A stretch of 64,000 nucleotides of DNA, from positions 352,001-416,000 of the forward strand of contig CBDCNQ010000002.1 of the NCBI GenBank assembly GCA_965219445.1, in the 5' to 3' direction. Source of the DNA: Longimicrobiales bacterium. Its GTDB lineage: Bacteria; Gemmatimonadota; Gemmatimonadetes; Longimicrobiales; Gaopeijiaceae. This document shows, piece by piece, positions 1 to 64,000 of this stretch. The notes below the pieces were generated by a model, which saw only the letters and a program-made list of their open reading frames with translations, ran no database searches and was not told the origin of the DNA. Position 1 is the stretch's first letter, and each line of letters opens with the position of its first letter. Both the position numbers and the translations under genes were made by a program.

Positions 1-774
1 TATCTCTTCGGGACAAGCTGAGCGATCATTACGTCGGCCAATCTCACAGAGGCCGCGCTCACCCGAAACCAGGAGTTCGGCGTGGTCGCCGACGACACAG
101 CCGTCATCGAGGCCTGCCGGGACTACTTCGATGGGCTTTGGCGACGCGGTAGCTCGGACCTGTCCCGCGATATGCTCGATAGCTGGGAAAAAACCGTTAC
201 CGGTCACCGTGCGGCTGGTGGGAGGCCCGATCGCGTGAAGGGGCTCGGCGATTTCGGCGCGGACGCGGGGCTTGCGGCCACACTACCCGTTTCCCTTCCC
301 GTTGTCGTGGCGGATGCAGACCAGGCCTTCATCAAGTTTCTCGGCGAAGGCGATAATCGAGTGCCGGTTGCTTTCGCCACCATCGAGGAGATCGAACTGG
401 CGGGCTGTCATTGGGCCGTCGCCTATCCCGCGACCCGACGCCCCAGAAGCGTCGAAGACGGCGCGATCATGTTCATCGCGCGGCTCACGGACGAGCCCGA
501 CATTCGAATTTTCGGTCGCGCCATCGGCATGAAATATCGTCCGGTCCGGGACGACGCGTCGCCTGAGGACATTGCCCTTCGCCCGTGGAAGGAGAAGTGG
601 CCGAGGTATGTCCGCGTGCATATCGTCAGCAGGCAGCCGTCGAACTTTCTTCGCACGGGATTTCCTGGGTCGGCGAGCGGCTCCAGGCAGCGTTCGACGA
701 ACACGGCAAAGTTCCGCAGGACAAGCTCGACCAACTCGACTGGCCAGGTGATGCTTCCGGCACATCCCCAATGA
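1..774 (+). pseudogene. PLD-like (HKD) nuclease-domain protein; 5'-partial, in-frame TGA at 19-21, probable internal deletion/frame change near 620
   Basis: Frame 1 reads YLFGTS*AIITSANLTEAALTRNQEFG (the SANLT...NxE motif of PLD nucleases). The apparent C-terminus AYRQQAAVEL...LDQLDWP continues in another frame. Confidence 0.55.
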
Positions 775-1128
775 CGAGAGTCGCCACGTTCATATCCCCG
801 ATGCCGATCACACCCGAGCAGCTCAAGGGTAAGTCCACGGTCCAGCACCCAGTTGCCGTCACTTGGGTGCTTTGCTTGAATGCTACAGGCAGCGGCGAGC
901 CACCCAGGCGGTCGGCCCTGATAAAGGCGGCGATGAACGAGGGCGTTACTTACTACACGGCTCAGAAACAGGTTGATGAGTTCCTGGCCTGGCATCGGGC
1001 GGGGCGGGATCGACGACAGCTGCCTCGCAGGGTCGAACTCTCTCCGAGAGGTGCCAGTCTCATCACGTACTGATCGCTCTCTTGCAGTGACCTGCTATGG
1101 CTGAGTTTGCTCCGCCGCTTCACGGCGG

Positions 1129-1390
1129 CCCTCTCTGCCAACTTAGGTGAGACACGGAACGAGTAAAGAATTAGAGTAGGGCGAAGGCAGAGAAACCGAG
1201 GATGCTGAGACACCGAGAGAGAATGGAAGAGAATGGAATCGCCCCACTAACCTGGGAGGGTAAGCGAAGCGTGGCAGCCCCTCCGGACGCGGAGGTGGTA
1301 GATAAGCCGAGCCGCCGCCGGTTCAGTCCGTCGTACAAGCTACGGATCGTCGAAGAAGCGGACCGGTGCACGGAGCCCGGACGAGTGGGC
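1129..1390 (+). mobile_element. IS3-family left end plus truncated orfA (variant of the 1567-bp element)
   Basis: End CCCTCTCTGCCAACTTAGGTGAGACAC; MLRHRERMEENG...RRRFSPSYKLRIVEEAD nearly identical to orfA at 30536-30985. Confidence 0.85.
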
Positions 1391-1399
1391 TGCCTACGT

Positions 1400-2187
1400 C
1401 TAGAGGTCGATATCGACGCCGATCGGGCAGTGGTCGGAGCCCCGTTCGTCAGGCCAGATGAAGGCATCGTGGGTTCGCTTCATCGCGGTCGGTGACACGA
1501 GAACGTAGTCGATCCGCCATCCCACGTTCCGCTCACGGCGCCGCCCCATTGCCGCCACCAGGTGTAATGGCCGGGCTCGTCAGGATGCAGGGCGCGAAAG
1601 GTGTCCACCCAGCCCGCTCCGAGCCAGCGGTCTAGCTCGGCCCGCTCCTCGGGGAGGAACCCGCTGTTCTTGACATTGGATTTCGGGCGAGCGAGGTCGA
1701 TCTCGCGGTGGGCGGTATTGTAATCTCCGATCACGAGCACCGGGTACCGGCACCGTAACTGCTGTACCCGGCCGAATACCGCTCGATAGAAGTCGAGCTT
1801 GTAGCTGACCCGACTGTTGTCCCGGTCCTTTCCGCTTCCCTTGGGGAAATAGCCGTTGACAACTGCGAACCGCCCGCGGCCGGTCCGGAAGTGGGCAGCG
1901 ATGAACCGACCCTCGACGTCGAACCGTGGTTCTCCAAGGGCGGTCTCCACCCGCTCGGGCTCAAGCTTCGAGTAGATGCCGACACCACTGTATCCCCGAC
2001 GCTCGGCTACCGCGAACGTCGCGTGCCAGTTGGGCGGTGTGCGCGCGGCCAGAGGGATCTCCTCGGGCAGTGCGCGGACCTCCTGAATGCCGACGATGTC
2101 GGCTTCGGACCGGTCCAAGAAGTCCACGAATCCGCGCCGCACACAAGCGCGAATCCCGTTTACGTTCCAGCTCACGACCCGTATCAA
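1400..2187 (-). pseudogene. xth: Exodeoxyribonuclease III with a single-base frameshift near 1537
   Basis: SWNVNGIRA, QE, GDYNTAH, YTWW motifs. The C-terminus RERNVGWRIDYV...GSDHCP and stop at 1400 are in a shifted frame. Confidence 0.85.
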
Positions 2188-2459
2188 ATCTCACCTCCGC
2201 CACGGTGGAGGCCAGGGCGCCCTTTCCCGCCTCCGGTGGAAATCCGGTGCTCGACTTCATCGCCTACGACGATCCGACACTCCACGCCGTGATCCGCGTC
2301 TGGTACTACGCGGCGCCCGCCGTCGCGGTGCGCCTCGCCGGCAGCTTGGCCCTCTCGGCCTTGAGAGTCTGACTCCGGCCGCGGGTGTTGCGGGCGCGAC
2401 CGATCTCAGTCTTACCACGCCGTGCGTCCCACAGGCCGGCACGACACCAATCCGCGCCA

Positions 2460-2999
2460 TCATCCCGGCTTGGCCGAACGGCTACGCGAGGTTCCGATCG
2501 TCCCGACAATGGCCCCCGCGATCCTGCCGTATTCCTGCTCTCCCAGCGACACCATTTGCCCCTCGACCGTTACAGCAGTGCGGACCGAGTTGGCGATGAA
2601 GCACTCTTCATGCGCGATCTCGTGGAGCTTCGCGAACGCTTCTGGAGACGGTGCCGGGGAGCCGAGGGAGACCTCGGGGCGGAGCACCACACGAGCGACC
2701 GTCATCTTGCCATCCGCGTTTCTTCCCATGAAGCCTGTGGCCGCATCCCGGTACCGGTCCACGACCAGCCCCTTTCGAACGGCGATCGCCAGGAAGGTGA
2801 GCATGTGGCAGCTCGCGAGAGATGCGACATACGCTTCCTCGGGATCTACGAAATCCGGGTTCCCGAGGTAGCCGGGAGCCGCGGACGCGCTGACTTGAAC
2901 CCCGCCCTCGAACGTCCACGTGTGATCGCAGGGGTAGGACGAGTACCTGAATTCGCCGTGGCCCCTCTCCCATTCGATTGTGGCGCGATGCTCCGACAT
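2460..2999 (-). CDS. OsmC family protein
   Basis: DPEEAYVASLASCHMLTFL and AHEECFIANSV two-Cys motifs. Confidence 0.85.
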   Translation of the reverse strand: MSEHRATIEWERGHGEFRYSSYPCDHTWTFEGGVQVSASAAPGYLGNPDFVDPEEAYVASLASCHMLTFLAIAVRKGLVVDRYRDAATGFMGRNADGKMTVARVVLRPEVSLGSPAPSPEAFAKLHEIAHEECFIANSVRTAVTVEGQMVSLGEQEYGRIAGAIVGTIGTSRSRSAKPG

Positions 3000-3499
3000 G
3001 TCTCGACCCCCCCTTGCCGGTCTCCCCGGCGTTCTTGGCCGGCCTCCGATCCGACGGTTATGTCGCTGTACAGCAGGTCTTTAGCGGCACGGAACGCCGC
3101 GGACAACCCGCGTAAGTTCGGTTCTTGGCATCAATAAGGCCCCAAACGCGAATCGCGGGGCGCCGTCGTGGTCTCATGGTCTGGATCGACGTAGACAAAG
3201 ACGGCGCGGCCGGTGTCCACAGCGACTGGCAACTTAGGTAGGAAGCCGCGCCGGGTGTTCCCGCGGCTCTGCGGTAGAGCCGTGAGGGCAGGAGCCCGCG
3301 CTCGATGCCGAGTTCTTCAAGAGCGACGTGGGGCTTCACATTATGGATTCCGCATCTCAATTCCCAAAGGGTGATCAATAAGGTGATCTTAGCATCGGAT
3401 ACGCACGATAACTATGAGTGCACACATGACTTAGGTCAGATACGATAGCGGACTGGACCTCCGCCCGCGCGTAGTCCAGCACCGTCCGACGTGGGGTGC

Positions 3500-4334
3500 C
3501 AAGCACGCTGGCCAGTGGGAGGCGACGCTGCGGACGTATGCGTATCCGAAGATCGGGGAGAAGCGGGTGGACTGGATCACCACGGCCGATATCATGGGAG
3601 TGCTGCTTCCGATCTGGAACGGGAAGTACCACACGGCCAAGCGGCTGCGGCAGCGGATCGCGACGGTGATGAAGTGGGCGATTGCGCAGGGCTACCGGCT
3701 GGACAACCCGGCGGGCGAGGCAATCGGGGCCGCGTTGCCCAAGCCCTCCCGCATCCAGAAGCACTACACGGCGCTGCCCTATGGGGAGGTGGCCGGGGCA
3801 ATCGACGCGGTGCGGCGATCCGAGGCGACGGTTTCGGTGAAGCTGGGCCTTGAGTTGATGATACTGACGGCCTGCCGGTCCGGGGAGGTGCGAGGGGCTC
3901 GGTGGGAGGAGATCGACCTGGAGGGCGGGGAGTGGACGATTCCGCCGGAGCGGATGAAGAACCGGAGGGAGCACCGGGTGCCGTTGTCGGCGCGGGCGCG
4001 GGAGGTTCTGGCCGAGGCCCGGGAGCACGCGCCCCGTTCGGAGTGGGTGTTCCCGTCTCCGAGGGGGCTACAGCTGAAGGACTTCGATTTCAGCGGTCTG
4101 TTCAAGGCGCTGGGGATCGCGGCCGTGCCGCACGGCTTCCGTTCGAGCTTCCGGGACTGGGCGGCCGAGCGCACGGACGCGCCGCATGCCGTCATGGAGG
4201 CGGCGCTGGCGTACGTGGTCTGCAACAAGGTGAAGGCGGCCTACGCCCGCTCGGACCTGTTCGAGCGCCGACGCGTCCTGATGGACGATTGGGCGGAGTA
4301 TCTGGCGGGGCGGAGAGCAAGCACCGAGGCCTAA
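3500..4334 (+). pseudogene. P4-like tyrosine integrase, N-terminally truncated
   Basis: LTACRSGEVRGARW, MKNRREHRVPLS, HGFRSSFRDW, AYARSDL. The conserved LAH is LAY and the arm-binding domain is missing. Confidence 0.8.
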
Positions 4335-5454
4335 CCTAATCCTCGTTGTGCCGCCGCTTCCGCGACGGGCTCAGAGGCCGTTTCCGGGCGTTCCACGGGC
4401 ATTTCGGGAAAGCTACGGGCCGTCGGATCGCCGCTGACGCGCGATCGCGGGTCGCCGAGGGGTACGGGTAGGGCGGAATGCGGCCACGGCAGAGAGCACC
4501 GCCGTCACCAAGGAGCGCCTGGTCACCCGTCGCCCTCGTCCTCCGTGACGCTGGTGAACAGTAGGCCGAGGAGCTTGTCCGCGACGGACCGGGGGCTGGT
4601 GAGCGGCAGCCGGATGTCGTACGCGGCCTCCAGGGCCTCCCGGAGATCCTGCACGCGCCAGAAGACCGGGGTGGGCTCCCCGCCGACCATCGTAATCGTC
4701 ACCCTCATCGTCACCGCCCTCACCCTCTGTCCTCAGAGCCGCCGGCTGATGAACGACGGGACGGCCGACTTGGCCGGTGAGCGTTGCGCCCGGACCCCGG
4801 TCCCAGCCGCTAATTGCGAGCCGTCGAGGCCCGATCCGATGGGCGGGCCAAGAGGGACTCCGCCCCTTCGATCCCCTAGGGAGGCCCGCGCTCCGCTGCG
4901 GCGTGCGTGTTCGCCCAGCGGCGGTCTGGTTCCGATCGTTGCCGATCGCGCGCGGCTTGGCGGCTCCGCTCGCGCCCAATGCCCGTGCCGGACGCGGTCC
5001 ACGTTCGCGTCCGCGCCACCGACTGCCACCGCAACCTCGTAGGCGGCGTGCTCCGCCGGGCGTTGACACGGGCGGTGAACATGACGGTGCGGCGGTCCGC
5101 GGGGGGCGCACCGGCGACGGGTTCGGGGGACGCCCCGCCCGCCCGCTGCGTCGGCAGCCGCGCGCAACGCTGGGGGTTCGAAGGGGGGCGCAGCATCTCC
5201 TTGCCAGACCGCAATGTTCAACATTGCGTGGGCTGGCTCATGGCCCTTAGTCTCCGCCCAAGGTGCCGTGACGGCGACCGGAAACCCTCTGAGCTGCCGG
5301 TGATTGAGTAGCGCTTCGGCGGATGCGAACTACTTCACTGGGCGTATCAACGTGGAGAAGACAGGCGCATCGGCGGTGGCCAGCAGATTTCACGTCCACG
5401 ATGACGTCATGCCTATAGGGGAACTATGGGGGCAGATGGAGAGGCCTGTGAAAA

Positions 5455-6678
5455 TCAACCCGTCCCAGCGCCGGTGAAGGCTCCAGCGAGGGCATCTGCA
5501 ATTTCGTCAAATTCCTTGTCCATAAAGCTTTGAAACTCGCTTTCAACCCTGCTCTCGATATCTTCTATCGGTTGCCTTTCCAGTGTATGCCGATCGACCA
5601 TGTTTCTAGAATAGATCTGCGTGAACTTGCTAGTGAGCTTATCGCTGCCGCCCTGAAACAATCTTCGGTTCTTGCGGCTGAAGTCCAGAATGTCACGCCG
5701 TGGGCTATCTTCCTCGGTCGGTCCGATGACGATCGTCATCCTGATGAAGGTGGTCGTGTTCTTGATCTCGAAGAGGAGACTGTGTCCGGTCTGCGTCCAC
5801 TCATTTTCGGGAGTCGCGTTGAACGCCGGGATGCCTTCCCAAGCCTTGGGAAAGAACCTGATGTAGGATTTCGTCGGATGCACGACTTTGATCCGGCTGT
5901 CGTCCGAAGCGAGCTTCGCAGCCAACTCGCTGATCTCAAGCAGACGGTCAGGTCTATGTTCGAATATGAAATCGAGAGCAGCTCTGTGTTTTCGGTATAC
6001 AGCCCTCGCAATATTCGCGAGATCATTGTCGGTCACGATGTTTCTCCGCAGCATGCGAGCATAGTGATCCAAGGACATGGAGACGGCGTCGCTGAGGCGC
6101 TCTCTGTGCTTTCTGGTGAGGATCTCGACAACTGAGAGAACGTCGCTGTAGCCAACCGGTGTCCAGTTTTCGTCGGACGCCTCGTCTTTCTCGGGAGTCA
6201 GGTAGGCGAGGACGCGGTGGAATTCCCGATACTGCTCCTCCAGAAATGAGCGATATCGTTTCAGCTGGTCCGAATGTTCCTTGGACCCGACCTTATTCTC
6301 GACTGCTAACAGGAATCGGTGTGCCTCATCGATGCAAAGCACGTCGATCCGGTGGTACTCTCGTAGCACCAGGCAGCCCTCGAAGTCCACGAGGGTGATC
6401 TCACTGAGGGATAGCGGTCGAGATTCGGGCCGCATCGACTTAACAATCTCGACGACGAATCGGGTGAGGAATTCCGTGCCGAGACCATGCGTTTCATTCG
6501 GATCGAGAAGAAAGGCGAGAAAATGGGAATGCCGCTCTTCAGAGCGCGTGTGCCCTATCGCTTCGAAGATATTAAAGCCGCCCAGGTGCACCGCGATTTT
6601 GTCGATCCCGCCATCATCGAGCAGCAGTGCTTCGATCGCCGAAGCGATATTCTGCTGTCGAATATCCACCATAGTCAA
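5455..6678 (-). CDS. PD-(D/E)XK nuclease family protein (PDDEXK_4-like)
   Basis: FNIFEAIG..EERHSHFLAFLLDP..HGLG, RIDVL, VENKV..EH..QLKRY. Confidence 0.8.
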   Translation of the reverse strand: MTMVDIRQQNIASAIEALLLDDGGIDKIAVHLGGFNIFEAIGHTRSEERHSHFLAFLLDPNETHGLGTEFLTRFVVEIVKSMRPESRPLSLSEITLVDFEGCLVLREYHRIDVLCIDEAHRFLLAVENKVGSKEHSDQLKRYRSFLEEQYREFHRVLAYLTPEKDEASDENWTPVGYSDVLSVVEILTRKHRERLSDAVSMSLDHYARMLRRNIVTDNDLANIARAVYRKHRAALDFIFEHRPDRLLEISELAAKLASDDSRIKVVHPTKSYIRFFPKAWEGIPAFNATPENEWTQTGHSLLFEIKNTTTFIRMTIVIGPTEEDSPRRDILDFSRKNRRLFQGGSDKLTSKFTQIYSRNMVDRHTLERQPIEDIESRVESEFQSFMDKEFDEIADALAGAFTGAGTG

Positions 6679-7355
6679 CCAAGTCCACTTGCTGGCATTT
6701 GCGGATGAGAGATCACCCGAGTAGGACTACGAGTACGGCAACAGCTGAAGGATCGTACCTGTGTTCATCGCCAGTTCTCACAAGATCGCTGAAGGTGCTG
6801 GACCTAGACAAGAGGCGATTGCTCTTTGCGAGTCGCTGGCGGGCAGACCTAGAGAGATCTCCTCTCGTTCACCCGCGGGGTGAGCCTCGATCCGGGTGTT
6901 CTCGTGGCTGGCTTGATCGTCGGGGCTGGACAGGCCTGTCCTAAACCCAGCGGGTAACACGATTTACGATCTTCGCACACACCCAGTGATACACGTCTCC
7001 CGCAAGGTACTGCCAAGTCGTTGTCCCATAGGAACTTGCGAAGAGTGATCCCTGCTTCTACAACGAAGCACGCCCGCACTCGTCGCTGGGCGGACGGACG
7101 CCGGGCGAGGCCTATCGCGAAGGCGCGGAGGTGTGGTGAGGACGATCCGGCGCGACGCCACCCAACCGGCGCAACGACGCCTGCGATCGTCACGGGATCT
7201 ACGCGCGGCCCTTCCCTCCGTCTTCCCATCGGGAACCAGTCCCGACGGGAAGGCGGAGGTTATATTCAAACCGGGCTCGAAGGAGAACACCCAGCCTCAA
7301 GCGGGACCCCGAGGGCTTTGGAGACCATCGGAATCCACCTTAAGATCGCCCTCGG

Positions 7356-7382
7356 ACTGTCCAACGAAGTAGGACCACCTCA
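7356..7382 (+). mobile_element. Probable isolated IS3-type terminal inverted repeat
   Basis: CTGTCCAACGAAGTAGGACCACCTCA ends in CA and directly abuts a 5'-truncated histidine kinase. Confidence 0.35.
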
Positions 7383-7384
7383 GG

Positions 7385-7852
7385 GTGAGAGAGATCGTCG
7401 ACGATTTGCGCGTGCTGGTCCCGGATCGCGACGTGAGGTTCGATGTGGAGCCCGGAATCAAGGCTCATGGGGACGCGACGCTTGTGAAGATTCTCTTGAC
7501 CAACCTGCTCCAGAATGCATGGAAGTACACCGGGCCTTGCGATGACGCTTGGATCGAGCTTGGCGTCGTGGAGGACGAGGATGACGGCCCGATCTATCAC
7601 GTCCGTGATAATGGGATCGGCTTCGACAACTCCGACAGCGAGATCATTTTTCAACCCTTCGAGCGGCTGCATACCCGGACGGAGTTTGCGGGGAGCGGAC
7701 TCGGGCTGGCCACCGTCGAGCGAATCGTACGTCGCCACCGTGGAGAAGTGTGGGGAGACGGCGTATTGGGAGAGGGGGCGGTCTTCCGATTCACCCTCGG
7801 ATCTCCATCGACCGAGCCTCACGGGGGTGAAGGACGGCGCCTGGAGAGGTAG
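7385..7852 (+). pseudogene. Histidine kinase HATPase C-terminal fragment
   Basis: NLLQNAWKY, VRDNGIGF, FQPFERLH, GSGLGLA boxes; no H-box or sensor domain. Confidence 0.75.
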
Positions 7853-7866
7853 GCGGCCACCCAGTC

Positions 7867-8907
7867 GTGGCGAGTCCCGAGGCCTTCACGGTGTACACGC
7901 AGAACGTGTACCTCGGGGGCGACACGGGACCGATCTTCACGATCGACTTCAGCGATATCCCCGCCCTGAGCGCGGCGACGAGCCTGTTCTGGGCAGAGGT
8001 CCAGGTCAGCGACGTGCCCGAACGTGTGACCGCCATCGTCGACGAGCTCGACACGCGGCGACCGCATCTGGTCGGTCTCCAGGAGGTGTTCCGGTTCGTG
8101 GAGGTCGAGCTCACCACCGGGACCCCGACCGTCGTCACGGTCATCGACCTCCTCGCCTCGATCGAGGCCGAGATCGCTGCGCGAGCACTCCCGTACGAGG
8201 TCATCGCCGTGCAGGCGAACACGTCGACCGGCACGACACTGGGGTTGCCACTCTCGGCCACGCGGATCCTGCAGTTCACCGACCGCGTGGTGGCGCTCCG
8301 TCGAACCGATGTTGCCGTATCGGGGAACGATCACGGCACCTACACGGAGACGTTCCCGCTCGGGCCATTGACGCTCGAGCGAGGTTGGATCCGGCTCAGC
8401 ACTGAGAGGGACGGCGTCCCGTATCACTTCGTGACCACGCACCTCGAGATCCAGGCCCTCGCGTCCGTACAGGCTGCGCAGGCCGCCGAGCTGATGAACG
8501 TGGTCCTGGGGGGCTTGGAAGGCGTCACGATCGTGGCGGGTGACCTGAACTCGGATCCCGAGAACCCGGGTGCGCCGTCCTGGACGCCGACATACGACGA
8601 CATGATCGCGGCCGGGTTCACGGACGCTTGGGAACGGACCAGGCGCTCGCCCAGAGATTCGGGATTCACGTGCTGCCAGGATCCCAACCTCCGCAATGGT
8701 CCCTCGCTCCTCGATCAACGGATCGACTTCGTCCTCGTGAGGTGGCCGGACAATGCGTTGAAGAGCCGGAAGATCCGCGGCGGCGTGGAAGTCGAGATCG
8801 TCGGTGGGGAGCAGGAAAACCGCACCCCGACGAACGGTCTGTGGCGGGCGAATCACGCCGGACTCGTCGCGGTACTCGAGCTCGCTGAGACGAAGTCGGG
8901 TACCTAA
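7867..8907 (+). CDS. Endonuclease/exonuclease/phosphatase family protein
   Basis: TQNVYLG, LVGLQE, THLE, AGDLNS, RIDFVL motifs. Confidence 0.75.
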   Translation: MASPEAFTVYTQNVYLGGDTGPIFTIDFSDIPALSAATSLFWAEVQVSDVPERVTAIVDELDTRRPHLVGLQEVFRFVEVELTTGTPTVVTVIDLLASIEAEIAARALPYEVIAVQANTSTGTTLGLPLSATRILQFTDRVVALRRTDVAVSGNDHGTYTETFPLGPLTLERGWIRLSTERDGVPYHFVTTHLEIQALASVQAAQAAELMNVVLGGLEGVTIVAGDLNSDPENPGAPSWTPTYDDMIAAGFTDAWERTRRSPRDSGFTCCQDPNLRNGPSLLDQRIDFVLVRWPDNALKSRKIRGGVEVEIVGGEQENRTPTNGLWRANHAGLVAVLELAETKSGT

Positions 8908-9050
8908 CCATGGTCACTCAATAGCGATCTGAGGGTTCCTGATTCAGAGCAAATTGGCATCACCGCTCCCGAGAAGGGAGCTGTTTGACTTCTTCTCTGT
9001 CCACCTTTCAGTATCGGGGTTAGGTCACTAACGGACTGATTGGCGTACAC

Positions 9051-9245
9051 ACCGCGTCCTCAAAGTCCGTCCAGTTCAGCCCCAGGGCATGCCGCAAACG
9101 ATCCTCGTCCACCTCCACGACTTGCAGCAACTGAAGCAGGTCCAAACCTCGATGCCAACTCCGAGACCGTGGTGTCGTTCCTCCGCGAAAACTGCTTAGC
9201 CCGCACAATCAGGGTCTTGTCGACTGATAACGTGAGTTTGGTCTT
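9051..9245 (-). pseudogene. Internally deleted relic of the antitoxin/PIN pair at 35837-36480
   Basis: KTKLTLSVDK..IVRAK.FSRRNDTTVSEL joined directly to DLLQLLQVVEVDEDRLRHALGLNWTDFEDAV. Confidence 0.8.
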
Positions 9246-9314
9246 CGGATCGAACTGGCGCTGCTCGTCTGAGACGCTTGCCGCCCAACACGCCTTAGAC
9301 GCATATTGTCCGCC

Positions 9315-12018
9315 ATGTCCGATGCCGTCGCCCGTCTCAACCAGGCTCTAGAGGGCCGCTACGCCATCGAGCGTGAGCTCGGCGAGGGGCGGCATGGCCA
9401 CGGTCTACCTCGCCGATGACCTCAAACATGAACGCAAGGTCGCGCTGAAGGTCCTCAAGCCCGAGTTAGCCGCCGTCGTCGGAGCCGAGCGTTTTCTAGC
9501 CGAGATCAAGACGACGGCGAACCTCCAGCACCCCCACATCCTGCCGCTCTTCGACTCCGGGGAGGCGGACGGGGTCGTGTTCTATGTGATGCCCTATGTT
9601 GAAGGAGAATCGCTCAGGGATCGCCTGGACCGTGAAAAGCAAATGGGTGTGAAGGACTCGGTCGCTATCACGCAGAAGGTCGCGGTCGCGCTCGACTACG
9701 CGCACGGGAACGGCGTCGTCCACCGCGACATCAAGCCGGGCAACATCCTCCTGAGTGAGCAGGGCGAGCCACTCGTCGCTGACTTCGGTATCGCGCTGGC
9801 CGTCGCTCAGGCCGGTGCCGGACGCATCACGGAGACCGGACTCAGCTTGGGCACGCCGCACTACATGAGCCCGGAACAGGCCACTGGCGACCGGGACGTG
9901 GACCCGAAGTCGGATGTCTTCGCGCTGGGGTGTGTGCTCTACGAGATGCTCGCCGGGCAGCCTCCGTTCGCTGCGCCTACTGCCCAAGCGGTCTTGGTCC
10001 AGATCCTCACGACAGACGCTCCGTCGATCACGAGTGCGCGAAGAACTGTGGCTCCGAATGTGGCTGCGGCACTGGCTCAGGCTCTGGAGAAGCTGCCCGC
10101 CGACCGCTTCACGAACGCGGCGGAGTTTGCAGCGGCGCTCGGGGACGAGAGTTTCACGTATGAGGCGCGGGCTCGGACAGCCGTAACAGCCTCGACCCCG
10201 CAGCCGGTAGCAATTCAAGCGCCCGCCACGACGCCTGGCCCATGGAAGCGGCTGACGATGGCGTTCGCAGCCCTCTCTGCCGTGACCACGCTGATCGCCG
10301 CTTGGGGCTGGTTATCTCGACCTCCAATCCCTGAGCCTGGCGTCCCCACAAGGTCGACAGTGACCGGCTTCGACGAAATAACCGGGGGTGGCGGATGGAG
10401 GCTCGCGATCTCGCCAGACGGCCGCACGATTCTGAGTGTGGCGGAGGGCGGTGGCGCCATCCGTATGCGTACTGCGAGCGACCCGGAGTGGAGGCAGCTT
10501 CCTAATACGGAGGGGGTTTTCAACCCGACCTTTTCGCCGGACGGGCAATCGGTGGCCTTCAACTTCGGGGGCGGAGGCGGGATCTCGAAAGTCTCGATAA
10601 TTGGCGGACCAGCCCTTCCGGTCACGACTTCCGGCGGTGACCCACACTGGGGCCTCGACGAGACCATCCTCTACGGAGACGGGGGTCGGCTCTTCCGCGT
10701 CGGGTCGTCGGGAGGCGAGCCCGAGCTATTGCTGGAGTCCGATTCGGTGGCCGTAAACCGACCGCATCTCCTGCCCAACGGAAGGGCGGTCGTGTTCGGC
10801 ACTGGTGGCGGCGCGCAGCTATCGCGCATCTTGATCTTCGAGATCGAGACGGGTGAGGTGCGCGAGCTTGTTCCCGCCGGTAACCAGCCACGGTACGTCT
10901 CCACGGGTCACCTGATCTACGGACACGGCGACGGGGCACTCATGGCTGTTCCCTTCGATGTCGAGACGCTCCAGGTGACGGGCGCGCCGGTGACATTGCT
11001 CCCCTCGCTGGCCGTCTTCGGCGGAGGTTCCTCGCAGTTCGCCGTATCGCAGACGGGCACGCTCGTGTACCGCACAGGTGGCGGTGCCGCAGGCGAATCG
11101 GTTACACCCGTATGGGTGGAAAGAGACGGCACCGCCCGCGAGATTGACCCCGCATGGAGGACCCAGGGAACCCCGAACTTTTCCAGCCTCGTTCTCTCCC
11201 CGAATGAGGATCGACTTGCGATCTCGTTGCCGGGCTCCGCCACAACGTATGACCTGTGGGTGAAACAGTTGCCCACGGGGCCGCTGTCACGGCTCACGTT
11301 CGAGGGAACGGTAAACCACAGAGCGACTTGGTCGCCGAACGGTGAGTCGCTGAGATTCCTATCGAATCGTGCAGGGAATTACGACATCTGGACCAAGCGT
11401 GCGGACGGGAGCGGCACGGCTGAACTGGTGCTGGATACGGACGGCCCAATTTGGGAGGCGCGTTACTCCTCGGATGGTACATGGTTGGTCCTTCGTGAAG
11501 GAGCCTTTCAATCTGGCGACATCTCCGCCATCCGACCCGGGGTAGACAGCGTGGCGGTGCCACTGGAGGTGACGGAGTTCCAAGAGGTGTCGATCTCTCT
11601 CTCACCCAACGATCGTTGGCTGGCCTACGTGTCGAACAATACGGGCCGAGATGAGGTCTACGTGCGTCCCTTCCCCCCCGATGCTGGGTCGGGCCTGGTG
11701 CAGGTCTCCACGGATGGGGGGACTGGGCCGGTGTTCGCACACAGCGGACGGGAACTGTTCTACCGGAACGGAGCCAACGAACTGGTGGCGGTCCAGTTCA
11801 CTGAAAATCCGACGTTCGTGGCGGGCCAGCAAGAGGTGCTGTTCCCGATGGATGGTTACCTAATCGCCAGCGCTCACGCGATGTACGACGTGAGTCCCGA
11901 CGATCGACGATTCGTGATGCTGCGGATGGGTGATGAGGGTAATGAGGGTGCGGCGAGCTCCGAAGCCTACCTGGTCACAAACTGGTTCGAGGAGCTTCGC
12001 CAGCGGATGGGCAATTGA
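9315..12018 (+). CDS. Ser/Thr protein kinase with TM helix and TolB/PD40 beta-propeller; extra G near 9386 (frameshift or read error)
   Basis: GGMATVY, VALK, HRDIKPGN, DFG, GTPHYMSPE; repeated SPDG blades. True start MSDAVARLN at 9315 is in another frame. Confidence 0.85.
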
Positions 12019-12152
12019 AGGCTCAGATCCCCTGGCTTCGCGTCTTCGTGGAAGGCGCGGTGATCGTCGGCTCTATCCTGCTGGTGTTCGGGATTTCAGG
12101 TGGGGTGGGATGGGGTGCAGGGGTTGGAGCTACTCAACCCAGGTGATCACAG

Positions 12153-12647
12153 ATGAAGAAAGCTGCGAAGACCATTGGAATCACCTTGTCTCTAATCGTG
12201 GTGGGCGCCCTCGTCTCAACTCGCCTTCTTGGCTACGAGCCCAGGGATCAGCGCCCTGGGTTGTGGCTAACCGGGGAGCGGGTCACCGAGCCGGTTGCTG
12301 ATTGGTCTTTCACGGAAGACCATCAGGAGATCTTCGTCCAAACCCGCACACCCTACCTTTTGCCGCATTCCGTTACCACGTACTGCGCCTTCTTTGACGG
12401 CGACCTCTACTTGTTCTCCGCCTACTACCAGGGCGGGACGTTTCCCGACGAACGCGGCTGGAACCGCAACGTGATGCGCGACCCCAGGGTGCGCCTGAAG
12501 ATCAGTGATCGACTCTTCGATCAGACCGTAAGCCATGTGACCGACGCCGATACGCGGGCAGCGGTTCATGCAAACGCTGTTGCCAAGTACCCGCAGTGGT
12601 CGAGCCCAGGGCTCGAGAATGTCCACATTCTCCTGGTTGAGGATTAG
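12153..12647 (+). CDS. Hypothetical exported protein (split-barrel/DUF2255-like)
   Basis: N-terminal TM; PGLWLTG, PHSVTT, WNRNVMRDPRVRLKI. Confidence 0.5.
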   Translation: MKKAAKTIGITLSLIVVGALVSTRLLGYEPRDQRPGLWLTGERVTEPVADWSFTEDHQEIFVQTRTPYLLPHSVTTYCAFFDGDLYLFSAYYQGGTFPDERGWNRNVMRDPRVRLKISDRLFDQTVSHVTDADTRAAVHANAVAKYPQWSSPGLENVHILLVED

Positions 12648-12707
12648 GTCGCTGAACGAGAGGTAGGCCCTCGGTCACGCATTGCCTACCCGCATCCCGC
12701 ACCGCAG

Positions 12708-12854
12708 GCCGCGCTTCGCTTACCGTCCCAGGTTGGTGGGGCTATTCCATTCTCTTTCATTCTCTCTCGGTGTCTCAGCATCCTCGGTTTCTCTGCCTTC
12801 GCCCTACTCTAATTCCTTAGCTGCTCCGTGTCTCACGTAAGTTGGCAGAGAGGG
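12708..12854 (-). mobile_element. IS3-family left-end fragment
   Basis: Matches the left end of the 29492-31058 copy, ending TTGGCAGAGAGGG. Confidence 0.85.
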
Positions 12855-12985
12855 GGCTGATGTAGCATTCCACTCAGGATACGTACTCTGCGCTCCCCTC
12901 CTACGTCATTCGACGTATCAAATGGGAGCCAGCCTGAACGCATCTTCCCCTTCGACACTCACGACGTCAACGGAGCGAAGATCAA

Positions 12986-13561
12986 ATGAACAAGCAAGCA
13001 CTACTTCCGATTCTCGGAATCGTACTGCTGGCGCACGCCCCCTCAAGTGCCCTGGGCCAGCAGTTGGTCGCTGGCGACGCGATTCGTGTCAGGGCCTCCC
13101 AGTCAGCCGAGCCGGGGCTCCAATGGACCGAGGGGAGGGTGGTTCGACTGACATCCGATACCCTTTGGTACCAGGCCAGCGGCAGCGTATCGCCGATATC
13201 GCTCGACGCCGCCGAAATCCAACGCGGGACCGGTCGGAAGCGTTGGAGGAATGGCCTAGGGATTTGTGCTCTAGCCGGTGGGGCGGTCGGTGCCTTGGTA
13301 GCCTACAGGTCGTTCGAGCCCAGGTTTGGTTACAAAGATCTTGGGGAGGCCCTCTTTTGCCCTTTTCTTGGATGCGAGCCTGATACCCAACTCAACTCCC
13401 GCAAGGACGAAACTGCAGGCGGAGCCTTCCTTGGAGCACTGATTGGGGGTACCGCAGGATTTCTTGTCGGCAAAATGCTAGGGGGGTGGGAAACGGTCGA
13501 GCTCGACCAAATCACGGTAGGAGCCGGAAACCTCGGCGTGAGCTTGAGCATCCGGCGATGA
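12986..13561 (+). CDS. Hypothetical secreted protein with glycine-zipper helices
   Basis: Signal peptide; GGAVGALV and GALIGGTAG motifs. Confidence 0.55.
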   Translation: MNKQALLPILGIVLLAHAPSSALGQQLVAGDAIRVRASQSAEPGLQWTEGRVVRLTSDTLWYQASGSVSPISLDAAEIQRGTGRKRWRNGLGICALAGGAVGALVAYRSFEPRFGYKDLGEALFCPFLGCEPDTQLNSRKDETAGGAFLGALIGGTAGFLVGKMLGGWETVELDQITVGAGNLGVSLSIRR

Positions 13562-13648
13562 TGGCCGCCCCCATCATTCTGAGCTTGCATCTCACGTTGC
13601 TCATGGGCATGGTAGTCGCAACAGATCCGTCATCACCGGGAGACTCTT

Positions 13649-14125
13649 GTGCGAGCTGACCAACTCCAGAAGTGGGCTTTAGGAGCAGAAATTGCTGGGG
13701 CTGTGGCCGTGGTCGTGACGCTGGGCTTTCTCGCATTGCAAATGAGAGAGAACACGAATGCGGTGCAGGCCCAGACTTATCAGGCCCTGATGCAGGAGCT
13801 TAATGACTTTCGAAAGCTAAACTTACATCCGGAGCTAATGCGGATCACGGAGAAATTCAACGAAGAAGGGTGGCAGGGTCTTACGAGCGATGAGCAGCGA
13901 CGTGTGAGGACCCCCGCCATGGTCAACTGGGGCATCTACGAGAGCGCGTACTATGCCAACGAGCGAGGCGTGCTCGGCGAGCGAGAATGGATACGATTCG
14001 CCGTAGGGATTTGTCGCAGACGTATGGTGCTGGCTGACTTCTGGGACCCCGGAGGAGGAATCACACCTATGTCGGAGCTACTGACCCCAGACTTCGTGGA
14101 CTACATCGAGAGCAGTTGCGAATAG
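13649..14125 (+). CDS. Hypothetical membrane-anchored protein (paralog of 58606-59145 and 45898-46349)
   Basis: AEIAGAVAVVVTL..LALQMRENT; C-terminal WGIYE..YAN..GVLG..EW.RF. Confidence 0.65.
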   Translation: MRADQLQKWALGAEIAGAVAVVVTLGFLALQMRENTNAVQAQTYQALMQELNDFRKLNLHPELMRITEKFNEEGWQGLTSDEQRRVRTPAMVNWGIYESAYYANERGVLGEREWIRFAVGICRRRMVLADFWDPGGGITPMSELLTPDFVDYIESSCE

Positions 14126-14217
14126 TCCATGCGAGTGTGCACGGTGATGCGCAGCAAAATCGCAGAGACGTTAGCTCAGCGGCGGCGGCCGGTTCCAACC
14201 GCGGAGGAGCAGTGACG

Positions 14218-14772
14218 ATGCGAAGACCAGCATACGTGGCACTCATGGTCCTCTTGCTGCCGCCCGCCGTCCGTGCTCAAGACGGGAACCAGTCGAGCCC
14301 ACCCGCAGTCCATGTCTTCGCTAGTGGAGGTTTCGGCGTAGGCACGCGCGACACAGCGGGCCACCTGGCCCTTTCAGTGAATTACGGCCGAGGTGACTTC
14401 ATTCTCCGCCTGGCGGAAACATCCGACTTTGAGTTCTGCTTCTTTTCGTGCAGCTCCACTCCAGAGCAGACGTCGCGTGACATCGCACTCCTGTACGGCC
14501 GCCGCTATGCTGCTTCCTCCTCGGGGTGGCTCCGAGCGGCCGCCGGGCTCGGGCGTGCTCAGGTTGGCGAGACCGGCACCTGCGCCCTCGACATCTTCTT
14601 CTGCAGATATACTGGGACAACTTCGAGCTCAGTGGGCGTGGCGTGGCAACTTGACGCCGTATGGACGCCATGGGCTGCCTTAGGAGTTGGCGGCGGAGTG
14701 TTCGGGAATCTCAATCCCAGTGATTCGTTCGCAGGCCTGGCGCTCTTTCTCCACCTGGGACGGGTCCGATAG
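14218..14772 (+). CDS. Hypothetical secreted beta-rich protein
   Basis: Signal peptide (VRA^Q), alternating beta-strand pattern, Cys pairs. Confidence 0.5.
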   Translation: MRRPAYVALMVLLLPPAVRAQDGNQSSPPAVHVFASGGFGVGTRDTAGHLALSVNYGRGDFILRLAETSDFEFCFFSCSSTPEQTSRDIALLYGRRYAASSSGWLRAAAGLGRAQVGETGTCALDIFFCRYTGTTSSSVGVAWQLDAVWTPWAALGVGGGVFGNLNPSDSFAGLALFLHLGRVR

Positions 14773-14835
14773 CGAAGCGTGGTAGGACCGCTCCCAGTTT
14801 CCAGAATTCATTTTTTCGTACCGAGGGGGGTGCAT

Positions 14836-15786
14836 ATGAAATCGACATCACTTGTTTTGGCTTTGGGTCTCTTGTTCTCCTTTGCGCCGTTCGTCCAAGC
14901 GCAGAACGCCCCGGCAACCGATGCGGTTGCGACCGAGATTCCTGGCGTGATAGCGGCCGGAGCGAGAATCGAGCTCATCAAGGATGATTTTGAGGGTACG
15001 GAAGGCCCGATCGCGCATCCGGACGGCGGGTTGCTCTTCACCGATAACAGAGCAAGCCGCATCATTAAGATTGAGCCGGACGGCAGAACCTCGGTGTTCC
15101 TTGAGGACACCAAGGAGGCGAATGGCTTGGCCTTCGACCCGATGGGCCGCTTGATCGCGGTTCAGCGGGCGCCGGGATTTGCAAGGATCGCCGTCATTTA
15201 TCCCGACGGCGAAGAAACCGTCCTCGCCGACCAGATTGACGGGAGACCCTTCGACCGTCCGAATGATCTCGTCCTGGACAAGAAGGGCGGCGTTTACTTC
15301 ACGGATCCGAACCCTAAATCGGTGTTCTACGCTTCCCCGACCGGAAACGTTGTCAACGTCGCGGACAACATCAACCGCCCGAACGGAATCCAGTTGAGCC
15401 CCGATGAGCGAACCTTATACGTAAACGATTCTGCGGGTGAATACCTCCTCGCGTACGACATTCAGCCGGACGGCACGGTTCGGAACCGTAGCAACTTCGC
15501 CAGATACGTGGGAGTGAGGCGGACGAGCGATGGGATCACCAGCGGAGCGGACGGACTGGCCGTGGACAGCGAGGGGCGTGTCTACACCACTTCCAACGCA
15601 GGAGTGGACGTCTTCAGCCCACAGGGACAGCACCTTGGCACGATCCCGGTAGGGACACCAGAAGGACGTGGTCCCCAGAATATGGCCTTCGCCGGCCGCG
15701 ACAAGAAGACGCTCTATATCGTCGGACGCGGCGCAGCTTTCAAGGTGCAGATGCTCGCGCAAGGTTACATGGGCCGCGTAAAGTAA
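14836..15786 (+). CDS. SMP-30/gluconolactonase family protein
   Basis: TEGP, PNDL, YFTDP, PNGIQLSPD, DGLAVD, signal peptide. Confidence 0.85.
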   Translation: MKSTSLVLALGLLFSFAPFVQAQNAPATDAVATEIPGVIAAGARIELIKDDFEGTEGPIAHPDGGLLFTDNRASRIIKIEPDGRTSVFLEDTKEANGLAFDPMGRLIAVQRAPGFARIAVIYPDGEETVLADQIDGRPFDRPNDLVLDKKGGVYFTDPNPKSVFYASPTGNVVNVADNINRPNGIQLSPDERTLYVNDSAGEYLLAYDIQPDGTVRNRSNFARYVGVRRTSDGITSGADGLAVDSEGRVYTTSNAGVDVFSPQGQHLGTIPVGTPEGRGPQNMAFAGRDKKTLYIVGRGAAFKVQMLAQGYMGRVK

Positions 15787-15973
15787 TGAGACAGTGTTAA
15801 CCGAGAGCCCACGTCGGCTTCGAGCATAGCGGACACCGAACTGGGAACATCGAAGGGTCTTCAGGAAACAACCAAACGGTTCTGGCGGGTGGTGGTGGAG
15901 TAGGGCCAAAAGCTCTGTTTTTAACTTGAGCGTGAGGGCCTTGGGCAACCGGATTATCTGAATAGCTCTGAGC

Positions 15974-16262
15974 TTACACGCCTTCAACCAAGATTACATT
16001 AGTGGACGCCACCCTGCGCAGAATATCCTTTGCTTTGGAGTATGCTGGCGACCTGTACCACTGCTTAGCTTGTTCCGTGCTTTCAAATTCCAGCATTACC
16101 AACGTCTCGGGTTTCCAGTCTCCCTCCAATACCTCTACCATACCGCCATGAAGTAATGTCTTCGACTGGAAGGGTTACCAGGGACTCGTTAGCAAGTTTG
16201 GCATAGTCATCCCTCTCCGCCGGATCGGTGACTTCTACATCAAAGATTAAATACGCTGCCAT
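15974..16262 (-). pseudogene. DUF1330 protein, frameshifted (not in ORF track)
   Basis: Manual translation MAAYLIFDVEVTDP.../...HGGMVEVLEGDWKPETLVMLEFESTEQAKQWYRSPAY...VILVEGV*; visibly lower GC. Confidence 0.75.
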
Positions 16263-16398
16263 AATCCTTTCCCTCCTTATCTTCTAAGGAATTGACGGCC
16301 TCTATGAGTCGAGGACGAGCCCTGTTCGTGACAGGTGGATATTGCGAGAACTGGGCCGAGCGGCCCAATAACTGAGCCTTGGCGGTCAATGAGGCCTC

Positions 16399-17472
16399 TC
16401 ACACCGCATGGCCGAAAGTAGCTTGAATCCGGTTAATCTCGTCCAGGGCGTAGCGTGCCAGTCGCTTTTGCCCCTGCTTGGACTCTCCTCTAGACTCGAG
16501 GTCGCCGAGGATGATAATGTTCTCGTCATTCAGACGGTTAGCCGGTCCAGTGTAGTTGAAGCTGCCCGCGATGATCAGCTGCTCGTCGATCACCATGAGC
16601 TTGTGGTGCAGCTTACCGAGCGGATGGCCTGGCTTGGACTTCGTCACGAATAGCTGCGCGCCTGCGTTCTTCACTGGGCGCGTGGCCGCCCACGTCTGAT
16701 TCGCAGCCCTCCCGTCCAGGAGGCCCCTAACTCTTTTTCCCGATCCCTGGGTGAGCTGGATCATCACGTCGTCTATCCCAGATGACTGGGCAAACGTGAA
16801 GATCGCAAAATCCACACGGGTCTTCGTCTTGGCCATCTGCTTCATAATCTCCATTTCTGGAGCGTGATCAGGGGCAAAGAGAATGCGGATCGGAATGTCT
16901 GACACTGTCACATTTCTAGGCCTTTCATCGTGGCCCTCGTTCAGAGCCCCGAAATGCCCCTGTTGAATCTCCTTGAATTCCTCCGTGTACGTGTTCGCGA
17001 CCTTGCGATCGCGGATGATCACGACGTGGTTCAGGTTCTTGCTGATCCCTGTGTCCGTGAAGTTTGTCGACCCGGTGAGTACAGCACTCCCGTCACGTAC
17101 GATGAATTTCTGGTGGAAGATCTTGGAGTTGAAGTCCGACTTCACGTCTATCTTCGCACGAAGTACGGCGTCGTGAAGTTGGCGGTTGGCCTCGTTTTGC
17201 CCCGTTTGAGTGAAGGGATCGACGACAGCTTTCTTCACCGTGAGGTAGTCGCCTTCTAGGACGAGCTTGACGAGGACTTTGCGCTGACGGGCGCGGATAA
17301 TGGCACGCGTGATATCTGCCGAGTCCAGCTCCTGCACGGCGATGAAGAGTTTCCTCTTTGCTCCGTCGATGAAATCGACGATCGCCCTCTTGAGATCGTC
17401 GGGACCGCCTACCTGCTGCGGGCCCATGTGGAGCTCGACGTTGCCGATGATCCTAGGCACGGGCACTCCCAA
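16399..17472 (-). CDS. Phospholipase D-like protein with two HKD motifs
   Basis: HQKFIVRD..TGSTNF and HHKLMVID..AGSFNY..NDEN. Confidence 0.85.
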   Translation of the reverse strand: MGVPVPRIIGNVELHMGPQQVGGPDDLKRAIVDFIDGAKRKLFIAVQELDSADITRAIIRARQRKVLVKLVLEGDYLTVKKAVVDPFTQTGQNEANRQLHDAVLRAKIDVKSDFNSKIFHQKFIVRDGSAVLTGSTNFTDTGISKNLNHVVIIRDRKVANTYTEEFKEIQQGHFGALNEGHDERPRNVTVSDIPIRILFAPDHAPEMEIMKQMAKTKTRVDFAIFTFAQSSGIDDVMIQLTQGSGKRVRGLLDGRAANQTWAATRPVKNAGAQLFVTKSKPGHPLGKLHHKLMVIDEQLIIAGSFNYTGPANRLNDENIIILGDLESRGESKQGQKRLARYALDEINRIQATFGHAV

Positions 17473-17499
17473 CTTGGACTTGTGGAGAGGGGTGAGTCC

Positions 17500-17660
17500 A
17501 AGCTCTACTACAGACGATCAGGCCGCAAGCAGGTCACAGCAGATCAGACGTTCACGCCGGGCCAGCAAGAGGTGTTGTTCTCTATAGCCAACTACATGCC
17601 GGAGGTGGTCACCCTCAATACGACGTGAGCACAGACGATCAGCGATTCGTGATGCTGTGG
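17500..17660 (+). pseudogene. Degraded C-terminal fragment of a kinase-propeller paralog
   Basis: GGGCCAGCAAGAGGTG and GACGATC..CGATTCGTGATGCTG match 11823-11922. Confidence 0.55.
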
Positions 17661-17862
17661 GTCGAAGATGAAAATGCGGAATCGGACACCGAGCTAATCC
17701 TGGCTGGGGAGTTGCTCTCTCTCTCTCGTGCCTACATTCTTGTGGGTTCGCCTCCTGATCCTACCGCAGCGTAGGCTTTTCCCTTCGTTAGAACGCTCCT
17801 CCGAAGCCCAGAAAATAGAAATAACCCTTATATATAAAGGGGTTTCTCCAGTTTTGGGTTTC

Positions 17863-17877
17863 TGGCACACGCTTTGC
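17863..17877 (+). promoter_or_regulatory. Sigma-54 promoter
   Basis: TGGCAC-N5-TTGC exact -24/-12 spacing, AT-rich tract upstream, precedes 18004. Confidence 0.6.
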
Positions 17878-18003
17878 CAATGGCGTTGTTGTTGGTGGTG
17901 TAGTTGCGGGTCGTTTGCGGCTAGGCTGACCACATGATAAGAGCCCGCGCAACAAATCCACCGGCCGCTCTCCCCCCCAGCGGCTCGGAAAGGGATCGGC
18001 ATC

Positions 18004-18837
18004 ATGGCACGCGTACTCATCGTCGAAGACGAACGGACCGATCGGGTCATCTTGGCAGAACTCCTCGAGCGAATGGGTCACGAGGTCTATTTCGCGTCGG
18101 ACGGGGAGGAAGCCTTCAAGACATATTTGAAAAACAGCATCGAGATCATCATCACGGATCTTAACATGCCTCATGTTGATGGGCTGGAGTTCATCGGGGC
18201 GGTAGGAGCGTTGTTTCCACGGGCGGTGATTATCGCCGTGTCCGGCAAGGGGCCTGAACTACTCGCTGAAGCTGAGAGCAAGGGCGCGTTCGCGGCACTC
18301 AGCAAGCCCGTCGACCCCCAGGAGCTCCGAAAGGCCATAGAGGCAGCCCCGGATAGCCTAGCCCGTAGGAAGGAAGACGTAGGAATCATGGCCCCGAGCG
18401 ACGAGCCGTTCGTCCTCATTGTCGAGGATAATCCCGACCAAGCTGCGCTAATCCAGGCGGCGTTCAAAACGAACCTGGCCGCGAGCAGGACTCATTTGGT
18501 GTTCTATGGCTGGGAGGCTCAGGCCTACCTCAATAGAGCGTCGCCGTATCACGACTGGACCCGATATCCAGTTCCGTCGCTCATCGTGCTCGACCTCGGG
18601 CTGCCGGACATCACCGGGTTTGAGATCCTCGAGTGGATGGCCGAGTCGAAATGGCTAGCGAAGATCCCGATCATCGTGTTCACGGCTTCTGAAGATCCGG
18701 AGCACGAACGAAGAGCCTACGCACTAGGTGTACGCCGCTACATACGCAAGCTCGATGATTACGGCGCGTTGGTGGACGCGGCCAAAGAGGAGCTGCACCC
18801 GCGGACCGAGACGGAGCGACGGAAGATTAGCGACTAA
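18004..18837 (+). CDS. Response regulator with two tandem receiver domains
   Basis: LIVED..TDLNMP..KP, then LIVEDN..LDLGLP..K; no output domain. Confidence 0.8.
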   Translation: MARVLIVEDERTDRVILAELLERMGHEVYFASDGEEAFKTYLKNSIEIIITDLNMPHVDGLEFIGAVGALFPRAVIIAVSGKGPELLAEAESKGAFAALSKPVDPQELRKAIEAAPDSLARRKEDVGIMAPSDEPFVLIVEDNPDQAALIQAAFKTNLAASRTHLVFYGWEAQAYLNRASPYHDWTRYPVPSLIVLDLGLPDITGFEILEWMAESKWLAKIPIIVFTASEDPEHERRAYALGVRRYIRKLDDYGALVDAAKEELHPRTETERRKISD

Positions 18838-18986
18838 TGCTAGACGGCCACGAGTCATCCCAAGTCGCGGCGGCCCGTGCGTTTGGAAGAGTTCTGCGCC
18901 CGTGCATCGAGTCGGCGTGCTCCCTCGACTGGGACCCATCGGATGGGTTCAGTTGCCGTGTCTTTCTGTGGTGAGGGCTCTAGCTA

Positions 18987-19019
18987 GACGCCCACCCCCA
19001 TCGTTCGGAGGTGGCCGTC
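18987..19019 (+). repeat. Dispersed hairpin repeat, copy 1 of 3
   Basis: GACGCCCACCCCCATCGTTCGGAGGTGGCCGTC; also at 22549 and 54016-54062 (-). Confidence 0.85.
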
Positions 19020-19156
19020 CTCTGGTGGGGAGAAAGACGGTGGCGGAAAGCCATGCGGTCGAGATACCTTGACGGCGGTTGCCAGCGAGTGACTAGGATG
19101 CCCCAGCCGGGCCTCACGATAATGATTTCGTTCTTAGCACTGAAAGGGGAGCCACA

Positions 19157-19513
19157 ATGAACCTCCGTGTCACCCTCGTCGCGTTGGTCCTGCTGGCCGC
19201 CGCCTCTCCAGGATCCCTAGCGGCCCAGACTGCTACGGCATTCCAGACGGGCGAGCCGCTCACGGGCTCAACGACGCGATGCTACTATTCACTCGCGGGG
19301 CGTAGATACACGAGGACGGTCCCGTCCGATCAGCTATGCCCGACGAGCATCCAGGTACCCGCCCCCGCGCCCACCCAGAGGACGATCTTCAAAACAGGCC
19401 AACGGGTTACTGGTTCAACGAAGCAATGCTTCTACGTGTTTGCGGGGGCAGAGTACACGAGAACGGTACTCCGGCACCGGCTTTGTCCGCGAAGTATCAA
19501 GATTCCAAGGTAG
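19157..19513 (+). CDS. Small secreted protein with two Cys-pair repeats
   Basis: Signal peptide; F.TG...TGST..C.Y..AG..YTRTV....LCP.SI twice. Confidence 0.7.
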   Translation: MNLRVTLVALVLLAAASPGSLAAQTATAFQTGEPLTGSTTRCYYSLAGRRYTRTVPSDQLCPTSIQVPAPAPTQRTIFKTGQRVTGSTKQCFYVFAGAEYTRTVLRHRLCPRSIKIPR

Positions 19514-19557
19514 TTTTGGGAAGGACATGAGGTTGGGTCAATAGGTGTGTAAACGTA

Positions 19558-20802
19558 TCAGGCGGCATTTTTCCGCTGTTGGGTTGAGACGGGCTTTCCG
19601 TCTTCGAACTTTCTTCCTTCAAATACGTCCTTGAGGAGGTGAGGAGCGTCGAGCCTTCTGAAGCGCTTCTCCGCCACCAAGAGCAGCTTCCAGATCAGCG
19701 CCGTAGCGCTCTCGACCCGCTTGAAGCGCTTCGCCGCCGTTGTCCTGAGCCGTACTGCGGCAAAGGGGCTCTCGACCACGTTCGTCGTGCGTAGATGCTT
19801 CCAGTGGTCCTCGGGGAAGTCGTAGAACGCCACCATCCGCTCCCAGTCGTCCTCGAGTACATCCACCGCCTTCGGATACCACGGTCTGTAGCGCCTGGCG
19901 AACGCCTCACGGGCCTTCAGCGCCTCGGACCGCCTCGGTGCGTAGACCACGGTCCTGAGAAGGTCCTTCGCCTCGCTCTGCTCCCGCTGAGGCAGCCGGT
20001 CCAGCACGTTCCTCATCTTGTGGTTCCAGCACCGTTGCTCGCCCGCCTCAGGCCATACCTGCCGTACTGCGCCCCAGATCGCCGCGTTGCCGTCCGCCAT
20101 CAAAAGCCGGGGCGCCTCGATGCCGCGTGCCTTCAGATCCCGCAACACCTCGGACCAGGACTCGACCGACTCTCGGTAGCCCGATCTCAGGGCCAACACC
20201 TCCTTCGTACCATCTCGCATCGCACCGAGAACCACCAGCAGCGCTGCCTTGTCCCGCTCGAGCCCCGCCTTCACGTAGATCCCGTCCGCCCAGACGTAGA
20301 CGACCTCACGGTCGGCCAGCGAGCGCTTCGACCATTCCTCGAATTTCCTTGTCCATCCCGCCCGCAGCCGCCAAATCGAAGACTTCGACAACGGGGCCCC
20401 CTCGCCCAGCAGGCCCCGCATCGCCAGCTCGAAGTCTCCCTCCGCCAGCCCGTGCAGATACAGCTCCGGAAGCAGAGCACCCACCTCCTTCGTCCGTCGT
20501 GCGAACAACGGCAACACCCGACTCTCGAACCGCTCCTCAATGCCTCGAACCCGGGGCCGTCGGAGCATGATCGTGCCCGAGCTCATCGCCAGCCGCCGAG
20601 CCTTGCCGTAGCCGTTGCGGTAGCCTGGCGCCGGGTCTACGACCGTCTTCCGCTCCGACTTCTCCCGGCCGAGCAACTCCGTCACTTCCTCCTCCAGAAT
20701 CCGCTGGACCATCTCCTGGGCCTTCTCACGAACCAGCGCTTCCAAGCACTCCCACGTCGGCGTGCTGGACTCACTCTCGGGTCCCACCATATTCTTCCTC
20801 AC
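19558..20802 (-). CDS. IS256 family transposase
   Basis: YRNGY, WADGIY, ADG, QRCWNHK, RTTNVVES motifs. Confidence 0.95.
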   Translation of the reverse strand: MRKNMVGPESESSTPTWECLEALVREKAQEMVQRILEEEVTELLGREKSERKTVVDPAPGYRNGYGKARRLAMSSGTIMLRRPRVRGIEERFESRVLPLFARRTKEVGALLPELYLHGLAEGDFELAMRGLLGEGAPLSKSSIWRLRAGWTRKFEEWSKRSLADREVVYVWADGIYVKAGLERDKAALLVVLGAMRDGTKEVLALRSGYRESVESWSEVLRDLKARGIEAPRLLMADGNAAIWGAVRQVWPEAGEQRCWNHKMRNVLDRLPQREQSEAKDLLRTVVYAPRRSEALKAREAFARRYRPWYPKAVDVLEDDWERMVAFYDFPEDHWKHLRTTNVVESPFAAVRLRTTAAKRFKRVESATALIWKLLLVAEKRFRRLDAPHLLKDVFEGRKFEDGKPVSTQQRKNAA

Positions 20803-20924
20803 GAGGCATCGTTCCTTTCCCCCGGGCGCTCACCCGGGATTCGCTGGTTAACTTCTTACTACCTAGCGGAAAGGTACGTCGCCTCTTTTTTTACACACCC
20901 TTCTATGGGGCTGGCGGTCAAGAC

Positions 20925-21287
20925 GCACCTTCCCCACGCGCCGTCGGCTCATTTTTTGACCGTCGGCGTCCGCATGGTTTGGATTGCCCGGTCGACGACT
21001 CAGGGTGGGGAGGGGTGCGCTCGCAGGGTCCGCATCGCAGTCCGGAAGACGTTCACAGCCGTCGCGTTCTCCGCTCTGGAGCGGGAACCATCCTTCTATC
21101 TGGGACTCTGTGGCCCATCGCTTCGTTCGGCTCTCCAGGGGTGCATAGCCTTTGAGTGGGGGCTTGGGCTCTCTGCCCCGGCCCACGGTGTGTATGGATG
21201 CTGTCCCCTGTAACCGGTTCGCTTCCGTTTCGTCGGACCCCATGTTGTGACCGCTTTCGACCCCACGCTCGCCGATCCCAGGCCGGT
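20925..21287 (-). ncRNA. Predicted bridge/seek RNA of the IS256-targeting IS1111
   Basis: Downstream NCR contains TACACACC and TCAAAGG (target halves) around a stem, plus ATAGAAGG (donor). Confidence 0.7.
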
Positions 21288-22343
21288 TTACTCCGTCGCT
21301 TCCAGTCTCTTGGGGTCGTACGCTTCGCCCGTGCGCCACACCGCTAGCACGATCGAGGCGAGCTGACGCGCGATCGTCAGCTTCGCCAGATTCGGCTTCG
21401 TGCCCCCCTCCAGGAGTCGCTCGTAGTGGCGGTACAAGGGCTCGTCCTCGGCCCGACCGATCACCGTCGTCGCTGCGCCCTTGAACACACGCTTCAGCGT
21501 GTGGTTGAAGTTCCGATTCAGCCCCCGCGTCTGCTGTACCGGTTCCCTTACCCACCGCCCACCCGGACCCCGCACCCAGTCCGACGAGCTCCGCATCACG
21601 ACGCCCAGTCCGCAGTACGCCCAGAACCTGCTCCGGCTCTGGAACCGGTACGGCGTCACCACCACCGGCAGGAGCTCCGCCGTCCGGATCGGACCCAGAC
21701 CCGGGCACGTCTTCAGCACATGCCACTCTCGATGCTTGCGTGCTTCCGCCAGCAACGCCTTCTCGGCCTTCGCCCTCAATGCCACGAGTGCGTCGTGCTC
21801 CTCGTACAGCAACCCGGCCGTCGTCCTGCTCGCTTCCGGCAGCTTGGCCAACCACTCCTCCCGGTCGCGCTTTAAGTAGACCGAGCGCCCCGCGCCGTAG
21901 GCCACTCCTCTCGAGCGCAGCACGCTCTTGAGCCGGTTCTTCACCCGCACCGTGTCGCCGACCAGGAAGTCGTAGCTCTTCGCCCGTTCCCCCAGCCGCC
22001 TGAACTGGCCCCGGTTCTTGTAGACCCTCGTCTCCAGTGATCCGATCCGCAGCTTCTCCGCCAGGGCAAACGCGTCCAGCTTGTCGGTCTTCGGGCCCCG
22101 GCTCTTGCCGACCCCCGCCACCGTCAGCTCCTCCACGTGCGGCTCCAGCACCTCGTACAGCCACCCCGACAGCGTCCCTTCTTCCAGGCATAAGTGCCGG
22201 TTCCTCGGAATCCCTCGCAGCACCTCGATCAGCGCCCGCGCGTTCGTTTCCACCACCTGCGAGCCCAAGCGCTTGCCGCTGGGGCCTACAATCCCCAGCG
22301 TGCAGCTCGACGCGTGTGCGTCGAGTCCGATATATCTCTCCAT
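21288..22343 (-). CDS. IS110 family recombinase
   Basis: IGLDAH, LEEG, KTDKLDA (DEDD); PGLGP, YCGL, RSS. Confidence 0.93.
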   Translation of the reverse strand: MERYIGLDAHASSCTLGIVGPSGKRLGSQVVETNARALIEVLRGIPRNRHLCLEEGTLSGWLYEVLEPHVEELTVAGVGKSRGPKTDKLDAFALAEKLRIGSLETRVYKNRGQFRRLGERAKSYDFLVGDTVRVKNRLKSVLRSRGVAYGAGRSVYLKRDREEWLAKLPEASRTTAGLLYEEHDALVALRAKAEKALLAEARKHREWHVLKTCPGLGPIRTAELLPVVVTPYRFQSRSRFWAYCGLGVVMRSSSDWVRGPGGRWVREPVQQTRGLNRNFNHTLKRVFKGAATTVIGRAEDEPLYRHYERLLEGGTKPNLAKLTIARQLASIVLAVWRTGEAYDPKRLEATE

Positions 22344-22548
22344 CGGCGTTCTCCTCTTGGATAGGTGGGTTGCTTCCTTGCGCGAATAATGATGAACGCG
22401 CACCCGTTCCCGGAGGAGAACGCCTCTTCGTCTTCGGGCTGCTTAGCTGCTGATCGGTACCGGTAGCGGTCGCCATGCCCCTATGATGCCTTTGATCCTA
22501 GCTCAAGGACATGAACCAAAGCGCCTAGCTCAGAGATTCCAATAGCGA

Positions 22549-22592
22549 GACGCCCACCCCCATCGTTCGGAGGTGGCCGTCTTCTCGTTCAG
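22549..22592 (+). repeat. Dispersed hairpin repeat, copy 2
   Basis: 33-bp core identical to 18987, followed by TTCTCGTTCAG. Confidence 0.85.
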
Positions 22593-22747
22593 TGGAGCGA
22601 CAAGCTACGTTGGGTGGGTGGGCCGAAGGACATACGGGCCGCGCAGGAACGTTTGGTGTTGAGAGGACGTCGCGGGCTGCTACAAGACTAATAGCCCCGG
22701 CCCTTCCGCTCGCTAGCCCAGGCCCATACCATCTCCGGCAGAGAATC

Positions 22748-24148
22748 ATGTCACAGTTCAGGATACTGCGGTACGGTCTTCTGCTGTCGGCCGTGATGTT
22801 TGCGGTGGCGTGTGCACCGGAGGGTGGGCCACCACAGACGACCGGCAACGTGATTTGGTTCGTGGGAGCGCGGCTGATCGTCGGCGACGGTGAGGCACCC
22901 ATCGAGAACTCCGCGTTTCTCGTGGAGGGTGACCGCTTCACATGGGTCGGCCGGCAGGGTGATAGAGAACCCCCTGACGGTTCTGTCCATGTGGACCTGA
23001 CCGGCAAGACCGTGATGCCGGCCTTGATCGACGCTCACAACCATATCGGGCTCACCAACGTCAGGGACGGCACCAACAGTAAGGACAATTACACGCGCGA
23101 GAACCTCATCGACCACCTGCAGCGGTTCGCGTACCACGGCGTTGCGGCCTCGATGAGCCTGGGTCTGGAGTTCGACGAGGAGCTGGCCTTCCGGATGCGG
23201 GACGAGGTGATCCCGAACGCGGCGCTCTTCCTCACGTCGGGTCGTGGAATCGCCGCGACGCCCATGGCGGGCCCCACGTCGGAGTATCGCCTCGGGATTC
23301 CACGCGGTGCCATGACCGAAGCCGAGGGCAGGACCGCGGTACAGGAGCTACATGCCAACGGTGTGGATCTCGTCAAGATCTGGGTCGACGACCGAGGGGG
23401 AAGGGTCCCGAAGCTGCAGCCCGGTGTGTACCGGGCGATCATCGACGAAGCGCACGAGAACGGTATGCGGGTCGTCGCCCACGTCGGTACGACAAGTGCC
23501 CTGGCGGACGCGAAGGACCTTCTCCGGGCCGGAGTCGACGGCTTCGCTCATACGGTTCGTGATCGGCCCATCGATGACGAATACATGGCGTTGGTCAGGC
23601 AGTACCCGGAAGTCTGGACCATCCCGAACCTGCCGGGCTCGCCCGTGACCGCGGCCGACCTCGCGTGGCTGAGCGCGACACTGCCGCCCGCCGAGATCGA
23701 GAGGCTGCGCAACCAGCTCGAGCGGCTACCCGACGGGATCGAGAGGCTAGGCGACCAGATCGAGCCCATAGAGGCTGTGGGAAATCCACAGTTCCAACTC
23801 CAGTGCCGCAACCTGGGAAGGAACCTGGAAGCGGGTATGATCATCGGCATGGGAACCGACTCCGGAACGAGCGTCGCCTGGACCGTTCATACCGAGCTGA
23901 GGGACATGGTCTCGTGTGGACTTAGTCTCATGCAAGCGATCGTAGCGGCGACCCGGACCAGCGCAGAGATTCTCGGCCTCGATCGGCTAGGGATGGTGGC
24001 ACCGGAAAAGAGCGCCGACTTCGTGGTGCTCGACGCGAATCCTCTGAACGATATCACCAACACGCGACTGATCTCCCAGGTCTATCTGCGGGGTGAGGAA
24101 GTCGACCGTGCGGCGCTGAGGGCTGGGTTCATGAATGGCGTTAGGTGA
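22748..24148 (+). CDS. Amidohydrolase family lipoprotein
   Basis: PALIDAHNH, VKIWVDD, VVAH, GTDSG, ADFVVLDANPL. Confidence 0.85.
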   Translation: MSQFRILRYGLLLSAVMFAVACAPEGGPPQTTGNVIWFVGARLIVGDGEAPIENSAFLVEGDRFTWVGRQGDREPPDGSVHVDLTGKTVMPALIDAHNHIGLTNVRDGTNSKDNYTRENLIDHLQRFAYHGVAASMSLGLEFDEELAFRMRDEVIPNAALFLTSGRGIAATPMAGPTSEYRLGIPRGAMTEAEGRTAVQELHANGVDLVKIWVDDRGGRVPKLQPGVYRAIIDEAHENGMRVVAHVGTTSALADAKDLLRAGVDGFAHTVRDRPIDDEYMALVRQYPEVWTIPNLPGSPVTAADLAWLSATLPPAEIERLRNQLERLPDGIERLGDQIEPIEAVGNPQFQLQCRNLGRNLEAGMIIGMGTDSGTSVAWTVHTELRDMVSCGLSLMQAIVAATRTSAEILGLDRLGMVAPEKSADFVVLDANPLNDITNTRLISQVYLRGEEVDRAALRAGFMNGVR

Positions 24149-24226
24149 GGGAGGATTGGCCGAGACGCTAGCTCGTCAGCTTCTCTAGCTTGCAGTCTCA
24201 CACCAGGCAGGCGCATTTTGTCCGCC

Positions 24227-24463
24227 ATGTCCGATCCCGCCTCCCGCCTGAACGCAGCCCTCGAAGGCCGCTACGCCATTGAGCGTGAGCTGGGTGAGGG
24301 TGGCATGGCCACGGTCTACCTGGCCGACGACCTCAAGCACAACCGCAACGTAGCCCTCAAGGTCTTGAAGCCTGAGTTGGCTGCGGTTGTCGGGGCCGAG
24401 CGGTTCCTGGCGGAGATCCAGGTCACCGCCAACCTCCAACATCCGCACATCCTGCTACATTGA
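24227..24463 (+). pseudogene. Ser/Thr kinase N-terminal fragment
   Basis: [16 protein letters not shown]...LQHPHIL then stop. Confidence 0.85.
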
Positions 24464-24492
24464 CTGTCTCCACCCTGAAATAGGTAGGGCGG

Positions 24493-26823
24493 ATGAAGAA
24501 CCTGGAGGCCCGCGTGTCATTTTCTCTCCTGGCCCTCATCGCCGCGCTGGCCATGTGGTCACCGGTTTCGACGGACGGTCAGGCCAGACGCTCCGGCGAA
24601 GCTCGACTGTCTTCGGACGCCAGGCTGAACCCGCCAGGGCCGGTGGCGTCGGCCACGATAACGCGTACGGACAACGGGCGGGCCACGGTTCGGGCCGTCA
24701 GGCTTTCGGAGCCGCTGAACGTGGACGGAGTCCTGGATGAAGCTGCGTACCAGACACCGCCGATCAGCGGGTTCCTCCAGACCCTCCCCCTAGAGGGGGA
24801 GCCGGCGACGGAGAGGACGGACGCCTGGGTGTTCTATGATGACGACAACATTTATCTCGTGTGCCGCTGTTGGGACTCGGCGCCGCCCGAAGAGTGGATC
24901 GCCAATGAGATGCGCCGCGATACGAACGGTTTGCAGCAGAACGATTTCTTCGGTGCGCTCTTCGACACGTTCCTCGATCGCCGCAACGGGTTCAACTTTT
25001 ATACGAATCCGCTCGCGGCCCGCGCAGACGAGTGGATTACGGACGAGGGGAACCCGAACTCGGACTGGAACCCGGTCTGGTCCGTCCGGACCGGCCGCTT
25101 CGAGGGCGGCTGGACGGCGGAGATGGCGATTCCCTTCAAGTCCCTCCGGTACGTTTCCGGTGAGGACCAGACCTGGGGGATCCAGATTCGGCGGGCCATT
25201 CGGCGAAAAAACGAGTTCGCATATCTCACGTTCGTCCCGGCTTCGACCGGCGGCACGTCGAGCATTTTCCGCGTCTCCGCCGCAGCAGATCTGGTTGGCC
25301 TCGACCTGCCTCCGGCGGGGAGGAACATCGAAATCAAGCCGTACGCAATTTCGAGCCTGACCTCGGACCTAACTCAGGACCCGGTGATCGACAATGACGC
25401 CGACGGAGATTTCGGGCTCGACCTCAAGTACGGCATTACCGCCAACATCACGGCGGACCTCACCTACAACACGGACTTCGCCCAGGTGGAGGTGGACGAA
25501 CGACAGGTTAACCTCAGCCGTTCGAGCCTCTTCTTTCCTGAGAAACGGGAGTTCTTTCTCGAGGGCCGAGGGGTATTCGACTTCGGTAGCCGTGGTTTTA
25601 GGGGTGGTGGAGGTGGTGGAGGTGGTGGTGGTTTTGCTCGTGTCTCCCCTACGCCCTTCTATTCGCGACGGATTGGGCTGAGTGGCGCTAACGCAGTTCC
25701 GATCCTCGGCGGCGGGCGGGTGACCGGCAAGGCGGGGCGCCTGAACTTCGGGCTCATGAACCTGCAAACGGACGACATAGATGGAGTCACACCGAAGACC
25801 AATTTCAGCGTGGTGCGGGTCAAGCGGGACGTCCTACGCCGCAGCAGTATCGGCGCGCTCTTCACGAATCGGTCGAAATCGGTGGCGGTCGAGGGCACGA
25901 ATCAGGTGTACGGTGTCGACGGCACCTTCAACTTCGGCCAGGATGTCAGCTTCGGCGGGTTCTACGCGCAGTCCCGTACGCCCGGCCTGAACAACGACAA
26001 CGAGAGCTATGTGGGCCGGGCCAACTACGGCGGAGACCGGTATGGGCTGAATGCCGATTATACCGTGGTGGGGGACAACTTCAATCCTGAAATCGGTCTT
26101 GTCCGCCGCGATGACTTCAGCCGGTTTTCTACGTCGGCGCGGTTCAGCCCACGCCCGCGGTCGATCGACGCGATACGGCAGTTCAGATTGACGGGTGGCT
26201 ATGCGCGTATTGAGAGCCTGGACGGGGGAGTGCTCGAGACCGAAGGCTGGAACGGTGGCGTCAGCGTCGAGTTCGAGAACAGCGACCAGGTGGCGGTGTC
26301 GGGTATCGTCCTTTTCGAACGACTCGATGAGCCTCTTCGGGTTTCGAGCGCTGTCTCGGTTCCAGTGGGTGATTACGACTTCAAGAGCGTCACGTTCCTG
26401 TACGGCCTCGGCGCACAGCGTACGGTGTCGGGGTCCTTTTCTTTCCAGATCGGCGAGTTCTACGACGGCACGATCAGATCGGTAGCGTACAGACGAGGGC
26501 GCATCTCGGTGTCCGATCGGTTCTCGTTGGAGCCCAGCGTTTCGTTCAACGACGTGAAGCTGCCGGCCGGTGATTTCACGACCAACGTGTTTGGTCTGCG
26601 GGCCGACTGGGCGTTCACGCCGTTGATGTTCGTGGGAGGGTTGGTCCAGTACGACTCGGACAGCGACTCGTTCAGCAGCAATTTCCGGTTCCGGTGGGAG
26701 TATGCCCCCGGCAGCGAGTTCTTTGCGGTTTACACCGATGAGCGGACCACCCTGGGGGGCGGCTACCCGGACCTCCAAAACCGAGCCTTTGTGCTCAAGA
26801 TCAACAGACTCTTACGGTTCTAG
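24493..26823 (+). CDS. CBM9-like/DUF5916 outer-membrane protein
   Basis: DGVLDE, EMAIPFKSLRY, NTDFAQVEVD, FFPEKREFFLEG. Confidence 0.85.
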   Translation: MKNLEARVSFSLLALIAALAMWSPVSTDGQARRSGEARLSSDARLNPPGPVASATITRTDNGRATVRAVRLSEPLNVDGVLDEAAYQTPPISGFLQTLPLEGEPATERTDAWVFYDDDNIYLVCRCWDSAPPEEWIANEMRRDTNGLQQNDFFGALFDTFLDRRNGFNFYTNPLAARADEWITDEGNPNSDWNPVWSVRTGRFEGGWTAEMAIPFKSLRYVSGEDQTWGIQIRRAIRRKNEFAYLTFVPASTGGTSSIFRVSAAADLVGLDLPPAGRNIEIKPYAISSLTSDLTQDPVIDNDADGDFGLDLKYGITANITADLTYNTDFAQVEVDERQVNLSRSSLFFPEKREFFLEGRGVFDFGSRGFRGGGGGGGGGGFARVSPTPFYSRRIGLSGANAVPILGGGRVTGKAGRLNFGLMNLQTDDIDGVTPKTNFSVVRVKRDVLRRSSIGALFTNRSKSVAVEGTNQVYGVDGTFNFGQDVSFGGFYAQSRTPGLNNDNESYVGRANYGGDRYGLNADYTVVGDNFNPEIGLVRRDDFSRFSTSARFSPRPRSIDAIRQFRLTGGYARIESLDGGVLETEGWNGGVSVEFENSDQVAVSGIVLFERLDEPLRVSSAVSVPVGDYDFKSVTFLYGLGAQRTVSGSFSFQIGEFYDGTIRSVAYRRGRISVSDRFSLEPSVSFNDVKLPAGDFTTNVFGLRADWAFTPLMFVGGLVQYDSDSDSFSSNFRFRWEYAPGSEFFAVYTDERTTLGGGYPDLQNRAFVLKINRLLRF

Positions 26824-26876
26824 CCGCGACGCCCGAGAGAACGAGTGGCCACAGATCGAAGTGTTGGCGCAAAATT

Positions 26877-28119
26877 TTGATCCAGTGCGGGTCACCGGTG
26901 AGGGAAGCTGGATCAAAGCGGTTCACCATCGTTGTGTACGAACGCGAACCCGGCGGGACGCTTTACGGTCGGGTGTGGGACCCCAACAAGTCCCGTGGGG
27001 AGAAGAAGGGGGACTGGAAAAGAAGGTCCCTTGGCCATCGGGACCGAGAGGCTGCGAAAGCCTACGCCCTGCAGCAGGCCGGTAAGCTCAGAAAAGGCGA
27101 CGCTGAGACTCAGCGGGGAGAGGTGACCCTAACTTAGGTTTTCGCACTATACGAGCGTCACCGAACCCCTCGAAAGAGCCTGAAGGAGCAGAAGGCCGAC
27201 ACTCGACGTATCGAACTATGGACCCCGCGTTCTTGGGGCCGAGAAGAACCCTCAAAAGGTCTCGCTGTCCGAATGGGAACGGTTCATCGATTCCCGGACC
27301 TCTGGTCAAATCGACGCGAGAGGGAAGAGGGTCTCGGGGGCGAAGGGACGGCGAGTCAGGACCCGGAATGTTGAGGCCGATCTCAAATGGCTTCGGTGGG
27401 TGTTCAATTGGGCAGCGAAGTGCTGTACACCGCAGGGGCAGTACCCGATGCGGGAGAACCCAGTCCGAGGTTTCGAAATTCCCACTGAGAAGAACCCAAT
27501 GCGTCCGGTGGCTTCGACGGATCGGTACGAAGCGATACGAAAAATCAGCGACCTGCACCAGATGGAAATACGCTGGAATGGGAAACGTGAGAAGCAACGA
27601 AGTTACCTGTCGGAACTCCTCGATATCGTGAACGGCACGGGGAGACGAATCTCAGCCGTCTGTCAGCTTCGATATGAGGATATCCGATTGGCTGAAGGGC
27701 CTTACGGGTCGATTCGCTGGCCTGCTGATTTAGACAAGGAAGGTCGGGAGAGTTGCGTACCAATCAACCCAAACGTTCGACGTGCTTTAGACCAGGTGCT
27801 ACGAGACCGGCCTGGAATCGGATCTGCGCCCCTATTCCCCAAACCCACAGATCGTTCAGTTCCATTAACCATTCACCTCGCCTCGAAATGGCTTAGAGAG
27901 GGTGAGAAGCTCGCGGGACTCCAGACCCAAAAGGGAAGCCTGTGGCACGCCTACCGTAGGAAATGGGTCACAGAGCGGAAGCATCTACCCGATGTTGACG
28001 TAGCTGCAGCAGGTGGCTGGAACGACACAGAGGCCCTCAAATCCGCCTACCAACAGGCAGATACCGAGACTATGTTACGTGTCGTGTTGGAGCCGGTTGA
28101 GTTGAGAGAGACCCGATGA
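26877..28119 (+). pseudogene. Tyrosine integrase adjacent to tRNA-Arg, frameshifted in the 5' part
   Basis: TGRRISAV, DK, WHAYRRKW, AGGW, YQQ in 27400-28119; N-terminus split over frames. Confidence 0.75.
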
Positions 28120-28129
28120 AGAACCCTCT

Positions 28130-28168
28130 TTCATGCACAGCTTCATGCACAGCCCTTCGGGTGCATGA
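28130..28168. repeat. Putative integrase arm-binding repeats
   Basis: TTCATGCACAGC twice in tandem plus inverted GTGCATGA, between int and tRNA. Confidence 0.55.
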
Positions 28169-28216
28169 GAACGGAAAGAGCCAGAAATGGCTTTCTGAAG
28201 GGAACGAAACACTACT

Positions 28217-28290
<74 letters not shown>

Positions 28291-28539
28291 CTTTGGTAAG
28301 TCAAAGCCCTGATTGTACTTAGGATGTTTGAGGAATTCAAGCATGAGAATGCCGCTCTTGGCATCCACGAAGGCTCTGACCCTGTTGCGCCTTTTCTCTC
28401 CCGCCAAATAGCTCCAGTGCAATTTCGATTCACCCATCATCAAGCTCCTTTCTTGATGACGGACTGCACGATTGCCGTTGCGCTTGGAAGGTGGTCGAAG
28501 GTGTCGGCTGCTGGCAAGACTTCGGATATTTTTCCGAGG

Positions 28540-28950
28540 CAGATCGCGTTCCGCCATGAGTTCAACCACGAGCGGCCGCATGAGGCACTCCAGATGAAAG
28601 TCCCTGCGGAACTCTATCGGCCCTCTGACAGGCCGTACCCGAAGCACCTCAAATCCTTCATCTACCCCGGACACTACGAGGTCCGTAAGGTTAGCAGCAA
28701 CGGGGGTGTCCGCTGGAACACCCAGTGGCTCTGGGTCAGCCAGATTCTCGGCGGTCTCCACATCGGCCTAGAGGAGGTCGATCACCAAGCTTGGGACGTC
28801 TATTTCGGCCCTATTTTGCTCGGGAGGTTTTTGGAAAAAATCGGTCGCATCACTGACCCCCGAGGCCTTGTGATGCGTAACCCAAAAACTTAGAAAACTG
28901 TTACCTATCTCCCGGACTCAATCTGTTACCTATCTCCCCGGACCCTCACA
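28540..28950 (+). mobile_element. IS481-family 3' fragment with right end
   Basis: FNHERPHEAL, RKVSSNGGVRW, VYFGPILLG; near-tandem CTGTTACCTATCTCCC(C)GGAC ending in ACA. Confidence 0.75.
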
Positions 28951-29001
28951 CCTTCGCGAAAAGAGAGGACCTTGACTTTCCCCGATCTTGTAGAGCGACG
29001 G

Positions 29002-29433
29002 CTAACCCTCTCCGCTCCTGTCCTTGCGTACCGAGAACGCCCGGTCCCACAGCCAGTGTCCGTCAGACCGAATAAAGACCATTCCCTCGAACCAATTGGG
29101 CGACTCCCAACTGGTGTAGCCCACCTCGCCAACGATCCGGGTATTCAGATCCTCGAGCTCATATGTACCTAGAGGTCTTCCGTCTCGACTTGCCTCCATC
29201 TCACGAAGCAGGCCCTCGAATCCGTCCATATCGAAGCGCTGCCCGAAGATGATCATCTCGAACTCCCCCGTGGCGCCCTCGCGCATCGCCGAGTAGTTGA
29301 AGGCATGGCTGTAGTCGACGAATGCTTTCGCGGCGACCTCAACCTCGCTCGGGTCCAGGTCGGCAGGCTCATCACTCGGCCCGCACGCGGCGAGCATGCC
29401 ACAAAGGAGATAAAGTGTCACCCCGATCCTCAC
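29002..29433 (-). CDS. NTF2-like/DUF4440 lipoprotein
   Basis: Lipobox LAAC; W.E..VF....G.W....FS pattern. Confidence 0.55.
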   Translation of the reverse strand: MRIGVTLYLLCGMLAACGPSDEPADLDPSEVEVAAKAFVDYSHAFNYSAMREGATGEFEMIIFGQRFDMDGFEGLLREMEASRDGRPLGTYELEDLNTRIVGEVGYTSWESPNWFEGMVFIRSDGHWLWDRAFSVRKDRSGEG

Positions 29434-29491
29434 GGCGTCCTCCTTACCGGTTGATACTAACCTCGTGGATCGCTGCGCGGCTCAGAGAGGG

Positions 29492-31058
29492 CGGAACCTG
29501 TCAACGCCAGTGAGACACTCTTGGAAATCAATTAGAGAGCAATCTCCTGTGTCGTGAGGGATGGGGTGGGAGGATTGATCCAGACGGCCTCCGGGAGTGG
29601 TTTAGGCTTCGGCTCACCGGAGACGAAGCGCTCGGGATGAGCGGCCCATGCCTCACGGAGCACGGCCTTCCTGCAGGCGATGATCCGATCGGCGTGACCG
29701 AAGTGGACCTGTTCGGGGGTCAGCATCGAGATGCCGCCATGGCGGTGCTCGGCATTATACCAACGGAAGAACGAGCGACAGAAGGTCTTGGCTTGCCCCT
29801 GATCCCCGAACCGGCCGGGAAACGAGGGATGGTACTTCAAGGTCTTGAACTGAGCCTCGGAGAACGGATTGTCATCCGAGACCTGGGGTCGGCCCAACGA
29901 GCGGGTCACGCCGAGATCGGCGAGTAGTTGAGCCGTGCATTGGCTCGTCATCGGAGCCCCTCGATCGGAATGCAGGGTCAGGAGGTGGGGCTGGACGCCA
30001 TGCTTCAAGCAACTCTGCTGGATCAGCCGGCTGGCCAGGGCAGAGTTCTCCCGATCCGCCACCATCCATCCCACGACGTAGCGGCTGAAGATGTCCAGGA
30101 TCACGTAGAGGTAGAAGTAACTCCACTTCTTCGGCCCCAGCAGCCGGGTGATATCCCAGGACCAGACCTGGTTCGGGCCCCTCGCCATCAACTCGGGCTT
30201 CTGGTATTTGGGATGACTCCGCTGCGCTCGACGCTCCTGAACCGGCACCTGGGAAGCCAGAACGCGATACATCGTACGCTCGCTGCACAGGTAGACGTCC
30301 TCGTCGAGCAGCGTCGCCACCACCTCGGCTGGGGACCGGTCCACGAACCGCTCCGAACACAGGGTGTCGAAAATCTTGTCCCGCTCCCTCTCACTTAAGG
30401 CCCGGGCGGGGGTCGGGCGGGGCTGCTGATGCCCGGTCGATGCACTCCGACGACGGTAGAACGTGGCTCGCGGCACCCTGAGCGCATCGCACGCGGGCTT
30501 CACCCCTACGTGCTTGGCTAGCTCCTGGGTCGCCTTCATGAGTTCGTCCCGTCCTCGAGGCTCAATCCCAGCAGCCCTGCAACTTTTCCCTGGACGTCGA
30601 TGATCAAGTGCGCCTTCTGGAGCTCCTTCTCGAGGCGAGTGTTCTCGCGCTCCAGCTTGCGCACCTTCTCCTCCAGCGGATTGCGCTCGCGCTTACGGCC
30701 TCGTTTCTTCGACAGCGCTTTCAGGGACCCGCTATGCGCCGCCTTGCGCCATGTCGTCAGGTGCGACGAGTACAAGCCCTCCCGCCGTAGGAGTCGGCCA
30801 ACCTCTCCGGGCTCCGTGCACCGGTCCGCTTCTTCGACGATCCGCAGCTTGTACGACGGAGCGAACCGCCGGCGCAGCGGCCTATCTACCACCTCCGAGT
30901 CCGCAGGAGCTGCCGCGCTTCGCTTACCGTCCCAGGTTGGTGGGGCTATTCCATTCTCTTTCATTCTCTCTCGGTGTCTCAGCATCCTCGGTTTCTCTGC
31001 CTTCGCCCTACTCTAATTCCTTAGCTGCTCCGTGTCTCACGTAAGTTGGCAGAGAGGG
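29492..31058 (-). mobile_element. IS3-family element, 1567 bp (orfA 30536-30985, orfB 29532-30539)
   Basis: WSWDIT, HSDRG, DNPFSE DDE; orfA/orfB overlap ATGA; matching copies at 37976 and 44331. Confidence 0.92.
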
Positions 31059-31341
31059 CTGAGTTCCACGGCTATGGGGCGATCGAAGCAGAAACCGGAT
31101 CGAAATTCTACTTCGCCGCGCCCTACCACGCTCTTGGGAAAGGGGGACCAGCGAGAACACGAACGGTCTGATTCGTCAGTACCTACCGAAGCGTACCAGC
31201 ATGGCTCACATCACCCAGCATGCTTGCAACCGCATCGCTCACAAACTCAACAACCGACCCAGGAAGCGTTTAGGCTATCGCACCCCCGAGGAATGCTATG
31301 TACAGATCTAGCTCGTGTTGCACTTCAAAGTTGATCCGAAG
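31059..31341 (+). mobile_element. IS30-family 3' fragment ending at a cassette start
   Basis: ENTNGLIRQYLPK..LNNRPRKRLG; end GTGTTGCACTTCAAAGTTGATCCGAAG. Confidence 0.85.
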
Positions 31342-31855
31342 CAGCAGCCTTACCACGCCCTCTACGGCGACGTTTGGTCTGTTCCGGCCGATTGCTCTGC
31401 GGCGAGACAACGACATCGACATCACGCCCAAGAAGGTGGAGCAAGGCCAGCATCTGACCCACAGACTTCTTGGAATAGGTCGAATCCAGAAGGCGGTAGA
31501 ACTGGCTCGCAGAGGTTCCAAGGCGACGAATGAGTTCTCGCTTACTCAAGTCGGTGGACTCCACGGCCTTCTGCGCTTCCAACGTCAAGCGGTGAAGCAG
31601 GAGGTCGTTCAGATAACCCGGATCTTGATTGTACTCGAGTACGGCGTCGAGGTGGACGGTGTCCTCGCCCCCCTTGGCAAGACGATACGTGAAGCCCTCC
31701 TTGCCCAGGTCTTCATCCGGAAAAGCTTCGGTGATCCGATTCTTGGGATCCGGTTGTAGCCGGAGGAGTGCATAGGGGAAGGTGTAGGCGCCTGTACGAG
31801 TCTCGATTTCGAACGCCTTCTTACGGTTGTTTGCCCTCACGCTTTCGATCTTCAC
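31325..31855 (-). CDS. HTH antitoxin-like protein (reverse-oriented cassette gene)
   Basis: LSKRELIRRLGTSASQFYRLLD; coupled to the DUF4160-like gene. Confidence 0.65.
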   Translation of the reverse strand: MKIESVRANNRKKAFEIETRTGAYTFPYALLRLQPDPKNRITEAFPDEDLGKEGFTYRLAKGGEDTVHLDAVLEYNQDPGYLNDLLLHRLTLEAQKAVESTDLSKRELIRRLGTSASQFYRLLDSTYSKKSVGQMLALLHLLGRDVDVVVSPQSNRPEQTKRRRRGRGKAAASDQL

Positions 31856-32046
31856 AGCAACCCTTCCTCGCTCAGTTCCGTGATCAGACGCAGGATCCGA
31901 TTCGTAGGCCTGCCTTTCATCGGCGCGTGGTTCTCAAGGTCCCATTTGAGAACGAGGGTGCCGTCGCGATAGACGTGAACGTGGTGGGGGCTATGGTCAC
32001 CTTTCCAAGTCACGAATACGAAGCCGCCTCGTCGGATCTTGCCCAT
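31852..32046 (-). CDS. DUF4160-like putative toxin
   Basis: DHSPHHVHV motif; own promoter TTGCTT-17-TAGCAT just upstream of ATG. Confidence 0.65.
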   Translation of the reverse strand: MGKIRRGGFVFVTWKGDHSPHHVHVYRDGTLVLKWDLENHAPMKGRPTNRILRLITELSEEGLL

Positions 32047-32106
32047 GTGATATGCTACCACCTACGGTAACACTAAGCAAGATTGCCTCGCACGTTGGGG
32101 GCTGCT

Positions 32107-32201
32107 GTATAACGGATCTGCGATTCTGCTGCGCGGCTAATGTGGTGACCGCAAGCGAAGCGCGCGAGCCTGATGTCTACCGCGACTGCAGCAATCGCTT
32201 G
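32107..32201 (+). repeat. attC site interrupted by IS110 at the crossover
   Basis: R'' GTATAAC, arms GCGATTCTGCTG/CAGCAATCGC, then IS110 left end. Confidence 0.85.
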
Positions 32202-33411
32202 ATACTCATGCAGGCCCCCTCCTGGACCTCTCAGAGAGAGGACGGAATGATCAGAGCGCGACGCTCGATCCATCCAACCCAGGAGGGGAACCATGCGCTT
32301 CTACACCGGCCAGCATCGATACTACTGTGGCATCGACCTTCACGCTCGCACGCTCTACCTCTGTATCCTGGACTGCCAGGGCAAGATACGACTACACAAG
32401 AGGCTACGCTGTGAGCGCGAGGCACTGCTTCGCGCCCTCGAGCCGTACCGTTCAGATCTCGTCGTGGGCAGCGAGTGCATCTTCTGCTGGTACTGGCTCG
32501 CCGATCTCTGTGCTCGCGAGCAGATCCCCTTCGTGCTCGGCCATGCGCTCTACATGAAGGCGATCCATGGGGCCAAGGCGAAGAACGACCACATCGACTC
32601 CCACAAGACGGCGGTGCTGCTGCGCGGGGGTGCCTTTCCGGTGGCCTACGTCTATCCCCCGCAGATGCGAGCCACGCGCGATGTGCTCCGGCGCCGACTC
32701 TACTTCGTACGCAAGCGCGGCGAACTCCTCGCCCACGTCCGTAACACCTTTCATCAGTACAACCTGCCTCGGCCCTCCGGTCAGCTCCTCTATAAGAAGA
32801 ACCGCGAGGGACTGGCCCAGGCATTCGACGATCGCATGATCCAGAGGACCATCGAGGCGGATCTCGCACTCGCGGATCGCTTCGACCCCGTGATCCGAGA
32901 ACTCGAGCGCACGATCGAAGAAGAAGCCCGCGTCCACGACCACGACACGCTGCAGCGGCTGCGAACCATCCCCGGCATTGGCCGCATCCGGGACAGCGCT
33001 TTCAGGGACCCGCTATGCGCCGCCTTGCGCCATGTCGTCAGGTGCGACGAGTACAAGCCCTCCCGCCGTAGGAGTCGGCCAACCTCTCCGGGCTCCGTGC
33101 ACCGGTCCGCTTCTTCGACGATCCGCAGCTTGTACGACGGAGCGAACCGCCGGCGCAGCGGCCTATCTACCACCTCCGAGTCCGCAGGAGCTGCCGCGCT
33201 TCGCTTACCGTCCCAGGTTGGTGGGGCTATTCCATTCTCTTTCATTCTCTCTCGGTGTCTCAGCATCCTCGGTTTCTCTGCCTTCGCCCTACTCTAATTC
33301 CTTAGCTGCTCCGTGTCTCACGTAAGTTGGCAGAGAGGGCTCCGCTTACGGCGCCGCTCCGCGGCGCGGAGGAGGGAACTTGCGCGCTCTTGACTCCGGG
33401 GGCCTGATAAG
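32202..33411 (+). mobile_element. IS110 (attC-targeting) copy, internally replaced by IS3 fragment 32989-33339
   Basis: Left end ATACTCATGCAGGCCCCC, tnp 5' part, right end ...GGGGGCCTGATAAG. Confidence 0.85.
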
Positions 33412-33458
33412 TGTTAGAGCGCTTGCCCTCGATGGTTATACCATGGTATTATAACGGT

Positions 33459-33695
33459 ATGAAAACAGCGATATCACTACCAGATGACCTCTTTGAGTCT
33501 GCCGACGCCCTCGCCGAGCGGTTAGGGTTGTCCCGAAGCGAGCTCTACGCAACGGCCGTTGCGGAGTACCTAGCCAAACACCGTGATGAGGATGTGACAG
33601 GCAGACTGAACGATGTCTTCGCCGACGAACCCAGCGGTATCGAGCCGGCGTTAAGGGCAGCCCAGGCACGAAGTGTGAGTTCGGCTGAGTGGTAG
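33459..33695 (+). CDS. CopG/RHH antitoxin
   Basis: MKTAISLPDDLF..A..LGLSRSELY; palindromic operator overlapping -10. Confidence 0.8.
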   Translation: MKTAISLPDDLFESADALAERLGLSRSELYATAVAEYLAKHRDEDVTGRLNDVFADEPSGIEPALRAAQARSVSSAEW

Positions 33696-34033
33696 TACAA
33701 CGTCGTGAGGTGTGGTGGGCCGATCTCGAGGAGCCTCGCGGATCTGAGCCCGGCTTTCGCCGCCCGATCCTCGTCGTCCAAGCCGACTCCTTCAATCGCA
33801 GCAGACTGCGGACAGTGCTCGGAGTAGTACTGACGTCGAACACGCGGCTCCTTGACGCCCCTGGCAACGTCCTTCTCCCGGCCCGGAATAGCGGCCTGCC
33901 CAAAGACTCGGTGGCCAACGTCACGCAGATCGTGACCCTTGATGAGGCCTACCTGTCGGAGCGAACGGGGCGCTTACCCCCTAAGCTGATGGCCCATGTC
34001 GATGCGGGTCTGAAGCTAGTCCTTGATCTATAG
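33689..34033 (+). CDS. PemK/MazF family toxin
   Basis: VWWADL.EPRGSEPG.RRP.LVVQ.D.FN, DSVANV.QI. Confidence 0.9.
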   Translation: MVVQRREVWWADLEEPRGSEPGFRRPILVVQADSFNRSRLRTVLGVVLTSNTRLLDAPGNVLLPARNSGLPKDSVANVTQIVTLDEAYLSERTGRLPPKLMAHVDAGLKLVLDL

Positions 34034-34045
34034 CCCGACCAAGCG

Positions 34046-34140
34046 CTCTAACGGATCTGCGATTCTGCTGCGCGAACAAGATGCCGACCGCAAGCGAAGC
34101 GCGCGAGCCTCAAGTCTACCGCGACAGTAGCAATCGCTTG
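34046..34140 (+). repeat. attC of the MazEF-like cassette (33413-34140), IS110-interrupted
   Basis: CAAGCGCTCTAAC is the exact complement of cassette start GTTAGAGCGCTTG. Confidence 0.9.
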
Positions 34141-34255
34141 ATACTCATGCAGGCCCCCTCCTGGACCTCTCAGAGAGAGGACGGAATGATCAGAGCGCGA
34201 CGCTCGATCCATCCAACCCAGGAGGGGAACCATGCGCTTCTACACCGGCCAGCAT
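34141..34255 (+). mobile_element. IS110 left-end fragment
   Basis: Matches the left end at 32202. Confidence 0.9.
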
Positions 34256-35312
34256 CCCTCTCTCATGAAGGCGACCCAGGAGCTAGCCAAGCACGTAGGG
34301 GTGAAGCCCGCGTGCGATGCGCTCAGGGTGCCGCGAGCCACGTTCTACCGTCGTCGGAGTGCATCGACCGGGCATCAGCAGCCCCGCCCGACCCCCGCCC
34401 GGGCCTTAAGTGAGAGGGAGCGGGACAAGATTTTCGACACCCTGTGTTCGGAGCGGTTCGTGGACCGGTCCCCAGCCGAGGTGGTGGCGACGCTGCTCGA
34501 CGAGGACGTCTACCTGTGCAGCGAGCGTACGATGTATCGCGTTCTGGCTTCCCAGGTGCCGGTTCAGGAGCGTCGAGCGCAGCGGAGTCATCCCAAATAC
34601 CAGAAGCCCGAGTTGATGGCGAGGGGCCCGAACCAGGTCTGGTCCTGGGATATCACCCGGCTGCTGGGGCCGAAGAAGTGGAGTTACTTCTACCTCTACG
34701 TGATCCTGGACATCTTCAGCCGCTACGTCGTGGGATGGATGGTGGCGGATCGGGAGAACTCTGCCCTGGCCAGCCGGCTGATCCAGCAGAGTTGCTTGAA
34801 GCATGGCGTCCAGCCCCACCTCCTGACCCTGCATTCCGATCGAGGGGCTCCGATGACGAGCCAATGCACGGCTCAACTACTCGCCGATCTCGGCGTGACC
34901 CGCTCGTTGGGCCGACCCCAGGTCTCGGATGACAATCCGTTCTCCGAGGCTCAGTTCAAGACCTTGAAGTACCATCCCTCGTTTCCCGGCCGGTTCGGGG
35001 ATCAGGGGCAAGCCAAGACCTTCTGTCGCTCGTTCTTCCGTTGGTATAATGCCGAGCACCGCCATGGCGGCATCTCGATGCTGACCCCCGAACAGGTCCA
35101 CTTCGGTCACGCCGATCGGATCATCGCCTGCAGGAAGGCCGTGCTCCGTGAGGCATGGGCCGCTCATCCCGAGCGCTTCGTCTCCGGTGAGCCGAAGCCT
35201 AAACCACTCCCGGAGGCCGTCTGGATCAATCCTCCCACCCCATCCCTCACGACACAGGAGATTGCTCTCTAATTGATTTCCAAGAGTGTCTCACTGGCGT
35301 TGACAGGTTCCG
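34256..35312 (+). mobile_element. IS3 derivative lacking orfA; orfB fused in frame to the IS110 start codon (34232-35272)
   Basis: Left tip CCCTCTCT joined to CATGAAG; intact right end. Confidence 0.85.
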
Positions 35313-35766
35313 GTTCCGTACCAGCTCCGACAAGCACTGCGTCCTCACCTTCGTCGATCGTAAGACGGGCTACGTGATGATCGGCAAGCTCGAGGCTCGT
35401 ACCGTCGAGGCTACGAACCGTCGAGCCGTTCGTCTGATCAAGACTGCCGCTCGCCCCACTCACACCATCACGGCCGACAACGGAACTGAGTTCCACGGCT
35501 ATGGGGCGATCGAAGCAGAAACCGGATCGAAATTCTACTTCGCCGCGCCCTACCACTCTTGGGAAAGGGGGACCAGCGAGAACACGAACGGTCTGATTCG
35601 TCAGTACCTACCGAAGCGTACCAGCATGGCTCACATCACCCAGCATGCTTGCAACCGCATCGCTCACAAACTCAACAACCGACCCAGGAAGCGTTTAGGC
35701 TATCGCACCCCCGAGGAATGCTATGTACAGATCTAGCTCGTGTTGCACTTCAAAGTTGATCCGAAG
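35313..35766 (+). mobile_element. IS30-family 3' fragment ending at a cassette start
   Basis: ITADNGTEF, PYHSWERGTSENTNG; same right end as 31341. Confidence 0.88.
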
Positions 35767-35836
35767 TAGCCCTTCCCTCCAGGCTCGGGATTCAGTATAC
35801 GTATAGTACGTTTTGAAACATACGTAGGAAGGACCC

Positions 35837-36067
35837 ATGGCAAAGACCAAGCTCACGCTGTCAGTTGACAAGGCTCTGATTGTGCGAGCTAAACGGTTCT
35901 CGCGGAGGAACGACACCACAGTCTCGGAGTTGGTCTCAAGGTTCTTGGCGTCGCTGGACGATGAGCGAGGTCGGGCGGCGCCTATCACATCGCGTCTACG
36001 TGGAGTCCTCCCTGCTGCCGTCAAACGCGAGGAACATCGGCGGCATCTTGAAGTGAAGCACGGGTGA
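35837..36067 (+). CDS. DUF6364-like RHH antitoxin
   Basis: KTKLTLSVD..LI.RAK..S.....VSELV; coupled to the PIN gene. Confidence 0.75.
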   Translation: MAKTKLTLSVDKALIVRAKRFSRRNDTTVSELVSRFLASLDDERGRAAPITSRLRGVLPAAVKREEHRRHLEVKHG

Positions 36068-36480
36068 AACGGATTCTTCTCGACATCAACGTGGTTCTCG
36101 ACATCTTAGCCGACCGGAAACCCTTCGCTGAGGAGGCTGCCGCGCTCTTCGGAGTGATCGAAACCGGAGGCGTGCAAGGCTTCGTCGCGGCCCATACGGT
36201 GACCACGCTTCACTATCTCCTGGCGAAGCACCTGGGGAAGGCGAGGACACGACGGGTGCTGATGGACCTGCTTCAGTTGCTCCGAGTGGTGGAGGTAGAC
36301 GAGGATCGTTTGCGGCATGCACTGGGGCTGAACTGGACGGACTTCGAGGACGCGGTTCAGGCAGCGTGCGCGGAGAAGGCTGAGGCAGACTACCTCGTGA
36401 CCCGGGACAAGGCCGGGTTCAAGAAGTCTTCAGTACGACCAGTAACGCCAAGCGAGTTGCTTGCTTTGATCCAGGAGTAG
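36064..36480 (+). CDS. PIN domain toxin
   Basis: LLDINVVLD, DFEDAVQ, LVTRD. Confidence 0.88.
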   Translation: MKRILLDINVVLDILADRKPFAEEAAALFGVIETGGVQGFVAAHTVTTLHYLLAKHLGKARTRRVLMDLLQLLRVVEVDEDRLRHALGLNWTDFEDAVQAACAEKAEADYLVTRDKAGFKKSSVRPVTPSELLALIQE

Positions 36481-36493
36481 ATGGATCGGGGCT

Positions 36494-36593
36494 ACCTAAC
36501 GGATCTGCATTTCTGCTGCGCGTCAATCTGCACTCCGCGCACATTGTGCGCGACTCTAACGCCGACCGCGACTGCAGCAAATGCTTGTTAGAA
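36494..36593 (+). repeat. Intact attC site (100 bp)
   Basis: R'' ACCTAAC, arms GCATTTCTGCTG/CAGCAAATGC, R' GTTAGAA. Confidence 0.9.
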
Positions 36594-36657
36594 CGCGCTG
36601 CGGCGGCACTCATCAGCCTCCGTAGTGAGTCAGACGCAGGGGGCTGGCCAGGCGCGA

Positions 36658-37755
36658 CTATAGTGAATCCGCGAACCCCTTGATATCTCGAATAGTGGCC
36701 GCGAACACTTCCGGGAGCGCTTTTCGGAAAACCATATCGCCAGAGTGGCAGGTGCCATTGACGGTCCGGCTGTAGACGTTTACGCCAGCCGCCATGAGCA
36801 TCTGGTGGTACTTCAGTCCCTCGTCCCGTAAAGGGTCTAGCTCATTGACCGATATGACATGCGGGGGCAGACCTTGCAGGTCCTGAGGCTCGGCGAAATA
36901 TGGCCAGCAAAGCGGATTGTGATCGTTCTCGTGCGCGGGGTCATATGCGACGGCACACGCGCCCAACATGCTGCAGTTGAGGAAGTAATCGTCGTTTTCG
37001 TAAAGGGATGGCAGCTCCGAGATCTTGTTGGCCCATGCGTTGGAGATGTACGGACATAGCGCGTAGGCGCCGTCGATCTGTTCGAGCTTGTCATCCTTCT
37101 TGGCCTTTAGAGTCATGGCCAACGAGAGGTTGCCGCCACCGGACTCACCGGACACGACAATCGTGGAAATCCCAAGCGCGGCTTTGTTATCGAACGTCCA
37201 CTGTAGCCCGCTCATGCAATCGTTGAGTCCTGCAGGGAACGGGTGGTTGCCGAGCTTCCCTGCGCCGTTCCGGAACTCCACACCCACCACCACCATTCCG
37301 ACAGCGGAAAGCTCGTCGCGCCAGCGCGTGGCGAGAGAGCCGGCGGCCTCCAGAAGGACCATGGCACCTCCGTGCATATGATACACACACGGTAGCGGAC
37401 CAGAAGCATTCTGGGGCTTGTGCATAAAGAGGCTGATGTCGTTGTCGTCCACTCCCTTTATCACTTCGGTACGCCTCTCCACACTCTCAATCGGTGGTAA
37501 GTCCGTGAGCCAAACTTTGAAGAGGTCTTCGTAGCCCGGCTCCGCCACGGCAATGAACTCGAGTATTTCCTCGAGTTGCGATTCAGCGGTGACCGGTGCG
37601 GGTGGTGGGGCCTCGTCGAAGCCAAATTCGGCGAGGGCGGCCACCATTCGAGGGTGGGCACGGGGATCAGTCTTTAAGACGCTGTCAGGATCGGCGAGTC
37701 GGCCTGGCGAGAAGGGCTGATCGGTTTTGGAACGGACTTGGCCGGACATAGTCAT
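36658..37755 (-). CDS. Alpha/beta hydrolase (HSL-type esterase), reverse-oriented cassette gene
   Basis: HGGA, GESGGG, DPLRDEG, H; cassette ends GTTAGAACGCGC / GCGCGTTCTAAC. Confidence 0.88.
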   Translation of the reverse strand: MTMSGQVRSKTDQPFSPGRLADPDSVLKTDPRAHPRMVAALAEFGFDEAPPPAPVTAESQLEEILEFIAVAEPGYEDLFKVWLTDLPPIESVERRTEVIKGVDDNDISLFMHKPQNASGPLPCVYHMHGGAMVLLEAAGSLATRWRDELSAVGMVVVGVEFRNGAGKLGNHPFPAGLNDCMSGLQWTFDNKAALGISTIVVSGESGGGNLSLAMTLKAKKDDKLEQIDGAYALCPYISNAWANKISELPSLYENDDYFLNCSMLGACAVAYDPAHENDHNPLCWPYFAEPQDLQGLPPHVISVNELDPLRDEGLKYHQMLMAAGVNVYSRTVNGTCHSGDMVFRKALPEVFAATIRDIKGFADSL

Positions 37756-37790
37756 GGTTCTGCCTCTCCTGTTCTGAACCTCTTGGCGCG

Positions 37791-37885
37791 TTCTAACGTC
37801 TCTGCGATTCTGCTGCGCGGCTAATGTGGTGACCGCACGCGAAGCGCGCGAGCCTGATGTCTACCGCGACAGTAGCAATCGCTTG
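37791..37885 (+). repeat. attC site, IS110-interrupted
   Basis: R'' TTCTAAC ... AATCGCTTG; its R' GTTAGAG is displaced to 41049. Confidence 0.9.
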
Positions 37886-37975
37886 ATACTCATGCAGGCC
37901 CCCTCCTGGACCTCTCAGAGAGAGGACGGAATGATCAGAGCGCGACGCTCGATCCATCCAACCCAGGAGGGGAAC

Positions 37976-39542
37976 CGGAACCTGTCAACGCCAGTGAGAC
38001 ACTCTTGGAAATCAATTAGAGAGCAATCTCCTGTGTCGTGAGGGATGGGGTGGGAGGATTGATCCAGACGGCCTCCGGGAGTGGTTTAGGCTTCGGCTCA
38101 CCGGAGACGAAGCGCTCGGGATGAGCGGCCCATGCCTCACGGAGCACGGCCTTCCTGCAGGCGATGATCCGATCGGCGTGACCGAAGTGGACCTGTTCGG
38201 GGGTCAGCATCGAGATGCCGCCATGGCGGTGCTCGGCATTATACCAACGGAAGAACGAGCGACAGAAGGTCTTGGCTTGCCCCTGATCCCCGAACCGGCC
38301 GGGAAACGAGGGATGGTACTTCAAGGTCTTGAACTGAGCCTCGGAGAACGGATTGTCATCCGAGACCTGGGGTCGGCCCAACGAGCGGGTCACGCCGAGA
38401 TCGGCGAGTAGTTGAGCCGTGCATTGGCTCGTCATCGGAGCCCCTCGATCGGAATGCAGGGTCAGGAGGTGGGGCTGGACGCCATGCTTCAAGCAACTCT
38501 GCTGGATCAGCCGGCTGGCCAGGGCAGAGTTCTCCCGATCCGCCACCATCCATCCCACGACGTAGCGGCTGAAGATGTCCAGGATCACGTAGAGGTAGAA
38601 GTAACTCCACTTCTTCGGCCCCAGCAGCCGGGTGATATCCCAGGACCAGACCTGGTTCGGGCCCCTCGCCATCAACTCGGGCTTCTGGTATTTGGGATGA
38701 CTCCGCTGCGCTCGACGCTCCTGAACCGGCACCTGGGAAGCCAGAACGCGATACATCGTACGCTCGCTGCACAGGTAGACGTCCTCGTCGAGCAGCGTCG
38801 CCACCACCTCGGCTGGGGACCGGTCCACGAACCGCTCCGAACACAGGGTGTCGAAAATCTTGTCCCGCTCCCTCTCACTTAAGGCCCGGGCGGGGGTCGG
38901 GCGGGGCTGCTGATGCCCGGTCGATGCACTCCGACGACGGTAGAACGTGGCTCGCGGCACCCTGAGCGCATCGCACGCGGGCTTCACCCCTACGTGCTTG
39001 GCTAGCTCCTGGGTCGCCTTCATGAGTTCGTCCCGTCCTCGAGGCTCAATCCCAGCAGCCCTGCAACTTTTCCCTGGACGTCGATGATCAAGTGCGCCTT
39101 CTGGAGCTCCTTCTCGAGGCGAGTGTTCTCGCGCTCCAGCTTGCGCACCTTCTCCTCCAGCGGATTGCGCTCGCGCTTACGGCCTCGTTTCTTCGACAGC
39201 GCTTTCAGGGACCCGCTATGCGCCGCCTTGCGCCATGTCGTCAGGTGCGACGAGTACAAGCCCTCCCGCCGTAGGAGTCGGCCAACCTCTCCGGGCTCCG
39301 TGCACCGGTCCGCTTCTTCGACGATCCGCAGCTTGTACGACGGAGCGAACCGCCGGCGCAGCGGCCTATCTACCACCTCCGAGTCCGCAGGAGCTGCCGC
39401 GCTTCGCTTACCGTCCCAGGTTGGTGGGGCTATTCCATTCTCTTTCATTCTCTCTCGGTGTCTCAGCATCCTCGGTTTCTCTGCCTTCGCCCTACTCTAA
39501 TTCCTTAGCTGCTCCGTGTCTCACGTAAGTTGGCAGAGAGGG
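37976..39542 (-). mobile_element. IS3-family element, 1567 bp, 3-bp TSD AAC
   Basis: Matches 29492-31058; empty site known from other IS110 copies. Confidence 0.93.
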
Positions 39543-39546
39543 AACC

Positions 39547-40593
39547 ATGCGCTTCTACACCGGCCAGCATCGATACTACTGTGGCATCGACCTTCACGCT
39601 CGCACGCTCTACCTCTGTATCCTGGACTGCCAGGGCAAGATACGACTACACAAGAGGCTACGCTGTGAGCGCGAGGCACTGCTTCGCGCCCTCGAGCCGT
39701 ACCGTTCAGATCTCGTCGTGGGCAGCGAGTGCATCTTCTGCTGGTACTGGCTCGCCGATCTCTGTGCTCGCGAGCAGATCCCCTTCGTGCTCGGCCATGC
39801 GCTCTACATGAAGGCGATCCATGGGGCCAAGGCGAAGAACGACCACATCGACTCCCACAAGACGGCGGTGCTGCTGCGCGGGGGTGCCTTTCCGGTGGCC
39901 TACGTCTATCCCCCGCAGATGCGAGCCACGCGCGATGTGCTCCGGCGCCGACTCTACTTCGTACGCAAGCGCGGCGAACTCCTCGCCCACGTCCGTAACA
40001 CCTTTCATCAGTACAACCTGCCTCGGCCCTCCGGTCAGCTCCTCTATAAGAAGAACCGCGAGGGACTGGCCCAGGCATTCGACGATCGCATGATCCAGAG
40101 GACCATCGAGGCGGATCTCGCACTCGCGGATCGCTTCGACCCCGTGATCCGAGAACTCGAGCGCACGATCGAAGAAGAAGCCCGCGTCCACGACCACGAC
40201 ACGCTGCAGCGGCTGCGAACCATCCCCGGCATTGGCCGCATCCTGGCCCTCACGCTGCTCTATGAGATCCACGACATCGCTCGCTTCAGCACGGTGCAGC
40301 GCTTCAGCTCCTACTGTCGACTCGCCAAGCCCGAGCACCGCAGTGCAGGCAAGCGAGTCGGCAGCGGAGGAGCCAAGATCGGCAACGCACACCTCAAGTG
40401 GGCGTTCAGTGAGGCGGCCGTCCTCTTCCTTCGCGACAACGTCCGCGGCCAGGCCCATCTCAAGAGGCTCGCGCGCCGCCACGGCAAGGGCAAGGCGCTC
40501 AGCATCCTTGCGGCTCGCATCGGACGCGCCACCTACTTCATGCTCAAGAACCGGGAGGCATTCGACACCGAACGCTTCTATACACGCACCTGA
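39547..40593 (+). CDS. IS110 family recombinase
   Basis: GIDLH, GSEC, KNDHIDS (DEDD); IPGIG, RSAGK, GNAHLK. Confidence 0.95.
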   Translation: MRFYTGQHRYYCGIDLHARTLYLCILDCQGKIRLHKRLRCEREALLRALEPYRSDLVVGSECIFCWYWLADLCAREQIPFVLGHALYMKAIHGAKAKNDHIDSHKTAVLLRGGAFPVAYVYPPQMRATRDVLRRRLYFVRKRGELLAHVRNTFHQYNLPRPSGQLLYKKNREGLAQAFDDRMIQRTIEADLALADRFDPVIRELERTIEEEARVHDHDTLQRLRTIPGIGRILALTLLYEIHDIARFSTVQRFSSYCRLAKPEHRSAGKRVGSGGAKIGNAHLKWAFSEAAVLFLRDNVRGQAHLKRLARRHGKGKALSILAARIGRATYFMLKNREAFDTERFYTRT

Positions 40594-41020
40594 CGGGGAG
40601 GGGAGGTTGTGAGCCTTGATTTCTAACTCGAGCGGGCACCGGATGCCTGACAGCCGCCTCGCTTGATTGGACGCCTCCTCCCGCTCCCCACACATCGAGT
40701 CGGTCTCACTCAGGACTCTGCCCCTCACCCGAGCCCGGAGCTAACTGGCCCGCCGCCTCACGGCCCGAGCCTGCTCTCCTTGAATGGAGTCGGACGGCAC
40801 GAGGGCACAGATGAATTTCTAGGTCGTAGCGGCCAGCAGGCTCCTGCTCCGCCGCCTTCGAGCTCGCCTCGAGGGAGATCCGGCGGTTAAACCTCGATAA
40901 GTGTTTGGTGCAGAGCTCACTGCGCTCGCACCTGCTAACGGAAACCAAGTCAGAGGACTCAGCGACCGATGCTCACTCCGCTTACGGCGCCGCTCCGCAG
41001 CGCGGAGGAGGGAACTTGCG
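40594..41020 (+). ncRNA. Predicted bridge/seek RNA of the attC-targeting IS1111
   Basis: Stem-flanked TTCTAAC (40621) and TCGCTTG (40659) match the target halves; GATAAGTG (40896) matches the donor end. Confidence 0.72.
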
Positions 41021-41088
41021 CGCTCTTGACTCCGGGGGCCTGATAAGTGTTAGAGCGCAGCCGACCGAGCCCGAAGTACCCTACGCCA

Positions 41089-41117
41089 TTGACGGATATA
41101 CGCCAATGACGTATCAT
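41089..41117 (+). promoter_or_regulatory. Sigma-70 promoter of the TA cassette
   Basis: TTGACG-17-TATCAT with overlapping imperfect palindrome; ATG 5 nt downstream. Confidence 0.65.
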
Positions 41118-41122
41118 AGCTC

Positions 41123-41440
41123 ATGGTCATCAAGGAGACCTCCATTTTCACCAAGCAGGTGAACAAGCTATTGGACGCGGAGTCCTATCGATTCTTGCAG
41201 CTTCGCCTCGTCGCGGATCCTGAGGCCGGAGATCTCATGCGTGGGACCGGTGGCCTGCGGAAGATTCGGTGGCAGGGGTCTGGTCGCGGAAAACGAGGAG
41301 GTGTCAGGGTGATCTATTATTGGGCCGCGAATCATGACGTCGTTCTGATGTTGCTGATGTACGGAAAGAATGAGCGAGATGACCTCTCTGCCGAACAGAG
41401 CAAGGTGTTGGTCGCTCTTGTGAAGGAGGAGTTCAAATGA
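41123..41440 (+). CDS. RelE/HigB-like toxin
   Basis: PEAGDLMRGTGGLRKIRW..GRGKRGGVRVIYY..YGKNE. Confidence 0.88.
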   Translation: MVIKETSIFTKQVNKLLDAESYRFLQLRLVADPEAGDLMRGTGGLRKIRWQGSGRGKRGGVRVIYYWAANHDVVLMLLMYGKNERDDLSAEQSKVLVALVKEEFK

Positions 41441-41724
41441 GGGACGAGCTTTTCAGCGAACTCGAAGAAAGTCTGAAGGAAGGGGGAGCCATCCTCCGAG
41501 GCGAGCTGGATCCATCCCGCCAGGTAGCCTTTGAGGCTCCAAACGTAGCTGAGATTCGGGAGGAATACGGATTATCTCAGACCAAGTTTGCGGCTCTGCT
41601 TGGGATCAGCGTCCGCACGCTACAGAATTGGGAGCAGGGTCGCCGCCACCCCCAGGGACCTGCGAGAATCTTGTTGAGGGTGGCAGCGAAGCACCCTCGG
41701 GCGGTCCTCGACTCGGTAAAATGA
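41437..41724 (+). CDS. HigA-like HTH antitoxin
   Basis: LSQTKFAALLGISVRTLQNWEQGRR.P.GPA. Confidence 0.88.
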   Translation: MRDELFSELEESLKEGGAILRGELDPSRQVAFEAPNVAEIREEYGLSQTKFAALLGISVRTLQNWEQGRRHPQGPARILLRVAAKHPRAVLDSVK

Positions 41725-41755
41725 CCGGGCCAAAGCACGAGATCGCTTACCTGCG

Positions 41756-41850
41756 CTCTAACGGACTTGCGATTCTGCTGCGCGTCCAAAATGCCGACCG
41801 GAAGCGAAGCGCGCGAGCCTGATGTCTAACGCGACAGGAGCAATCGCTTG
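41756..41850 (+). repeat. attC of the RelE/HigA cassette, IS110-interrupted
   Basis: CTGCGCTCTAAC complements cassette start GTTAGAGCGCAG. Confidence 0.9.
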
Positions 41851-42724
41851 ATACTCATGCAGGCCCCCTCCTGGACCTCTCAGAGAGAGGACGGAATGAT
41901 CAGAGCGCGACGCTCGATCCATCCAACCCAGGAGGGGAACCATGCGCTTCTACACCGGCCAGCATCGATACTACTGTGGCATCGACCTTCACGCTCGCAC
42001 GCTCTACCTCTGTATCCTGGACTGCCAGGGCAAGATACGACTACACAAGAGGCTACGCTGTGAGCGCGAGGCACTGCTTCGCGCCCTCGAGCCGTACCGT
42101 TCAGATCTCGTCGTGGGCAGCGAGTGCATCTTCTGCTGGTACTGGCTCGCCGATCTCTGTGCTCGCGAGCAGATCCCCTTCGTGCTCGGCCATGCGCTCT
42201 ACATGAAGGCGATCCATGGGGCCAAGGCGAAGAACGACCACATCGACTCCCACAAGACGGCGGTGCTGCTGCGCGGGGGTGCCTTTCCGGTGGCCTACGT
42301 CTATCCCCCGCAGATGCGAGCCACGCGCGATGTGCTCCGGCGCCGACTCTACTTCGTACGCAAGCGCGGCGAACTCCTCGCCCACGTCCGTAACACCTTT
42401 CATCAGTACAACCTGCCTCGGCCCTCCGGTCAGCTCCTCTATAAGAAGAACCGCGAGGGACTGGCCCAGGCATTCGACGATCGCATGATCCAGAGGACCA
42501 TCGAGGCGGATCTCGCACTCGCGGATCGCTTCGACCCCGTGATCCGAGAACTCGAGCGCACGATCGAAGAAGAAGCCCGCGTCCACGACCACGACACGCT
42601 GCAGCGGCTGCGAACCATCCCCGGCATTGGCCGCATCCTGGCCCTCACGCTGCTCTATGAGATCCACGACATCGCTCGCTTCAGCACGGTGCAGCGCTTC
42701 AGCTCCTACTGTCGACTCGCCAAG
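41851..42724 (+). mobile_element. IS110 copy truncated by IS3 insertions
   Basis: Same left end and tnp up to YCRLAK. Confidence 0.9.
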
Positions 42725-44324
42725 CGGAACCTGTCAACAGCGATGAGACACGGGGAGTCATAGATTAGTGAGCAGGCTGCGGTGTCGGAGCCGCAGCTGG
42801 TGGATTGATCCAGACCTCCGTTGGGAGAGGCTGGGGCGTGGGGATTCCCTGCACGAAGCGTTCAGGGTGTTCGGACCACGCCTGCTGGAGAGTGCGCTCA
42901 CGCTGGGCGAGCACGTCACGGGCTCGGTCGTGATGGACATCAGCCGGGGTGAGCATCGCGATTCCGCCGTGGCGATGCTCATGGTTGTACCAAGGGAAGA
43001 AGGATCGGCAGAAGTCGATCGCCGCGCCGATGTCGGCGAAGCGTCCGGGGAAGTTGGGGTAGTATTTGACGGTCTTGAAGTGCGCCTCCGAGAAGGGGTT
43101 GTCGTCGCTGACCCGGGGACGGCCGAGCGAGCGGGTGATCCCGAGGTCGGCGAGCAGCTGGGCCGTGCACTTGCTGGTCATCGGGGCCCCGCGGTCGGAG
43201 TGCAGGGTCAGCGTCTCGGGCTGGACATCCTGCTTGAGGCAGCTCTCCTGGATGAGCCGGCAGGCGAGCGCGGAGTTCTCGCGGTCGGCGACCATCCATC
43301 CGACCACGTACCGGCTGAAGATGTCGATGAGGACGTAGAGGTAGAAGTACGACCACTTCTCGGGTCCGAGAAGCCGGGTGATGTCCCACGACCAGGTCTG
43401 GTTCGGTGCCGTGGCCACGAGCTGGGGCTTCGTGTAGGCGGGATGCGTGAGCTGACTGCGCCGCTCACGCACGGGGTGATCCTCCTGGAGGATCCTGTAC
43501 ATCGTGCGTTCTGAGCAGAGGTACTCGCCCTCGTCGAGGAGGGTGGCCACAACCTCTGCGGGAGATCGGTCGACGAAGCGCGGGCAAGCGAGGGTCTCAC
43601 GCACCTTCTCGCGCTCGGATTCATCGAGAGCCCGGGCGGGGCGCTGCCTGGGCTGCTGGTGCCCGGTCGTGGGCTTACGGCGCCGGTAGAACGTGGCACG
43701 CGCCACACCCAGTGCTCGGCACGCCGGCGCGGCGCCGACCTCCCGAGCCAGGGAGGCAGCGGCCATCAGGAGTTCTTTCCGCTGTCGAAGCTCAACCCCA
43801 GCAGCCCGGCAACTTTTCCCTGGACTTCCAGGATCGTTTCCGCCGTGGCAAGCTGCTTCTCGAGCCGGGCCACTTCGGCCTCGAGCTCATCCACCCTCTT
43901 CTGGAGGGAGTTGCGGCGGGCCGGCTTGCGGCCCCGCCGCTTCGGCGTCAGGCCCTTCAGAGAGCCCTCGCGCCGTGCCTTTCGCCATGCCGTGAGATGA
44001 GAGCTGTACAGACCCTCCCGACGCACGATCCGCCCAACCTCGCCGGGCTCCGAGCACCGGTCGGTCTCTTCCAGGATCCTGAGCTTGTACTCCGCGGTGA
44101 ACTGCCGGCGGGTCGGCTTGGCCACCACCTCCGGATCCCGAGCCCGATTCCGCTCGGCGACTCGGGCCCTGGCGGCCTCGTCGCTACGCTCCTCGCCCCC
44201 CAGGGCCCGAGCACCCACACCCATACCAATCATCGTATCTCTCCCCTCTACCATCGCCATCCACCTCCGCCCCCTTCAGTAATTCCAAAGGTGCCAGGTG
44301 TCTCACTGATATTGGCAGAGAGGG
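42725..44324 (-). mobile_element. Second, divergent IS3-family element (orfA 43766-44260, orfB 42765-43766), TSD AAG
   Basis: DDE motifs; ends CGGAACCTGTCAA and TTGGCAGAGAGGG. Confidence 0.92.
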
Positions 44325-44330
44325 AAGCCC

Positions 44331-45897
44331 CGGAACCTGTCAACGCCAGTGAGACACTCTTGGAAATCAATTAGAGAGCAATCTCCTGTGTCGTGAGGGA
44401 TGGGGTGGGAGGATTGATCCAGACGGCCTCCGGGAGTGGTTTAGGCTTCGGCTCACCGGAGACGAAGCGCTCGGGATGAGCGGCCCATGCCTCACGGAGC
44501 ACGGCCTTCCTGCAGGCGATGATCCGATCGGCGTGACCGAAGTGGACCTGTTCGGGGGTCAGCATCGAGATGCCGCCATGGCGGTGCTCGGCATTATACC
44601 AACGGAAGAACGAGCGACAGAAGGTCTTGGCTTGCCCCTGATCCCCGAACCGGCCGGGAAACGAGGGATGGTACTTCAAGGTCTTGAACTGAGCCTCGGA
44701 GAACGGATTGTCATCCGAGACCTGGGGTCGGCCCAACGAGCGGGTCACGCCGAGATCGGCGAGTAGTTGAGCCGTGCATTGGCTCGTCATCGGAGCCCCT
44801 CGATCGGAATGCAGGGTCAGGAGGTGGGGCTGGACGCCATGCTTCAAGCAACTCTGCTGGATCAGCCGGCTGGCCAGGGCAGAGTTCTCCCGATCCGCCA
44901 CCATCCATCCCACGACGTAGCGGCTGAAGATGTCCAGGATCACGTAGAGGTAGAAGTAACTCCACTTCTTCGGCCCCAGCAGCCGGGTGATATCCCAGGA
45001 CCAGACCTGGTTCGGGCCCCTCGCCATCAACTCGGGCTTCTGGTATTTGGGATGACTCCGCTGCGCTCGACGCTCCTGAACCGGCACCTGGGAAGCCAGA
45101 ACGCGATACATCGTACGCTCGCTGCACAGGTAGACGTCCTCGTCGAGCAGCGTCGCCACCACCTCGGCTGGGGACCGGTCCACGAACCGCTCCGAACACA
45201 GGGTGTCGAAAATCTTGTCCCGCTCCCTCTCACTTAAGGCCCGGGCGGGGGTCGGGCGGGGCTGCTGATGCCCGGTCGATGCACTCCGACGACGGTAGAA
45301 CGTGGCTCGCGGCACCCTGAGCGCATCGCACGCGGGCTTCACCCCTACGTGCTTGGCTAGCTCCTGGGTCGCCTTCATGAGTTCGTCCCGTCCTCGAGGC
45401 TCAATCCCAGCAGCCCTGCAACTTTTCCCTGGACGTCGATGATCAAGTGCGCCTTCTGGAGCTCCTTCTCGAGGCGAGTGTTCTCGCGCTCCAGCTTGCG
45501 CACCTTCTCCTCCAGCGGATTGCGCTCGCGCTTACGGCCTCGTTTCTTCGACAGCGCTTTCAGGGACCCGCTATGCGCCGCCTTGCGCCATGTCGTCAGG
45601 TGCGACGAGTACAAGCCCTCCCGCCGTAGGAGTCGGCCAACCTCTCCGGGCTCCGTGCACCGGTCCGCTTCTTCGACGATCCGCAGCTTGTACGACGGAG
45701 CGAACCGCCGGCGCAGCGGCCTATCTACCACCTCCGAGTCCGCAGGAGCTGCCGCGCTTCGCTTACCGTCCCAGGTTGGTGGGGCTATTCCATTCTCTTT
45801 CATTCTCTCTCGGTGTCTCAGCATCCTCGGTTTCTCTGCCTTCGCCCTACTCTAATTCCTTAGCTGCTCCGTGTCTCACGTAAGTTGGCAGAGAGGG
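44331..45897 (-). mobile_element. IS3-family element, 1567 bp
   Basis: Third full-length matching copy. Confidence 0.93.
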
Positions 45898-46349
45898 GTT
45901 TCAAGGTATGCAGCGAACTCCGGCGTAACGAACTCTTGGACATCCGGCCAAAGGCGCCACAGAGGGTGGTCTTCGCGGAACGTGCCCCACCCGAGGGATT
46001 CCAACGCCTCCGCATCGAGGAGTCCTTCCTCAACCTGTAGGAATGTCGTCTCGTAAAGCCGAAGAATCGCGACGAAGTAGTTCGTCACCAGGAGACGATC
46101 CGACGGGTCGAACTCAGACCATGACGCCGAGTCCGCCATGAGAACGCGCCCCCATGCATCACTCAAGTCGCGGTTGGTTGCCGCCGCCATCCAAAGTTCA
46201 GTCACCGCGATCCCGAGGTCCTGATAGGCCGCCGCCCGCGCGGCCACCGCGTTCTGTCGAAGTTCCATTCCGATGAAGACCAGCGACAGCACGACACCGA
46301 TGAGGGCTATCGCTTCAGCAATCACTCGAACAGGAGGTCTTGGCTTCAT
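45898..46349 (-). CDS. Hypothetical membrane-anchored protein, probable first cassette, 3'-truncated by IS3
   Basis: AEAIALIGVVLSLVFIGMELRQN; preceded by GTTAGAT. Confidence 0.6.
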
Positions 46350-46377
46350 CCGGGGCTAGCACTTTGTCTCGGTCGCG

Positions 46378-46400
46378 ATCTAACTTTCAACTGTATCGCG
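46378..46400 (-). other. Candidate attI downstream of intI
   Basis: Minus strand CAGTTGAAAG^TTAGAT resembles the attI core AAAG^TTRRRY, about 30 bp before an ORF. Confidence 0.45.
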
Positions 46401-46570
46401 AATCCTCTGGAGTTTCTGAAGCGGATCCGCTGCCTGGATGGCAACGTAGGAGAGATGGACAGGGCCCGACAGACCCAGCGCGGCCCTCGCTTGTGGCTTC
46501 TTTGCCTTTGGCTTTGGGCTGCGCCGGAGACGTTTTGGTCGCGTCGGATGGACGGTTGCCGGGTGGCAGC

Positions 46571-47566
46571 CTAGTCCCGGTCCTCCGGTCGATCAAGTGG
46601 GCTGCGCATGCCCAGTCCGGCATCGGTGATGGCTTGCACGTAGATCATCGTCGTGCGGATGTCTTTGTGACCCATGAGCCTCTGCACCGAACGGGCGTCG
46701 TATCCGGCCCGCAGCATCTGAGTAGCGAAGGATCTGCGAAGGGTGTGACAGGTGACGGGCTTGGTAATGCCGGATGCTCGGGCCGCGTCCTTCATCCGTC
46801 TTTGCATGGCTGTCGGGTTGAGGTGGTACCGACCCTTCCTCCTAGTAGCGGGATCCCGCGACCATCGGCTCGCGGGGAATAGGAACTGCCACGACAGGTC
46901 GTAACCCGCTTGTGGATCCTTGCGATCCAGTGCACCCGGCAGTTGAGCCCAACCGCCTCCTCGGCGCCTGTCCTCCCGGTGCAGTTCCTTTACAAGAGAC
47001 ACCTGGCGGCGTAGTGCCGAACCGAGCCGCTCGGGCAGCATGACCCACCGGTCCTTGGCACCCTTCCCGTCCCGTATGGCGATTTGCAGCAGGTCGAAGT
47101 CGATGTCCTTAATCCGCAGTTGATGACACTCCGTCAGGCGGGCGCCCGTGCCATACATCAGCGAACCCAGTAGTCGATATTTGCCGGACAGATGGCCGAG
47201 CACGAGCCGCACCTGCCCGTGAGATAACACGGTCGGTATTCGCTGCGGCTCTCGGGCCCGAGGCATACCTTCAAGATCGTCGCGGCCCAGGACCTCCCTG
47301 AAGAAAAACGACAGCGCCGACGCGGCCTGATTGCGACTCTTTGGCGCCAACCTCCGCTCCTCCGTGAGAACGCTCAAGAACTGCTCCACATGCCGTCTGG
47401 TGAGATCCTCCACCGGAACACCGGGATGGGCGTCCGTGAATCGCCGGAGCCATCGCGCGTACACTTCTATCGTCCTATTCCGGTAACCCCTCTGTCTCAG
47501 GAGGCGGCGAGTGGTCGCGAGCGCTCGCTCGACATCGGGTCCCGGGCGCATGCTGAACGATCCCAC
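46571..47566 (-). CDS. intI: Integron integrase
   Basis: NQA.SAL.FFF..VL, YGTGAR..E, GKGAKDR, IntI-specific insert LPGALDRK.P.A....WQFLFP, HTLR, GH.DIRTTMIY. Confidence 0.95.
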   Translation of the reverse strand: MGSFSMRPGPDVERALATTRRLLRQRGYRNRTIEVYARWLRRFTDAHPGVPVEDLTRRHVEQFLSVLTEERRLAPKSRNQAASALSFFFREVLGRDDLEGMPRAREPQRIPTVLSHGQVRLVLGHLSGKYRLLGSLMYGTGARLTECHQLRIKDIDFDLLQIAIRDGKGAKDRWVMLPERLGSALRRQVSLVKELHREDRRRGGGWAQLPGALDRKDPQAGYDLSWQFLFPASRWSRDPATRRKGRYHLNPTAMQRRMKDAARASGITKPVTCHTLRRSFATQMLRAGYDARSVQRLMGHKDIRTTMIYVQAITDAGLGMRSPLDRPEDRD

Positions 47567-47780
47567 CCGATCTGGAGCGAAGCCATGGACGTCTGGGACA
47601 GCAAAGCAGCGGACGCGTCACGGATGAACAGAAATCGGTTGGATTGCTCAGGCAGCGATAGCCAAGTCTGCGGGAGCCTAGGTAGTGGTACAGTTTGCTG
47701 TACCACTACCCGGCGTCGGGCAAAGTTGTCTTCCAGCCGGCTTCGCGGTACCATGAGCTACTTAGCCTCAGCAGGGAGCG

Positions 47781-48506
47781 GTGCCCATGTCCGAGAGCAA
47801 CCTCGTCGATGCAGGTCTTGCCATATCGAGTGCGAGCCCCTCCCCCCCCCACCCCGCGGGGTCACAGGACCCGACGTGCGGTCACTATTTCGGTGGCACG
47901 CCGTTCGGGTGGCAGGAGGGCCGGGGTAGTTGGTCCCGGAGGAACTTCATCAAGGGAATCATCGCGTCGGGGGTGGCAGTCTCTGGGGTGCCATATCTGG
48001 CCTCCGCTGCTTCCAGGCCGGCCATTCAGGCGGGTGCGGTAGAGCGCTTGATCTCGTTGAACGTCAACGGGCAGACCCGCCGCGTCGACGTGCTCCCCAA
48101 TGAGACGCTCGCGATGACCCTACGCTATAAGCTGGGGCTAACGGGTACCAAGCTCGGCTGCGACCGCGCAGAGTGCGGGGCGTGCACGGTGTTGATCGAC
48201 GACGTGACGCACTACTCGTGCTCCACGCTGACGCAGCGCGTTCGCGGGAAGGAGATCACGACGGTCGAGGGGTTGGAGAGTCCGACTGGAGAGCTACACC
48301 CGGTCCAACAGGCATTCATGGACGAGTTGGGCCCGCAGTGCGGCTTTTGCACGCCCGGCCAGGTGATGGCGGCCGTGGGTCTCTTGACGGCGAACCCGAA
48401 CCCGACTCGGGCCGAAGCGCGTCAGGCGATGTCAGGTAATCTGTGCCGATGCGGATCCTACGACCATTATCTGAACGGAATCATGCGTGCAGCAGGGGAG
48501 GTGTGA
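47781..48506 (+). CDS. (2Fe-2S) subunit of an aldehyde/xanthine dehydrogenase, Tat signal (PaoA-like)
   Basis: SRRNFIK; GCDRAECGAC; QCGFCTPG; NLCRC. Confidence 0.9.
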   Translation: MPMSESNLVDAGLAISSASPSPPHPAGSQDPTCGHYFGGTPFGWQEGRGSWSRRNFIKGIIASGVAVSGVPYLASAASRPAIQAGAVERLISLNVNGQTRRVDVLPNETLAMTLRYKLGLTGTKLGCDRAECGACTVLIDDVTHYSCSTLTQRVRGKEITTVEGLESPTGELHPVQQAFMDELGPQCGFCTPGQVMAAVGLLTANPNPTRAEARQAMSGNLCRCGSYDHYLNGIMRAAGEV

Positions 48507-48507
48507 C

Positions 48508-50934
48508 ATGGCATACTTGACTGGTCGAGATTTCACGCCACCGGATCTTCACGCCAAGGTGACCGGGCGGGCGAAATATGCCGAGGACTTTCGCGCGGAC
48601 GGCATGTTGTTCTGCCGGCTGCTGACCAGCCCCATGCCCCATGCGCGCGTCTTGAACATCGACGCGTCCGAGGCGCTCGCCATGGATGGCGTCGTCGCGA
48701 TTCTGACAGCCGACGAGCTGCCCGAAGTGGACGCGCCGGGCAATACGAGCCTCACGAATGAGCCACTCTACGTGGGCGCGCCGATCCTCGCGGTGGCTGC
48801 GACGGACGAGACCACGGCCCAGAACGCCATCGCGGCGATCAACGTGGATCTGGAACCGCTTCCGTTCTGCGTGGACCCGCTCGAGAGCCTGCGTCCTGGT
48901 GGGCCGAACGCCCGGACTACGGGAAACGTGCCGGGCGGGCGCGTGACCGCAGTGGAGCTCGATACGAGCGACGGCGTGGCGGAGGTCAAGTGGACGGCGG
49001 AGGACTTCGCGGCCGCAGGGGAGGGCCAGACGCCCATGGGCATGGCCACAACGGAATGGTCGTACGGCGATGTCGAGGCGGGCTTTGCAAACGCCGCGCT
49101 CGTGCTCGACGAGTCCTTCGTCACCGCGGGCACGTCGCATAACTCGATGGAGCCACGTACCGCCATGGCGTACTGGCAGAACGGGAAGTGTTACCTGTAC
49201 GGCTCGACCCAGAGCCAGAGCAACGTGGTTCCGCGTCTGGCCGCCCTCCTCGAGATCGAGCCGGAGGACCTCGTCTATGTCTCGGAGTTCTGTGGTGGTG
49301 GGTTCGGGTCGAAGGCGCCCGCCTACCCCGTTATAGCCATTCCGGCCTACATGGCGAAGAAGACCGGCCGGCCCGTGCTGATGCGTATCAGCCGAGCCGA
49401 GGAGAACTTCATCGGTGTATGCCGACCCGCTTTCCAGGGTCGCCTCAAGATCGGGTTCCAGCCCGACGGGCGTATCACGGCAGCCGATCTGTTCATCGTC
49501 CAGAACAACGGACCCAACTCCGGTGGGGGTGACTTTAACTCCGCCGGAGGCGCGATGTCCATCGTCTACACGCCGCTCGCCATGCGCTTCCGAGGGGTTC
49601 CCGTCCTGACCAACACACCACCCACGGGGGCCCAGAGGGGGCCGGGGCAGAACCAACTGGCCTGCGCTGTCGAACCGATTCTCGACAAGGCGGCCCGCCA
49701 GCTGGGTCTCGACCTTGTAGCGATTCGCCGGATCAATGCCCCGGACAACAGTGCCAGGTACGGTGCTGACCAGGGTCCTGTAACTAGCGCTTATCAACGT
49801 GAAGCGCTCGACATGGGCGCGGAGCAGTTCGACTGGGAAGCCAGGCGTGCGCGCAGTGGACAGCGGCGTGGCTCGAAGGTCACCGGCGTCGCGGTCGGCC
49901 AGGCGTACCACGCGGCCGGGAATAACGGATTCGACGGGCTCTTGCGCATCGCACCGGACGGAAAGTTGTACATCCACACCGGCGTGGGGAACCTGGGTAC
50001 GTATTCGTACGCCAACACGTCCCGGGTCGCGGCGGAGGTGCTCGGTTACGACTGGGAGAACGTTGAGATCGTCCGCGGTAACTCCAGCCGAAATCTTCCC
50101 TGGAGTCCGAATCAGGGCGGGAGCAACACATCCTTCACGGAGTCCCGCGCCAATTACGCCTCAGCCATGGACGCTGTCCAAAAGCTCAAAGAGCTCGCGG
50201 CGCGCGACCTCGGGGGCTCGCCCGGAGACTACGATATCGCAAACGAAGCGGTCTTCGCGAGAGCCAATCCGTCGCGGCGCCTTACCTACGCAGCCGCAGC
50301 TCAGAGGGCCATCCAACTCGGGGGACGGTTCAGCGGCGAAGAGGTGCCCGACGACATCAACGAGATGACGGCGCGCGCCGTGGAGGGGATCGCCGGTACA
50401 GGCTTGATCGGGGTGGCGCGGGATAATATGCCGAAAAACGGCACCGTTCCCGCCTTGGCGACCGGGTTCATCGAGATTGAGTTGGACGTGGAGACCGGCC
50501 AATTCGAGATCATCGACTACCTGGGCGTCGCAGACTGCGGAACGGTTATGCATCCCATGGGACTGTCGGGGCAGATCAAGGGTGGGGCCGTGATGGGCTT
50601 CGGGATGGCGGCCCTCGAGCGCCATATCTACGACACACACTACGGTCTGCCGGGGGCCGTCGGATTTCACCAGGCCAAGCCCCCGACGTATCTGGACGTT
50701 CCTGCCGAGATGTCGTGGAGCGCCGTGGACATAGCCGACCCCCAGAACCCGGTGGGTGCGAAGGGAATCGGTGAGCCAACCATGGGATGCGGCGCGGCCG
50801 CACTGTTGTGTGCGATCTCCGACGCTCTGGGAGGACACTACTTCAATCGATCGCCGATCGTGCCTGACATGATCGTAAATGCCGCCTCGGGGCAGGCACA
50901 ATCACACGGTCCGCTTCAGGTTAACACAGTATGA
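48508..50934 (+). CDS. Xanthine dehydrogenase family molybdopterin-binding subunit
   Basis: KVTGRAKY, GGGFGSK, RGPG, AKGIGEP. Confidence 0.92.
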   Translation: MAYLTGRDFTPPDLHAKVTGRAKYAEDFRADGMLFCRLLTSPMPHARVLNIDASEALAMDGVVAILTADELPEVDAPGNTSLTNEPLYVGAPILAVAATDETTAQNAIAAINVDLEPLPFCVDPLESLRPGGPNARTTGNVPGGRVTAVELDTSDGVAEVKWTAEDFAAAGEGQTPMGMATTEWSYGDVEAGFANAALVLDESFVTAGTSHNSMEPRTAMAYWQNGKCYLYGSTQSQSNVVPRLAALLEIEPEDLVYVSEFCGGGFGSKAPAYPVIAIPAYMAKKTGRPVLMRISRAEENFIGVCRPAFQGRLKIGFQPDGRITAADLFIVQNNGPNSGGGDFNSAGGAMSIVYTPLAMRFRGVPVLTNTPPTGAQRGPGQNQLACAVEPILDKAARQLGLDLVAIRRINAPDNSARYGADQGPVTSAYQREALDMGAEQFDWEARRARSGQRRGSKVTGVAVGQAYHAAGNNGFDGLLRIAPDGKLYIHTGVGNLGTYSYANTSRVAAEVLGYDWENVEIVRGNSSRNLPWSPNQGGSNTSFTESRANYASAMDAVQKLKELAARDLGGSPGDYDIANEAVFARANPSRRLTYAAAAQRAIQLGGRFSGEEVPDDINEMTARAVEGIAGTGLIGVARDNMPKNGTVPALATGFIEIELDVETGQFEIIDYLGVADCGTVMHPMGLSGQIKGGAVMGFGMAALERHIYDTHYGLPGAVGFHQAKPPTYLDVPAEMSWSAVDIADPQNPVGAKGIGEPTMGCGAAALLCAISDALGGHYFNRSPIVPDMIVNAASGQAQSHGPLQVNTV

Positions 50935-51011
50935 GGGAGCAGCCCCATGAGTGAGAACCCGCTGACAGGGCACCCGCTGACAGGCACCCGCATGTTGAAG
51001 GAGATCCGCGC

Positions 51012-52001
51012 ATGCTGAACGACATGATGCCGCACTTCGAGCTGTTCCAACCCGTCGATGTAGACAATGCATTCGAACTCCTGGATCGGTTCGGGGAGGA
51101 TTGCTGGACCATTGCCGGAGGACACGACAGTCTGGGCTGGTTCAAGGATCGGGGGAAACAGCCTTCGGCCGTAATCGACCTCGCGGGGATCGCCGAGCTT
51201 CATGGCATCCGAGAGTCGGCTGGGGGCCTCGAGCTGGGGGCAATGACTACCCTCACCGAAGTCGAGCGCCACCCTGTCATCCAAGAGAGATTCGGTTTGC
51301 TCGCGGAGGCGGCCCGCATGGTTGCGAGCCCCCAGATCCGTAACTCGGGCACCTTGGGTGGCAACGTCGTACAGGACACACGATGCTGGTACTACCGCTT
51401 CGGGCTCGCATGCTATCGAGCCGGCGGTAACACGTGCTACGCCAGCGCGCCGGAGGCCATGAATCGGGAGCACGCCATCTTCGGAGCCAACCGGTGCGTG
51501 GCCGTTACTCCGTCCGATCCCGCACCCGCCTTGGTGGCGCTCGAAGCGGAGATGGTGATTCGCAACTCCCGCGGTGAGCGGGTGGTGTCTGCGGAGGACT
51601 TCTTCATGACACCCGCCGTCGACATCCAACGCATGACGGTCCTCGAGCCCGAGGATCTGCTGACGACCATCCGCATTCCCAACACCTGGGCTGGAGCCAA
51701 CTTCTACTTCGAGAAGGTGGCGGACCGGGGTGCCTGGGACTTCCCGCTCGTGAACGTAGCCGCTGCGCTCCGGCTCGAGGGAGGCCGAATCGCCGACGCC
51801 CGCATCGTCGTGGGTGCCGTCGAGTGCATCCCTCGGCGCCTGACGGACGTCGAAGACCTCGTGAGGGGCCGTGTCAAGAACGAAGAGACCGCCGTCCTGG
51901 CGGGTGCGCTCGCGGTAGAGGGTGCGGAGCCCTTGCGGTACAATCACTTCAAGGTGCCGCTCATGGAGAACCTCGTGAAGAGGGCCGTGCGCGACGCCTG
52001 A
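51012..52001 (+). CDS. FAD-binding subunit with 4Fe-4S insert (PaoB-like)
   Basis: ASPQIRNSGTLGGN, RCWYYR..CY..GG..C, PSD. Confidence 0.9.
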   Translation: MLNDMMPHFELFQPVDVDNAFELLDRFGEDCWTIAGGHDSLGWFKDRGKQPSAVIDLAGIAELHGIRESAGGLELGAMTTLTEVERHPVIQERFGLLAEAARMVASPQIRNSGTLGGNVVQDTRCWYYRFGLACYRAGGNTCYASAPEAMNREHAIFGANRCVAVTPSDPAPALVALEAEMVIRNSRGERVVSAEDFFMTPAVDIQRMTVLEPEDLLTTIRIPNTWAGANFYFEKVADRGAWDFPLVNVAAALRLEGGRIADARIVVGAVECIPRRLTDVEDLVRGRVKNEETAVLAGALAVEGAEPLRYNHFKVPLMENLVKRAVRDA

Positions 52002-52678
52002 GGCCCTGCTACGCCGGGGGCTCCAGCTAGCTCGTCTCAGCCCCTGTGTTGATCGCGAGGTGTTCGCCCGCCCTCCCTGGCATCTTGCCCGAGAGATAGG
52101 GTCCCTGCCGGTTCTTGGCGGGTTGGGGAGACTTTCTCCCCTAGGTGTGGGTCCTCGGTAGGTCAGCAGTCTCAAAAGGCTCTCTTACGCGATTCCAAGG
52201 GGAGCGGAGGAGCCAACGTGCTCCGCGAAAACCCCGTGCGCCTCGCGGAGATTCCGAGAGCAACTCCGACTGAAGGGAGAATCGGCTCCTATGGAATTCT
52301 CGCGGCCAACGTCGTGGAGCTACGTCGTGGACCCCCCAAAACAAGGAAACTCCCTCAGAGCATCCAAAGCCCTGAGGGAGTAGACCTTATCCTCAGTCGG
52401 GACGGCCGGATTGAGCTCCGGGCGCCTTCGGCGATCATCGCTCGTCTCGCGGAGGTCATGAGGATCTATCGAGAGCGCTGCTGACGCTCGGCTCGAACCG
52501 GCGACCCCCTGAACCCCATTACACATAGGTTATACGCCATATCATGGGAGATGCCCAGTTTCATTCGGGTTTCGGAGAAAATTTCCTGGAGTCGGAATCC
52601 CCGTTTCCAGGCATCCAGGGGGGTTACGTAGTGGAGAAGGTATTGGAGTGCGCCTCTTCGGGGACTCAATCAACCTAG

Positions 52679-52708
52679 TCCGTGTTGCACTTCAAAGTTG
52701 ATCTGAGC
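52679..52708 (+). mobile_element. IS30-family right-end remnant (variant) at a cassette start
   Basis: CGTGTTGCACTTCAAAGTTGATCTGAGC versus CGTGTTGCACTTCAAAGTTGATCCGAAG. Confidence 0.75.
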
Positions 52709-52877
52709 CGGAATCTGCCGGACGGCTGACGGGCTAAGGCACGTCTGGAAGGGAACTATGACTCCCCCTGCTGAGGATAGCCAATTCCTGCGGCCGTTCG
52801 TGGCGCTGCATTCCAGCTTAATCTACGTTGGTAACTGAGGCTGACCGGGCACTCGAACGTTGAGACGAGGTAGGAAG

Positions 52878-53420
52878 ATGGAAAGTCTGCGGGGCCGCCT
52901 GCTGATCTCAAGCGGTGGCTTGTTCGATCCGAACTTCCGACACGCGGTCGTGCTGGTCGGGGAGCACAACACGGACGGGGCGCTCGGCGTGGTATTGAAC
53001 CAAGCCCTCGACGTCACGGTCGAGGAGGCCCTTCCGACCCTGAGCGATTTGGTGCCGGCCGGAGAACCGCTCTTCAAGGGCGGTCCAGTCCAACCGGGAA
53101 GCCCAGTGCTTCTCGCCGAGCTCACCCATCCCGAGTTAGTCGATGTCCCGGTGTTCGGGTCATTGGGCTTTCTCGTGGGTGAGGTTGCCGCAGACATCAA
53201 GGCGAGCATTCTCAGGGCGCGGGTGTTTGCAGGCTACTCGGGGTGGGCGCCGGGCCAGCTCGAGGCGGAGATGGCCGCTGGCACCTGGATCGTCGAGACG
53301 GCGGGTGAGGACGACGTGTTCACCGATGCCCCCGACTTGCTTTGGAGTCGCGTACTTGAGCGGAAGGGGCCTGAATACCGGCAATTGTCCCGGATGCCGT
53401 ACGACCCATCGATGAACTGA
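52878..53420 (+). CDS. YqgE/AlgH family protein in a gene cassette
   Basis: DPNF..AVVL, GALGVVLN, GGPV, FAGYSGWAPGQLE.E..W. Confidence 0.9.
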   Translation: MESLRGRLLISSGGLFDPNFRHAVVLVGEHNTDGALGVVLNQALDVTVEEALPTLSDLVPAGEPLFKGGPVQPGSPVLLAELTHPELVDVPVFGSLGFLVGEVAADIKASILRARVFAGYSGWAPGQLEAEMAAGTWIVETAGEDDVFTDAPDLLWSRVLERKGPEYRQLSRMPYDPSMN

Positions 53421-53451
53421 CCGTCCTCAACCCACGCCGCCCACCGATTCC

Positions 53452-53528
53452 GTCTAACGGATCTGCGATTCTGCTGCGCGGCTAATGTGGTGACCGCAAG
53501 CGCAGCGCGCGAGCCTGATGTCTACCGC
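53452..53528 (+). repeat. attC, right part deleted
   Basis: GTCTAACGGATCTGCGATTCTGCTGCGCGGCTAATG..., nearly identical to 32107. Confidence 0.85.
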
Positions 53529-53595
53529 TCCAGGATCACTGCGTCCCCTTGACCCGGTTCTTCTCAATGGTGTTAGATGGCGAGCCTCGCGTTAG

Positions 53596-53889
53596 TTACG
53601 GCATCAACGCCACGATCTCCTCAAACTCGTCCGGGTCCCAGGCACGCATGGTGGTGCTCCTCACGTTCCCTTGTGCACCGGTAGCCAGCGCAAATGCGGT
53701 CGCGGCCTTCTCATCGTCGGCCTCGGAGATTACGACCAGGTCGTAAGGGCCTGCGGTGTACTAAACGCCGAGCATTTTGATTCCGGCTCCCTCTGCGGCT
53801 TCGATCGCAGCCCTGAGCCGGTTTGGAGATTCCTTCACGGCCCGGATGCCCTGGTCCGTAAAACTGTAGAGCGTCGCGAACTTAGCCAT
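53596..53889 (-). pseudogene. GYD domain protein with internal TAG (not in ORF track); probable reverse cassette after GTTAGAT at 53572
   Basis: MAKFATLYSFTDQGIRAVKESPNR...GV*YTAGPYDLVVI...GNVRSTTMRAW. Confidence 0.75.
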
Positions 53890-54015
53890 CTGGTTTGCCT
53901 CCTTTTCGGACGATAGGGATTAGTGAGCCCAGCAGACCATCCGGTCTCGCGATTTTGCTGCGCGATCACCATGCCCATGAGCAGATCGAGATGCAAGCTC
54001 AGAGCCCAAGAGCGG

Positions 54016-54062
54016 CTGAACAAGAAGACGACCACCTCCGAACGATGGGGGGGGTGGGCGTC
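54016..54062 (-). repeat. Dispersed hairpin repeat, copy 3
   Basis: Reverse complement GACGCCCA(C-run)ATCGTTCGGAGGTGGTCGTCTTCTTGTTCAG. Confidence 0.85.
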
Positions 54063-54421
54063 CTTGCTCGTATGGCGCACTCCCCTTGTGGTGGTATGGT
54101 GCTTGCCGTTGGTGGCACACCTCGTTACAAGGGAGGCTGTCATGCGTCGATTCCTTCCTTTTGCTGCCCTACTCGGGGTGGCGCTCGTGGGCGACGGTCA
54201 GCGACGGAATCAAAGGCTCCGGTAAGGACGTCCTGCTCCAGGCCCCGCAGCACGGACAGGAAGTGGTCCAGTGTCTTTACCGCCTCTCTCACGCACCGTT
54301 GCGGGACTCAAGGCGCGGCGACTGGTCCTGGCGATACAATACCACAGCCAAATCGGAAATCCGGGATCAGATCATCCTGCTTGATGGTCGTCATGGGCTC
54401 CGATCTTCTAGGTGCGCCAGA

Positions 54422-55060
54422 TCATATTTCTTCGACTTCGATCTTCCGGAACTCCAGCAATCCCCCTTCGCCCTGAATCCCAATATGCCCGGTCAGATAT
54501 TTGATGCTGGTCGCTGTCGTGATAAGTACACCATTCAACCGAACCGACAGATTCTCACCCTCAGCTGTGATTTCATACGTTTGCCATTCTCCGGTTGGCT
54601 TGTAGGCTTCCTTCAGCGCCTCGATATCAAATTCATGCTCAAAAGGCGGAGCACCATAAGGAATCATCTGGCCGAGCGGCCTGTCGCCGGTGATGATGTC
54701 CCTGAACTGAATCTGATAACCGTTGTCTGGGTAACCCCTATCGTCGTTTCTGCTTGTTGGGGCGGTTCGGACGAAAATCCCGCTATTGGCTTCTTCTTCT
54801 AAGAAGCGAAACTCCATGGTCAGGACGAAATCACCAAATGTCTCGCTGGAACGCAGCCAACCTGTTCCGCGATCTATTTTGAGAACCCCATCCTCCACAG
54901 AGAACTGCCCGTTGTTGACGATTTCCCAACCGTCCAGATCCTGACCGTTAAAGAGTTGTATCGCCGAGGTGGCAGTGCTCGCAGGCTCGCCAGTGTCCGC
55001 TGGCTGACAGCTGCTCAGTAGAACGCAGCCAAGTAGGACGGTTAGCGTAGCTACTCTCAT
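54422..55060 (-). CDS. DUF1080 (3-keto-disaccharide hydrolase-like) lipoprotein
   Basis: LFNGQDLDGW, NSGIFVR, GEW..YEI, GHIGIQ, FRKI. Confidence 0.88.
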   Translation of the reverse strand: MRVATLTVLLGCVLLSSCQPADTGEPASTATSAIQLFNGQDLDGWEIVNNGQFSVEDGVLKIDRGTGWLRSSETFGDFVLTMEFRFLEEEANSGIFVRTAPTSRNDDRGYPDNGYQIQFRDIITGDRPLGQMIPYGAPPFEHEFDIEALKEAYKPTGEWQTYEITAEGENLSVRLNGVLITTATSIKYLTGHIGIQGEGGLLEFRKIEVEEI

Positions 55061-55401
55061 GTCTTCCCCCGTTTCTGTTCGTTAAAGGATAGTTAAACCA
55101 AAAGCCCAGTCCTCCTCCATGTCCTCCGGGCGCGCCTCCTCCGACACTCCAGCCACAGCCAAGGCGGCAATGCTCTCCATGTTCGACTGCTTTCGAATCG
55201 CACCGCTCCACCGGAGCACGTTTAGCATGGCCACGGCCTTAAAGCAACGAGCCGACGATCACCACGACGCCTTCTACGAAGACGCGAAGCCAGGGGATCT
55301 CCCCATCGACGCTCACTCCGGGCGCTTGTCGATGCGCTGTACACACGTATAAGGCTATGTGGATTCCACCCGAATAGCGTCCCCGGGGCTATCGACCTGC
55401 C

Positions 55402-57153
55402 TTACGGAGCCAGCGGCTCGATATGAACGATCCGGCCTTCGTGGTTCGCACCGATCCACGAGCTTGAGAGCCCGCCGCTCTCGGACCGCTGCACATGCAT
55501 ATGGCGAATGTTGGCTTCCGCCGGGAGGAGGTAGAAGTTCCACTCTCCCGTCTCTTCGTTCATCCGCGCGACATGGTCGGCAGAGATCGAGCCCGTCCAG
55601 ACATAGCCGGCGTTGTCGTTCACGGCCATGTAGGGCTGAAACCAGGGCATCGGCACGGGGAAAAGCTCAATTGCTTGCCCGGCGGGCATGCTCGGGTCGA
55701 GCTTTCCGACGTAATTGCCGTCGAAACCACCAAACCACAGGCGGTCCTGGGCATCAAAATAGCCTCGCCGGCTGCCGCCCCCGAGGCCCGTTTCACCGCG
55801 GGGCTCTTCGGGGATCGGATAATAGGTGATTTCGTGGGTCTTAGCATCCACCCGCCAGAACTCCGTGCTTCCCCGGCTGGCACCGTACGCGTTGTTCTTC
55901 GAGTCCACGTAGTGATCGTAGGCAGATAGGTTCCCAACGGGCGTCCCCTCCCACTTCCCGTCATCAAGGAACTGCGCCTGATACAGCTGGCCGCCAGTAC
56001 GGAACCAAACGTTGCCATCCACATGCTTGGAGTTGGCCGCCGTAAAATGACCGGTACCTGGATAGAACTCGAACGTCTCCGACTCCGTGTCGAAAACGGC
56101 GGTGTACCCGATTCCCCTCCTAAGACCCGGTGGAGCCAGGTAGAATTTGCCCTGCCCATCCGGCATCAGGACTCGATTGCCGACCGGTATCATCGACCCT
56201 TCCGCCGCCAGCTCCGGGAAGATATCCACCAAGTCCGGGAACCTGTATTCGACAGTCTCGCCGGTCTTGGGGTTCAGCTTCCCGATCACGTTGTCGTTGA
56301 AATCGTCGTAGTAGATCCATCCATCCGGCCCCATCTGCACATCGTGGGGCTTGGCGACCACCCGAGGCAGGTCGTACGTGGTGTAGATCACGTTGGTGTT
56401 CTCGCCCGTGGGCCGCGGATACGTCTTCAGGGGATATTGCCAAGGACCGTTACTGAGATTGATCGCTGAAACGGCTTTGGACTGCAGGTCATGGAGGGGA
56501 GTGGGCGGGCGCGCCATCACTCCGTCTCCCCTTCCCCAATCGACTGCCTGGGTCTGTGCTATCTGGTAGGTCACCGCCGTACTGCCGAGCCAGTAATACG
56601 ACATTCGCTGCATGACATACCGGAGCTGCTCCTCGTTGAATCTCGACATTGCCACTCTCTGCTGGTTGTGACAACGGGCACAGTCCCTCAGGGCGACGAA
56701 GGTCGTTTCCTCGAGTAGCGGATAGCTCCACAGCCATTCCGCGCTCGAGAGCTGTAGGGCCTTTTCCAGTAGGGTGGCCTCCCCCAGGTGCAGATCCTTC
56801 ACAGAGGGAGCCTCCCCGGTTACCTCCACGACCCTCGTCGAGGGCCGCAGCACGTAGCCCGCTGCCCGGACCCCGATCGTGTACTCGCCCGGCTCCAGTC
56901 TGTCGCGGGGGAAACTGTAAACACCGGCGGCATCGCTCACGACGGTGACCGTGATGTTGGAGCCCTCTCGTCTGGCACTTACGAGCGCTCCCTCCATGCG
57001 GCCTTCCGGGACCGAGGTCACCCAGCCCGTCAGAGCGGGAGTCGTCGACTGCATTGCGTGTACGGCCTGGTGGCCCGGCCAGATTGCCAGTCCCACAACG
57101 ATCGCTCCGACCATCCCTGGCGCGATCCCCTTAACTGCCTTCTTGGTTTTCAA
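55402..57153 (-). CDS. Carboxypeptidase-regulatory domain + CxxCH + Vgb-like beta-propeller protein
   Basis: EGALVSA..TVTVVSD..G.YSFP; CARCH; PHDV..GPDG; IGKLNPKTG. Confidence 0.75.
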   Translation of the reverse strand: MKTKKAVKGIAPGMVGAIVVGLAIWPGHQAVHAMQSTTPALTGWVTSVPEGRMEGALVSARREGSNITVTVVSDAAGVYSFPRDRLEPGEYTIGVRAAGYVLRPSTRVVEVTGEAPSVKDLHLGEATLLEKALQLSSAEWLWSYPLLEETTFVALRDCARCHNQQRVAMSRFNEEQLRYVMQRMSYYWLGSTAVTYQIAQTQAVDWGRGDGVMARPPTPLHDLQSKAVSAINLSNGPWQYPLKTYPRPTGENTNVIYTTYDLPRVVAKPHDVQMGPDGWIYYDDFNDNVIGKLNPKTGETVEYRFPDLVDIFPELAAEGSMIPVGNRVLMPDGQGKFYLAPPGLRRGIGYTAVFDTESETFEFYPGTGHFTAANSKHVDGNVWFRTGGQLYQAQFLDDGKWEGTPVGNLSAYDHYVDSKNNAYGASRGSTEFWRVDAKTHEITYYPIPEEPRGETGLGGGSRRGYFDAQDRLWFGGFDGNYVGKLDPSMPAGQAIELFPVPMPWFQPYMAVNDNAGYVWTGSISADHVARMNEETGEWNFYLLPAEANIRHMHVQRSESGGLSSSWIGANHEGRIVHIEPLAP

Positions 57154-57452
57154 GGCGACCTCTTCCTTGTTCGTAATAAACGTGACCGGGTCACCGGACC
57201 CGGCTCAACGATTCGAGCCGTCCGGAAGCGCGTTCGTCGCGTTGCTCCTGATAGGAGCCTACATTGTTCACCGCGTCAACATCCGAGAGCGGGCCGGTAG
57301 GCGCAAGCGGAAGCCGTCAGGCGCCCAGAATCGCCGCTACAGCAACACCAACGGCAGCCCCAGCGCGAAGAGCGCCGACGCGATGATCACACTCACGAAG
57401 CCCACCTGAGCGGAGGGGCTGCCGCTGTCGGCATCACTCGGGAGGTCTCCCC

Positions 57453-58550
57453 TTAGACCCTCGCGATGTCGGCGTAGGTGGCTTCGATGCGCGCCCGCAT
57501 GGCGGGGTCCGGCAGCCGGCCGCGCGAAGCTCCGTTGTTGTCGATGGCGTGCTCGACCTTCGTCGTGCCCGGAATGACCGCGGTCACGGCGGGGTGGGAG
57601 ACGAGGTACTTGAGGTAGAGCTGAGCCCACGACGTGCAGTCGACGTCCGCGGCGTAGCCGGGTAGTGGCGAGCCCGCCATCTCGGAGAGCACGGAGTTAC
57701 GGCGACCCCCGAACGGCACGTTGCAGATCACGGCGGTTCCCTGCTCCTGCGCCAGTGGGAGCATCACCTCCTCGGAGCTGCGGTTGCCGATCGAGTAGTC
57801 CACTTGCAGGAAGTCGAGCACGCCTTGGCGCATGTAGCGGGCGGTGTCCTCGTAGTCGCGGTCGCTCGAGATGCTGATGCCGACGTAGCGGAAGCGTCCC
57901 GCTGCCTTCAGCTCCTGCATCATCGGGAGGAGGTTGTCGGTCTCGCCTACGCTGTGGACCATCATCACGTCAACCATGTCGGTTTGGAGCCGCTCGAAGG
58001 CCAGCTCGAGCTGAGCCATATGATCGACGGGGGCGCCGCCGCCACCTCCTCCCCGTCTTCGACCTCTGGCGTTACCCTCGCTGTACTTCGTCACCAGGAA
58101 GATCTGGTCGCGGTTGCCGTTCTTGGTGATACACTCCCCGATGACCTGTTCGGCCCGACCGTACCCGCGCGCCGTGTCCACCATGCTTCCGCCCCGGTCG
58201 GTCATCGTTTTGAGCACGTTGCACAGGTTCTCGATGTCCGCGCGATTCCTGACGCTGTAGCGGTTCGTGCCGAGGCCAACGACAGGGATCTGCTCACCCG
58301 TCTTCGGGATCGCCTTCATAACGAGAGGAAGCTCCTGCTGACGCGCCACCTCCTCCGCGAAGAGCTCGAGGCGGCTCCCGATGGCGAGCCCGGCGCCGGC
58401 GGCGAGCCCCGCCTTGATGGCGGCTCGGCGTGAGGGGTGCTTCAGGTCGTCCGCCAGGTAGACCGTGGCCATGCCGCCTTCGCCGAGTTCACGCTCGATG
58501 GCGTAGCGGCCTTCTAGGGCTGCGTTTAGGCGGGCGACGGCATCGGTCAT
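57453..58550 (-). CDS. Aldo/keto reductase with a Ser/Thr kinase N-terminus fused in frame
   Basis: MTDAVARLN...DDLKH joined to SRRAAIK (Tat-like), GLGT, DTARGYG, VIPGT. Confidence 0.8.
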   Translation of the reverse strand: MTDAVARLNAALEGRYAIERELGEGGMATVYLADDLKHPSRRAAIKAGLAAGAGLAIGSRLELFAEEVARQQELPLVMKAIPKTGEQIPVVGLGTNRYSVRNRADIENLCNVLKTMTDRGGSMVDTARGYGRAEQVIGECITKNGNRDQIFLVTKYSEGNARGRRRGGGGGGAPVDHMAQLELAFERLQTDMVDVMMVHSVGETDNLLPMMQELKAAGRFRYVGISISSDRDYEDTARYMRQGVLDFLQVDYSIGNRSSEEVMLPLAQEQGTAVICNVPFGGRRNSVLSEMAGSPLPGYAADVDCTSWAQLYLKYLVSHPAVTAVIPGTTKVEHAIDNNGASRGRLPDPAMRARIEATYADIARV

Positions 58551-58605
58551 GCGCTGCGCTCGGCGGAGTTCAGTGGGATGACGATGTCGTACATAGGGCG
58601 GCCCG

Positions 58606-59145
58606 TCAGCACGATGATTCAACGTAGGTGGCGAACTCCTCGGTGAGTAGCCCCCTAACGGGAGTCAGGACGGTTCCCTCGGGTACCTGGTTCCAGAACT
58701 CTGAAGAGCTCCGGTACCGCATACAGATCTGGCGCTGAAACCGGCCCCACTCCGAAGCCCCGAGAAGTCCATATTGATTGGCTATGTAGGAATTTTCGTA
58801 CACGCCCCAAAGGGTGTTCAAGAGAAGCTGAAGCCGGGGATCCCTCGCCTGCTCCCGGAACTCCAGTTGCCCCTGGATATGCTGAGCCCAAAGCCTCGCC
58901 AGCTCCGGGTCCGCAGCTAGCGTCAGCCGCCACCGATTCAGGCCCTCCATGCTGCGGTCGTAGGCAGCCGCCCGTGTGATCTCAGTGTTCAACGAGGTCT
59001 CTTCCGCAGTCTGCCTCACCTGTAGCCCGACGAAGACGAGTGAGACGACCACCGCAGCAGCGGACACGATCTCCGCCCAGATCCCAAAGACCTGAAGGCG
59101 TCTGCTCGAAGCCTGCGTACCATCGGGGTCAGACACAGCACGCAC
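58606..59145 (-). CDS. Hypothetical membrane-anchored protein (paralog of 13649)
   Basis: AEIVSAAAVVVSLVFVGLQVRQ; WGVYEN..AN..GLLG..EW.RF..IC; YVESSC. Confidence 0.65.
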   Translation of the reverse strand: MRAVSDPDGTQASSRRLQVFGIWAEIVSAAAVVVSLVFVGLQVRQTAEETSLNTEITRAAAYDRSMEGLNRWRLTLAADPELARLWAQHIQGQLEFREQARDPRLQLLLNTLWGVYENSYIANQYGLLGASEWGRFQRQICMRYRSSSEFWNQVPEGTVLTPVRGLLTEEFATYVESSC

Positions 59146-59148
59146 CCT

Positions 59149-60954
59149 TCACCACGTAATCCCCGCCTCTTCGAGCAACGCCTGGTAGCGAGGGTCGTCG
59201 CGGAGGAGATCGGAGTGACGGGACGTATGAAACCTCGAGAGGCTGCGAAGAACGCCTGTCGTAGCTGCAAGCTCCAGGGCTTCCAACGTCAGTCCGCGCT
59301 GCCCTGTCCATCCGTACCGAGGTGGCGATTCCATAAGGCCCTCGTAGCCTTCGGGGAATCGAAATGTCTTTGGTTCCCCGCTTCGCAAGTAGCCAATAGC
59401 TGCCTGTATCCAGCGTTGCTCGACCGCCATATCGGCGGCTGGGTCAAGACGAGCGCGTTCTAGGGCGGCTTCTGAAGCGGCGGCGTACTCGCCGGCCTCC
59501 AGCAACGTAGATGTCAATGCCATCCACGCCATCGGCCGTTGTGGGTCGAGGTCAATGACTCTGCGGAGCTGTTCAGTCGCTTCGGCTATCCTTCCGGCCG
59601 CACTCAGAGAGGCACCTAGGTTCACCCCCACGACTTGGGAGACCGGATCGAGCTCCACACCCCTGCGATGGACAACGATCGCTTCGTCCGCCCGTCCCAT
59701 GTCTCCGAGCAGCTGACCGAACCAATGATATGCCGACGCATATTGAGGGCTGAGCACCACTGCTCGCTCGAAGCTGCTCTGCGCCTCGGCCCATGCACCC
59801 CTCAGATTGTACGCGAGCCCAAGAGAGGCGTGAGCCATACCCAGGTCGGGCGCGGTCTCAACAGCTCGCTCGGCGAAGCGGAGGCCTTCATCGAGGAAGC
59901 CGACATCGCCCACCCCGCCGTGATTGTGCATGAAGACTAGATGCGCGTCGGCAAGTCCCGACCAAGCCTCGGCATAGCCTAGGTCCAAGTCAACCGCCCG
60001 CTGGAACTCCTCGATCGACGCGAGAATGGATTCCCTCGTCCTCTGATTCCAGAGGTGGCGACCCCTCAGGTAGGCCTCGTGGGCTTCTGGGTTCTGAGTC
60101 CCCTGCCCGGCGAGAGAAACCTCGACGCCTCCAGAGAGCGTGACCTGCAGTTGATCCGCAATAGCGGTAGCGATCTCCCGCTGGATGGCGAAGATGTCGT
60201 TTAACTCGCGCTCGTAGGTGTCGGACCACAGGTGACTGTCAGTCTGGGCATCAACCAACTGGGCGGTGATCAGGACTCTCTCACCGGCTCGCCTAACGCT
60301 TCCTTCCAGGATGTGTGTAACGTCCAGCGTGTCAGCGATCTGCTGGATCGTGATGTTCTGCCCCTTGAAGGCGAATGAAGAGGTGCGACCCGGAACCCGG
60401 AGGTCAGGTAACTGAGCGAGAGCGTTGAGTAGCTCCTCGGTAATTCCATCCGAGAAGTACTCGTTGTCTGGATCACCGCTCATGTTGTCGAAGGGAAGGA
60501 CCGCGACCGACTGTTCGATGTTTGGAGCATCACCACTGCCTGACCCACCTCCGATCCCCCCGCCGAACAGCACCCATCCAAACCCGACGAATCCAAGCAG
60601 CGCAAAGGCTCCGACACCGCCTAGAATCGCGTTGCGCCATGTGAATAGACCGGAAGCGCCACCTGGAGGAAGAGCGCTTGTGGGAGCACCATCTACGTTC
60701 ACATCCCCCGTCTCACGGCCTGGTCCGCCTTCCTGAACGAACGCCGTGGCTAGGACGATGGGAAGTCCAACAATGAGCAGCGCCAACGCAAACGACGGAA
60801 ACCAGTCCGGTAAGTTGAGCGCACCGCCTAGCGTGTCCACGACCTGGAGCACCGCCCAAGACGCGACCAGGTAGATCCCCAACACCTGCCACAGACTTCG
60901 GCGGTGGATCTCGCGGATGAAGCGCCTGAGAGGACCTTCAGATGGGCTCGCCAT
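59149..60954 (-). CDS. TolB-N/FlgO-like + TPR membrane protein
   Basis: SVAVLPFDNMSGDPDNEYFSDGITEE, RTSSF, LEGSVRR, TPR repeats. Confidence 0.85.
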   Translation of the reverse strand: MASPSEGPLRRFIREIHRRSLWQVLGIYLVASWAVLQVVDTLGGALNLPDWFPSFALALLIVGLPIVLATAFVQEGGPGRETGDVNVDGAPTSALPPGGASGLFTWRNAILGGVGAFALLGFVGFGWVLFGGGIGGGSGSGDAPNIEQSVAVLPFDNMSGDPDNEYFSDGITEELLNALAQLPDLRVPGRTSSFAFKGQNITIQQIADTLDVTHILEGSVRRAGERVLITAQLVDAQTDSHLWSDTYERELNDIFAIQREIATAIADQLQVTLSGGVEVSLAGQGTQNPEAHEAYLRGRHLWNQRTRESILASIEEFQRAVDLDLGYAEAWSGLADAHLVFMHNHGGVGDVGFLDEGLRFAERAVETAPDLGMAHASLGLAYNLRGAWAEAQSSFERAVVLSPQYASAYHWFGQLLGDMGRADEAIVVHRRGVELDPVSQVVGVNLGASLSAAGRIAEATEQLRRVIDLDPQRPMAWMALTSTLLEAGEYAAASEAALERARLDPAADMAVEQRWIQAAIGYLRSGEPKTFRFPEGYEGLMESPPRYGWTGQRGLTLEALELAATTGVLRSLSRFHTSRHSDLLRDDPRYQALLEEAGITW

Positions 60955-61090
60955 GATCCGCACAACATGCGTCTAAGACACGTGGGGCGGCAAGGACACC
61001 AACACGAGTGCCAGCCCCAGCACGATGATCATGTTCGTCAAGATTCCATAAAGGAGTCTCTAGGGGTCGTTGGGGGGCAGGGCAGGGGAG

Positions 61091-61132
61091 TACTGTCGGT
61101 AAATACTGTCGGTTACTGTCGCTTTACTGTCG
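61091..61132 (+). repeat. TACTGTCG x4, putative integrase arm sites
   Basis: Copies at 61091, 61104, 61114, 61125, about 110 bp before the att repeat. Confidence 0.6.
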
Positions 61133-61239
61133 ATTCAGGACGGCAGATTCCGACATTGGCTTAGGTGGATAACGGCATATCGTGCAGCCCGCCAATGGTT
61201 TATGTCGTTTCTTGTCGGAATTCAGTGCCTATTTGAACT

Positions 61240-61288
61240 TGCCTCCTAAGCAGTAGGTCGCAGGTTCGATTCCTGCCGGGGACGCTTT
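61240..61288 (+). repeat. 49-bp direct repeat of the tRNA-Arg 3' half (att site)
   Basis: Identical to 28246-28294. Confidence 0.93.
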
Positions 61289-61365
61289 CAAGACACAGCA
61301 GTACAAGGAGTTAGCGGATACGCCTAGAGGCTTGAGGGGTGACGTGGTGGGGTGCGTGCACGGTT

Positions 61366-61563
61366 CCGCTGCACGATTCGGGCGAGGCGGATGGCTTCTT
61401 GTTCTACGTGATGCCCCACATCGAGGGGGAATCACTTCGGGAGCGCATCGACCGCGAGAAGCAACTCGGTGTGGATGACGCACTGGCCATCACGCAGAAG
61501 GTCGCGGGCGCACTCGACTACGCGCACGAACACGGTGTGGTCCACCGCGACATCAAGCCGGGC
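61366..61563 (+). pseudogene. Internal Ser/Thr kinase fragment
   Basis: PLHDSGEADG...HRDIKPG. Confidence 0.8.
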
Positions 61564-61639
61564 CGGGCATCCTCGCTGAGGGTGTCGTCATCAACAGCGC
61601 CCTTCGGGAGTGAGGGCGCCATTCAAGGCGTCACCGCGG

Positions 61640-62653
61640 CTAGTTCCCTCTCACCCAGTAGAGGCAGCCGGGCCCGGCGCCGTCGCCCATCGGGATCTCG
61701 TGGGTGACCTCGAGCGTATTCAGATCCACGACGGCCACCCGGTCCGCGGCCCGTAGCCCCAGATAGGCGTGTCTGCCGTCTGGGGCCACCAACACAGCGC
61801 CGTCCCCCAGGTCGCCGGAGCCGAGGGGCACTCGGGTGATCTCCGTGCGAGAGGCCGCGTCCATGACGACGAGGGTTGCCGCCTCGCCGTCGATGATCAG
61901 TACCCGGCCGTCCGGCGTGAACTTAAGGCGATTCGCGTCTTCGAGGCCCAGGTCGAGCGTCTCGACGACGGCTCGGCTGGCGACATCGATGATCGACACT
62001 CTACCGTCGTTCCGGGTCGCGGTCCAGATTTCTCGGCGATCCGGTGACAGATCGATGCCTTCAGGCCGTTCACCCGGCACCGGAATCACGGTTAGCCTCG
62101 ACGCGGCGGGGCCTGCCGAGATGCCCTCGACCATGGTTACGGAATTCGAGCCAATGTTCGGCATGAACATGGTGTCGGTGTCGCGGTCGAGGACGAGCAG
62201 ATGGGTGCCGTCCTGGCCAATCTCAAGCGTCCACTCGATCGCGTCGGTCGATGGATTGTAGCGCCCGATCGACTTGTAGCCTTCCATGGTGAAGTACACC
62301 TTGCCGTCGGCAAAGAGCACATCATGCGTCCGGCTGCCGGGGCCAGGGTCGACTCGCCGGACTTCCGTTTGCGCGGTCAGGTCAATGACTGAAATCCCGT
62401 CCACCATGCTGGCCACGAACGCCCACCGGCCGTCGGCGGATGCGGTGACCTCGTGCGGATCTCGGCCCGTCGGCACGCGTCCCAGCTCCGTCCCGCTGGC
62501 CGGATCGACAATCGCCAGCGCGCTGGCGTCTCGAAGCAACACGAGAAGTCGTCCGGATGTCGGTGACTGGGCGCTGACCGCGGCATGCCCAAGGACCAGC
62601 GCGCCGAGCGCTAACAACCCGACCCGTCGGAGCACCGTGCTCACTGAGTGCAT
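61640..62653 (-). CDS. YncE/YVTN beta-propeller secreted protein
   Basis: Signal peptide; PHEV..SADG, PEGIDLSPD, VSIID repeats. Confidence 0.82.
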   Translation of the reverse strand: MHSVSTVLRRVGLLALGALVLGHAAVSAQSPTSGRLLVLLRDASALAIVDPASGTELGRVPTGRDPHEVTASADGRWAFVASMVDGISVIDLTAQTEVRRVDPGPGSRTHDVLFADGKVYFTMEGYKSIGRYNPSTDAIEWTLEIGQDGTHLLVLDRDTDTMFMPNIGSNSVTMVEGISAGPAASRLTVIPVPGERPEGIDLSPDRREIWTATRNDGRVSIIDVASRAVVETLDLGLEDANRLKFTPDGRVLIIDGEAATLVVMDAASRTEITRVPLGSGDLGDGAVLVAPDGRHAYLGLRAADRVAVVDLNTLEVTHEIPMGDGAGPGCLYWVRGN

Positions 62654-63133
62654 CTGATACCTCCGTGTGTGCTGAGGTGGCTCTGTGGTGACGCCGACCA
62701 CACGACTGCTGACAATACAGCCTACCACCGCATCCGGCCCGCGGGTCCAATGCAGTACGTGCGGGCCGCGCACGCTTCTGCGAAGAGGGTCCAGCGGGTC
62801 CTCCTCTCCGCCTCCTCCTGCGCATGAACAACGGCGTCGGCTTCCTCCTCCGCATGACCGACGTTGAGAAGCAGCCCTTCCGCTCGGTGGGATTCGTGAG
62901 TGTGATCATCACCTCGGTGATTTTTGCGCTGGGGCTGCCGTTGGTGTTGTTGTAGCCTCGAAGATGAGCACCCCATAACGGCTCTCTAAGCCACGCGGGC
63001 GCTCCAGCCCACCTCCGATACCGAATAAACACCGAATACGCTCAGAACGGAAATACAAGCGTCTGACGGGCTTCTGCTTGCGCCCACCGGCCCGCCGGGA
63101 TGCCGACGGCGTGGATGAGCGTGCGGCCCGCCC

Positions 63134-63670
63134 TCAAGAATAGATCATGAACTCCAGGAGGTTGCCGTCCGGGTCGCGAACATACCGGCTCATCCCACGA
63201 ACCGTCCCGAGGGCACGTCCACCATCCCGCGGGCCCGAGGCGATGACCTCGGCCCCCGCTCGATCCAAGACGGCCATCAGCGACTCCGCCGAGCCTTCCC
63301 ACACGAAGCAGAAGTCCCCACACGGCGGCCTCGCGGCGGGCGCTCGCAGCGACGTGGAGGTTGCGCGCTGCCACGACTCCGGACGGTGGAAGTTGATCTT
63401 CTGGTCGCCGAAATGGACCGAAACCCTCCCGGCGGTTTCCATCACGTGCAGGCCGAGAGCGCGATAGAAGGCCATCATCGCCTCGGTGTTTTGCATCGGG
63501 ACCGCGACGTGGTCGAACCTGCGGATCGCGCCCTCCTGCGCGAGCACGCCCGAACTGCGAGCAAGTGAGGTGGGAGACGACACGGCCACGCCGGCGACAA
63601 CAACCCGCTTCAGGAACCTTCGGCGGCAATAGCGTTGTTCCGTCGGCTGCTCCATCGCTGTGTTTCCCAT
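63134..63670 (-). CDS. VOC/glyoxalase family protein with Tat signal
   Basis: RRRFLK; FDHVA; QKINFH; DFCF; YVRDPDGNLLEF. Confidence 0.85.
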   Translation of the reverse strand: MGNTAMEQPTEQRYCRRRFLKRVVVAGVAVSSPTSLARSSGVLAQEGAIRRFDHVAVPMQNTEAMMAFYRALGLHVMETAGRVSVHFGDQKINFHRPESWQRATSTSLRAPAARPPCGDFCFVWEGSAESLMAVLDRAGAEVIASGPRDGGRALGTVRGMSRYVRDPDGNLLEFMIYS

Positions 63671-64000
63671 AAGCTTAGACCTCCCGTGGGTTGAAGCGTG
63701 GACAGGGATGAAAACCGCCCGCATTATAGCCGCGCCGGCCACTCTGTCGAGTGCTCTGGCGCGGCAGCCGGGCGGGCTTTCGGTGACTTATTCAGAATTC
63801 TTCGAGCAGTTGAAGGAACGGGTGGAGAACTAGCCGCCTCGCAGTAGTCCCATCCAGAAGACGTCCAGTGGTCGAAGACGGGTCCGACATGCGCCGGCCA
63901 TCGTCTTCATCCTTGGCTTGGGCTCGGAGCCGCAGATAATGGGTCTGGGTTGTCTCTTAAGGGATAGATGCACTCCGATACCGACCACTCGCCACGAAGT

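Follow-up and report, generated by a model that had tools for sequence, protein, structure and literature searches.

An IS30-family clade with a strong preference for the R'' end of integron attC sites

We have analysed a 64,000-nucleotide stretch of a Longimicrobiales genome (the window) together with related loci, and we find that a clade of IS30-family elements very probably has a real preference for the R'' end of integron attC sites, a preference that is strong and not absolute. The three IS30 right ends of the window are remnants of insertions at attC R''. As an initial annotation of this DNA had described, they stop at positions 31341, 35766 and 52708, where they are followed by CAGCAGCC, TAGCCC and CGGAATC, respectively; each junction stands behind a 26-nt terminal repeat starting TGTTGCACTTCAAAGTTGATC. 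The adjoining flanks match the opposite end of their own cassette over 8, 6 and 7 nt, respectively, at a fixed register, for which we calculate a joint chance of about 4^-21. A fourth junction in the same register (6/7 nt matching) was located elsewhere in the source genome, at C4:294405. The empty site reconstructed for the first junction (attC-G followed by TTATA and position 31342) is present in public contigs of runs X1 and X21, and the proposed in-frame TAA of the antitoxin gene is real, position 31342 being the first base of codon 172 and the frame now running 4 residues further to a stop inside the IS30 inverted repeat. The third end is, as had been suggested, a sequence variant, but its last base is ambiguous by one position: the data agree almost equally with a 25-nt end from which one C is missing, the flank then beginning at 52708, and among the right ends of 22 close relatives 19 finish in AG and none in GC. 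No IS30 left end is present in the window, the first two fragments being cut by IS3-family copies and the third being a solo end of about 34 bp. The features are given in Table 1; the integrase gene is the sole tblastn match at E<=1e-30 in the assembly. Identical IS copies, oddly truncated, make the window as a whole a mosaic, and many IS types are collected in the array.

Table 1. Coordinates of the IS30 ends, cassettes and integron features in the window (^ marks a cut or crossover).
Feature	Position	Strand	Remarks
IS3-family element	29492..31058	-	adjoins and truncates IS30 fragment 1
IS30-family 3' fragment 1	31059..31341	+	final part of the transposase gene with its stop codon, and right inverted repeat (31316-31341); truncated on the left at an IS3-family end
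Cassette 1, small toxin-antitoxin-like gene pair, sense to array	31342..32112	-	R' crossover 32113^32112; IS30 where R'' began
attC of preceding cassette	32107..32201	-	R'' cut at AA^C by IS110-family (IS1111-like) element starting 32202
Partial copy of the IS3-family element at 29492..31058	34262..35313	+	adjoins and truncates IS30 fragment 2
IS30-family 3' fragment 2	35314..35766	+	last 140 codons and right inverted repeat (35741-35766); truncated on the left at an IS3-family end
Cassette 2, antitoxin and PIN gene, inverted relative to array	35767..36499	-	R' crossover 36500^36499; IS30 at R'' end
Intact attC closing hydrolase cassette 37755->36658	36494..36593	-	window + strand is the attC bottom strand
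attI-like region (attI status inferred)	46340..46470	-	GAAAG^TTAGAT, crossover 46384^46383, downstream of intI stop
Integron integrase intI	46571..47566	-	TIGR02249, 345.7 bits (cut-off 265)
Variant IS30 element, solo right end	52675..52708	+	repeat from 52683; last base uncertain by one
Cassette 3, AlgH-like gene 52860-53420, inverted relative to attC arms	52709..53457	-	R' crossover 53458^53457; IS30 end at R'' end

In a repeat-rich region assembled from a metagenome such junctions could be assembly chimeras, as the mosaic of IS copies with its truncations and the absence of a target duplication from many metagenome contigs might indicate; we give this explanation almost no weight, however, because junction 31341 is spanned with 0 differences by contig 12 of run X19 (possibly the source sample itself, or one close to it), contigs of two other runs carry the empty site, and the same register is found in complete Vibrio records and across six phyla.

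The element is about 1.1 kb long and consists of one 320-amino-acid ORF, coding for an HTH and DDE transposase, and little else. The transposase matches the NCBIfam IS30 model NF033563 at 283.2 bits (cut-off 80), with HTH_38 at residues 3-46 and rve at 173-262, the same architecture as in ISAs2 and IS4351, and gave no match to the IS110 family; for these domain tests we used the intact copy of a same-genus genome, G007, which differs from the source-genome (G000) copy at 2 positions. A single-sequence structure prediction was unusable (mean pLDDT 35.9). The terminal inverted repeats are 26 bp long and imperfect (18/26 matching), repeats of about 20-30 bp being usual in the family. A 3-bp target duplication was detected in 42 of the 130 loci that retain both ends, where chance gives 9.2 on average and 19 at most; 4-bp direct repeats were seen in 0 of the same 130. 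The NCBIfam match, the 26-bp repeats and the short (2-3 bp) duplication are features of the IS30 family, to which E. coli IS30 and IS1655 belong; IS1655 targets the neisserial dRS3 repeats with a 3-bp duplication. In the present elements the duplicated bases are positions 7-9 of the bottom-strand GTTRRRYNN, the initial base of R'' together with the two that precede it, and in intact relatives the insertion leaves attC complete. The duplication is kept in only 19/64 attC-adjoining copies, and its loss is frequent in complete records as well as in metagenome contigs.

The cassette array lies on the minus strand of the window and the box beside IS30 is R''. The initial annotation had placed the insertions after base 6 of the R' core, hence past the point of IntI crossover, where the following cassette begins, and in the sense of the array; that all of them fall at one nucleotide is supported, but the box is R'' and the 3 bp at positions 7-9 are duplicated. 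R boxes are near-symmetric, and the bottom strand was taken for the top because four window cassettes carry inverted, plus-strand genes (three toxin-antitoxin pairs and AlgH). Five lines of orientation contradict the R' placement. First, intI runs from 47566 to 46571 and the attI-like GAAAG^TTAGAT at 46384 lies on the minus strand just ahead of a minus-strand ORF (46349->45876). Second, the antitoxin stop codon falls within the IS30-adjoining box. Third, in the related loci the longest ORF is antisense to IS30 in 32/34 clear cassettes (39/50 overall). Fourth, the unpaired bases are on the IS-adjoining attC arm and the invariant AAC-G is on the far arm, features which, in the available part of PMC2727003, mark the R''-L'' arm and the bottom-strand R', respectively. 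Fifth, Vibrio arrays whose annotation places them on the opposite strand have the same junction ahead of their VCRs. The R' geometry was rejected by these five lines, and we regard it as virtually impossible. Counting open frames that end at the TAA of the box (18/101 on one side, 13/54 on the other) did not discriminate between the orientations. With the array on the minus strand, IS30 sits at R'', antisense to the array, its left end toward attC, between a cassette gene and that gene's own attC. The proposal that the insertions in different cassettes are independent events stands on this R'' geometry, since IntI exchange at R' cannot create new R'' junctions.

The related loci were the best 160 matches, a non-random sample with several from one genome. 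Two loci whose ends were not recognised, L212 and L219, do not enter the counts. In 82/142 scorable flanks GTTRRR occupies positions -9..-4 of the left end, compared with 0/142 at each of six shifted registers, so that the check proposed for full-length copies returned a left flank that is an attC arm ending GTTRRR-NNN. The target carries R''/R' boxes with AAC/GTT, paired arms and extra-helical bases at cassette spacing, as expected of attC. Folding with an upstream AAC was better than in all 40 shuffles for 43/112 flanks, all 43 of them among the 85 with GTT; this test is conservative, and sites that it missed were caught by an attC covariance model. A match to this model ends at the junction in 69/120 flanks (47/98 outside the training set), 66 of them at identical offset, and the matches recur at cassette spacing. 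In the 23 sites chosen for folding well the attC arms show covariation, with a score equalled in 0 of 500 shuffles, 84.5% of cells are paired, and AAC and GTT are invariant. The right flank matches the far end of its own cassette in 15/99 cases, the mean for swapped flanks being 0.4 and the maximum 4. Insertion at R' was seen in 0 of the 69 cases. Base preferences are confined to the left flank, the reverse motif being found on the right in 1/139. The preference for attC is not universal, the covariance model giving no attC match at the junction in 51/120 and two source-genome copies lying outside attC. The attC-adjoining loci span six phyla, and in a FastTree tree attC use is spread through the sampled group; the tree, which has only four outgroup rows, all long-branched, and whose other rows were chosen for being close to the query, shows this spread, monophyly and the limits of the clade being beyond its sampling.

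The same-genus genome G007 has 5 identical copies; attC adjoins 3 of them directly, and next to the other 2 it is split by an IS110 element in a compatible register. The nearest named relatives, ISVa6 and ISVvu6 of Vibrio (RefSeq product names; 57-58% identity), follow the same attC rule: on one Vibrio replicon 10/14 copies are at the exact register before a VCR and 1 more is shifted by one base, and in another record the figure is 7/7 (4 distinct flanks). The rule was found in 0/5 copies of distant IS30s (41-42% identity), and 5/5 scored Latescibacterota copies are outside attC. In the source genome two full copies are outside attC at degenerate GTT cores, one of them inside an MFS gene with CCT duplicated, and a GTT-type motif is found to the right of one copy.

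It could be argued that these elements have no special targeting, and that a short motif preference combined with selection makes copies pile up in dispensable arrays. The arrays here do gather many IS types, 2 of the six source-genome right ends are outside attC, and exact copies of the 8-mer are few: the Vibrio replicon has 315, compared with no fewer than 69 VCR arms, and the source genome has 225 TGTTA[GT]R sites. However, the core at off-target stringency, with 12% of other sites tolerated, predicts 2-17% attC use against the 58% or more seen; R', which is harmless and has the same GTTAG, is used in 0/69 cases, which selection does not account for; and no comparable register is seen for the IS3 copies of this array. 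We therefore consider this explanation improbable.

What the transposase reads is less certain. At off-target sites G/T/T is kept at -9/-8/-7 in 23, 27 and 24 of 39, these counts including two source-genome slices one base off register. The same sites resemble the attC arm at -27..-22 (p=6e-4, the two slices excluded), and the middle block -21..-16, conserved in attC, gives no off-target signal (p=0.38). Some of these sites may derive from attC by decay, in which case the distal signal would be too high, but this does not hold for five duplication-intact off-target sites, as they lie within frames open for 130-300 codons on both sides, nor for the MFS-gene site, in the interior of a gene. Targeting by likeness to the element's own ends was rejected, the attC arm and the right end agreeing at no more than 10/26 positions in five registers. 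A short core alone was also rejected because it under-predicts attC use, although the low exact 8-mer counts weaken this exclusion.

An 8-bp core alone predicts only 0.3-2.4% attC use, so something beyond it is needed. This could be structure, such as an extruded cruciform or the 3' foot of the folded bottom strand at the replication fork, or a bound host or IntI protein. The site is at the foot of the hairpin, at the same end and strand as those of group IIC-attC introns and IS1111-attC elements (available sections of PMC3001079). Targeting is moreover retained over attC arms of very different sequence; Vibrio VCR arms and GC-rich arms differ beyond the core and AA at -17/-16, so that a long linear code would need retuning in each host. 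Against such a cue, GTT-like cores within genes have also received insertions that are oriented and carry 3-bp duplications, and a linear 27-nt matrix already places attC arms at the top of the source genome, where 0-1 sites score as well. A 3-bp target duplication, besides, implies a double-stranded target. A structural or protein cue thus appears possible but rather doubtful.

We favour a linear read-out of the arm, and hold the whole account, from R'' targeting to its consequences, to be probable with moderate confidence. In this mechanism the IS30-family clade, with the attC R'' end as its preferred target, would move by copy-out-paste-in through a circle, as known for the family, with a transposase that may read double-stranded DNA on one side only, over about 24 bp of the R''-spacer-L'' arm; flank statistics point to a core TTGTTA[G/T]R and a weaker distal block as the sequence recognised. 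Such a one-sided read-out would yield both the fixed register and orientation and the fact that insertions at degenerate sites outside attC are oriented too. The attC use expected from a fitted 24-bp model is 7-58%, or 39-92% if selection is added, a span that includes the observed 58%; it is a rough estimate from one background genome and 15-19 sites with weights learned from attC. The disuse of R' would follow from the base before it, C in 62/63, against TT or TG before R'' in 45/65. Once inserted, IS30 would become cargo that travels with the cassette when IntI moves it. Copies could also recombine with each other, or one end could attack another R'', and either event would delete cassettes and join one gene to the attC of another without IntI. 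The frequent loss of the duplication, complete records included, suggests that IS30 does rearrange arrays independently of IntI. A bolder proposal, in our opinion more likely wrong than right, is that this phylum-spanning clade is a dedicated integron parasite, whose DDE transposase recognises the R''-L'' arm asymmetrically (perhaps in extruded form), and which is carried within cassettes, spares attC and provides a second, IntI-independent editing of arrays by precise cassette deletion and attC swapping at the gene/attC boundary, giving working hybrid cassettes.

E. coli IS30 inserts into nearly palindromic hot spots or its own ends with a 2-bp duplication, and the family moves by copy-out-paste-in via a circle or IR-IR junction (excerpts of PMC9333248); the target of the attC clade is instead one-sided, orientation-fixing, at R'' and with a 3-bp duplication, and the palindromic target of the type element was not found. 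Members of the IS1111-attC group (ISPa21, ISPst6, ISKpn4) likewise seek attC, inserting antisense to the array and close to the R'' (5') end (PMC3001079 and PMC11187229, in part); their transposase is of the DEDD type and takes its guide RNA from a non-coding region (PMC11187229, same portion). The IS30 clade shares the antisense insertion near the attC 5' end but, with its DDE enzyme, terminal repeats and 3-bp duplication, is not a member; the IS110-family element of the window cuts inside R'' (G^TT, 8/8 left ends), whereas IS30 leaves R'' whole. Group IIC-attC introns such as S.ma.I2 insert into the bottom strand, antisense (partial text of PMC3001079), and like the IS30 clade part a cassette gene from its own attC, but they are retroelements with ribozyme and reverse transcriptase, without inverted repeats or a DDE transposase, in contrast to a 1.1-kb element with a single transposase ORF.

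Among published elements that seek attC we met with group IIC introns and with IS1111 elements, the latter guided by RNA. IS30 at attC was not found in our literature search, which covered articles, while ISfinder and TnPedia entries and supplements, outside that search, could bear on novelty; the available parts of PMC12444791, PMC8876359, PMC13548323, PMC3971601, PMC3898611 and PMC10916398 do not mention it. A protein-only DDE transposase that finds the same attC end in one orientation and spares the site would be a mechanistically different solution, and a clean system for asking how a DDE enzyme reads a one-sided target. With ISVa6 and ISVvu6 among its members, the clade is already shaping chromosomal integrons that have been well studied, and by inserting beside an intact attC the element could tag cassette arrays in environmental bacteria.

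The three junctions between an IS30 right end and a cassette lie at the positions claimed in the initial annotation, and the 26-nt repeat preceding each of them forms the right end of an element of the IS30 family, an intact relative of which scores 283 bits against the NCBIfam IS30 model. The flanks at junctions 1, 2 and 3 match the far end of their own cassette over 8, 6 and 7 nt. The whole genome contains six right ends of the element: the three in the window, a solo end on another contig (C4:294320-294405, ending at C4:294405) in the same register as the window junctions, and two full-length copies, both away from attC. One full copy lies within an MFS gene, where GTAAGG is followed by a 3-bp duplication; the other has unmatched flanks. 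Relative to G007, a genome of the same genus, the transposase gene of both copies has one extra base. No left end of the element was found in the window, and the only two of the genome belong each to a full copy. Fragments 1 and 2 adjoin IS3-family ends, the third being a solo end with a one-base uncertainty about where it stops. Solo right ends of this clade are frequent in relatives (loci L037-L039 and L043-L049), many of them beginning close to the transposase stop codon. The possibility of an assembly chimera, raised initially, was checked at junction 1 by comparing four public runs over 31059-32290: one public contig, which may derive from the source sample itself or one close to it, crosses the junction with 0 differences, and two other runs present the IS-free site as it had been reconstructed, with the attC end, TTATA and then position 31342. 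At 31325-31345 the antitoxin loses its own stop to the IS right end, which supplies a new in-frame stop 4 residues further on, so the antitoxin gene probably survives the insertion.

The feature is real, attC being a preference and not a strict rule. In G007 five identical copies are found within 60 kb holding 14 plus-strand attC matches; three stand directly after an intact attC and two, in a compatible register, after an attC that an IS110-family element has interrupted. Among 160 related loci (the best 80 of 483 genome loci and the best 80 of at least 580 metagenome loci, 56-100% identity, five being the G007 copies) the left end was located in 149 and the right end in 154. The motif GTTRRR occupies positions -9 to -4 outside the left end in 82 of the 142 left flanks of at least 15 nt, and in 0/142 at each register shifted by 1-3 bases. 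Duplications of 3 bp are seen in 42/130 loci (expected by chance: mean 9.2, maximum 19) and of 4 bp in 0/130; only the left flank shows base preferences. The folding test is passed by 43 of 112 unique long left flanks. A covariance model trained on 22 of these and one window attC was applied to the 120 loci with a sufficiently long left flank, following the check proposed initially, and an attC match ends at the junction in 69 (68 at E<=0.05, one at 0.21). The offset is identical in 66 of them, the bottom-strand orientation scores best in all 69, and beyond the training set the matches amount to 47/98. Twelve of the 51 flanks with no match still finish in GTTAG, and two are IS110-split sites. 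The right flank matches the far end of its own cassette in 15/99 (swapped flanks: mean 0.4, maximum 4). Copies adjacent to attC occur in Gemmatimonadota, Verrucomicrobiota, Acidobacteriota, Pseudomonadota, Chloroflexota (a weak match) and Eiseniibacteriota; in Latescibacterota 5/5 scored copies are away from attC.

The nearest annotated proteins are those of ISVa6/ISVvu6 (57-58% identity). Of the 14 copies on a Vibrio campbellii replicon, 10 stand at the exact register after the R'' arm of the Vibrio attC repeat (VCR), one is off by one base and three are elsewhere, the duplication being kept in 4/14. A V. vulnificus array record has 7/7 copies at register, of which three pairs have common flanks, leaving four distinct. 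The 'plasmid' record NZ_CP016323.1 (locus L211) is a VCR cassette array in which a terminal segment looks duplicated, with three IS copies repeating the flanks of three others. One copy in V. alginolyticus stands at register after a VCR R'' arm and one in Photobacterium does not. Beside distant IS30s (41-42% identity) an attC arm or core was absent in 5/5. The Vibrio elements branch among the relatives sampled in a FastTree tree, a tree that cannot serve as proof of monophyly.

The element had initially been placed at R'; the array is in fact on the minus strand and the box beside the IS is R''. The intI gene is on the minus strand, an attI-like GAAAG/TTAGAT lies past its stop and ahead of a minus-strand ORF, the hydrolase cassette runs in the same direction between complementary boxes, and the reconstructed box contains the stop codon of the antitoxin gene, as is common for R''. 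In 39/50 cassettes of related loci (32/34 among the clear ones) the longest ORF and the IS are on opposite strands. The attC arm next to the IS bears unpaired bases and the far arm the invariant AAC-G, which mark, respectively, the R''-L'' arm and bottom-strand R' according to PMC2727003. The element thus stands directly before R'', antisense, separating the gene from its own attC. The intI gene is directed towards its own array, a same-direction arrangement as in Treponema-type integrons; locus L130 of a relative holds an attI-like stretch resembling that of the window.

Insertion site, orientation, 3-bp duplication and the intact attC are established by observation. IS30-family elements use a circle intermediate and a staggered attack on double-stranded DNA, according to PMC9333248. 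Off-target sites retain a degenerate form of the GTT core, on the side and at the distance seen at attC, and match the attC arm weakly at -27 to -22 (p=6e-4) and -15 to -10 (p=6e-4), with no match at -21 to -16 (p=0.38); five of those with intact duplication are within long open frames. A rough model, with its stringency set by the off-target sites, predicts for an 8-bp core an attC use of 0.3-2.4%, or 2-17% with selection. For a 24-bp one-sided read-out the prediction is 7-58%, or 39-92% with selection; the use seen is at least 58%. A short motif plus selection, with no special targeting, is an improbable explanation. A linear one-sided read-out is the explanation that we favour as fairly probable: the transposase would read ~24 bp of the attC arm on the left side only. 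Recognition of a structure or protein cue at attC instead appears rather unlikely. The base before R' is C in 62/63 sites and the bases before R'' are mostly TT or TG, a difference that would explain why R' is not used.

The genome assembly comprises 4.56 Mb in 5 contigs (window, C2:352001-416000), and the nearest matches of the transposase carry Longimicrobiales/Gemmatimonadota labels. Among public carriers of the stretch with a given origin, marine sediment and marine metagenomes are the best. The integron region lies between the tRNA-Arg gene and ~54 kb and is interrupted by IS3-family and IS110-family copies, the former having inserted into and truncated other elements, and the array is strongly fragmented. 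The repeated 3' part of tRNA-Arg suggests an integrated island at 28.2-61.3 kb.

Features of the integron region and its surroundings (window positions)
Feature	Position	Remark
Tyrosine-recombinase-like region	26877-28291	broken; judged by eye; adjoins tRNA-Arg gene
tRNA-Arg gene	28217-28291	
IS3-family copies	29492-31058, 34262-35313, 37975-39542, 42724-45897	several identical and one 70%-identical relative
IS30 right ends (junctions 1, 2, 3)	31341, 35766, 52708	
IS110-family (IS1111-like) element, left ends	32202, 34141, 37886, 41851	
IS110-family (IS1111-like) element, right ends	~33413, ~41049	
Hydrolase cassette	37755 to 36658	
intI	47566 to 46571	
intI with attI-like site	46340-47566	site behind intI stop codon
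AlgH/DUF179 gene	52860-53420	inverted within cassette; separate attC cluster beyond intI
tRNA-Arg repeat	61240-61288	49 bp of the 3' part

IS1111-attC elements and group IIC-attC introns share the attC end and strand with the IS30 clade (PMC3001079, PMC11187229 and PMC8876359). The present element works in a similar way and is a member of neither group; it belongs to the IS30 family, differing from E. coli IS30 in its one-sided target and its 3-bp duplication. No description of an IS30 targeting attC was found in the literature searched, with subscription papers, ISfinder and supplements beyond reach. The window IS110-family element is IS1111-like, its repeats being subterminal and its downstream non-coding region long. 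It cuts the same attC sites at G/TT of bottom-strand R'' (8/8 left and 5/5 right ends in the genome fit), and is probably of the IS1111-attC type and a rival of the IS30 for the same box. A second IS110-family element (487 aa; L050 and L051, two loci of relatives, 165-1888) separates attC from the IS30 left end; it lies in R'' after GTTAG, at a position of R'' different from that of the window IS110.

The 3-bp duplication is kept in only 19/64 attC-adjacent copies, and its loss is partly due to short-read assembly. Because duplications are also lost in complete Vibrio records, we infer a step that probably joins the gene of one cassette with a different attC: recombination between copies, or one-ended deletion, would fuse a cassette gene to the attC of another cassette.

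Follow-up and report, generated by a model that had tools for sequence, protein, structure and literature searches.

A mobile element of about 1.6 kb belonging to the IS110 family, with an IS1111-type layout and a resemblance to ISGsu4 and ISMahy12, was identified in the integron of a Longimicrobiales bacterium (GenBank assembly GCA_965219445.1, contig CBDCNQ010000002.1, positions 352,001 to 416,000 of the forward strand). This whole stretch of 64,000 nucleotides is referred to as the window, and positions are counted from its first letter. The element very probably homes into the R'' box of attC sites by means of guide segments and inserts antisense to the cassettes. The site, the orientation, the TG core, four covarying guide segments and the direction of the array are established from the sequence. 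The initial annotation had described an IS110-family element with IS1111-type layout that is aimed at attC by guides readable in its 3' non-coding region, and this description holds. It had also placed the element at the IntI crossover, and this placement is contradicted by the results given below.

The element and its attC target sites

The element spans 37886-41049 and measures 1594 bases without an IS3-family element that lies in its leader. The left end and leader (37886..37969, plus strand) contain the subterminal inverted repeat CAGGCCCCC at 37895-37903. The IS3-family element (37970..39545, minus strand, about 1.57 kb, with boundaries uncertain by about 7 bases) contains open reading frames at 39020-39469 and 38016-39023 and was not mentioned in the initial annotation; three DNA runs carry the leader without it, with 37969 joined to 39540. 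The gene at 39547..40593 (plus strand) encodes an IS110-family DEDD recombinase of 348 amino acids, as judged from profile matches and motif positions. Its product matches NF033542 with 189.7 bits (cut-off 140) and the recombinase domains PF01548 (37.1, cut-off 29) and PF02371 (70.4, cut-off 21.3), and the residues D15, E61, D99, D102 and S266 (in RSAG) are present by motif position. The non-coding region 3' of the gene, put at about 450 nt in the first description, measures 456 nt (40594-41049), and the left end measures about 91 nt. The right end (41026..41049, plus strand) contains the -35-like sequence TTGACT (41026-41031), the inverted repeat GGGGGCCTG (41034-41042) and the donor half GATAAG with the TG core. 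The subterminal inverted repeats, located at 37895 and 41034, are 9 bp long, and those of the IS1111 group are 7-17 bp long (PMC11208160).

Eight left ends and five right ends of the element are present in the genome. In the window, four left junctions (AATCGCT-TG/ATACTC) start at 32202, 34141, 37886 and 41851, and two right junctions (GATAAG-TG/TTAGAG) end at 33413 and 41049, exactly as first reported. None of the four window copies is intact: each is interrupted or cut short by IS3 elements, and three are truncated. The second attC site with its damaged copy (32202-33413) occupies 32103..33413 (plus strand), an IS3 fragment replacing the 3' part of the gene and the guide region. The third attC site (34041..34256, plus strand) is followed by a remnant of the left end (34141-34256) that is closed off by an IS3 fragment, and the fourth (41751..42725, plus strand) by a copy (41851-42725) that is cut off by another IS3-family element. 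Whole copies are located elsewhere in the genome at C2:285784-287380, C2:274102-275698 and C5:252235-253830, and the near-identity of these three to the window copy suggests recent spread. Among named relatives, those closest to the transposase (93-97%) come from Longimicrobiales genomes. One occupied attC is found twice in the genome, the two sequences diverging just after GTTAGA of R', which is a hint of hitchhiking.

The attC site at the left end of this element (37787..37885, minus strand) lacks its R'' box and contains R' GTTAGAA at 37797-37791 with the probable IntI crossover. On the minus (top) strand it consists of a 5-nt spacer, L'' with extrahelical bases, a loop, L', a 9-nt spacer and R'; the 9-base L'-R' spacer of these attC sites is atypical. 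The left target half, TCGCT with the TG core (37879..37885, plus strand), is the bottom strand of the R''-L'' spacer, and the right target half TTAGAG (41050..41055, plus strand) is the displaced R'' box, which reads CTCTAA on the top strand. Throughout the genome, all eight left ends are preceded by GCAATCGCT-TG, and TG holds the same target position at 8/8 left and 5/5 right junctions. The five right ends are followed by TTAGAG (two), TTAGAC (two) or TTATGC (one). Seven of the eight left ends lie in attC-like sites (six whole attC bodies and one half site), and the eighth copy adjoins an attC-like piece of 11 bases that has no hairpin partner. At C2:285784, a gene of 347 residues stops 120 bases ahead of the antisense element.

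No empty perfect 11-mer target TCGCTTGTTAG is left in the 4.56 Mb genome. Fifteen genome sites are one base off TCGCTTGTTAG, and one of these is the empty non-attC site C2:668509, which equals an occupied 12-mer. Among 34 attC-profile matches, four empty ones retain the R'' end, and none of these agrees fully with both guide and core. The spacer of the whole, empty attC at 36490..36594 (minus strand) differs from the left guide at 2/5 positions. Four empty perfect sites are present within 15 kb near intI in the related genome G005; in the sole copy there, the left guide is altered and the gene seems to be broken. A second IS110 lineage in the genome hits the other end of the same attC sites.

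It is possible, though rather unlikely, that the guides are necessary and not sufficient, the recombinase also requiring a folded attC hairpin or attC sequence in the vicinity, so that the element would be only partly programmable. The empty non-attC 12-mer that is identical to an occupied site fits such a need but is a single case (n=1). The bases GCAA, which lie beyond the reach of the guides, are found in 8/8 occupied sites, including one without a hairpin partner, but they are simply attC sequence. The flanks of 50/90 homologs form attC-like L boxes where 1.6 are expected, whereas 40/90 have no detected hairpin. In addition, ISEc11 has been reprogrammed by guide changes alone (PMC11187229). 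A hairpin requirement is compatible with guided homing into R'' and only limits it. The insertion at C2:275697, which lies outside attC, was considered as proof that sequence alone suffices and was rejected, as it shares four attC bases beyond the guide. The C2:275697 insertion site may be an attC relic.

Lineage and relation to known elements

The element probably belongs to a separate, widespread attC-homing lineage, as assigned by motifs and by comparison by eye. By the same means it appears to resemble ISGsu4/ISMahy12 and neither the ISPa21/ISPst6/ISKpn4 clade nor the ISPa25-like elements. N- and C-terminal motifs and SAG at the catalytic serine are shared with ISGsu4, ISGsu5, ISMahy12, ISShfr7 and ISShwo5 (ISfinder names in the supplements of PMC11187229 and PMC11208160), which are likely to form the same clade. 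The IS1111 motif GL-P----S(t)G reads RSAG in this recombinase. Judged by motifs, the named proteins nearest to it come partly from the IS110 list and partly from the IS1111 list and fall outside the tight IS1111 cluster; the ISKpn4 and ISPa21 proteins are not among the matches listed (85 plasmid rows). No paper tying the ISGsu4 group to attC, to a target or to an RNA was found in the literature searched, which comprised sources other than subscription journals, ISfinder and figures, and within it the lineage and its design of one fixed and one tunable guide appear undescribed.

There are good grounds for regarding the lineage as a third independent attC-homing clade. A wider proposal, in which this clade extends over many phyla, keeps one guide fixed while the other is retuned and hitchhikes on cassettes by means of a pseudo-R'', is doubtful as a whole. 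Because the left end puts TATC in place of TAAC, forming a pseudo-R'' in which 3/4 bases would pair with R', residual recombination is conceivable as a speculation, and IntI could still move cassettes that bear the element.

Elements of the IS1111-attC type were reportedly treated by Tetu & Holmes in 2008 and by Post & Hall in 2009. The element shares with ISKpn4, ISPst6, ISPa21 and ISPa25 the attC target and an antisense insertion near the 5' end of the site, and with IS1111-attC elements in general a non-coding region downstream of the gene and subterminal repeats. In its top-strand guide lying 5' of the bottom-strand guide (40621 before 40659; 40811 before 40896) it also resembles IS1111 seekRNAs. 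An antisense position near the attC 5' end has been described for attC-targeting IS1111 elements (Leon 2010, PMC3001079). RNA has been co-purified with TnpKpn4 and TnpPst6, and a seekRNA has been predicted for ISPa25 (Siddiquee 2024, PMC11187229).

The agreement in layout, guide order and antisense insertion near the attC 5' end would fit an element that simply belongs to the known IS1111-attC subgroup (ISKpn4, ISPst6, ISPa21 and ISPa25), but such membership is very unlikely in view of the transposase, which appears to belong to another lineage with about 17% identity at the group level. Of four protein motifs searched in the ISfinder set of PMC11187229, two are confined to ISGsu4 and ISMahy12, and one to ISMahy12 alone. 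In the published matrix, ISGsu5 and ISShfr7, of the ISGsu4/ISMahy12 group, have an identity of 16.8-18.0% with ISPst6, ISKpn4 and ISPa21 (PMC11187229), and the group clusters apart from the ISKpn4 clade in the table of Durrant 2024 (PMC11208160). The transposases of ISPa25-like elements are 46% identical to those of the ISPa21/ISPst6/ISKpn4 clade. The insertion described here lies inside R'', whereas the printed non-coding region of ISKpn4 suggests a position a few bases nearer L''.

More distant systems share single features with the ISGsu4/ISMahy12-like element. IS621 likewise has a DEDD and serine recombinase, a 2-base core and separate loops for target and donor, each with a left and a right guide, which are predicted here; in contrast, the IS621 RNA is encoded in the left end and its guide order is reversed (Durrant 2024, PMC11208160). 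Only the C-terminal part shows similarity to the IS621 recombinase, and this is weak (E 2.8e-6). Group IIC-attC introns are likewise directed by RNA into the bottom strand of attC and lie opposite to the direction in which the cassettes are transcribed, but they are reverse-splicing retroelements with an unrelated enzyme (PMC3001079).

Because the principle is already known, the finding opens no new mechanism. That this is a natural programmable recombinase directed at the integron, as the initial annotation held, is a reasonable inference, although programmability has been shown experimentally for other elements and is not a new principle. A recombinase lineage far from IS621 and ISKpn4 could supply programmable recombinases, and dozens of natural guide-target pairs can reveal the rules of tolerance. 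The results suggest that several IS110 lineages have colonised attC sites convergently.

Orientation of the integron and the insertion point

The integron integrase gene intI (46571..47566, minus strand) matches TIGR02249 with 345.7 bits (cut-off 265) and is the only match above this cut-off in the genome. It is transcribed towards the array, an inverted arrangement that has been described (PMC4889954) and named (PMC3575428). About 190 bases behind the intI stop are conserved in 2/5 related genomes (G005 and G008), up to G^TT (46384). As this conservation stops exactly at G^TT, attI is marked there (46378..46394, minus strand, crossover G^TT at 46384/46383), and as attI lies behind the minus-strand intI, the array runs on the minus strand. 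A similar GTT motif is present at about the same distance in G004 and G007, with otherwise little likeness, and a transposon intervenes in G006. The integron comprises IntI, attI and an attC array in one orientation.

On the minus strand, the attI crossover is followed after about 35 bases by the start of the first cassette gene, and the minus-strand hydrolase gene (37755-36658) and the open reading frame 29433-29002 likewise start at such a distance after their GTT boxes. Promoterless cassette genes begin 25-40 bases past GTT at the site end opposite the element. In each site read on the minus strand, AAC is followed by five bases and by an L'' that is bulged at its fourth base, with a further bulge six bases later. 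In the folds, the two extrahelical bases, six apart, lie on the arm that adjoins the element, which is the R''-L'' arm. In attC sites, the bulges belong to the L'' arm and the crossover to R', and the position of the bulges decides the choice of strand (PMC5027507).

The same orientation was found among the homologs, for which 160 bases of flank per site were searched with variable spacers for both readings. L boxes pairing 7/7 were obtained in 33/90 sites with the R'' reading and in 1/90 with the R' reading. At a pairing of at least 6, the counts were 50/90 and 6/90, respectively, with 1.6 expected from shuffles, and an earlier version of the test with fixed spacers gave 26 (R'') versus 4 (R') of 90. 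The G005 sites lie on the intI strand, and the sequence switches at the distal G^TT. The insertion of the Vibrio campbellii homolog is presumably at the 5' end of a VCR-type site. An automatic test of open reading frame direction around the attC sites gave a mixed outcome and is not counted as support.

As read from the architecture of the site, the element is located in R'' (the inverse core), antisense to the cassettes, about 95 bases away from the IntI crossover in R'. The version of the initial annotation, which puts the element at the R' crossover G^TT of a plus-strand array, is highly improbable. It agrees with the junction GTTAGAG, which fits the core consensus, with three plus-strand toxin-antitoxin operons that end 8-27 bases ahead of the low-coordinate box and with the minus-strand bulged bases, G and T, which are the usual bottom-strand identities (PMC5027507). 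The toxin-antitoxin cassettes do not fix the direction, because one more toxin-antitoxin-like pair lies on the minus strand; they occur on both strands and have room for their own promoters. The orientation of intI and attI, the bulges on the arm of the element, the homolog sites, the gene starts just beyond the opposite box and the switch in G005 all indicate R''. The statement that the insertion coincides with G^TT is correct insofar as GTT stands at the junction, but this GTT is the inverse core R'' as seen on the bottom strand and not the crossover.

Because R'' is displaced by 1.6 kb from its partner, the hairpin used by IntI would be impaired and the cassette would tend to be fixed. The insertion probably lowers the excision of the cassette and would leave the crossover in R' itself untouched. 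Insertion into R'' thus predicts a freezing of cassette shuffling or a riding on it.

Guide segments and their covariation with targets

The predicted target-binding hairpin (40595..40689, plus strand) has stem arms starting at 40595 and 40674 and contains the right-target guide TTCTAAC (40621-40627) and the left-target guide TCGCTTG (40659-40665) in an internal loop. The predicted right-donor guide ATGAATTTC (40811..40819, plus strand) is 7/9 complementary to the left end, and the predicted left-donor guide GATAAGTG occupies 40896..40903 (plus strand). These segments and arms agree with the first description, as does the sequence TTGACT, 17 bases and GATACT across the joined ends. A promoter at the circle junction has been shown for ISEc11 (PMC11187229) and is predicted here from these motifs.

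By analogy with IS621 and ISEc11/ISKpn4, the element would excise as a circle, the joined ends of which would form the promoter across the junction. The recombinase would bind a bridge/seek RNA with two loops that is produced from the 3' region, and pairing of the target loop with both strands around the TG core would direct insertion. The right guide would read the near-universal TAAC of R'' and appears almost fixed across the clade. The left guide would read the variable 5-base R''-L'' spacer and seems to be retuned to the attC family of each host.

Dinucleotide shuffling of the non-coding region (1500 rounds) produced TCGCTTG in 5.3% of cases, TCTAAC in 5.7% and GATAAGTG in 0.13%. A single target guide is weak evidence, since about 5% of shuffles contain one. 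The single-sequence fold of the non-coding region is not more stable than its shuffles (z -0.56 and -0.31), with the guides partly paired with one another, and a search of Rfam over 31000-47000 gave no match at E 0.1. A promoter scan of 40500-41200 found only the cassette promoter at 41089, and no terminator. In the RNA runs, the best of which covers 12% of words, there are two pieces of 151 bases with a depth of 2 and 5-6 differences, which give no evidence of expression. The circle joint and the empty-site joint are absent among the contigs of four runs, a kind of contig from which rare forms are dropped.

The comparison of guides with targets across homologs, which the initial annotation had suggested, was based on 160 homologous loci. 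Of these, 89, together with the window, had a parsable left junction, TG core and left guide, and 71/160 were left out because of a missing end, another core, an unparsable guide or a short protein match. In these 90 elements, the left guide matches the five flank bases before the core at 301/450 positions, compared with 188 +/- 8.5 (maximum 214) in 2000 shuffled pairings. Positions -3 to -7 each exceed all 2000 shuffles, whereas positions -8 to -12 give no signal. An earlier parser had given 152/215 left-guide matches in 43 pairs versus 89.5 when shuffled. A control for relatedness was made with a FastTree tree and applied to the left target guide, as distinct from the donor-guide counts. Among independent pairs that differ in the guide, the target differs in the same way in 82.5 and in the opposite way in 10.1, figures that are summed over 17 mutually non-independent traits. 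Slid versions of this control are balanced (31/26, 23/26 and 24/25).

The other three guides were also compared with shuffled pairings. For the right target guide, clear covariation is confined to one position (40/57 versus 25.3 shuffled, with some rows misparsed), and this guide ends in AAC in the parsed rows, AAC being demanded by the parser. The variable position of the left donor guide matches in 77/85 cases versus 44.9 when shuffled. At the variable position of the imperfect 7/9 right donor guide, 58/80 match versus 23.4, and another position matches in 0/80; both donor guides thus covary. Because of this covariation across homologs, the guides are regarded as real.

That the guide-like matches are chance or scars and that the protein alone recognises attC is extremely improbable, for although single matches of 6-7 bases occur in about 5% of shuffled regions and no RNA was seen in the runs, this does not account for the position-specific covariation with its sharp boundary, the tree control, the four ordered segments and the covarying stem. 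The last of these was observed in an alignment of 29 target hairpins, which were parsable and came from loci with at least 63% protein identity: the outer stem is changed on both sides, and both guides lie in the internal loop.

Insertion sites and attC structure

The attC sites of the window, among them 36490-36594, belong to a family with an L'-R' spacer of 9 bases, the usual length being 6; on the strand that recombines, the extrahelical bulges of this family are C and A. Among 50 well-paired homolog sites, a 9-base spacer fitted 8 and an 8-base spacer fitted 10. Many dispersed attC fragments that retain the R' half and have lost the R'' end were also observed, both in the window (53450-53538, 14136-14176 and 53942-53976) and at many sites on contigs C3-C5 of the same genome.

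Two occupied attC sites, one at 41757-41851 of the window and the other at 287380-287474 of contig C2 of that genome, have 95 bases of identical sequence and differ from directly past the GTTAGA of R' onward. To judge from their sequences, it looks as if one cassette end had recombined into two locations.

The sole insertion of the attC-homing IS110-family element (first IS110 element) outside a recognisable attC was found at C2:275698-275950. It is preceded by a truncated open reading frame of c-type cytochrome-like character (CxxCH motif), and its insertion site has 11 bases in common with attC. In homologous locus L002 the right flank resembles the sequence downstream of the element's own donor-guide DNA, and in homologous locus L109 the right end is duplicated in a short tandem repeat. 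These features represent either assembly artefacts or self-targeting.

Other elements associated with attC and attI

A second IS110 lineage, with about 27% identity to the first, targets the same attC family at a different fixed point, approximately 14 bases inside the R' end, and is likewise inserted in antisense orientation. It was located in the related genome G006 (L195:1000-2130 and L195:6400-7520) and in the genome holding the window (C5:254770-255699 and C4:300960-301125), where a single attC at C4:301k carries insertions of both lineages.

Sequences adjoining the G^TT crossover were located in L194 (2600-2860, 5720, 8610 and 13990; genome G005) and in L196. The same sequence, identical in all copies, directly follows the R' G^TT at three attC sites of G005, and a tyrosine-recombinase and IS91-like module starts exactly at the attI G^TT in G005 and G004. 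From these junctions, it is possible that the repeat and the module are elements truly using the crossover.

IS3-family element and cassette contents

An IS3-family element (29490-31060, 37970-39545 and 42725-45897) is highly abundant, with at least four copies or fragments in the window and more than 20 related ends genome-wide, and disrupts all four window copies of the first IS110 element.

Four toxin-antitoxin cassettes (31325-32047, 33455-34033, 35838-36480 and 41123-41724), three of which run opposite to the array direction, comprise HicA-like (a pair recognized by eye), MazF/RHH, PIN and RelE/HTH types. On its left, the cassette region is bounded by a tyrosine-recombinase remnant adjoining a sequence that appears tRNA-like by eye (27400-28290).

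Follow-up and report, generated by a model that had tools for sequence, protein, structure and literature searches.

The window analysed here, a stretch of 64,000 nucleotides from a Longimicrobiales bacterium, carries an element of the IS110 family inside the cassette array of an integron (Table 1). Its recombinase scores 189.7 bits against the model NF033542, above the cut-off of 140; the acidic residues are D15, E61, D99 and D102, and S266 aligns with the catalytic-serine loop of IS621. With a DEDD RuvC-like domain and a C-terminal Tnp domain bearing the catalytic serine, the protein belongs to the IS110 family in the broad sense. The stretch singled out by an earlier sequence-only reading of the window begins 1 base past the recombinase stop codon, in the downstream non-coding end of the element.

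Table 1. Features of the element and of the surrounding integron, in window coordinates
Feature	Position	Strand	Remarks
Interrupted attC, larger part (spacer, L boxes, R')	37790..37885	-	Ends at the left junction
IS110 element, left end	37886..37976	+	Starts ATACTC; ribosome-binding site; also seen at the genome's 8 left junctions
IS3-like element (rve domain)	37977..39540 (end point approximate)	-	Between left end and start codon in this copy
IS110-family recombinase, 348 aa	39547..40593	+	PF01548 and PF02371 matches
Loop 1, predicted main target-binding loop	40595..40689	+	Covariation with flanks; compensatory stem changes
Loop 2, predicted auxiliary target-type loop	40719..40807	+	Closing stem ends 3 nt before the donor guide
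Loop 3, predicted donor-binding loop	40811..40908	+	Covariation with both element ends
Right end	41026..41049	+	-35 box TTGACT at 41026; inverted repeat; core TG 41048-41049
R'' box of the interrupted attC	41049..41056	-	Right flank, TTAGAGC on +
RelE/HTH toxin-antitoxin cassette, attC interrupted by the element	41123..41724	+	Genes antisense to the cassette array
Integron integrase IntI	46571..47566	-	TIGR02249, 345.5 bits, above cut-off

The element and its insertion in attC

The non-coding ends of the element measure about 455-456 nt on the right and 97 nt on the left, the RNA-coding end lying downstream of the gene. They carry a perfect 9-bp inverted repeat (37895-37903 and 41034-41042), which lies 9 nt in from the left terminus and 7 nt in from the right one, core included. 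The IS3-like element that has entered this copy has GGAACC at both of its borders. Five full-length copies of the gene are present in the genome, together with several fragments. All eight left junctions read TCGCTTG followed by ATACTC, and the five right junctions read GATAAGTG followed by TTAG (four) or TTAT (one). In the window the left flank TCGCTTG occupies 37879-37885, with the shared core TG at 37884-37885, and a homologous attC arm folds into a hairpin. TG is common to both junctions, and the joined ends give a -10-like GATACT 17 bp after the -35 box TTGACT; this spacing suggests that joining of the ends at TG would form a junction promoter. The circle joint was not seen in the contigs of four sequencing runs. 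The empty form of the attC is present in four contigs of run X4, where the attC arm continues into an intact R'' box (consensus agreement 0.66).

A candidate attI R box lies beyond the 3' end of IntI, at about 46385 on the minus strand, which indicates that the cassette array reads on the minus strand. The annotated genes beside relatives of the element run in the opposite direction to the element. Because IntI, the candidate attI and the gene directions at relatives together place the cassettes on the minus strand, the element is inserted antisense in the attC, at its R'' end, on the bottom strand. The R' crossover was dropped as a candidate target, since these same observations put the array on the other strand. 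Under the strict filter used for calling attC sites at relatives, an attC-like far end was present in 38 of 87 long flanks.

The array itself (window 32000-46000) is full of fragments of this element, near 32293, 33340, 34232 and 41942. These fragments are cut by IS3-like elements, one end of which has more than 20 matches in the genome. The attC sites at 37790-37885 and 41755-41850 form one family, whose R'-side spacer (8-9 nt) is longer than the R''-side one, and a further attC-like site near 53455 ends in the apparent right end of a related IS110 element. IntI points towards the candidate attI and the array, an inverted-integrase layout.

The predicted three-loop RNA and its distribution

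The guide RNA predicted for the right end has three loops for reading DNA where two are usual, and the middle one is a conserved look-alike of the first. In loop 1, GAGCC at 40611 precedes the guide TTCTAAC (40621-40627), which would pair with the right flank, and the second guide, TCGCTTG (40659-40665), is identical to the left flank, here and at all eight left junctions of the genome. This guide is followed by ATTGGA, whose AT (40666-40667) is handshake-like in that the left end opens with the same two bases; the whole is enclosed by a long stem (40595-40615 with 40673-40689). Loop 2 repeats this plan with GAGCC at 40731, the guides AGCTAAC (40739-40745) and CTCCTTG (40776-40782) and a closing stem formed by TGCCCCTC (40719-40726) and GAGGGCA (40801-40807). 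The AATGG that follows its TTG (40783-40787) is the source of the likeness to loop 1 in this region; it is a subclade-specific 5-nt insertion, and insertions of this kind are present in 12 of 141 aligned ends and absent from 119. In loop 3, the guide ATGAATTTC (40811-40819) is set against the left end, GATAAGTG (40896-40903) equals the right end, and the handshake-like TT equals the first two bases of the right flank. Loop 2 adjoins the donor loop, and loop 1 forms a free-standing stem 29 nt upstream.

A pattern of the target-type module, built post hoc from the sequence itself, has two matches in the 455-nt end (0 of 5000 dinucleotide shuffles) and nine in the whole genome (4.56 Mb), all within copies of this element. 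Compensatory changes were found at six of the seven predicted pairs of the loop-2 outer stem (56 sequences), one pair being double-changed in 11, and at six of the 24 pairs of the loop-1 outer stem (13 sequences). Single-sequence folding of the modules was unremarkable (z -0.22 and -0.52), and an Rfam search of the window returned a tRNA alone, with no match over the loops. Pairing of the two loop-2 guides with each other (GGAG/CTCC here) was considered and rejected, as by eye it is not kept in homologues and it is absent from the consensus structure.

Homologous loci were drawn from genomes, metagenomes and plasmids, giving 215 records with downstream sequence, of which we aligned the 141 distinct ends that reach the donor guide, leaving out truncated ones. 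Two target-type loops are present in 140 of these 141 non-coding ends. The AC and TG cores are kept in both loops in 122 ends by automatic call, and the remaining 19 were judged by eye, with both modules in 18 and a single target loop in L010. Fifty-nine of the ends came from a scan with the loop-2 pattern and are therefore a biased sample; among the other 82, both loops are present in 81. In a sister clade whose proteins are 28-34% identical, all 25 aligned ends contain both loops and the donor loop; they come from 30 loci, of which five were set aside: a main-clade member and four more distant elements that differ in layout. The predicted three-loop architecture is solid and clade-wide. Recorded cultured hosts of the lineage include Alteromonas, Pseudoalteromonas and Catenovulum, and for the sister clade Paraburkholderia. 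Viral contigs yielded seven candidate stretches, none of them confirmed, and phage records a single distant match (31%). A loose pattern also proposed 'three-module' ends in 21 records, which were false matches among those viewed.

Several ends deserve separate mention. Downstream of position 2487, L010 carries a natural variant with a single target loop, in which the 5' half of loop 1 is joined to the 3' side of loop 2 and the donor loop, and its left flank does not match the guide. In L002 (2545-3160) the final approximately 150 nt of the right end are tandemly duplicated. The duplication starts at the DNA that encodes the donor guide, a stretch resembling the right junction, and suggests that the element can recombine with its own guide-coding DNA. 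Downstream of the transposase in L136 and L144, TCAC replaces TAAC in both loops, a concerted change, and the right flank of L144 still begins with TT despite TCAC in the loops. In the sister clade, many elements (L314-L321, L341) are inserted at a site of the GAYYTG/ACCCC type.

What the loops read

Covariation among the relatives shows loop 1 to be the predicted selector of the landing site and loop 3 the loop predicted to read the element's own ends. Loop 1 covaries with the left flanks (z 8.8, n=45) and the right flanks (z 7.1, n=72), and still does so when each element cluster contributes a single site (z 7.0 and 4.3, respectively); the pattern parser behind these flank tests, for loops 1 and 2 alike, misread a few rows. 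Over 132 sites, representing 75 clusters and including one misparsed record (from L043), the summed log-likelihood was +97.8 for loop 1 against -36.0 for loop 2, with 65 sites favouring loop 1, 19 favouring loop 2 and 48 tied. Among the closest relatives, 17 of the 18 distinct left flanks end in GCTTG, as in loop 1, and one in CCTTG, as in loop 2, nine rows of more distant elements being left out of the count. The donor loop covaries with the left end (z 7.2, n=56) and the right end (z 8.0, n=64). In the permutation tests each cluster counts as independent and deep relatedness stays in, so that the z and p values obtained from them are overstated.

The sequence-only reading had proposed two tandem target-like loops followed by a separate donor-matching segment, a departure from the norm of one target loop and one donor loop. 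All the motifs that it quoted are in place, and the covariation of loop 3 with both ends bears out the donor segment, so that the departure from the norm stands.

The dinucleotides next to the core are highly regular. AT follows TTG in loop 1 in 109 of 113 guide sets, and the left end begins with AT in all 91 cases, the profile used to locate these ends being biased towards AT. TT stands in the donor loop in 112 of 113 guide sets, and the right flank begins with TT in 109 of 111. In the sister clade the loop-1 handshake pair follows the left end at both bases in 12 of 13 cases. By analogy, these AT and TT dinucleotides would behave like the handshake guides of IS621.

Loop 2 is shown by comparison of the homologues to be of the target type and is predicted to read core-proximal DNA. 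The entropy of its variable guide positions is as high as in loop 1, contrary to what would be expected of the invariant loop that the sequence-only reading had named as one alternative. The other alternative named there, pairing with the donor, is likewise contradicted: loop 2 does not covary with the element ends (z -1.0 and -0.4), which rules it out as a donor loop. In the flank test applied to loop 1, loop 2 gave z 2.7 on the left and 1.7 on the right; with one site per cluster the values were 3.1 and 0.2 (n=38 for the right), and at sites that mismatch loop 1 they were 1.4 and -0.6. In the sister clade the left guide of loop 2 covaries both with the flank actually present (z 3.7, n=12) and with the loop-1 guide (z 6.6, n=20), three rows being off by 1-2 nt in this test.

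Within an element, loops 1 and 2 resemble each other (z 6.9). They nevertheless differ in several respects: the first guide of loop 2 is usually one base shorter than that of loop 1 in the alignments, the variable positions of its left guide have a U fraction of 0.39 against 0.21 in loop 1 and 0.17 T in the flanks, and the two left guides are identical in none of 59 cases in the window's clade. In the window's element, the loop-2 left guide matches the occupied flanks at four of seven bases. At the handshake position of loop 2, the first A is kept in 99 of 105 cases and the T is present in 13 of 105, with one extra base; beyond these 105, eight guide sets have a 5-nt insertion there, like that of the window's element. 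In the sister clade a loop-out of 8-26 nt stands there, with no handshake, and the first base matches in three of 13. As loop 2 keeps guide variation, target tracking and an altered scaffold of its own, it is neither a dead copy nor an equal twin of loop 1.

Among approximately 97,000 GTT sites in the genome, the loop-2 target has one match at 13/14 and four at 12/14, none of them occupied. Three of the 12/14 matches are copies of one repeat (G000:C1:211187, C5:478073 and C5:1044338), which probably represents the 3' end of an element of the IS256 type.

The role of loop 2 and comparison with known systems

We tentatively favour a seek-plus-bridge division of labour, to which we give a probability of about 45 per cent: loop 1 would be the seek loop, and loop 2 an auxiliary target-type loop bolted to the donor loop. 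The element would act as an RNA-guided IS110-family recombinase system in which joining of the ends at the TG core creates a promoter; this promoter would drive a transcript of the recombinase and the three-loop RNA, to be processed into units. Loop 1, as its covariation suggests, would pair with both strands around the R'' box of attC, with its AT handshake favouring insertion as in IS621, and loop 3 would read the joined ends, again as covariation suggests. Loop 2 may be an old duplicate of the target loop turned into a specialized helper, one whose first guide is shorter, whose second guide is rich in U and whose 3' side is altered. Most likely, loops 2 and 3 together would form an ordinary two-loop bridge unit working on the existing junctions of the element, at circle formation or at transfer of the second junction, and loop 1 would serve as a built-in 'target-only' seek RNA. 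Loop 2 may in addition direct insertion at a small share of sites.

Three considerations favour this division of labour. In CazIS110-1 a target-loop-only RNA makes up 90% of the bound RNA and cooperates with the full-length bridge RNA (10.1101/2025.10.25.684509); IS1111 elements have short target-matching RNAs and circles that need target flanks (PMC11187229); and here the loop beside the donor loop is loop 2, with loop 1 standing apart. Loop 2 is retained, each time as a single copy on a scaffold of its own, in 140 of 141 ends and in all 25 of the sister clade, which suggests a needed and distinct job. Other observations speak against it. The A kept in loop 2 occupies the handshake position that discriminates donor from target, which favours insertion rather than excision; a guide that matches the occupied flanks at four of seven bases is a poor fit for gripping junctions; and L010 has a single target loop. 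Furthermore, IS621 can excise with its donor loop alone (PMC13626964; 10.64898/2026.08.31.748434), so that a helper target loop need not be required.

An alternative, which the sequence-only reading had raised and which we regard as unlikely, is true dual targeting, with loop 2 as a second, less selective guide for insertion. Such a guide would open a wider set of attC sites to the element, an advantage once loop-1 sites are occupied or after a change of host. A mixture fit over the 132 sites attributes at best about 10% of them to loop 2 (gain 2.65, null 0.73 +/- 0.92; p 0.048 when compared with foreign loop-2 guides), and conditional tests at loop-1-poor sites give the element's own loop 2 a better fit than loops taken from other elements (p 0.015-0.043). 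Individual sites fit loop 2 better (L177 and L044 at 7/7, L285 at 6/7), the kept A is the discriminating handshake base, and no free site in this genome matches loop 1 better than 12/14. However, the signal was not replicated at 10 held-out sites, where loop 1 was better in eight and loop 2 in one (p 0.68); these sites came from 21 new loci after the exclusion of seven without an end, three with loop-2 guides not ending in TTG and one without a usable flank. Moreover, the right guide of loop 2 is without signal at one site per cluster, its sister-clade counterpart has no handshake, and none of the 18 left flanks of the closest relatives equals a loop-2 guide, a result that may be limited by the host attC pool, as no loop-2-type attC was found in the genome. 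A tail test (11 versus 3.5) had its threshold chosen after the data were seen and is inflated by the resemblance of the loops within elements. As a general account of the loop, dual targeting has borderline support from the mixture fit and is undercut by the held-out sites and the closest relatives.

A purely structural loop 2 is in our judgement quite unlikely. It could be where a further recombinase dimer docks, or a spacer by which loop 1 and the donor loop are brought together in one RNA, its guide-like look being a remnant of duplication and sequence exchange. The strong conservation of the loop-2 scaffold and the distal guide bases that match no flanks would fit such a role, and so would the geometry of IS621, in which adjacent loops lie about 80 A apart and the loops come from two RNA molecules (PMC11208158), making a spacer useful. 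On the other hand, the core-proximal bases change in both loops with the target class and the scaffolds are kept separate, which is easier to explain by pairing with DNA, and the guide positions are unpaired in the consensus structure. Very improbable is the view that loop 2 reads another integron site (the R' arm or attI) or that, together with loop 1, it recombines two attC sites in the manner of an RNA-guided integrase. Both loops do spell GTT-containing cores, and target stem-loops matter for ISPpu10 (10.64898/2026.03.19.712850). Yet over 38 of 87 long flanks loop 2 covaries neither with R' (z -0.5) nor with its spacer (z -2.1), the left context of this genome's candidate attI does not match it, and the sister clade keeps loop 2 at sites whose right flanks begin with AC, TC, TG or CC, not with the TT of the attC core. 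In addition, IS621 performs no target-target recombination (PMC11208158). The R' arm and the attI of this genome are thereby largely refuted as loop-2 sites, and with them the suggestion of the sequence-only reading that loop 2 reads a second part of the folded attC.

Within the favoured division of labour between loops 1 and 2, a stronger version is possible though doubtful: a split target loop in a widespread IS110 lineage, in which loop 1 picks the sites and loop 2, with a weak handshake or none, serves exit. If true, the loaded loop would set the direction of recombination, much as a recombination directionality factor does but at the level of RNA. A single RNA could then be given two targets, or be programmed separately for insertion and for removal. 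In IS621 it is handshake pairing that sets the direction of recombination (PMC13626964). More generally, conservation of the third loop across proteins of 28-34% identity implies a conserved function missing from the current model. The layout bears on two questions, how elements whose RNA is geared to insertion manage to excise and why target-only RNAs are so common. It provides genome editing with a naturally occurring multi-guide scaffold, and integron biology with a separate IS110 lineage whose insertions, in many phyla, disrupt attC at R''.

Bridge RNAs in the literature examined have one target loop and one donor loop. Our full-text search for two or multiple target loops, which covered the literature outside subscription papers (among these the original IS1111-attC work), found none, and the searchable supplements of Durrant 2024 gave no match to the motifs of this family. 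The three-loop layout could appear among the 86 bridge-RNA models in figure S12 of 10.64898/2026.10.21.760802.

With IS621 and IS622/ISCro4 (PMC11208160; PMC11208158; PMC13626964; 10.1101/2025.05.14.653916) the element shares a recombinase with DEDD and Tnp domains, internal loops that each hold two guides and a dinucleotide core common to both partners, as well as handshake dinucleotides in target and donor loops and, as far as predicted here, a junction promoter. It differs from them in its three loops, in the position of the RNA downstream of the gene and in its TG core, and protein similarity to the IS621 type is confined to the C-terminal half (E 2.8e-6). The ISGsu4-like IS110 elements (a label taken from a plasmid record) have the three-loop layout and similar ends in the 25 aligned; they are set apart by 28-34% protein identity, other target cores and a loop 2 in which a loop-out of 8-26 nt replaces the handshake.

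The IS1111-attC group (ISKpn4, ISPst6, ISPa25, ISPa21) resembles the element in its downstream non-coding region and antisense insertion near the 5' end of attC (PMC3001079), and in a top-strand match placed 5' of the bottom-strand match (PMC11187229). IS1111 elements, however, have subterminal inverted repeats of 11-13 bp with 7-bp and 3-bp extensions (PMC11187229), in contrast to the 9-bp repeat found here, and their GL-P----S(T)G motif corresponds to RLAKPEHRSAG in our recombinase, which is 23% identical to an IS1111-type transposase bearing that motif. One target-matching pair is given in the available descriptions of IS1111-attC RNAs, against two target-type loops here; the passages of Durrant et al. 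(PMC11208160) on IS1111 RNAs mention multi-loop donor regions and not a second target loop. The element has probably arrived at its attC target independently, the separation from ISKpn4, ISPst6, ISPa25 and ISPa21 being based on their descriptions and on one aligned IS1111-type protein.

Tandem units with two guides bound by a Nop-type domain are also found in TIGR-Tas systems, whose description presents IS110 bridge RNAs as a single two-stem unit (PMC12045711). Our recombinase matches the Tas model NF052498 weakly (33 bits, cut-off 100), and unlike the TIGR arrays of equal repeats, its RNA has two unequal target loops and one donor loop. The likeness to CazIS110-1 lies in the cooperation of a target-only RNA and a full two-loop RNA in transposition; there both RNAs derive from one target loop, whereas the target-only unit described here has its own DNA copy and different guides.
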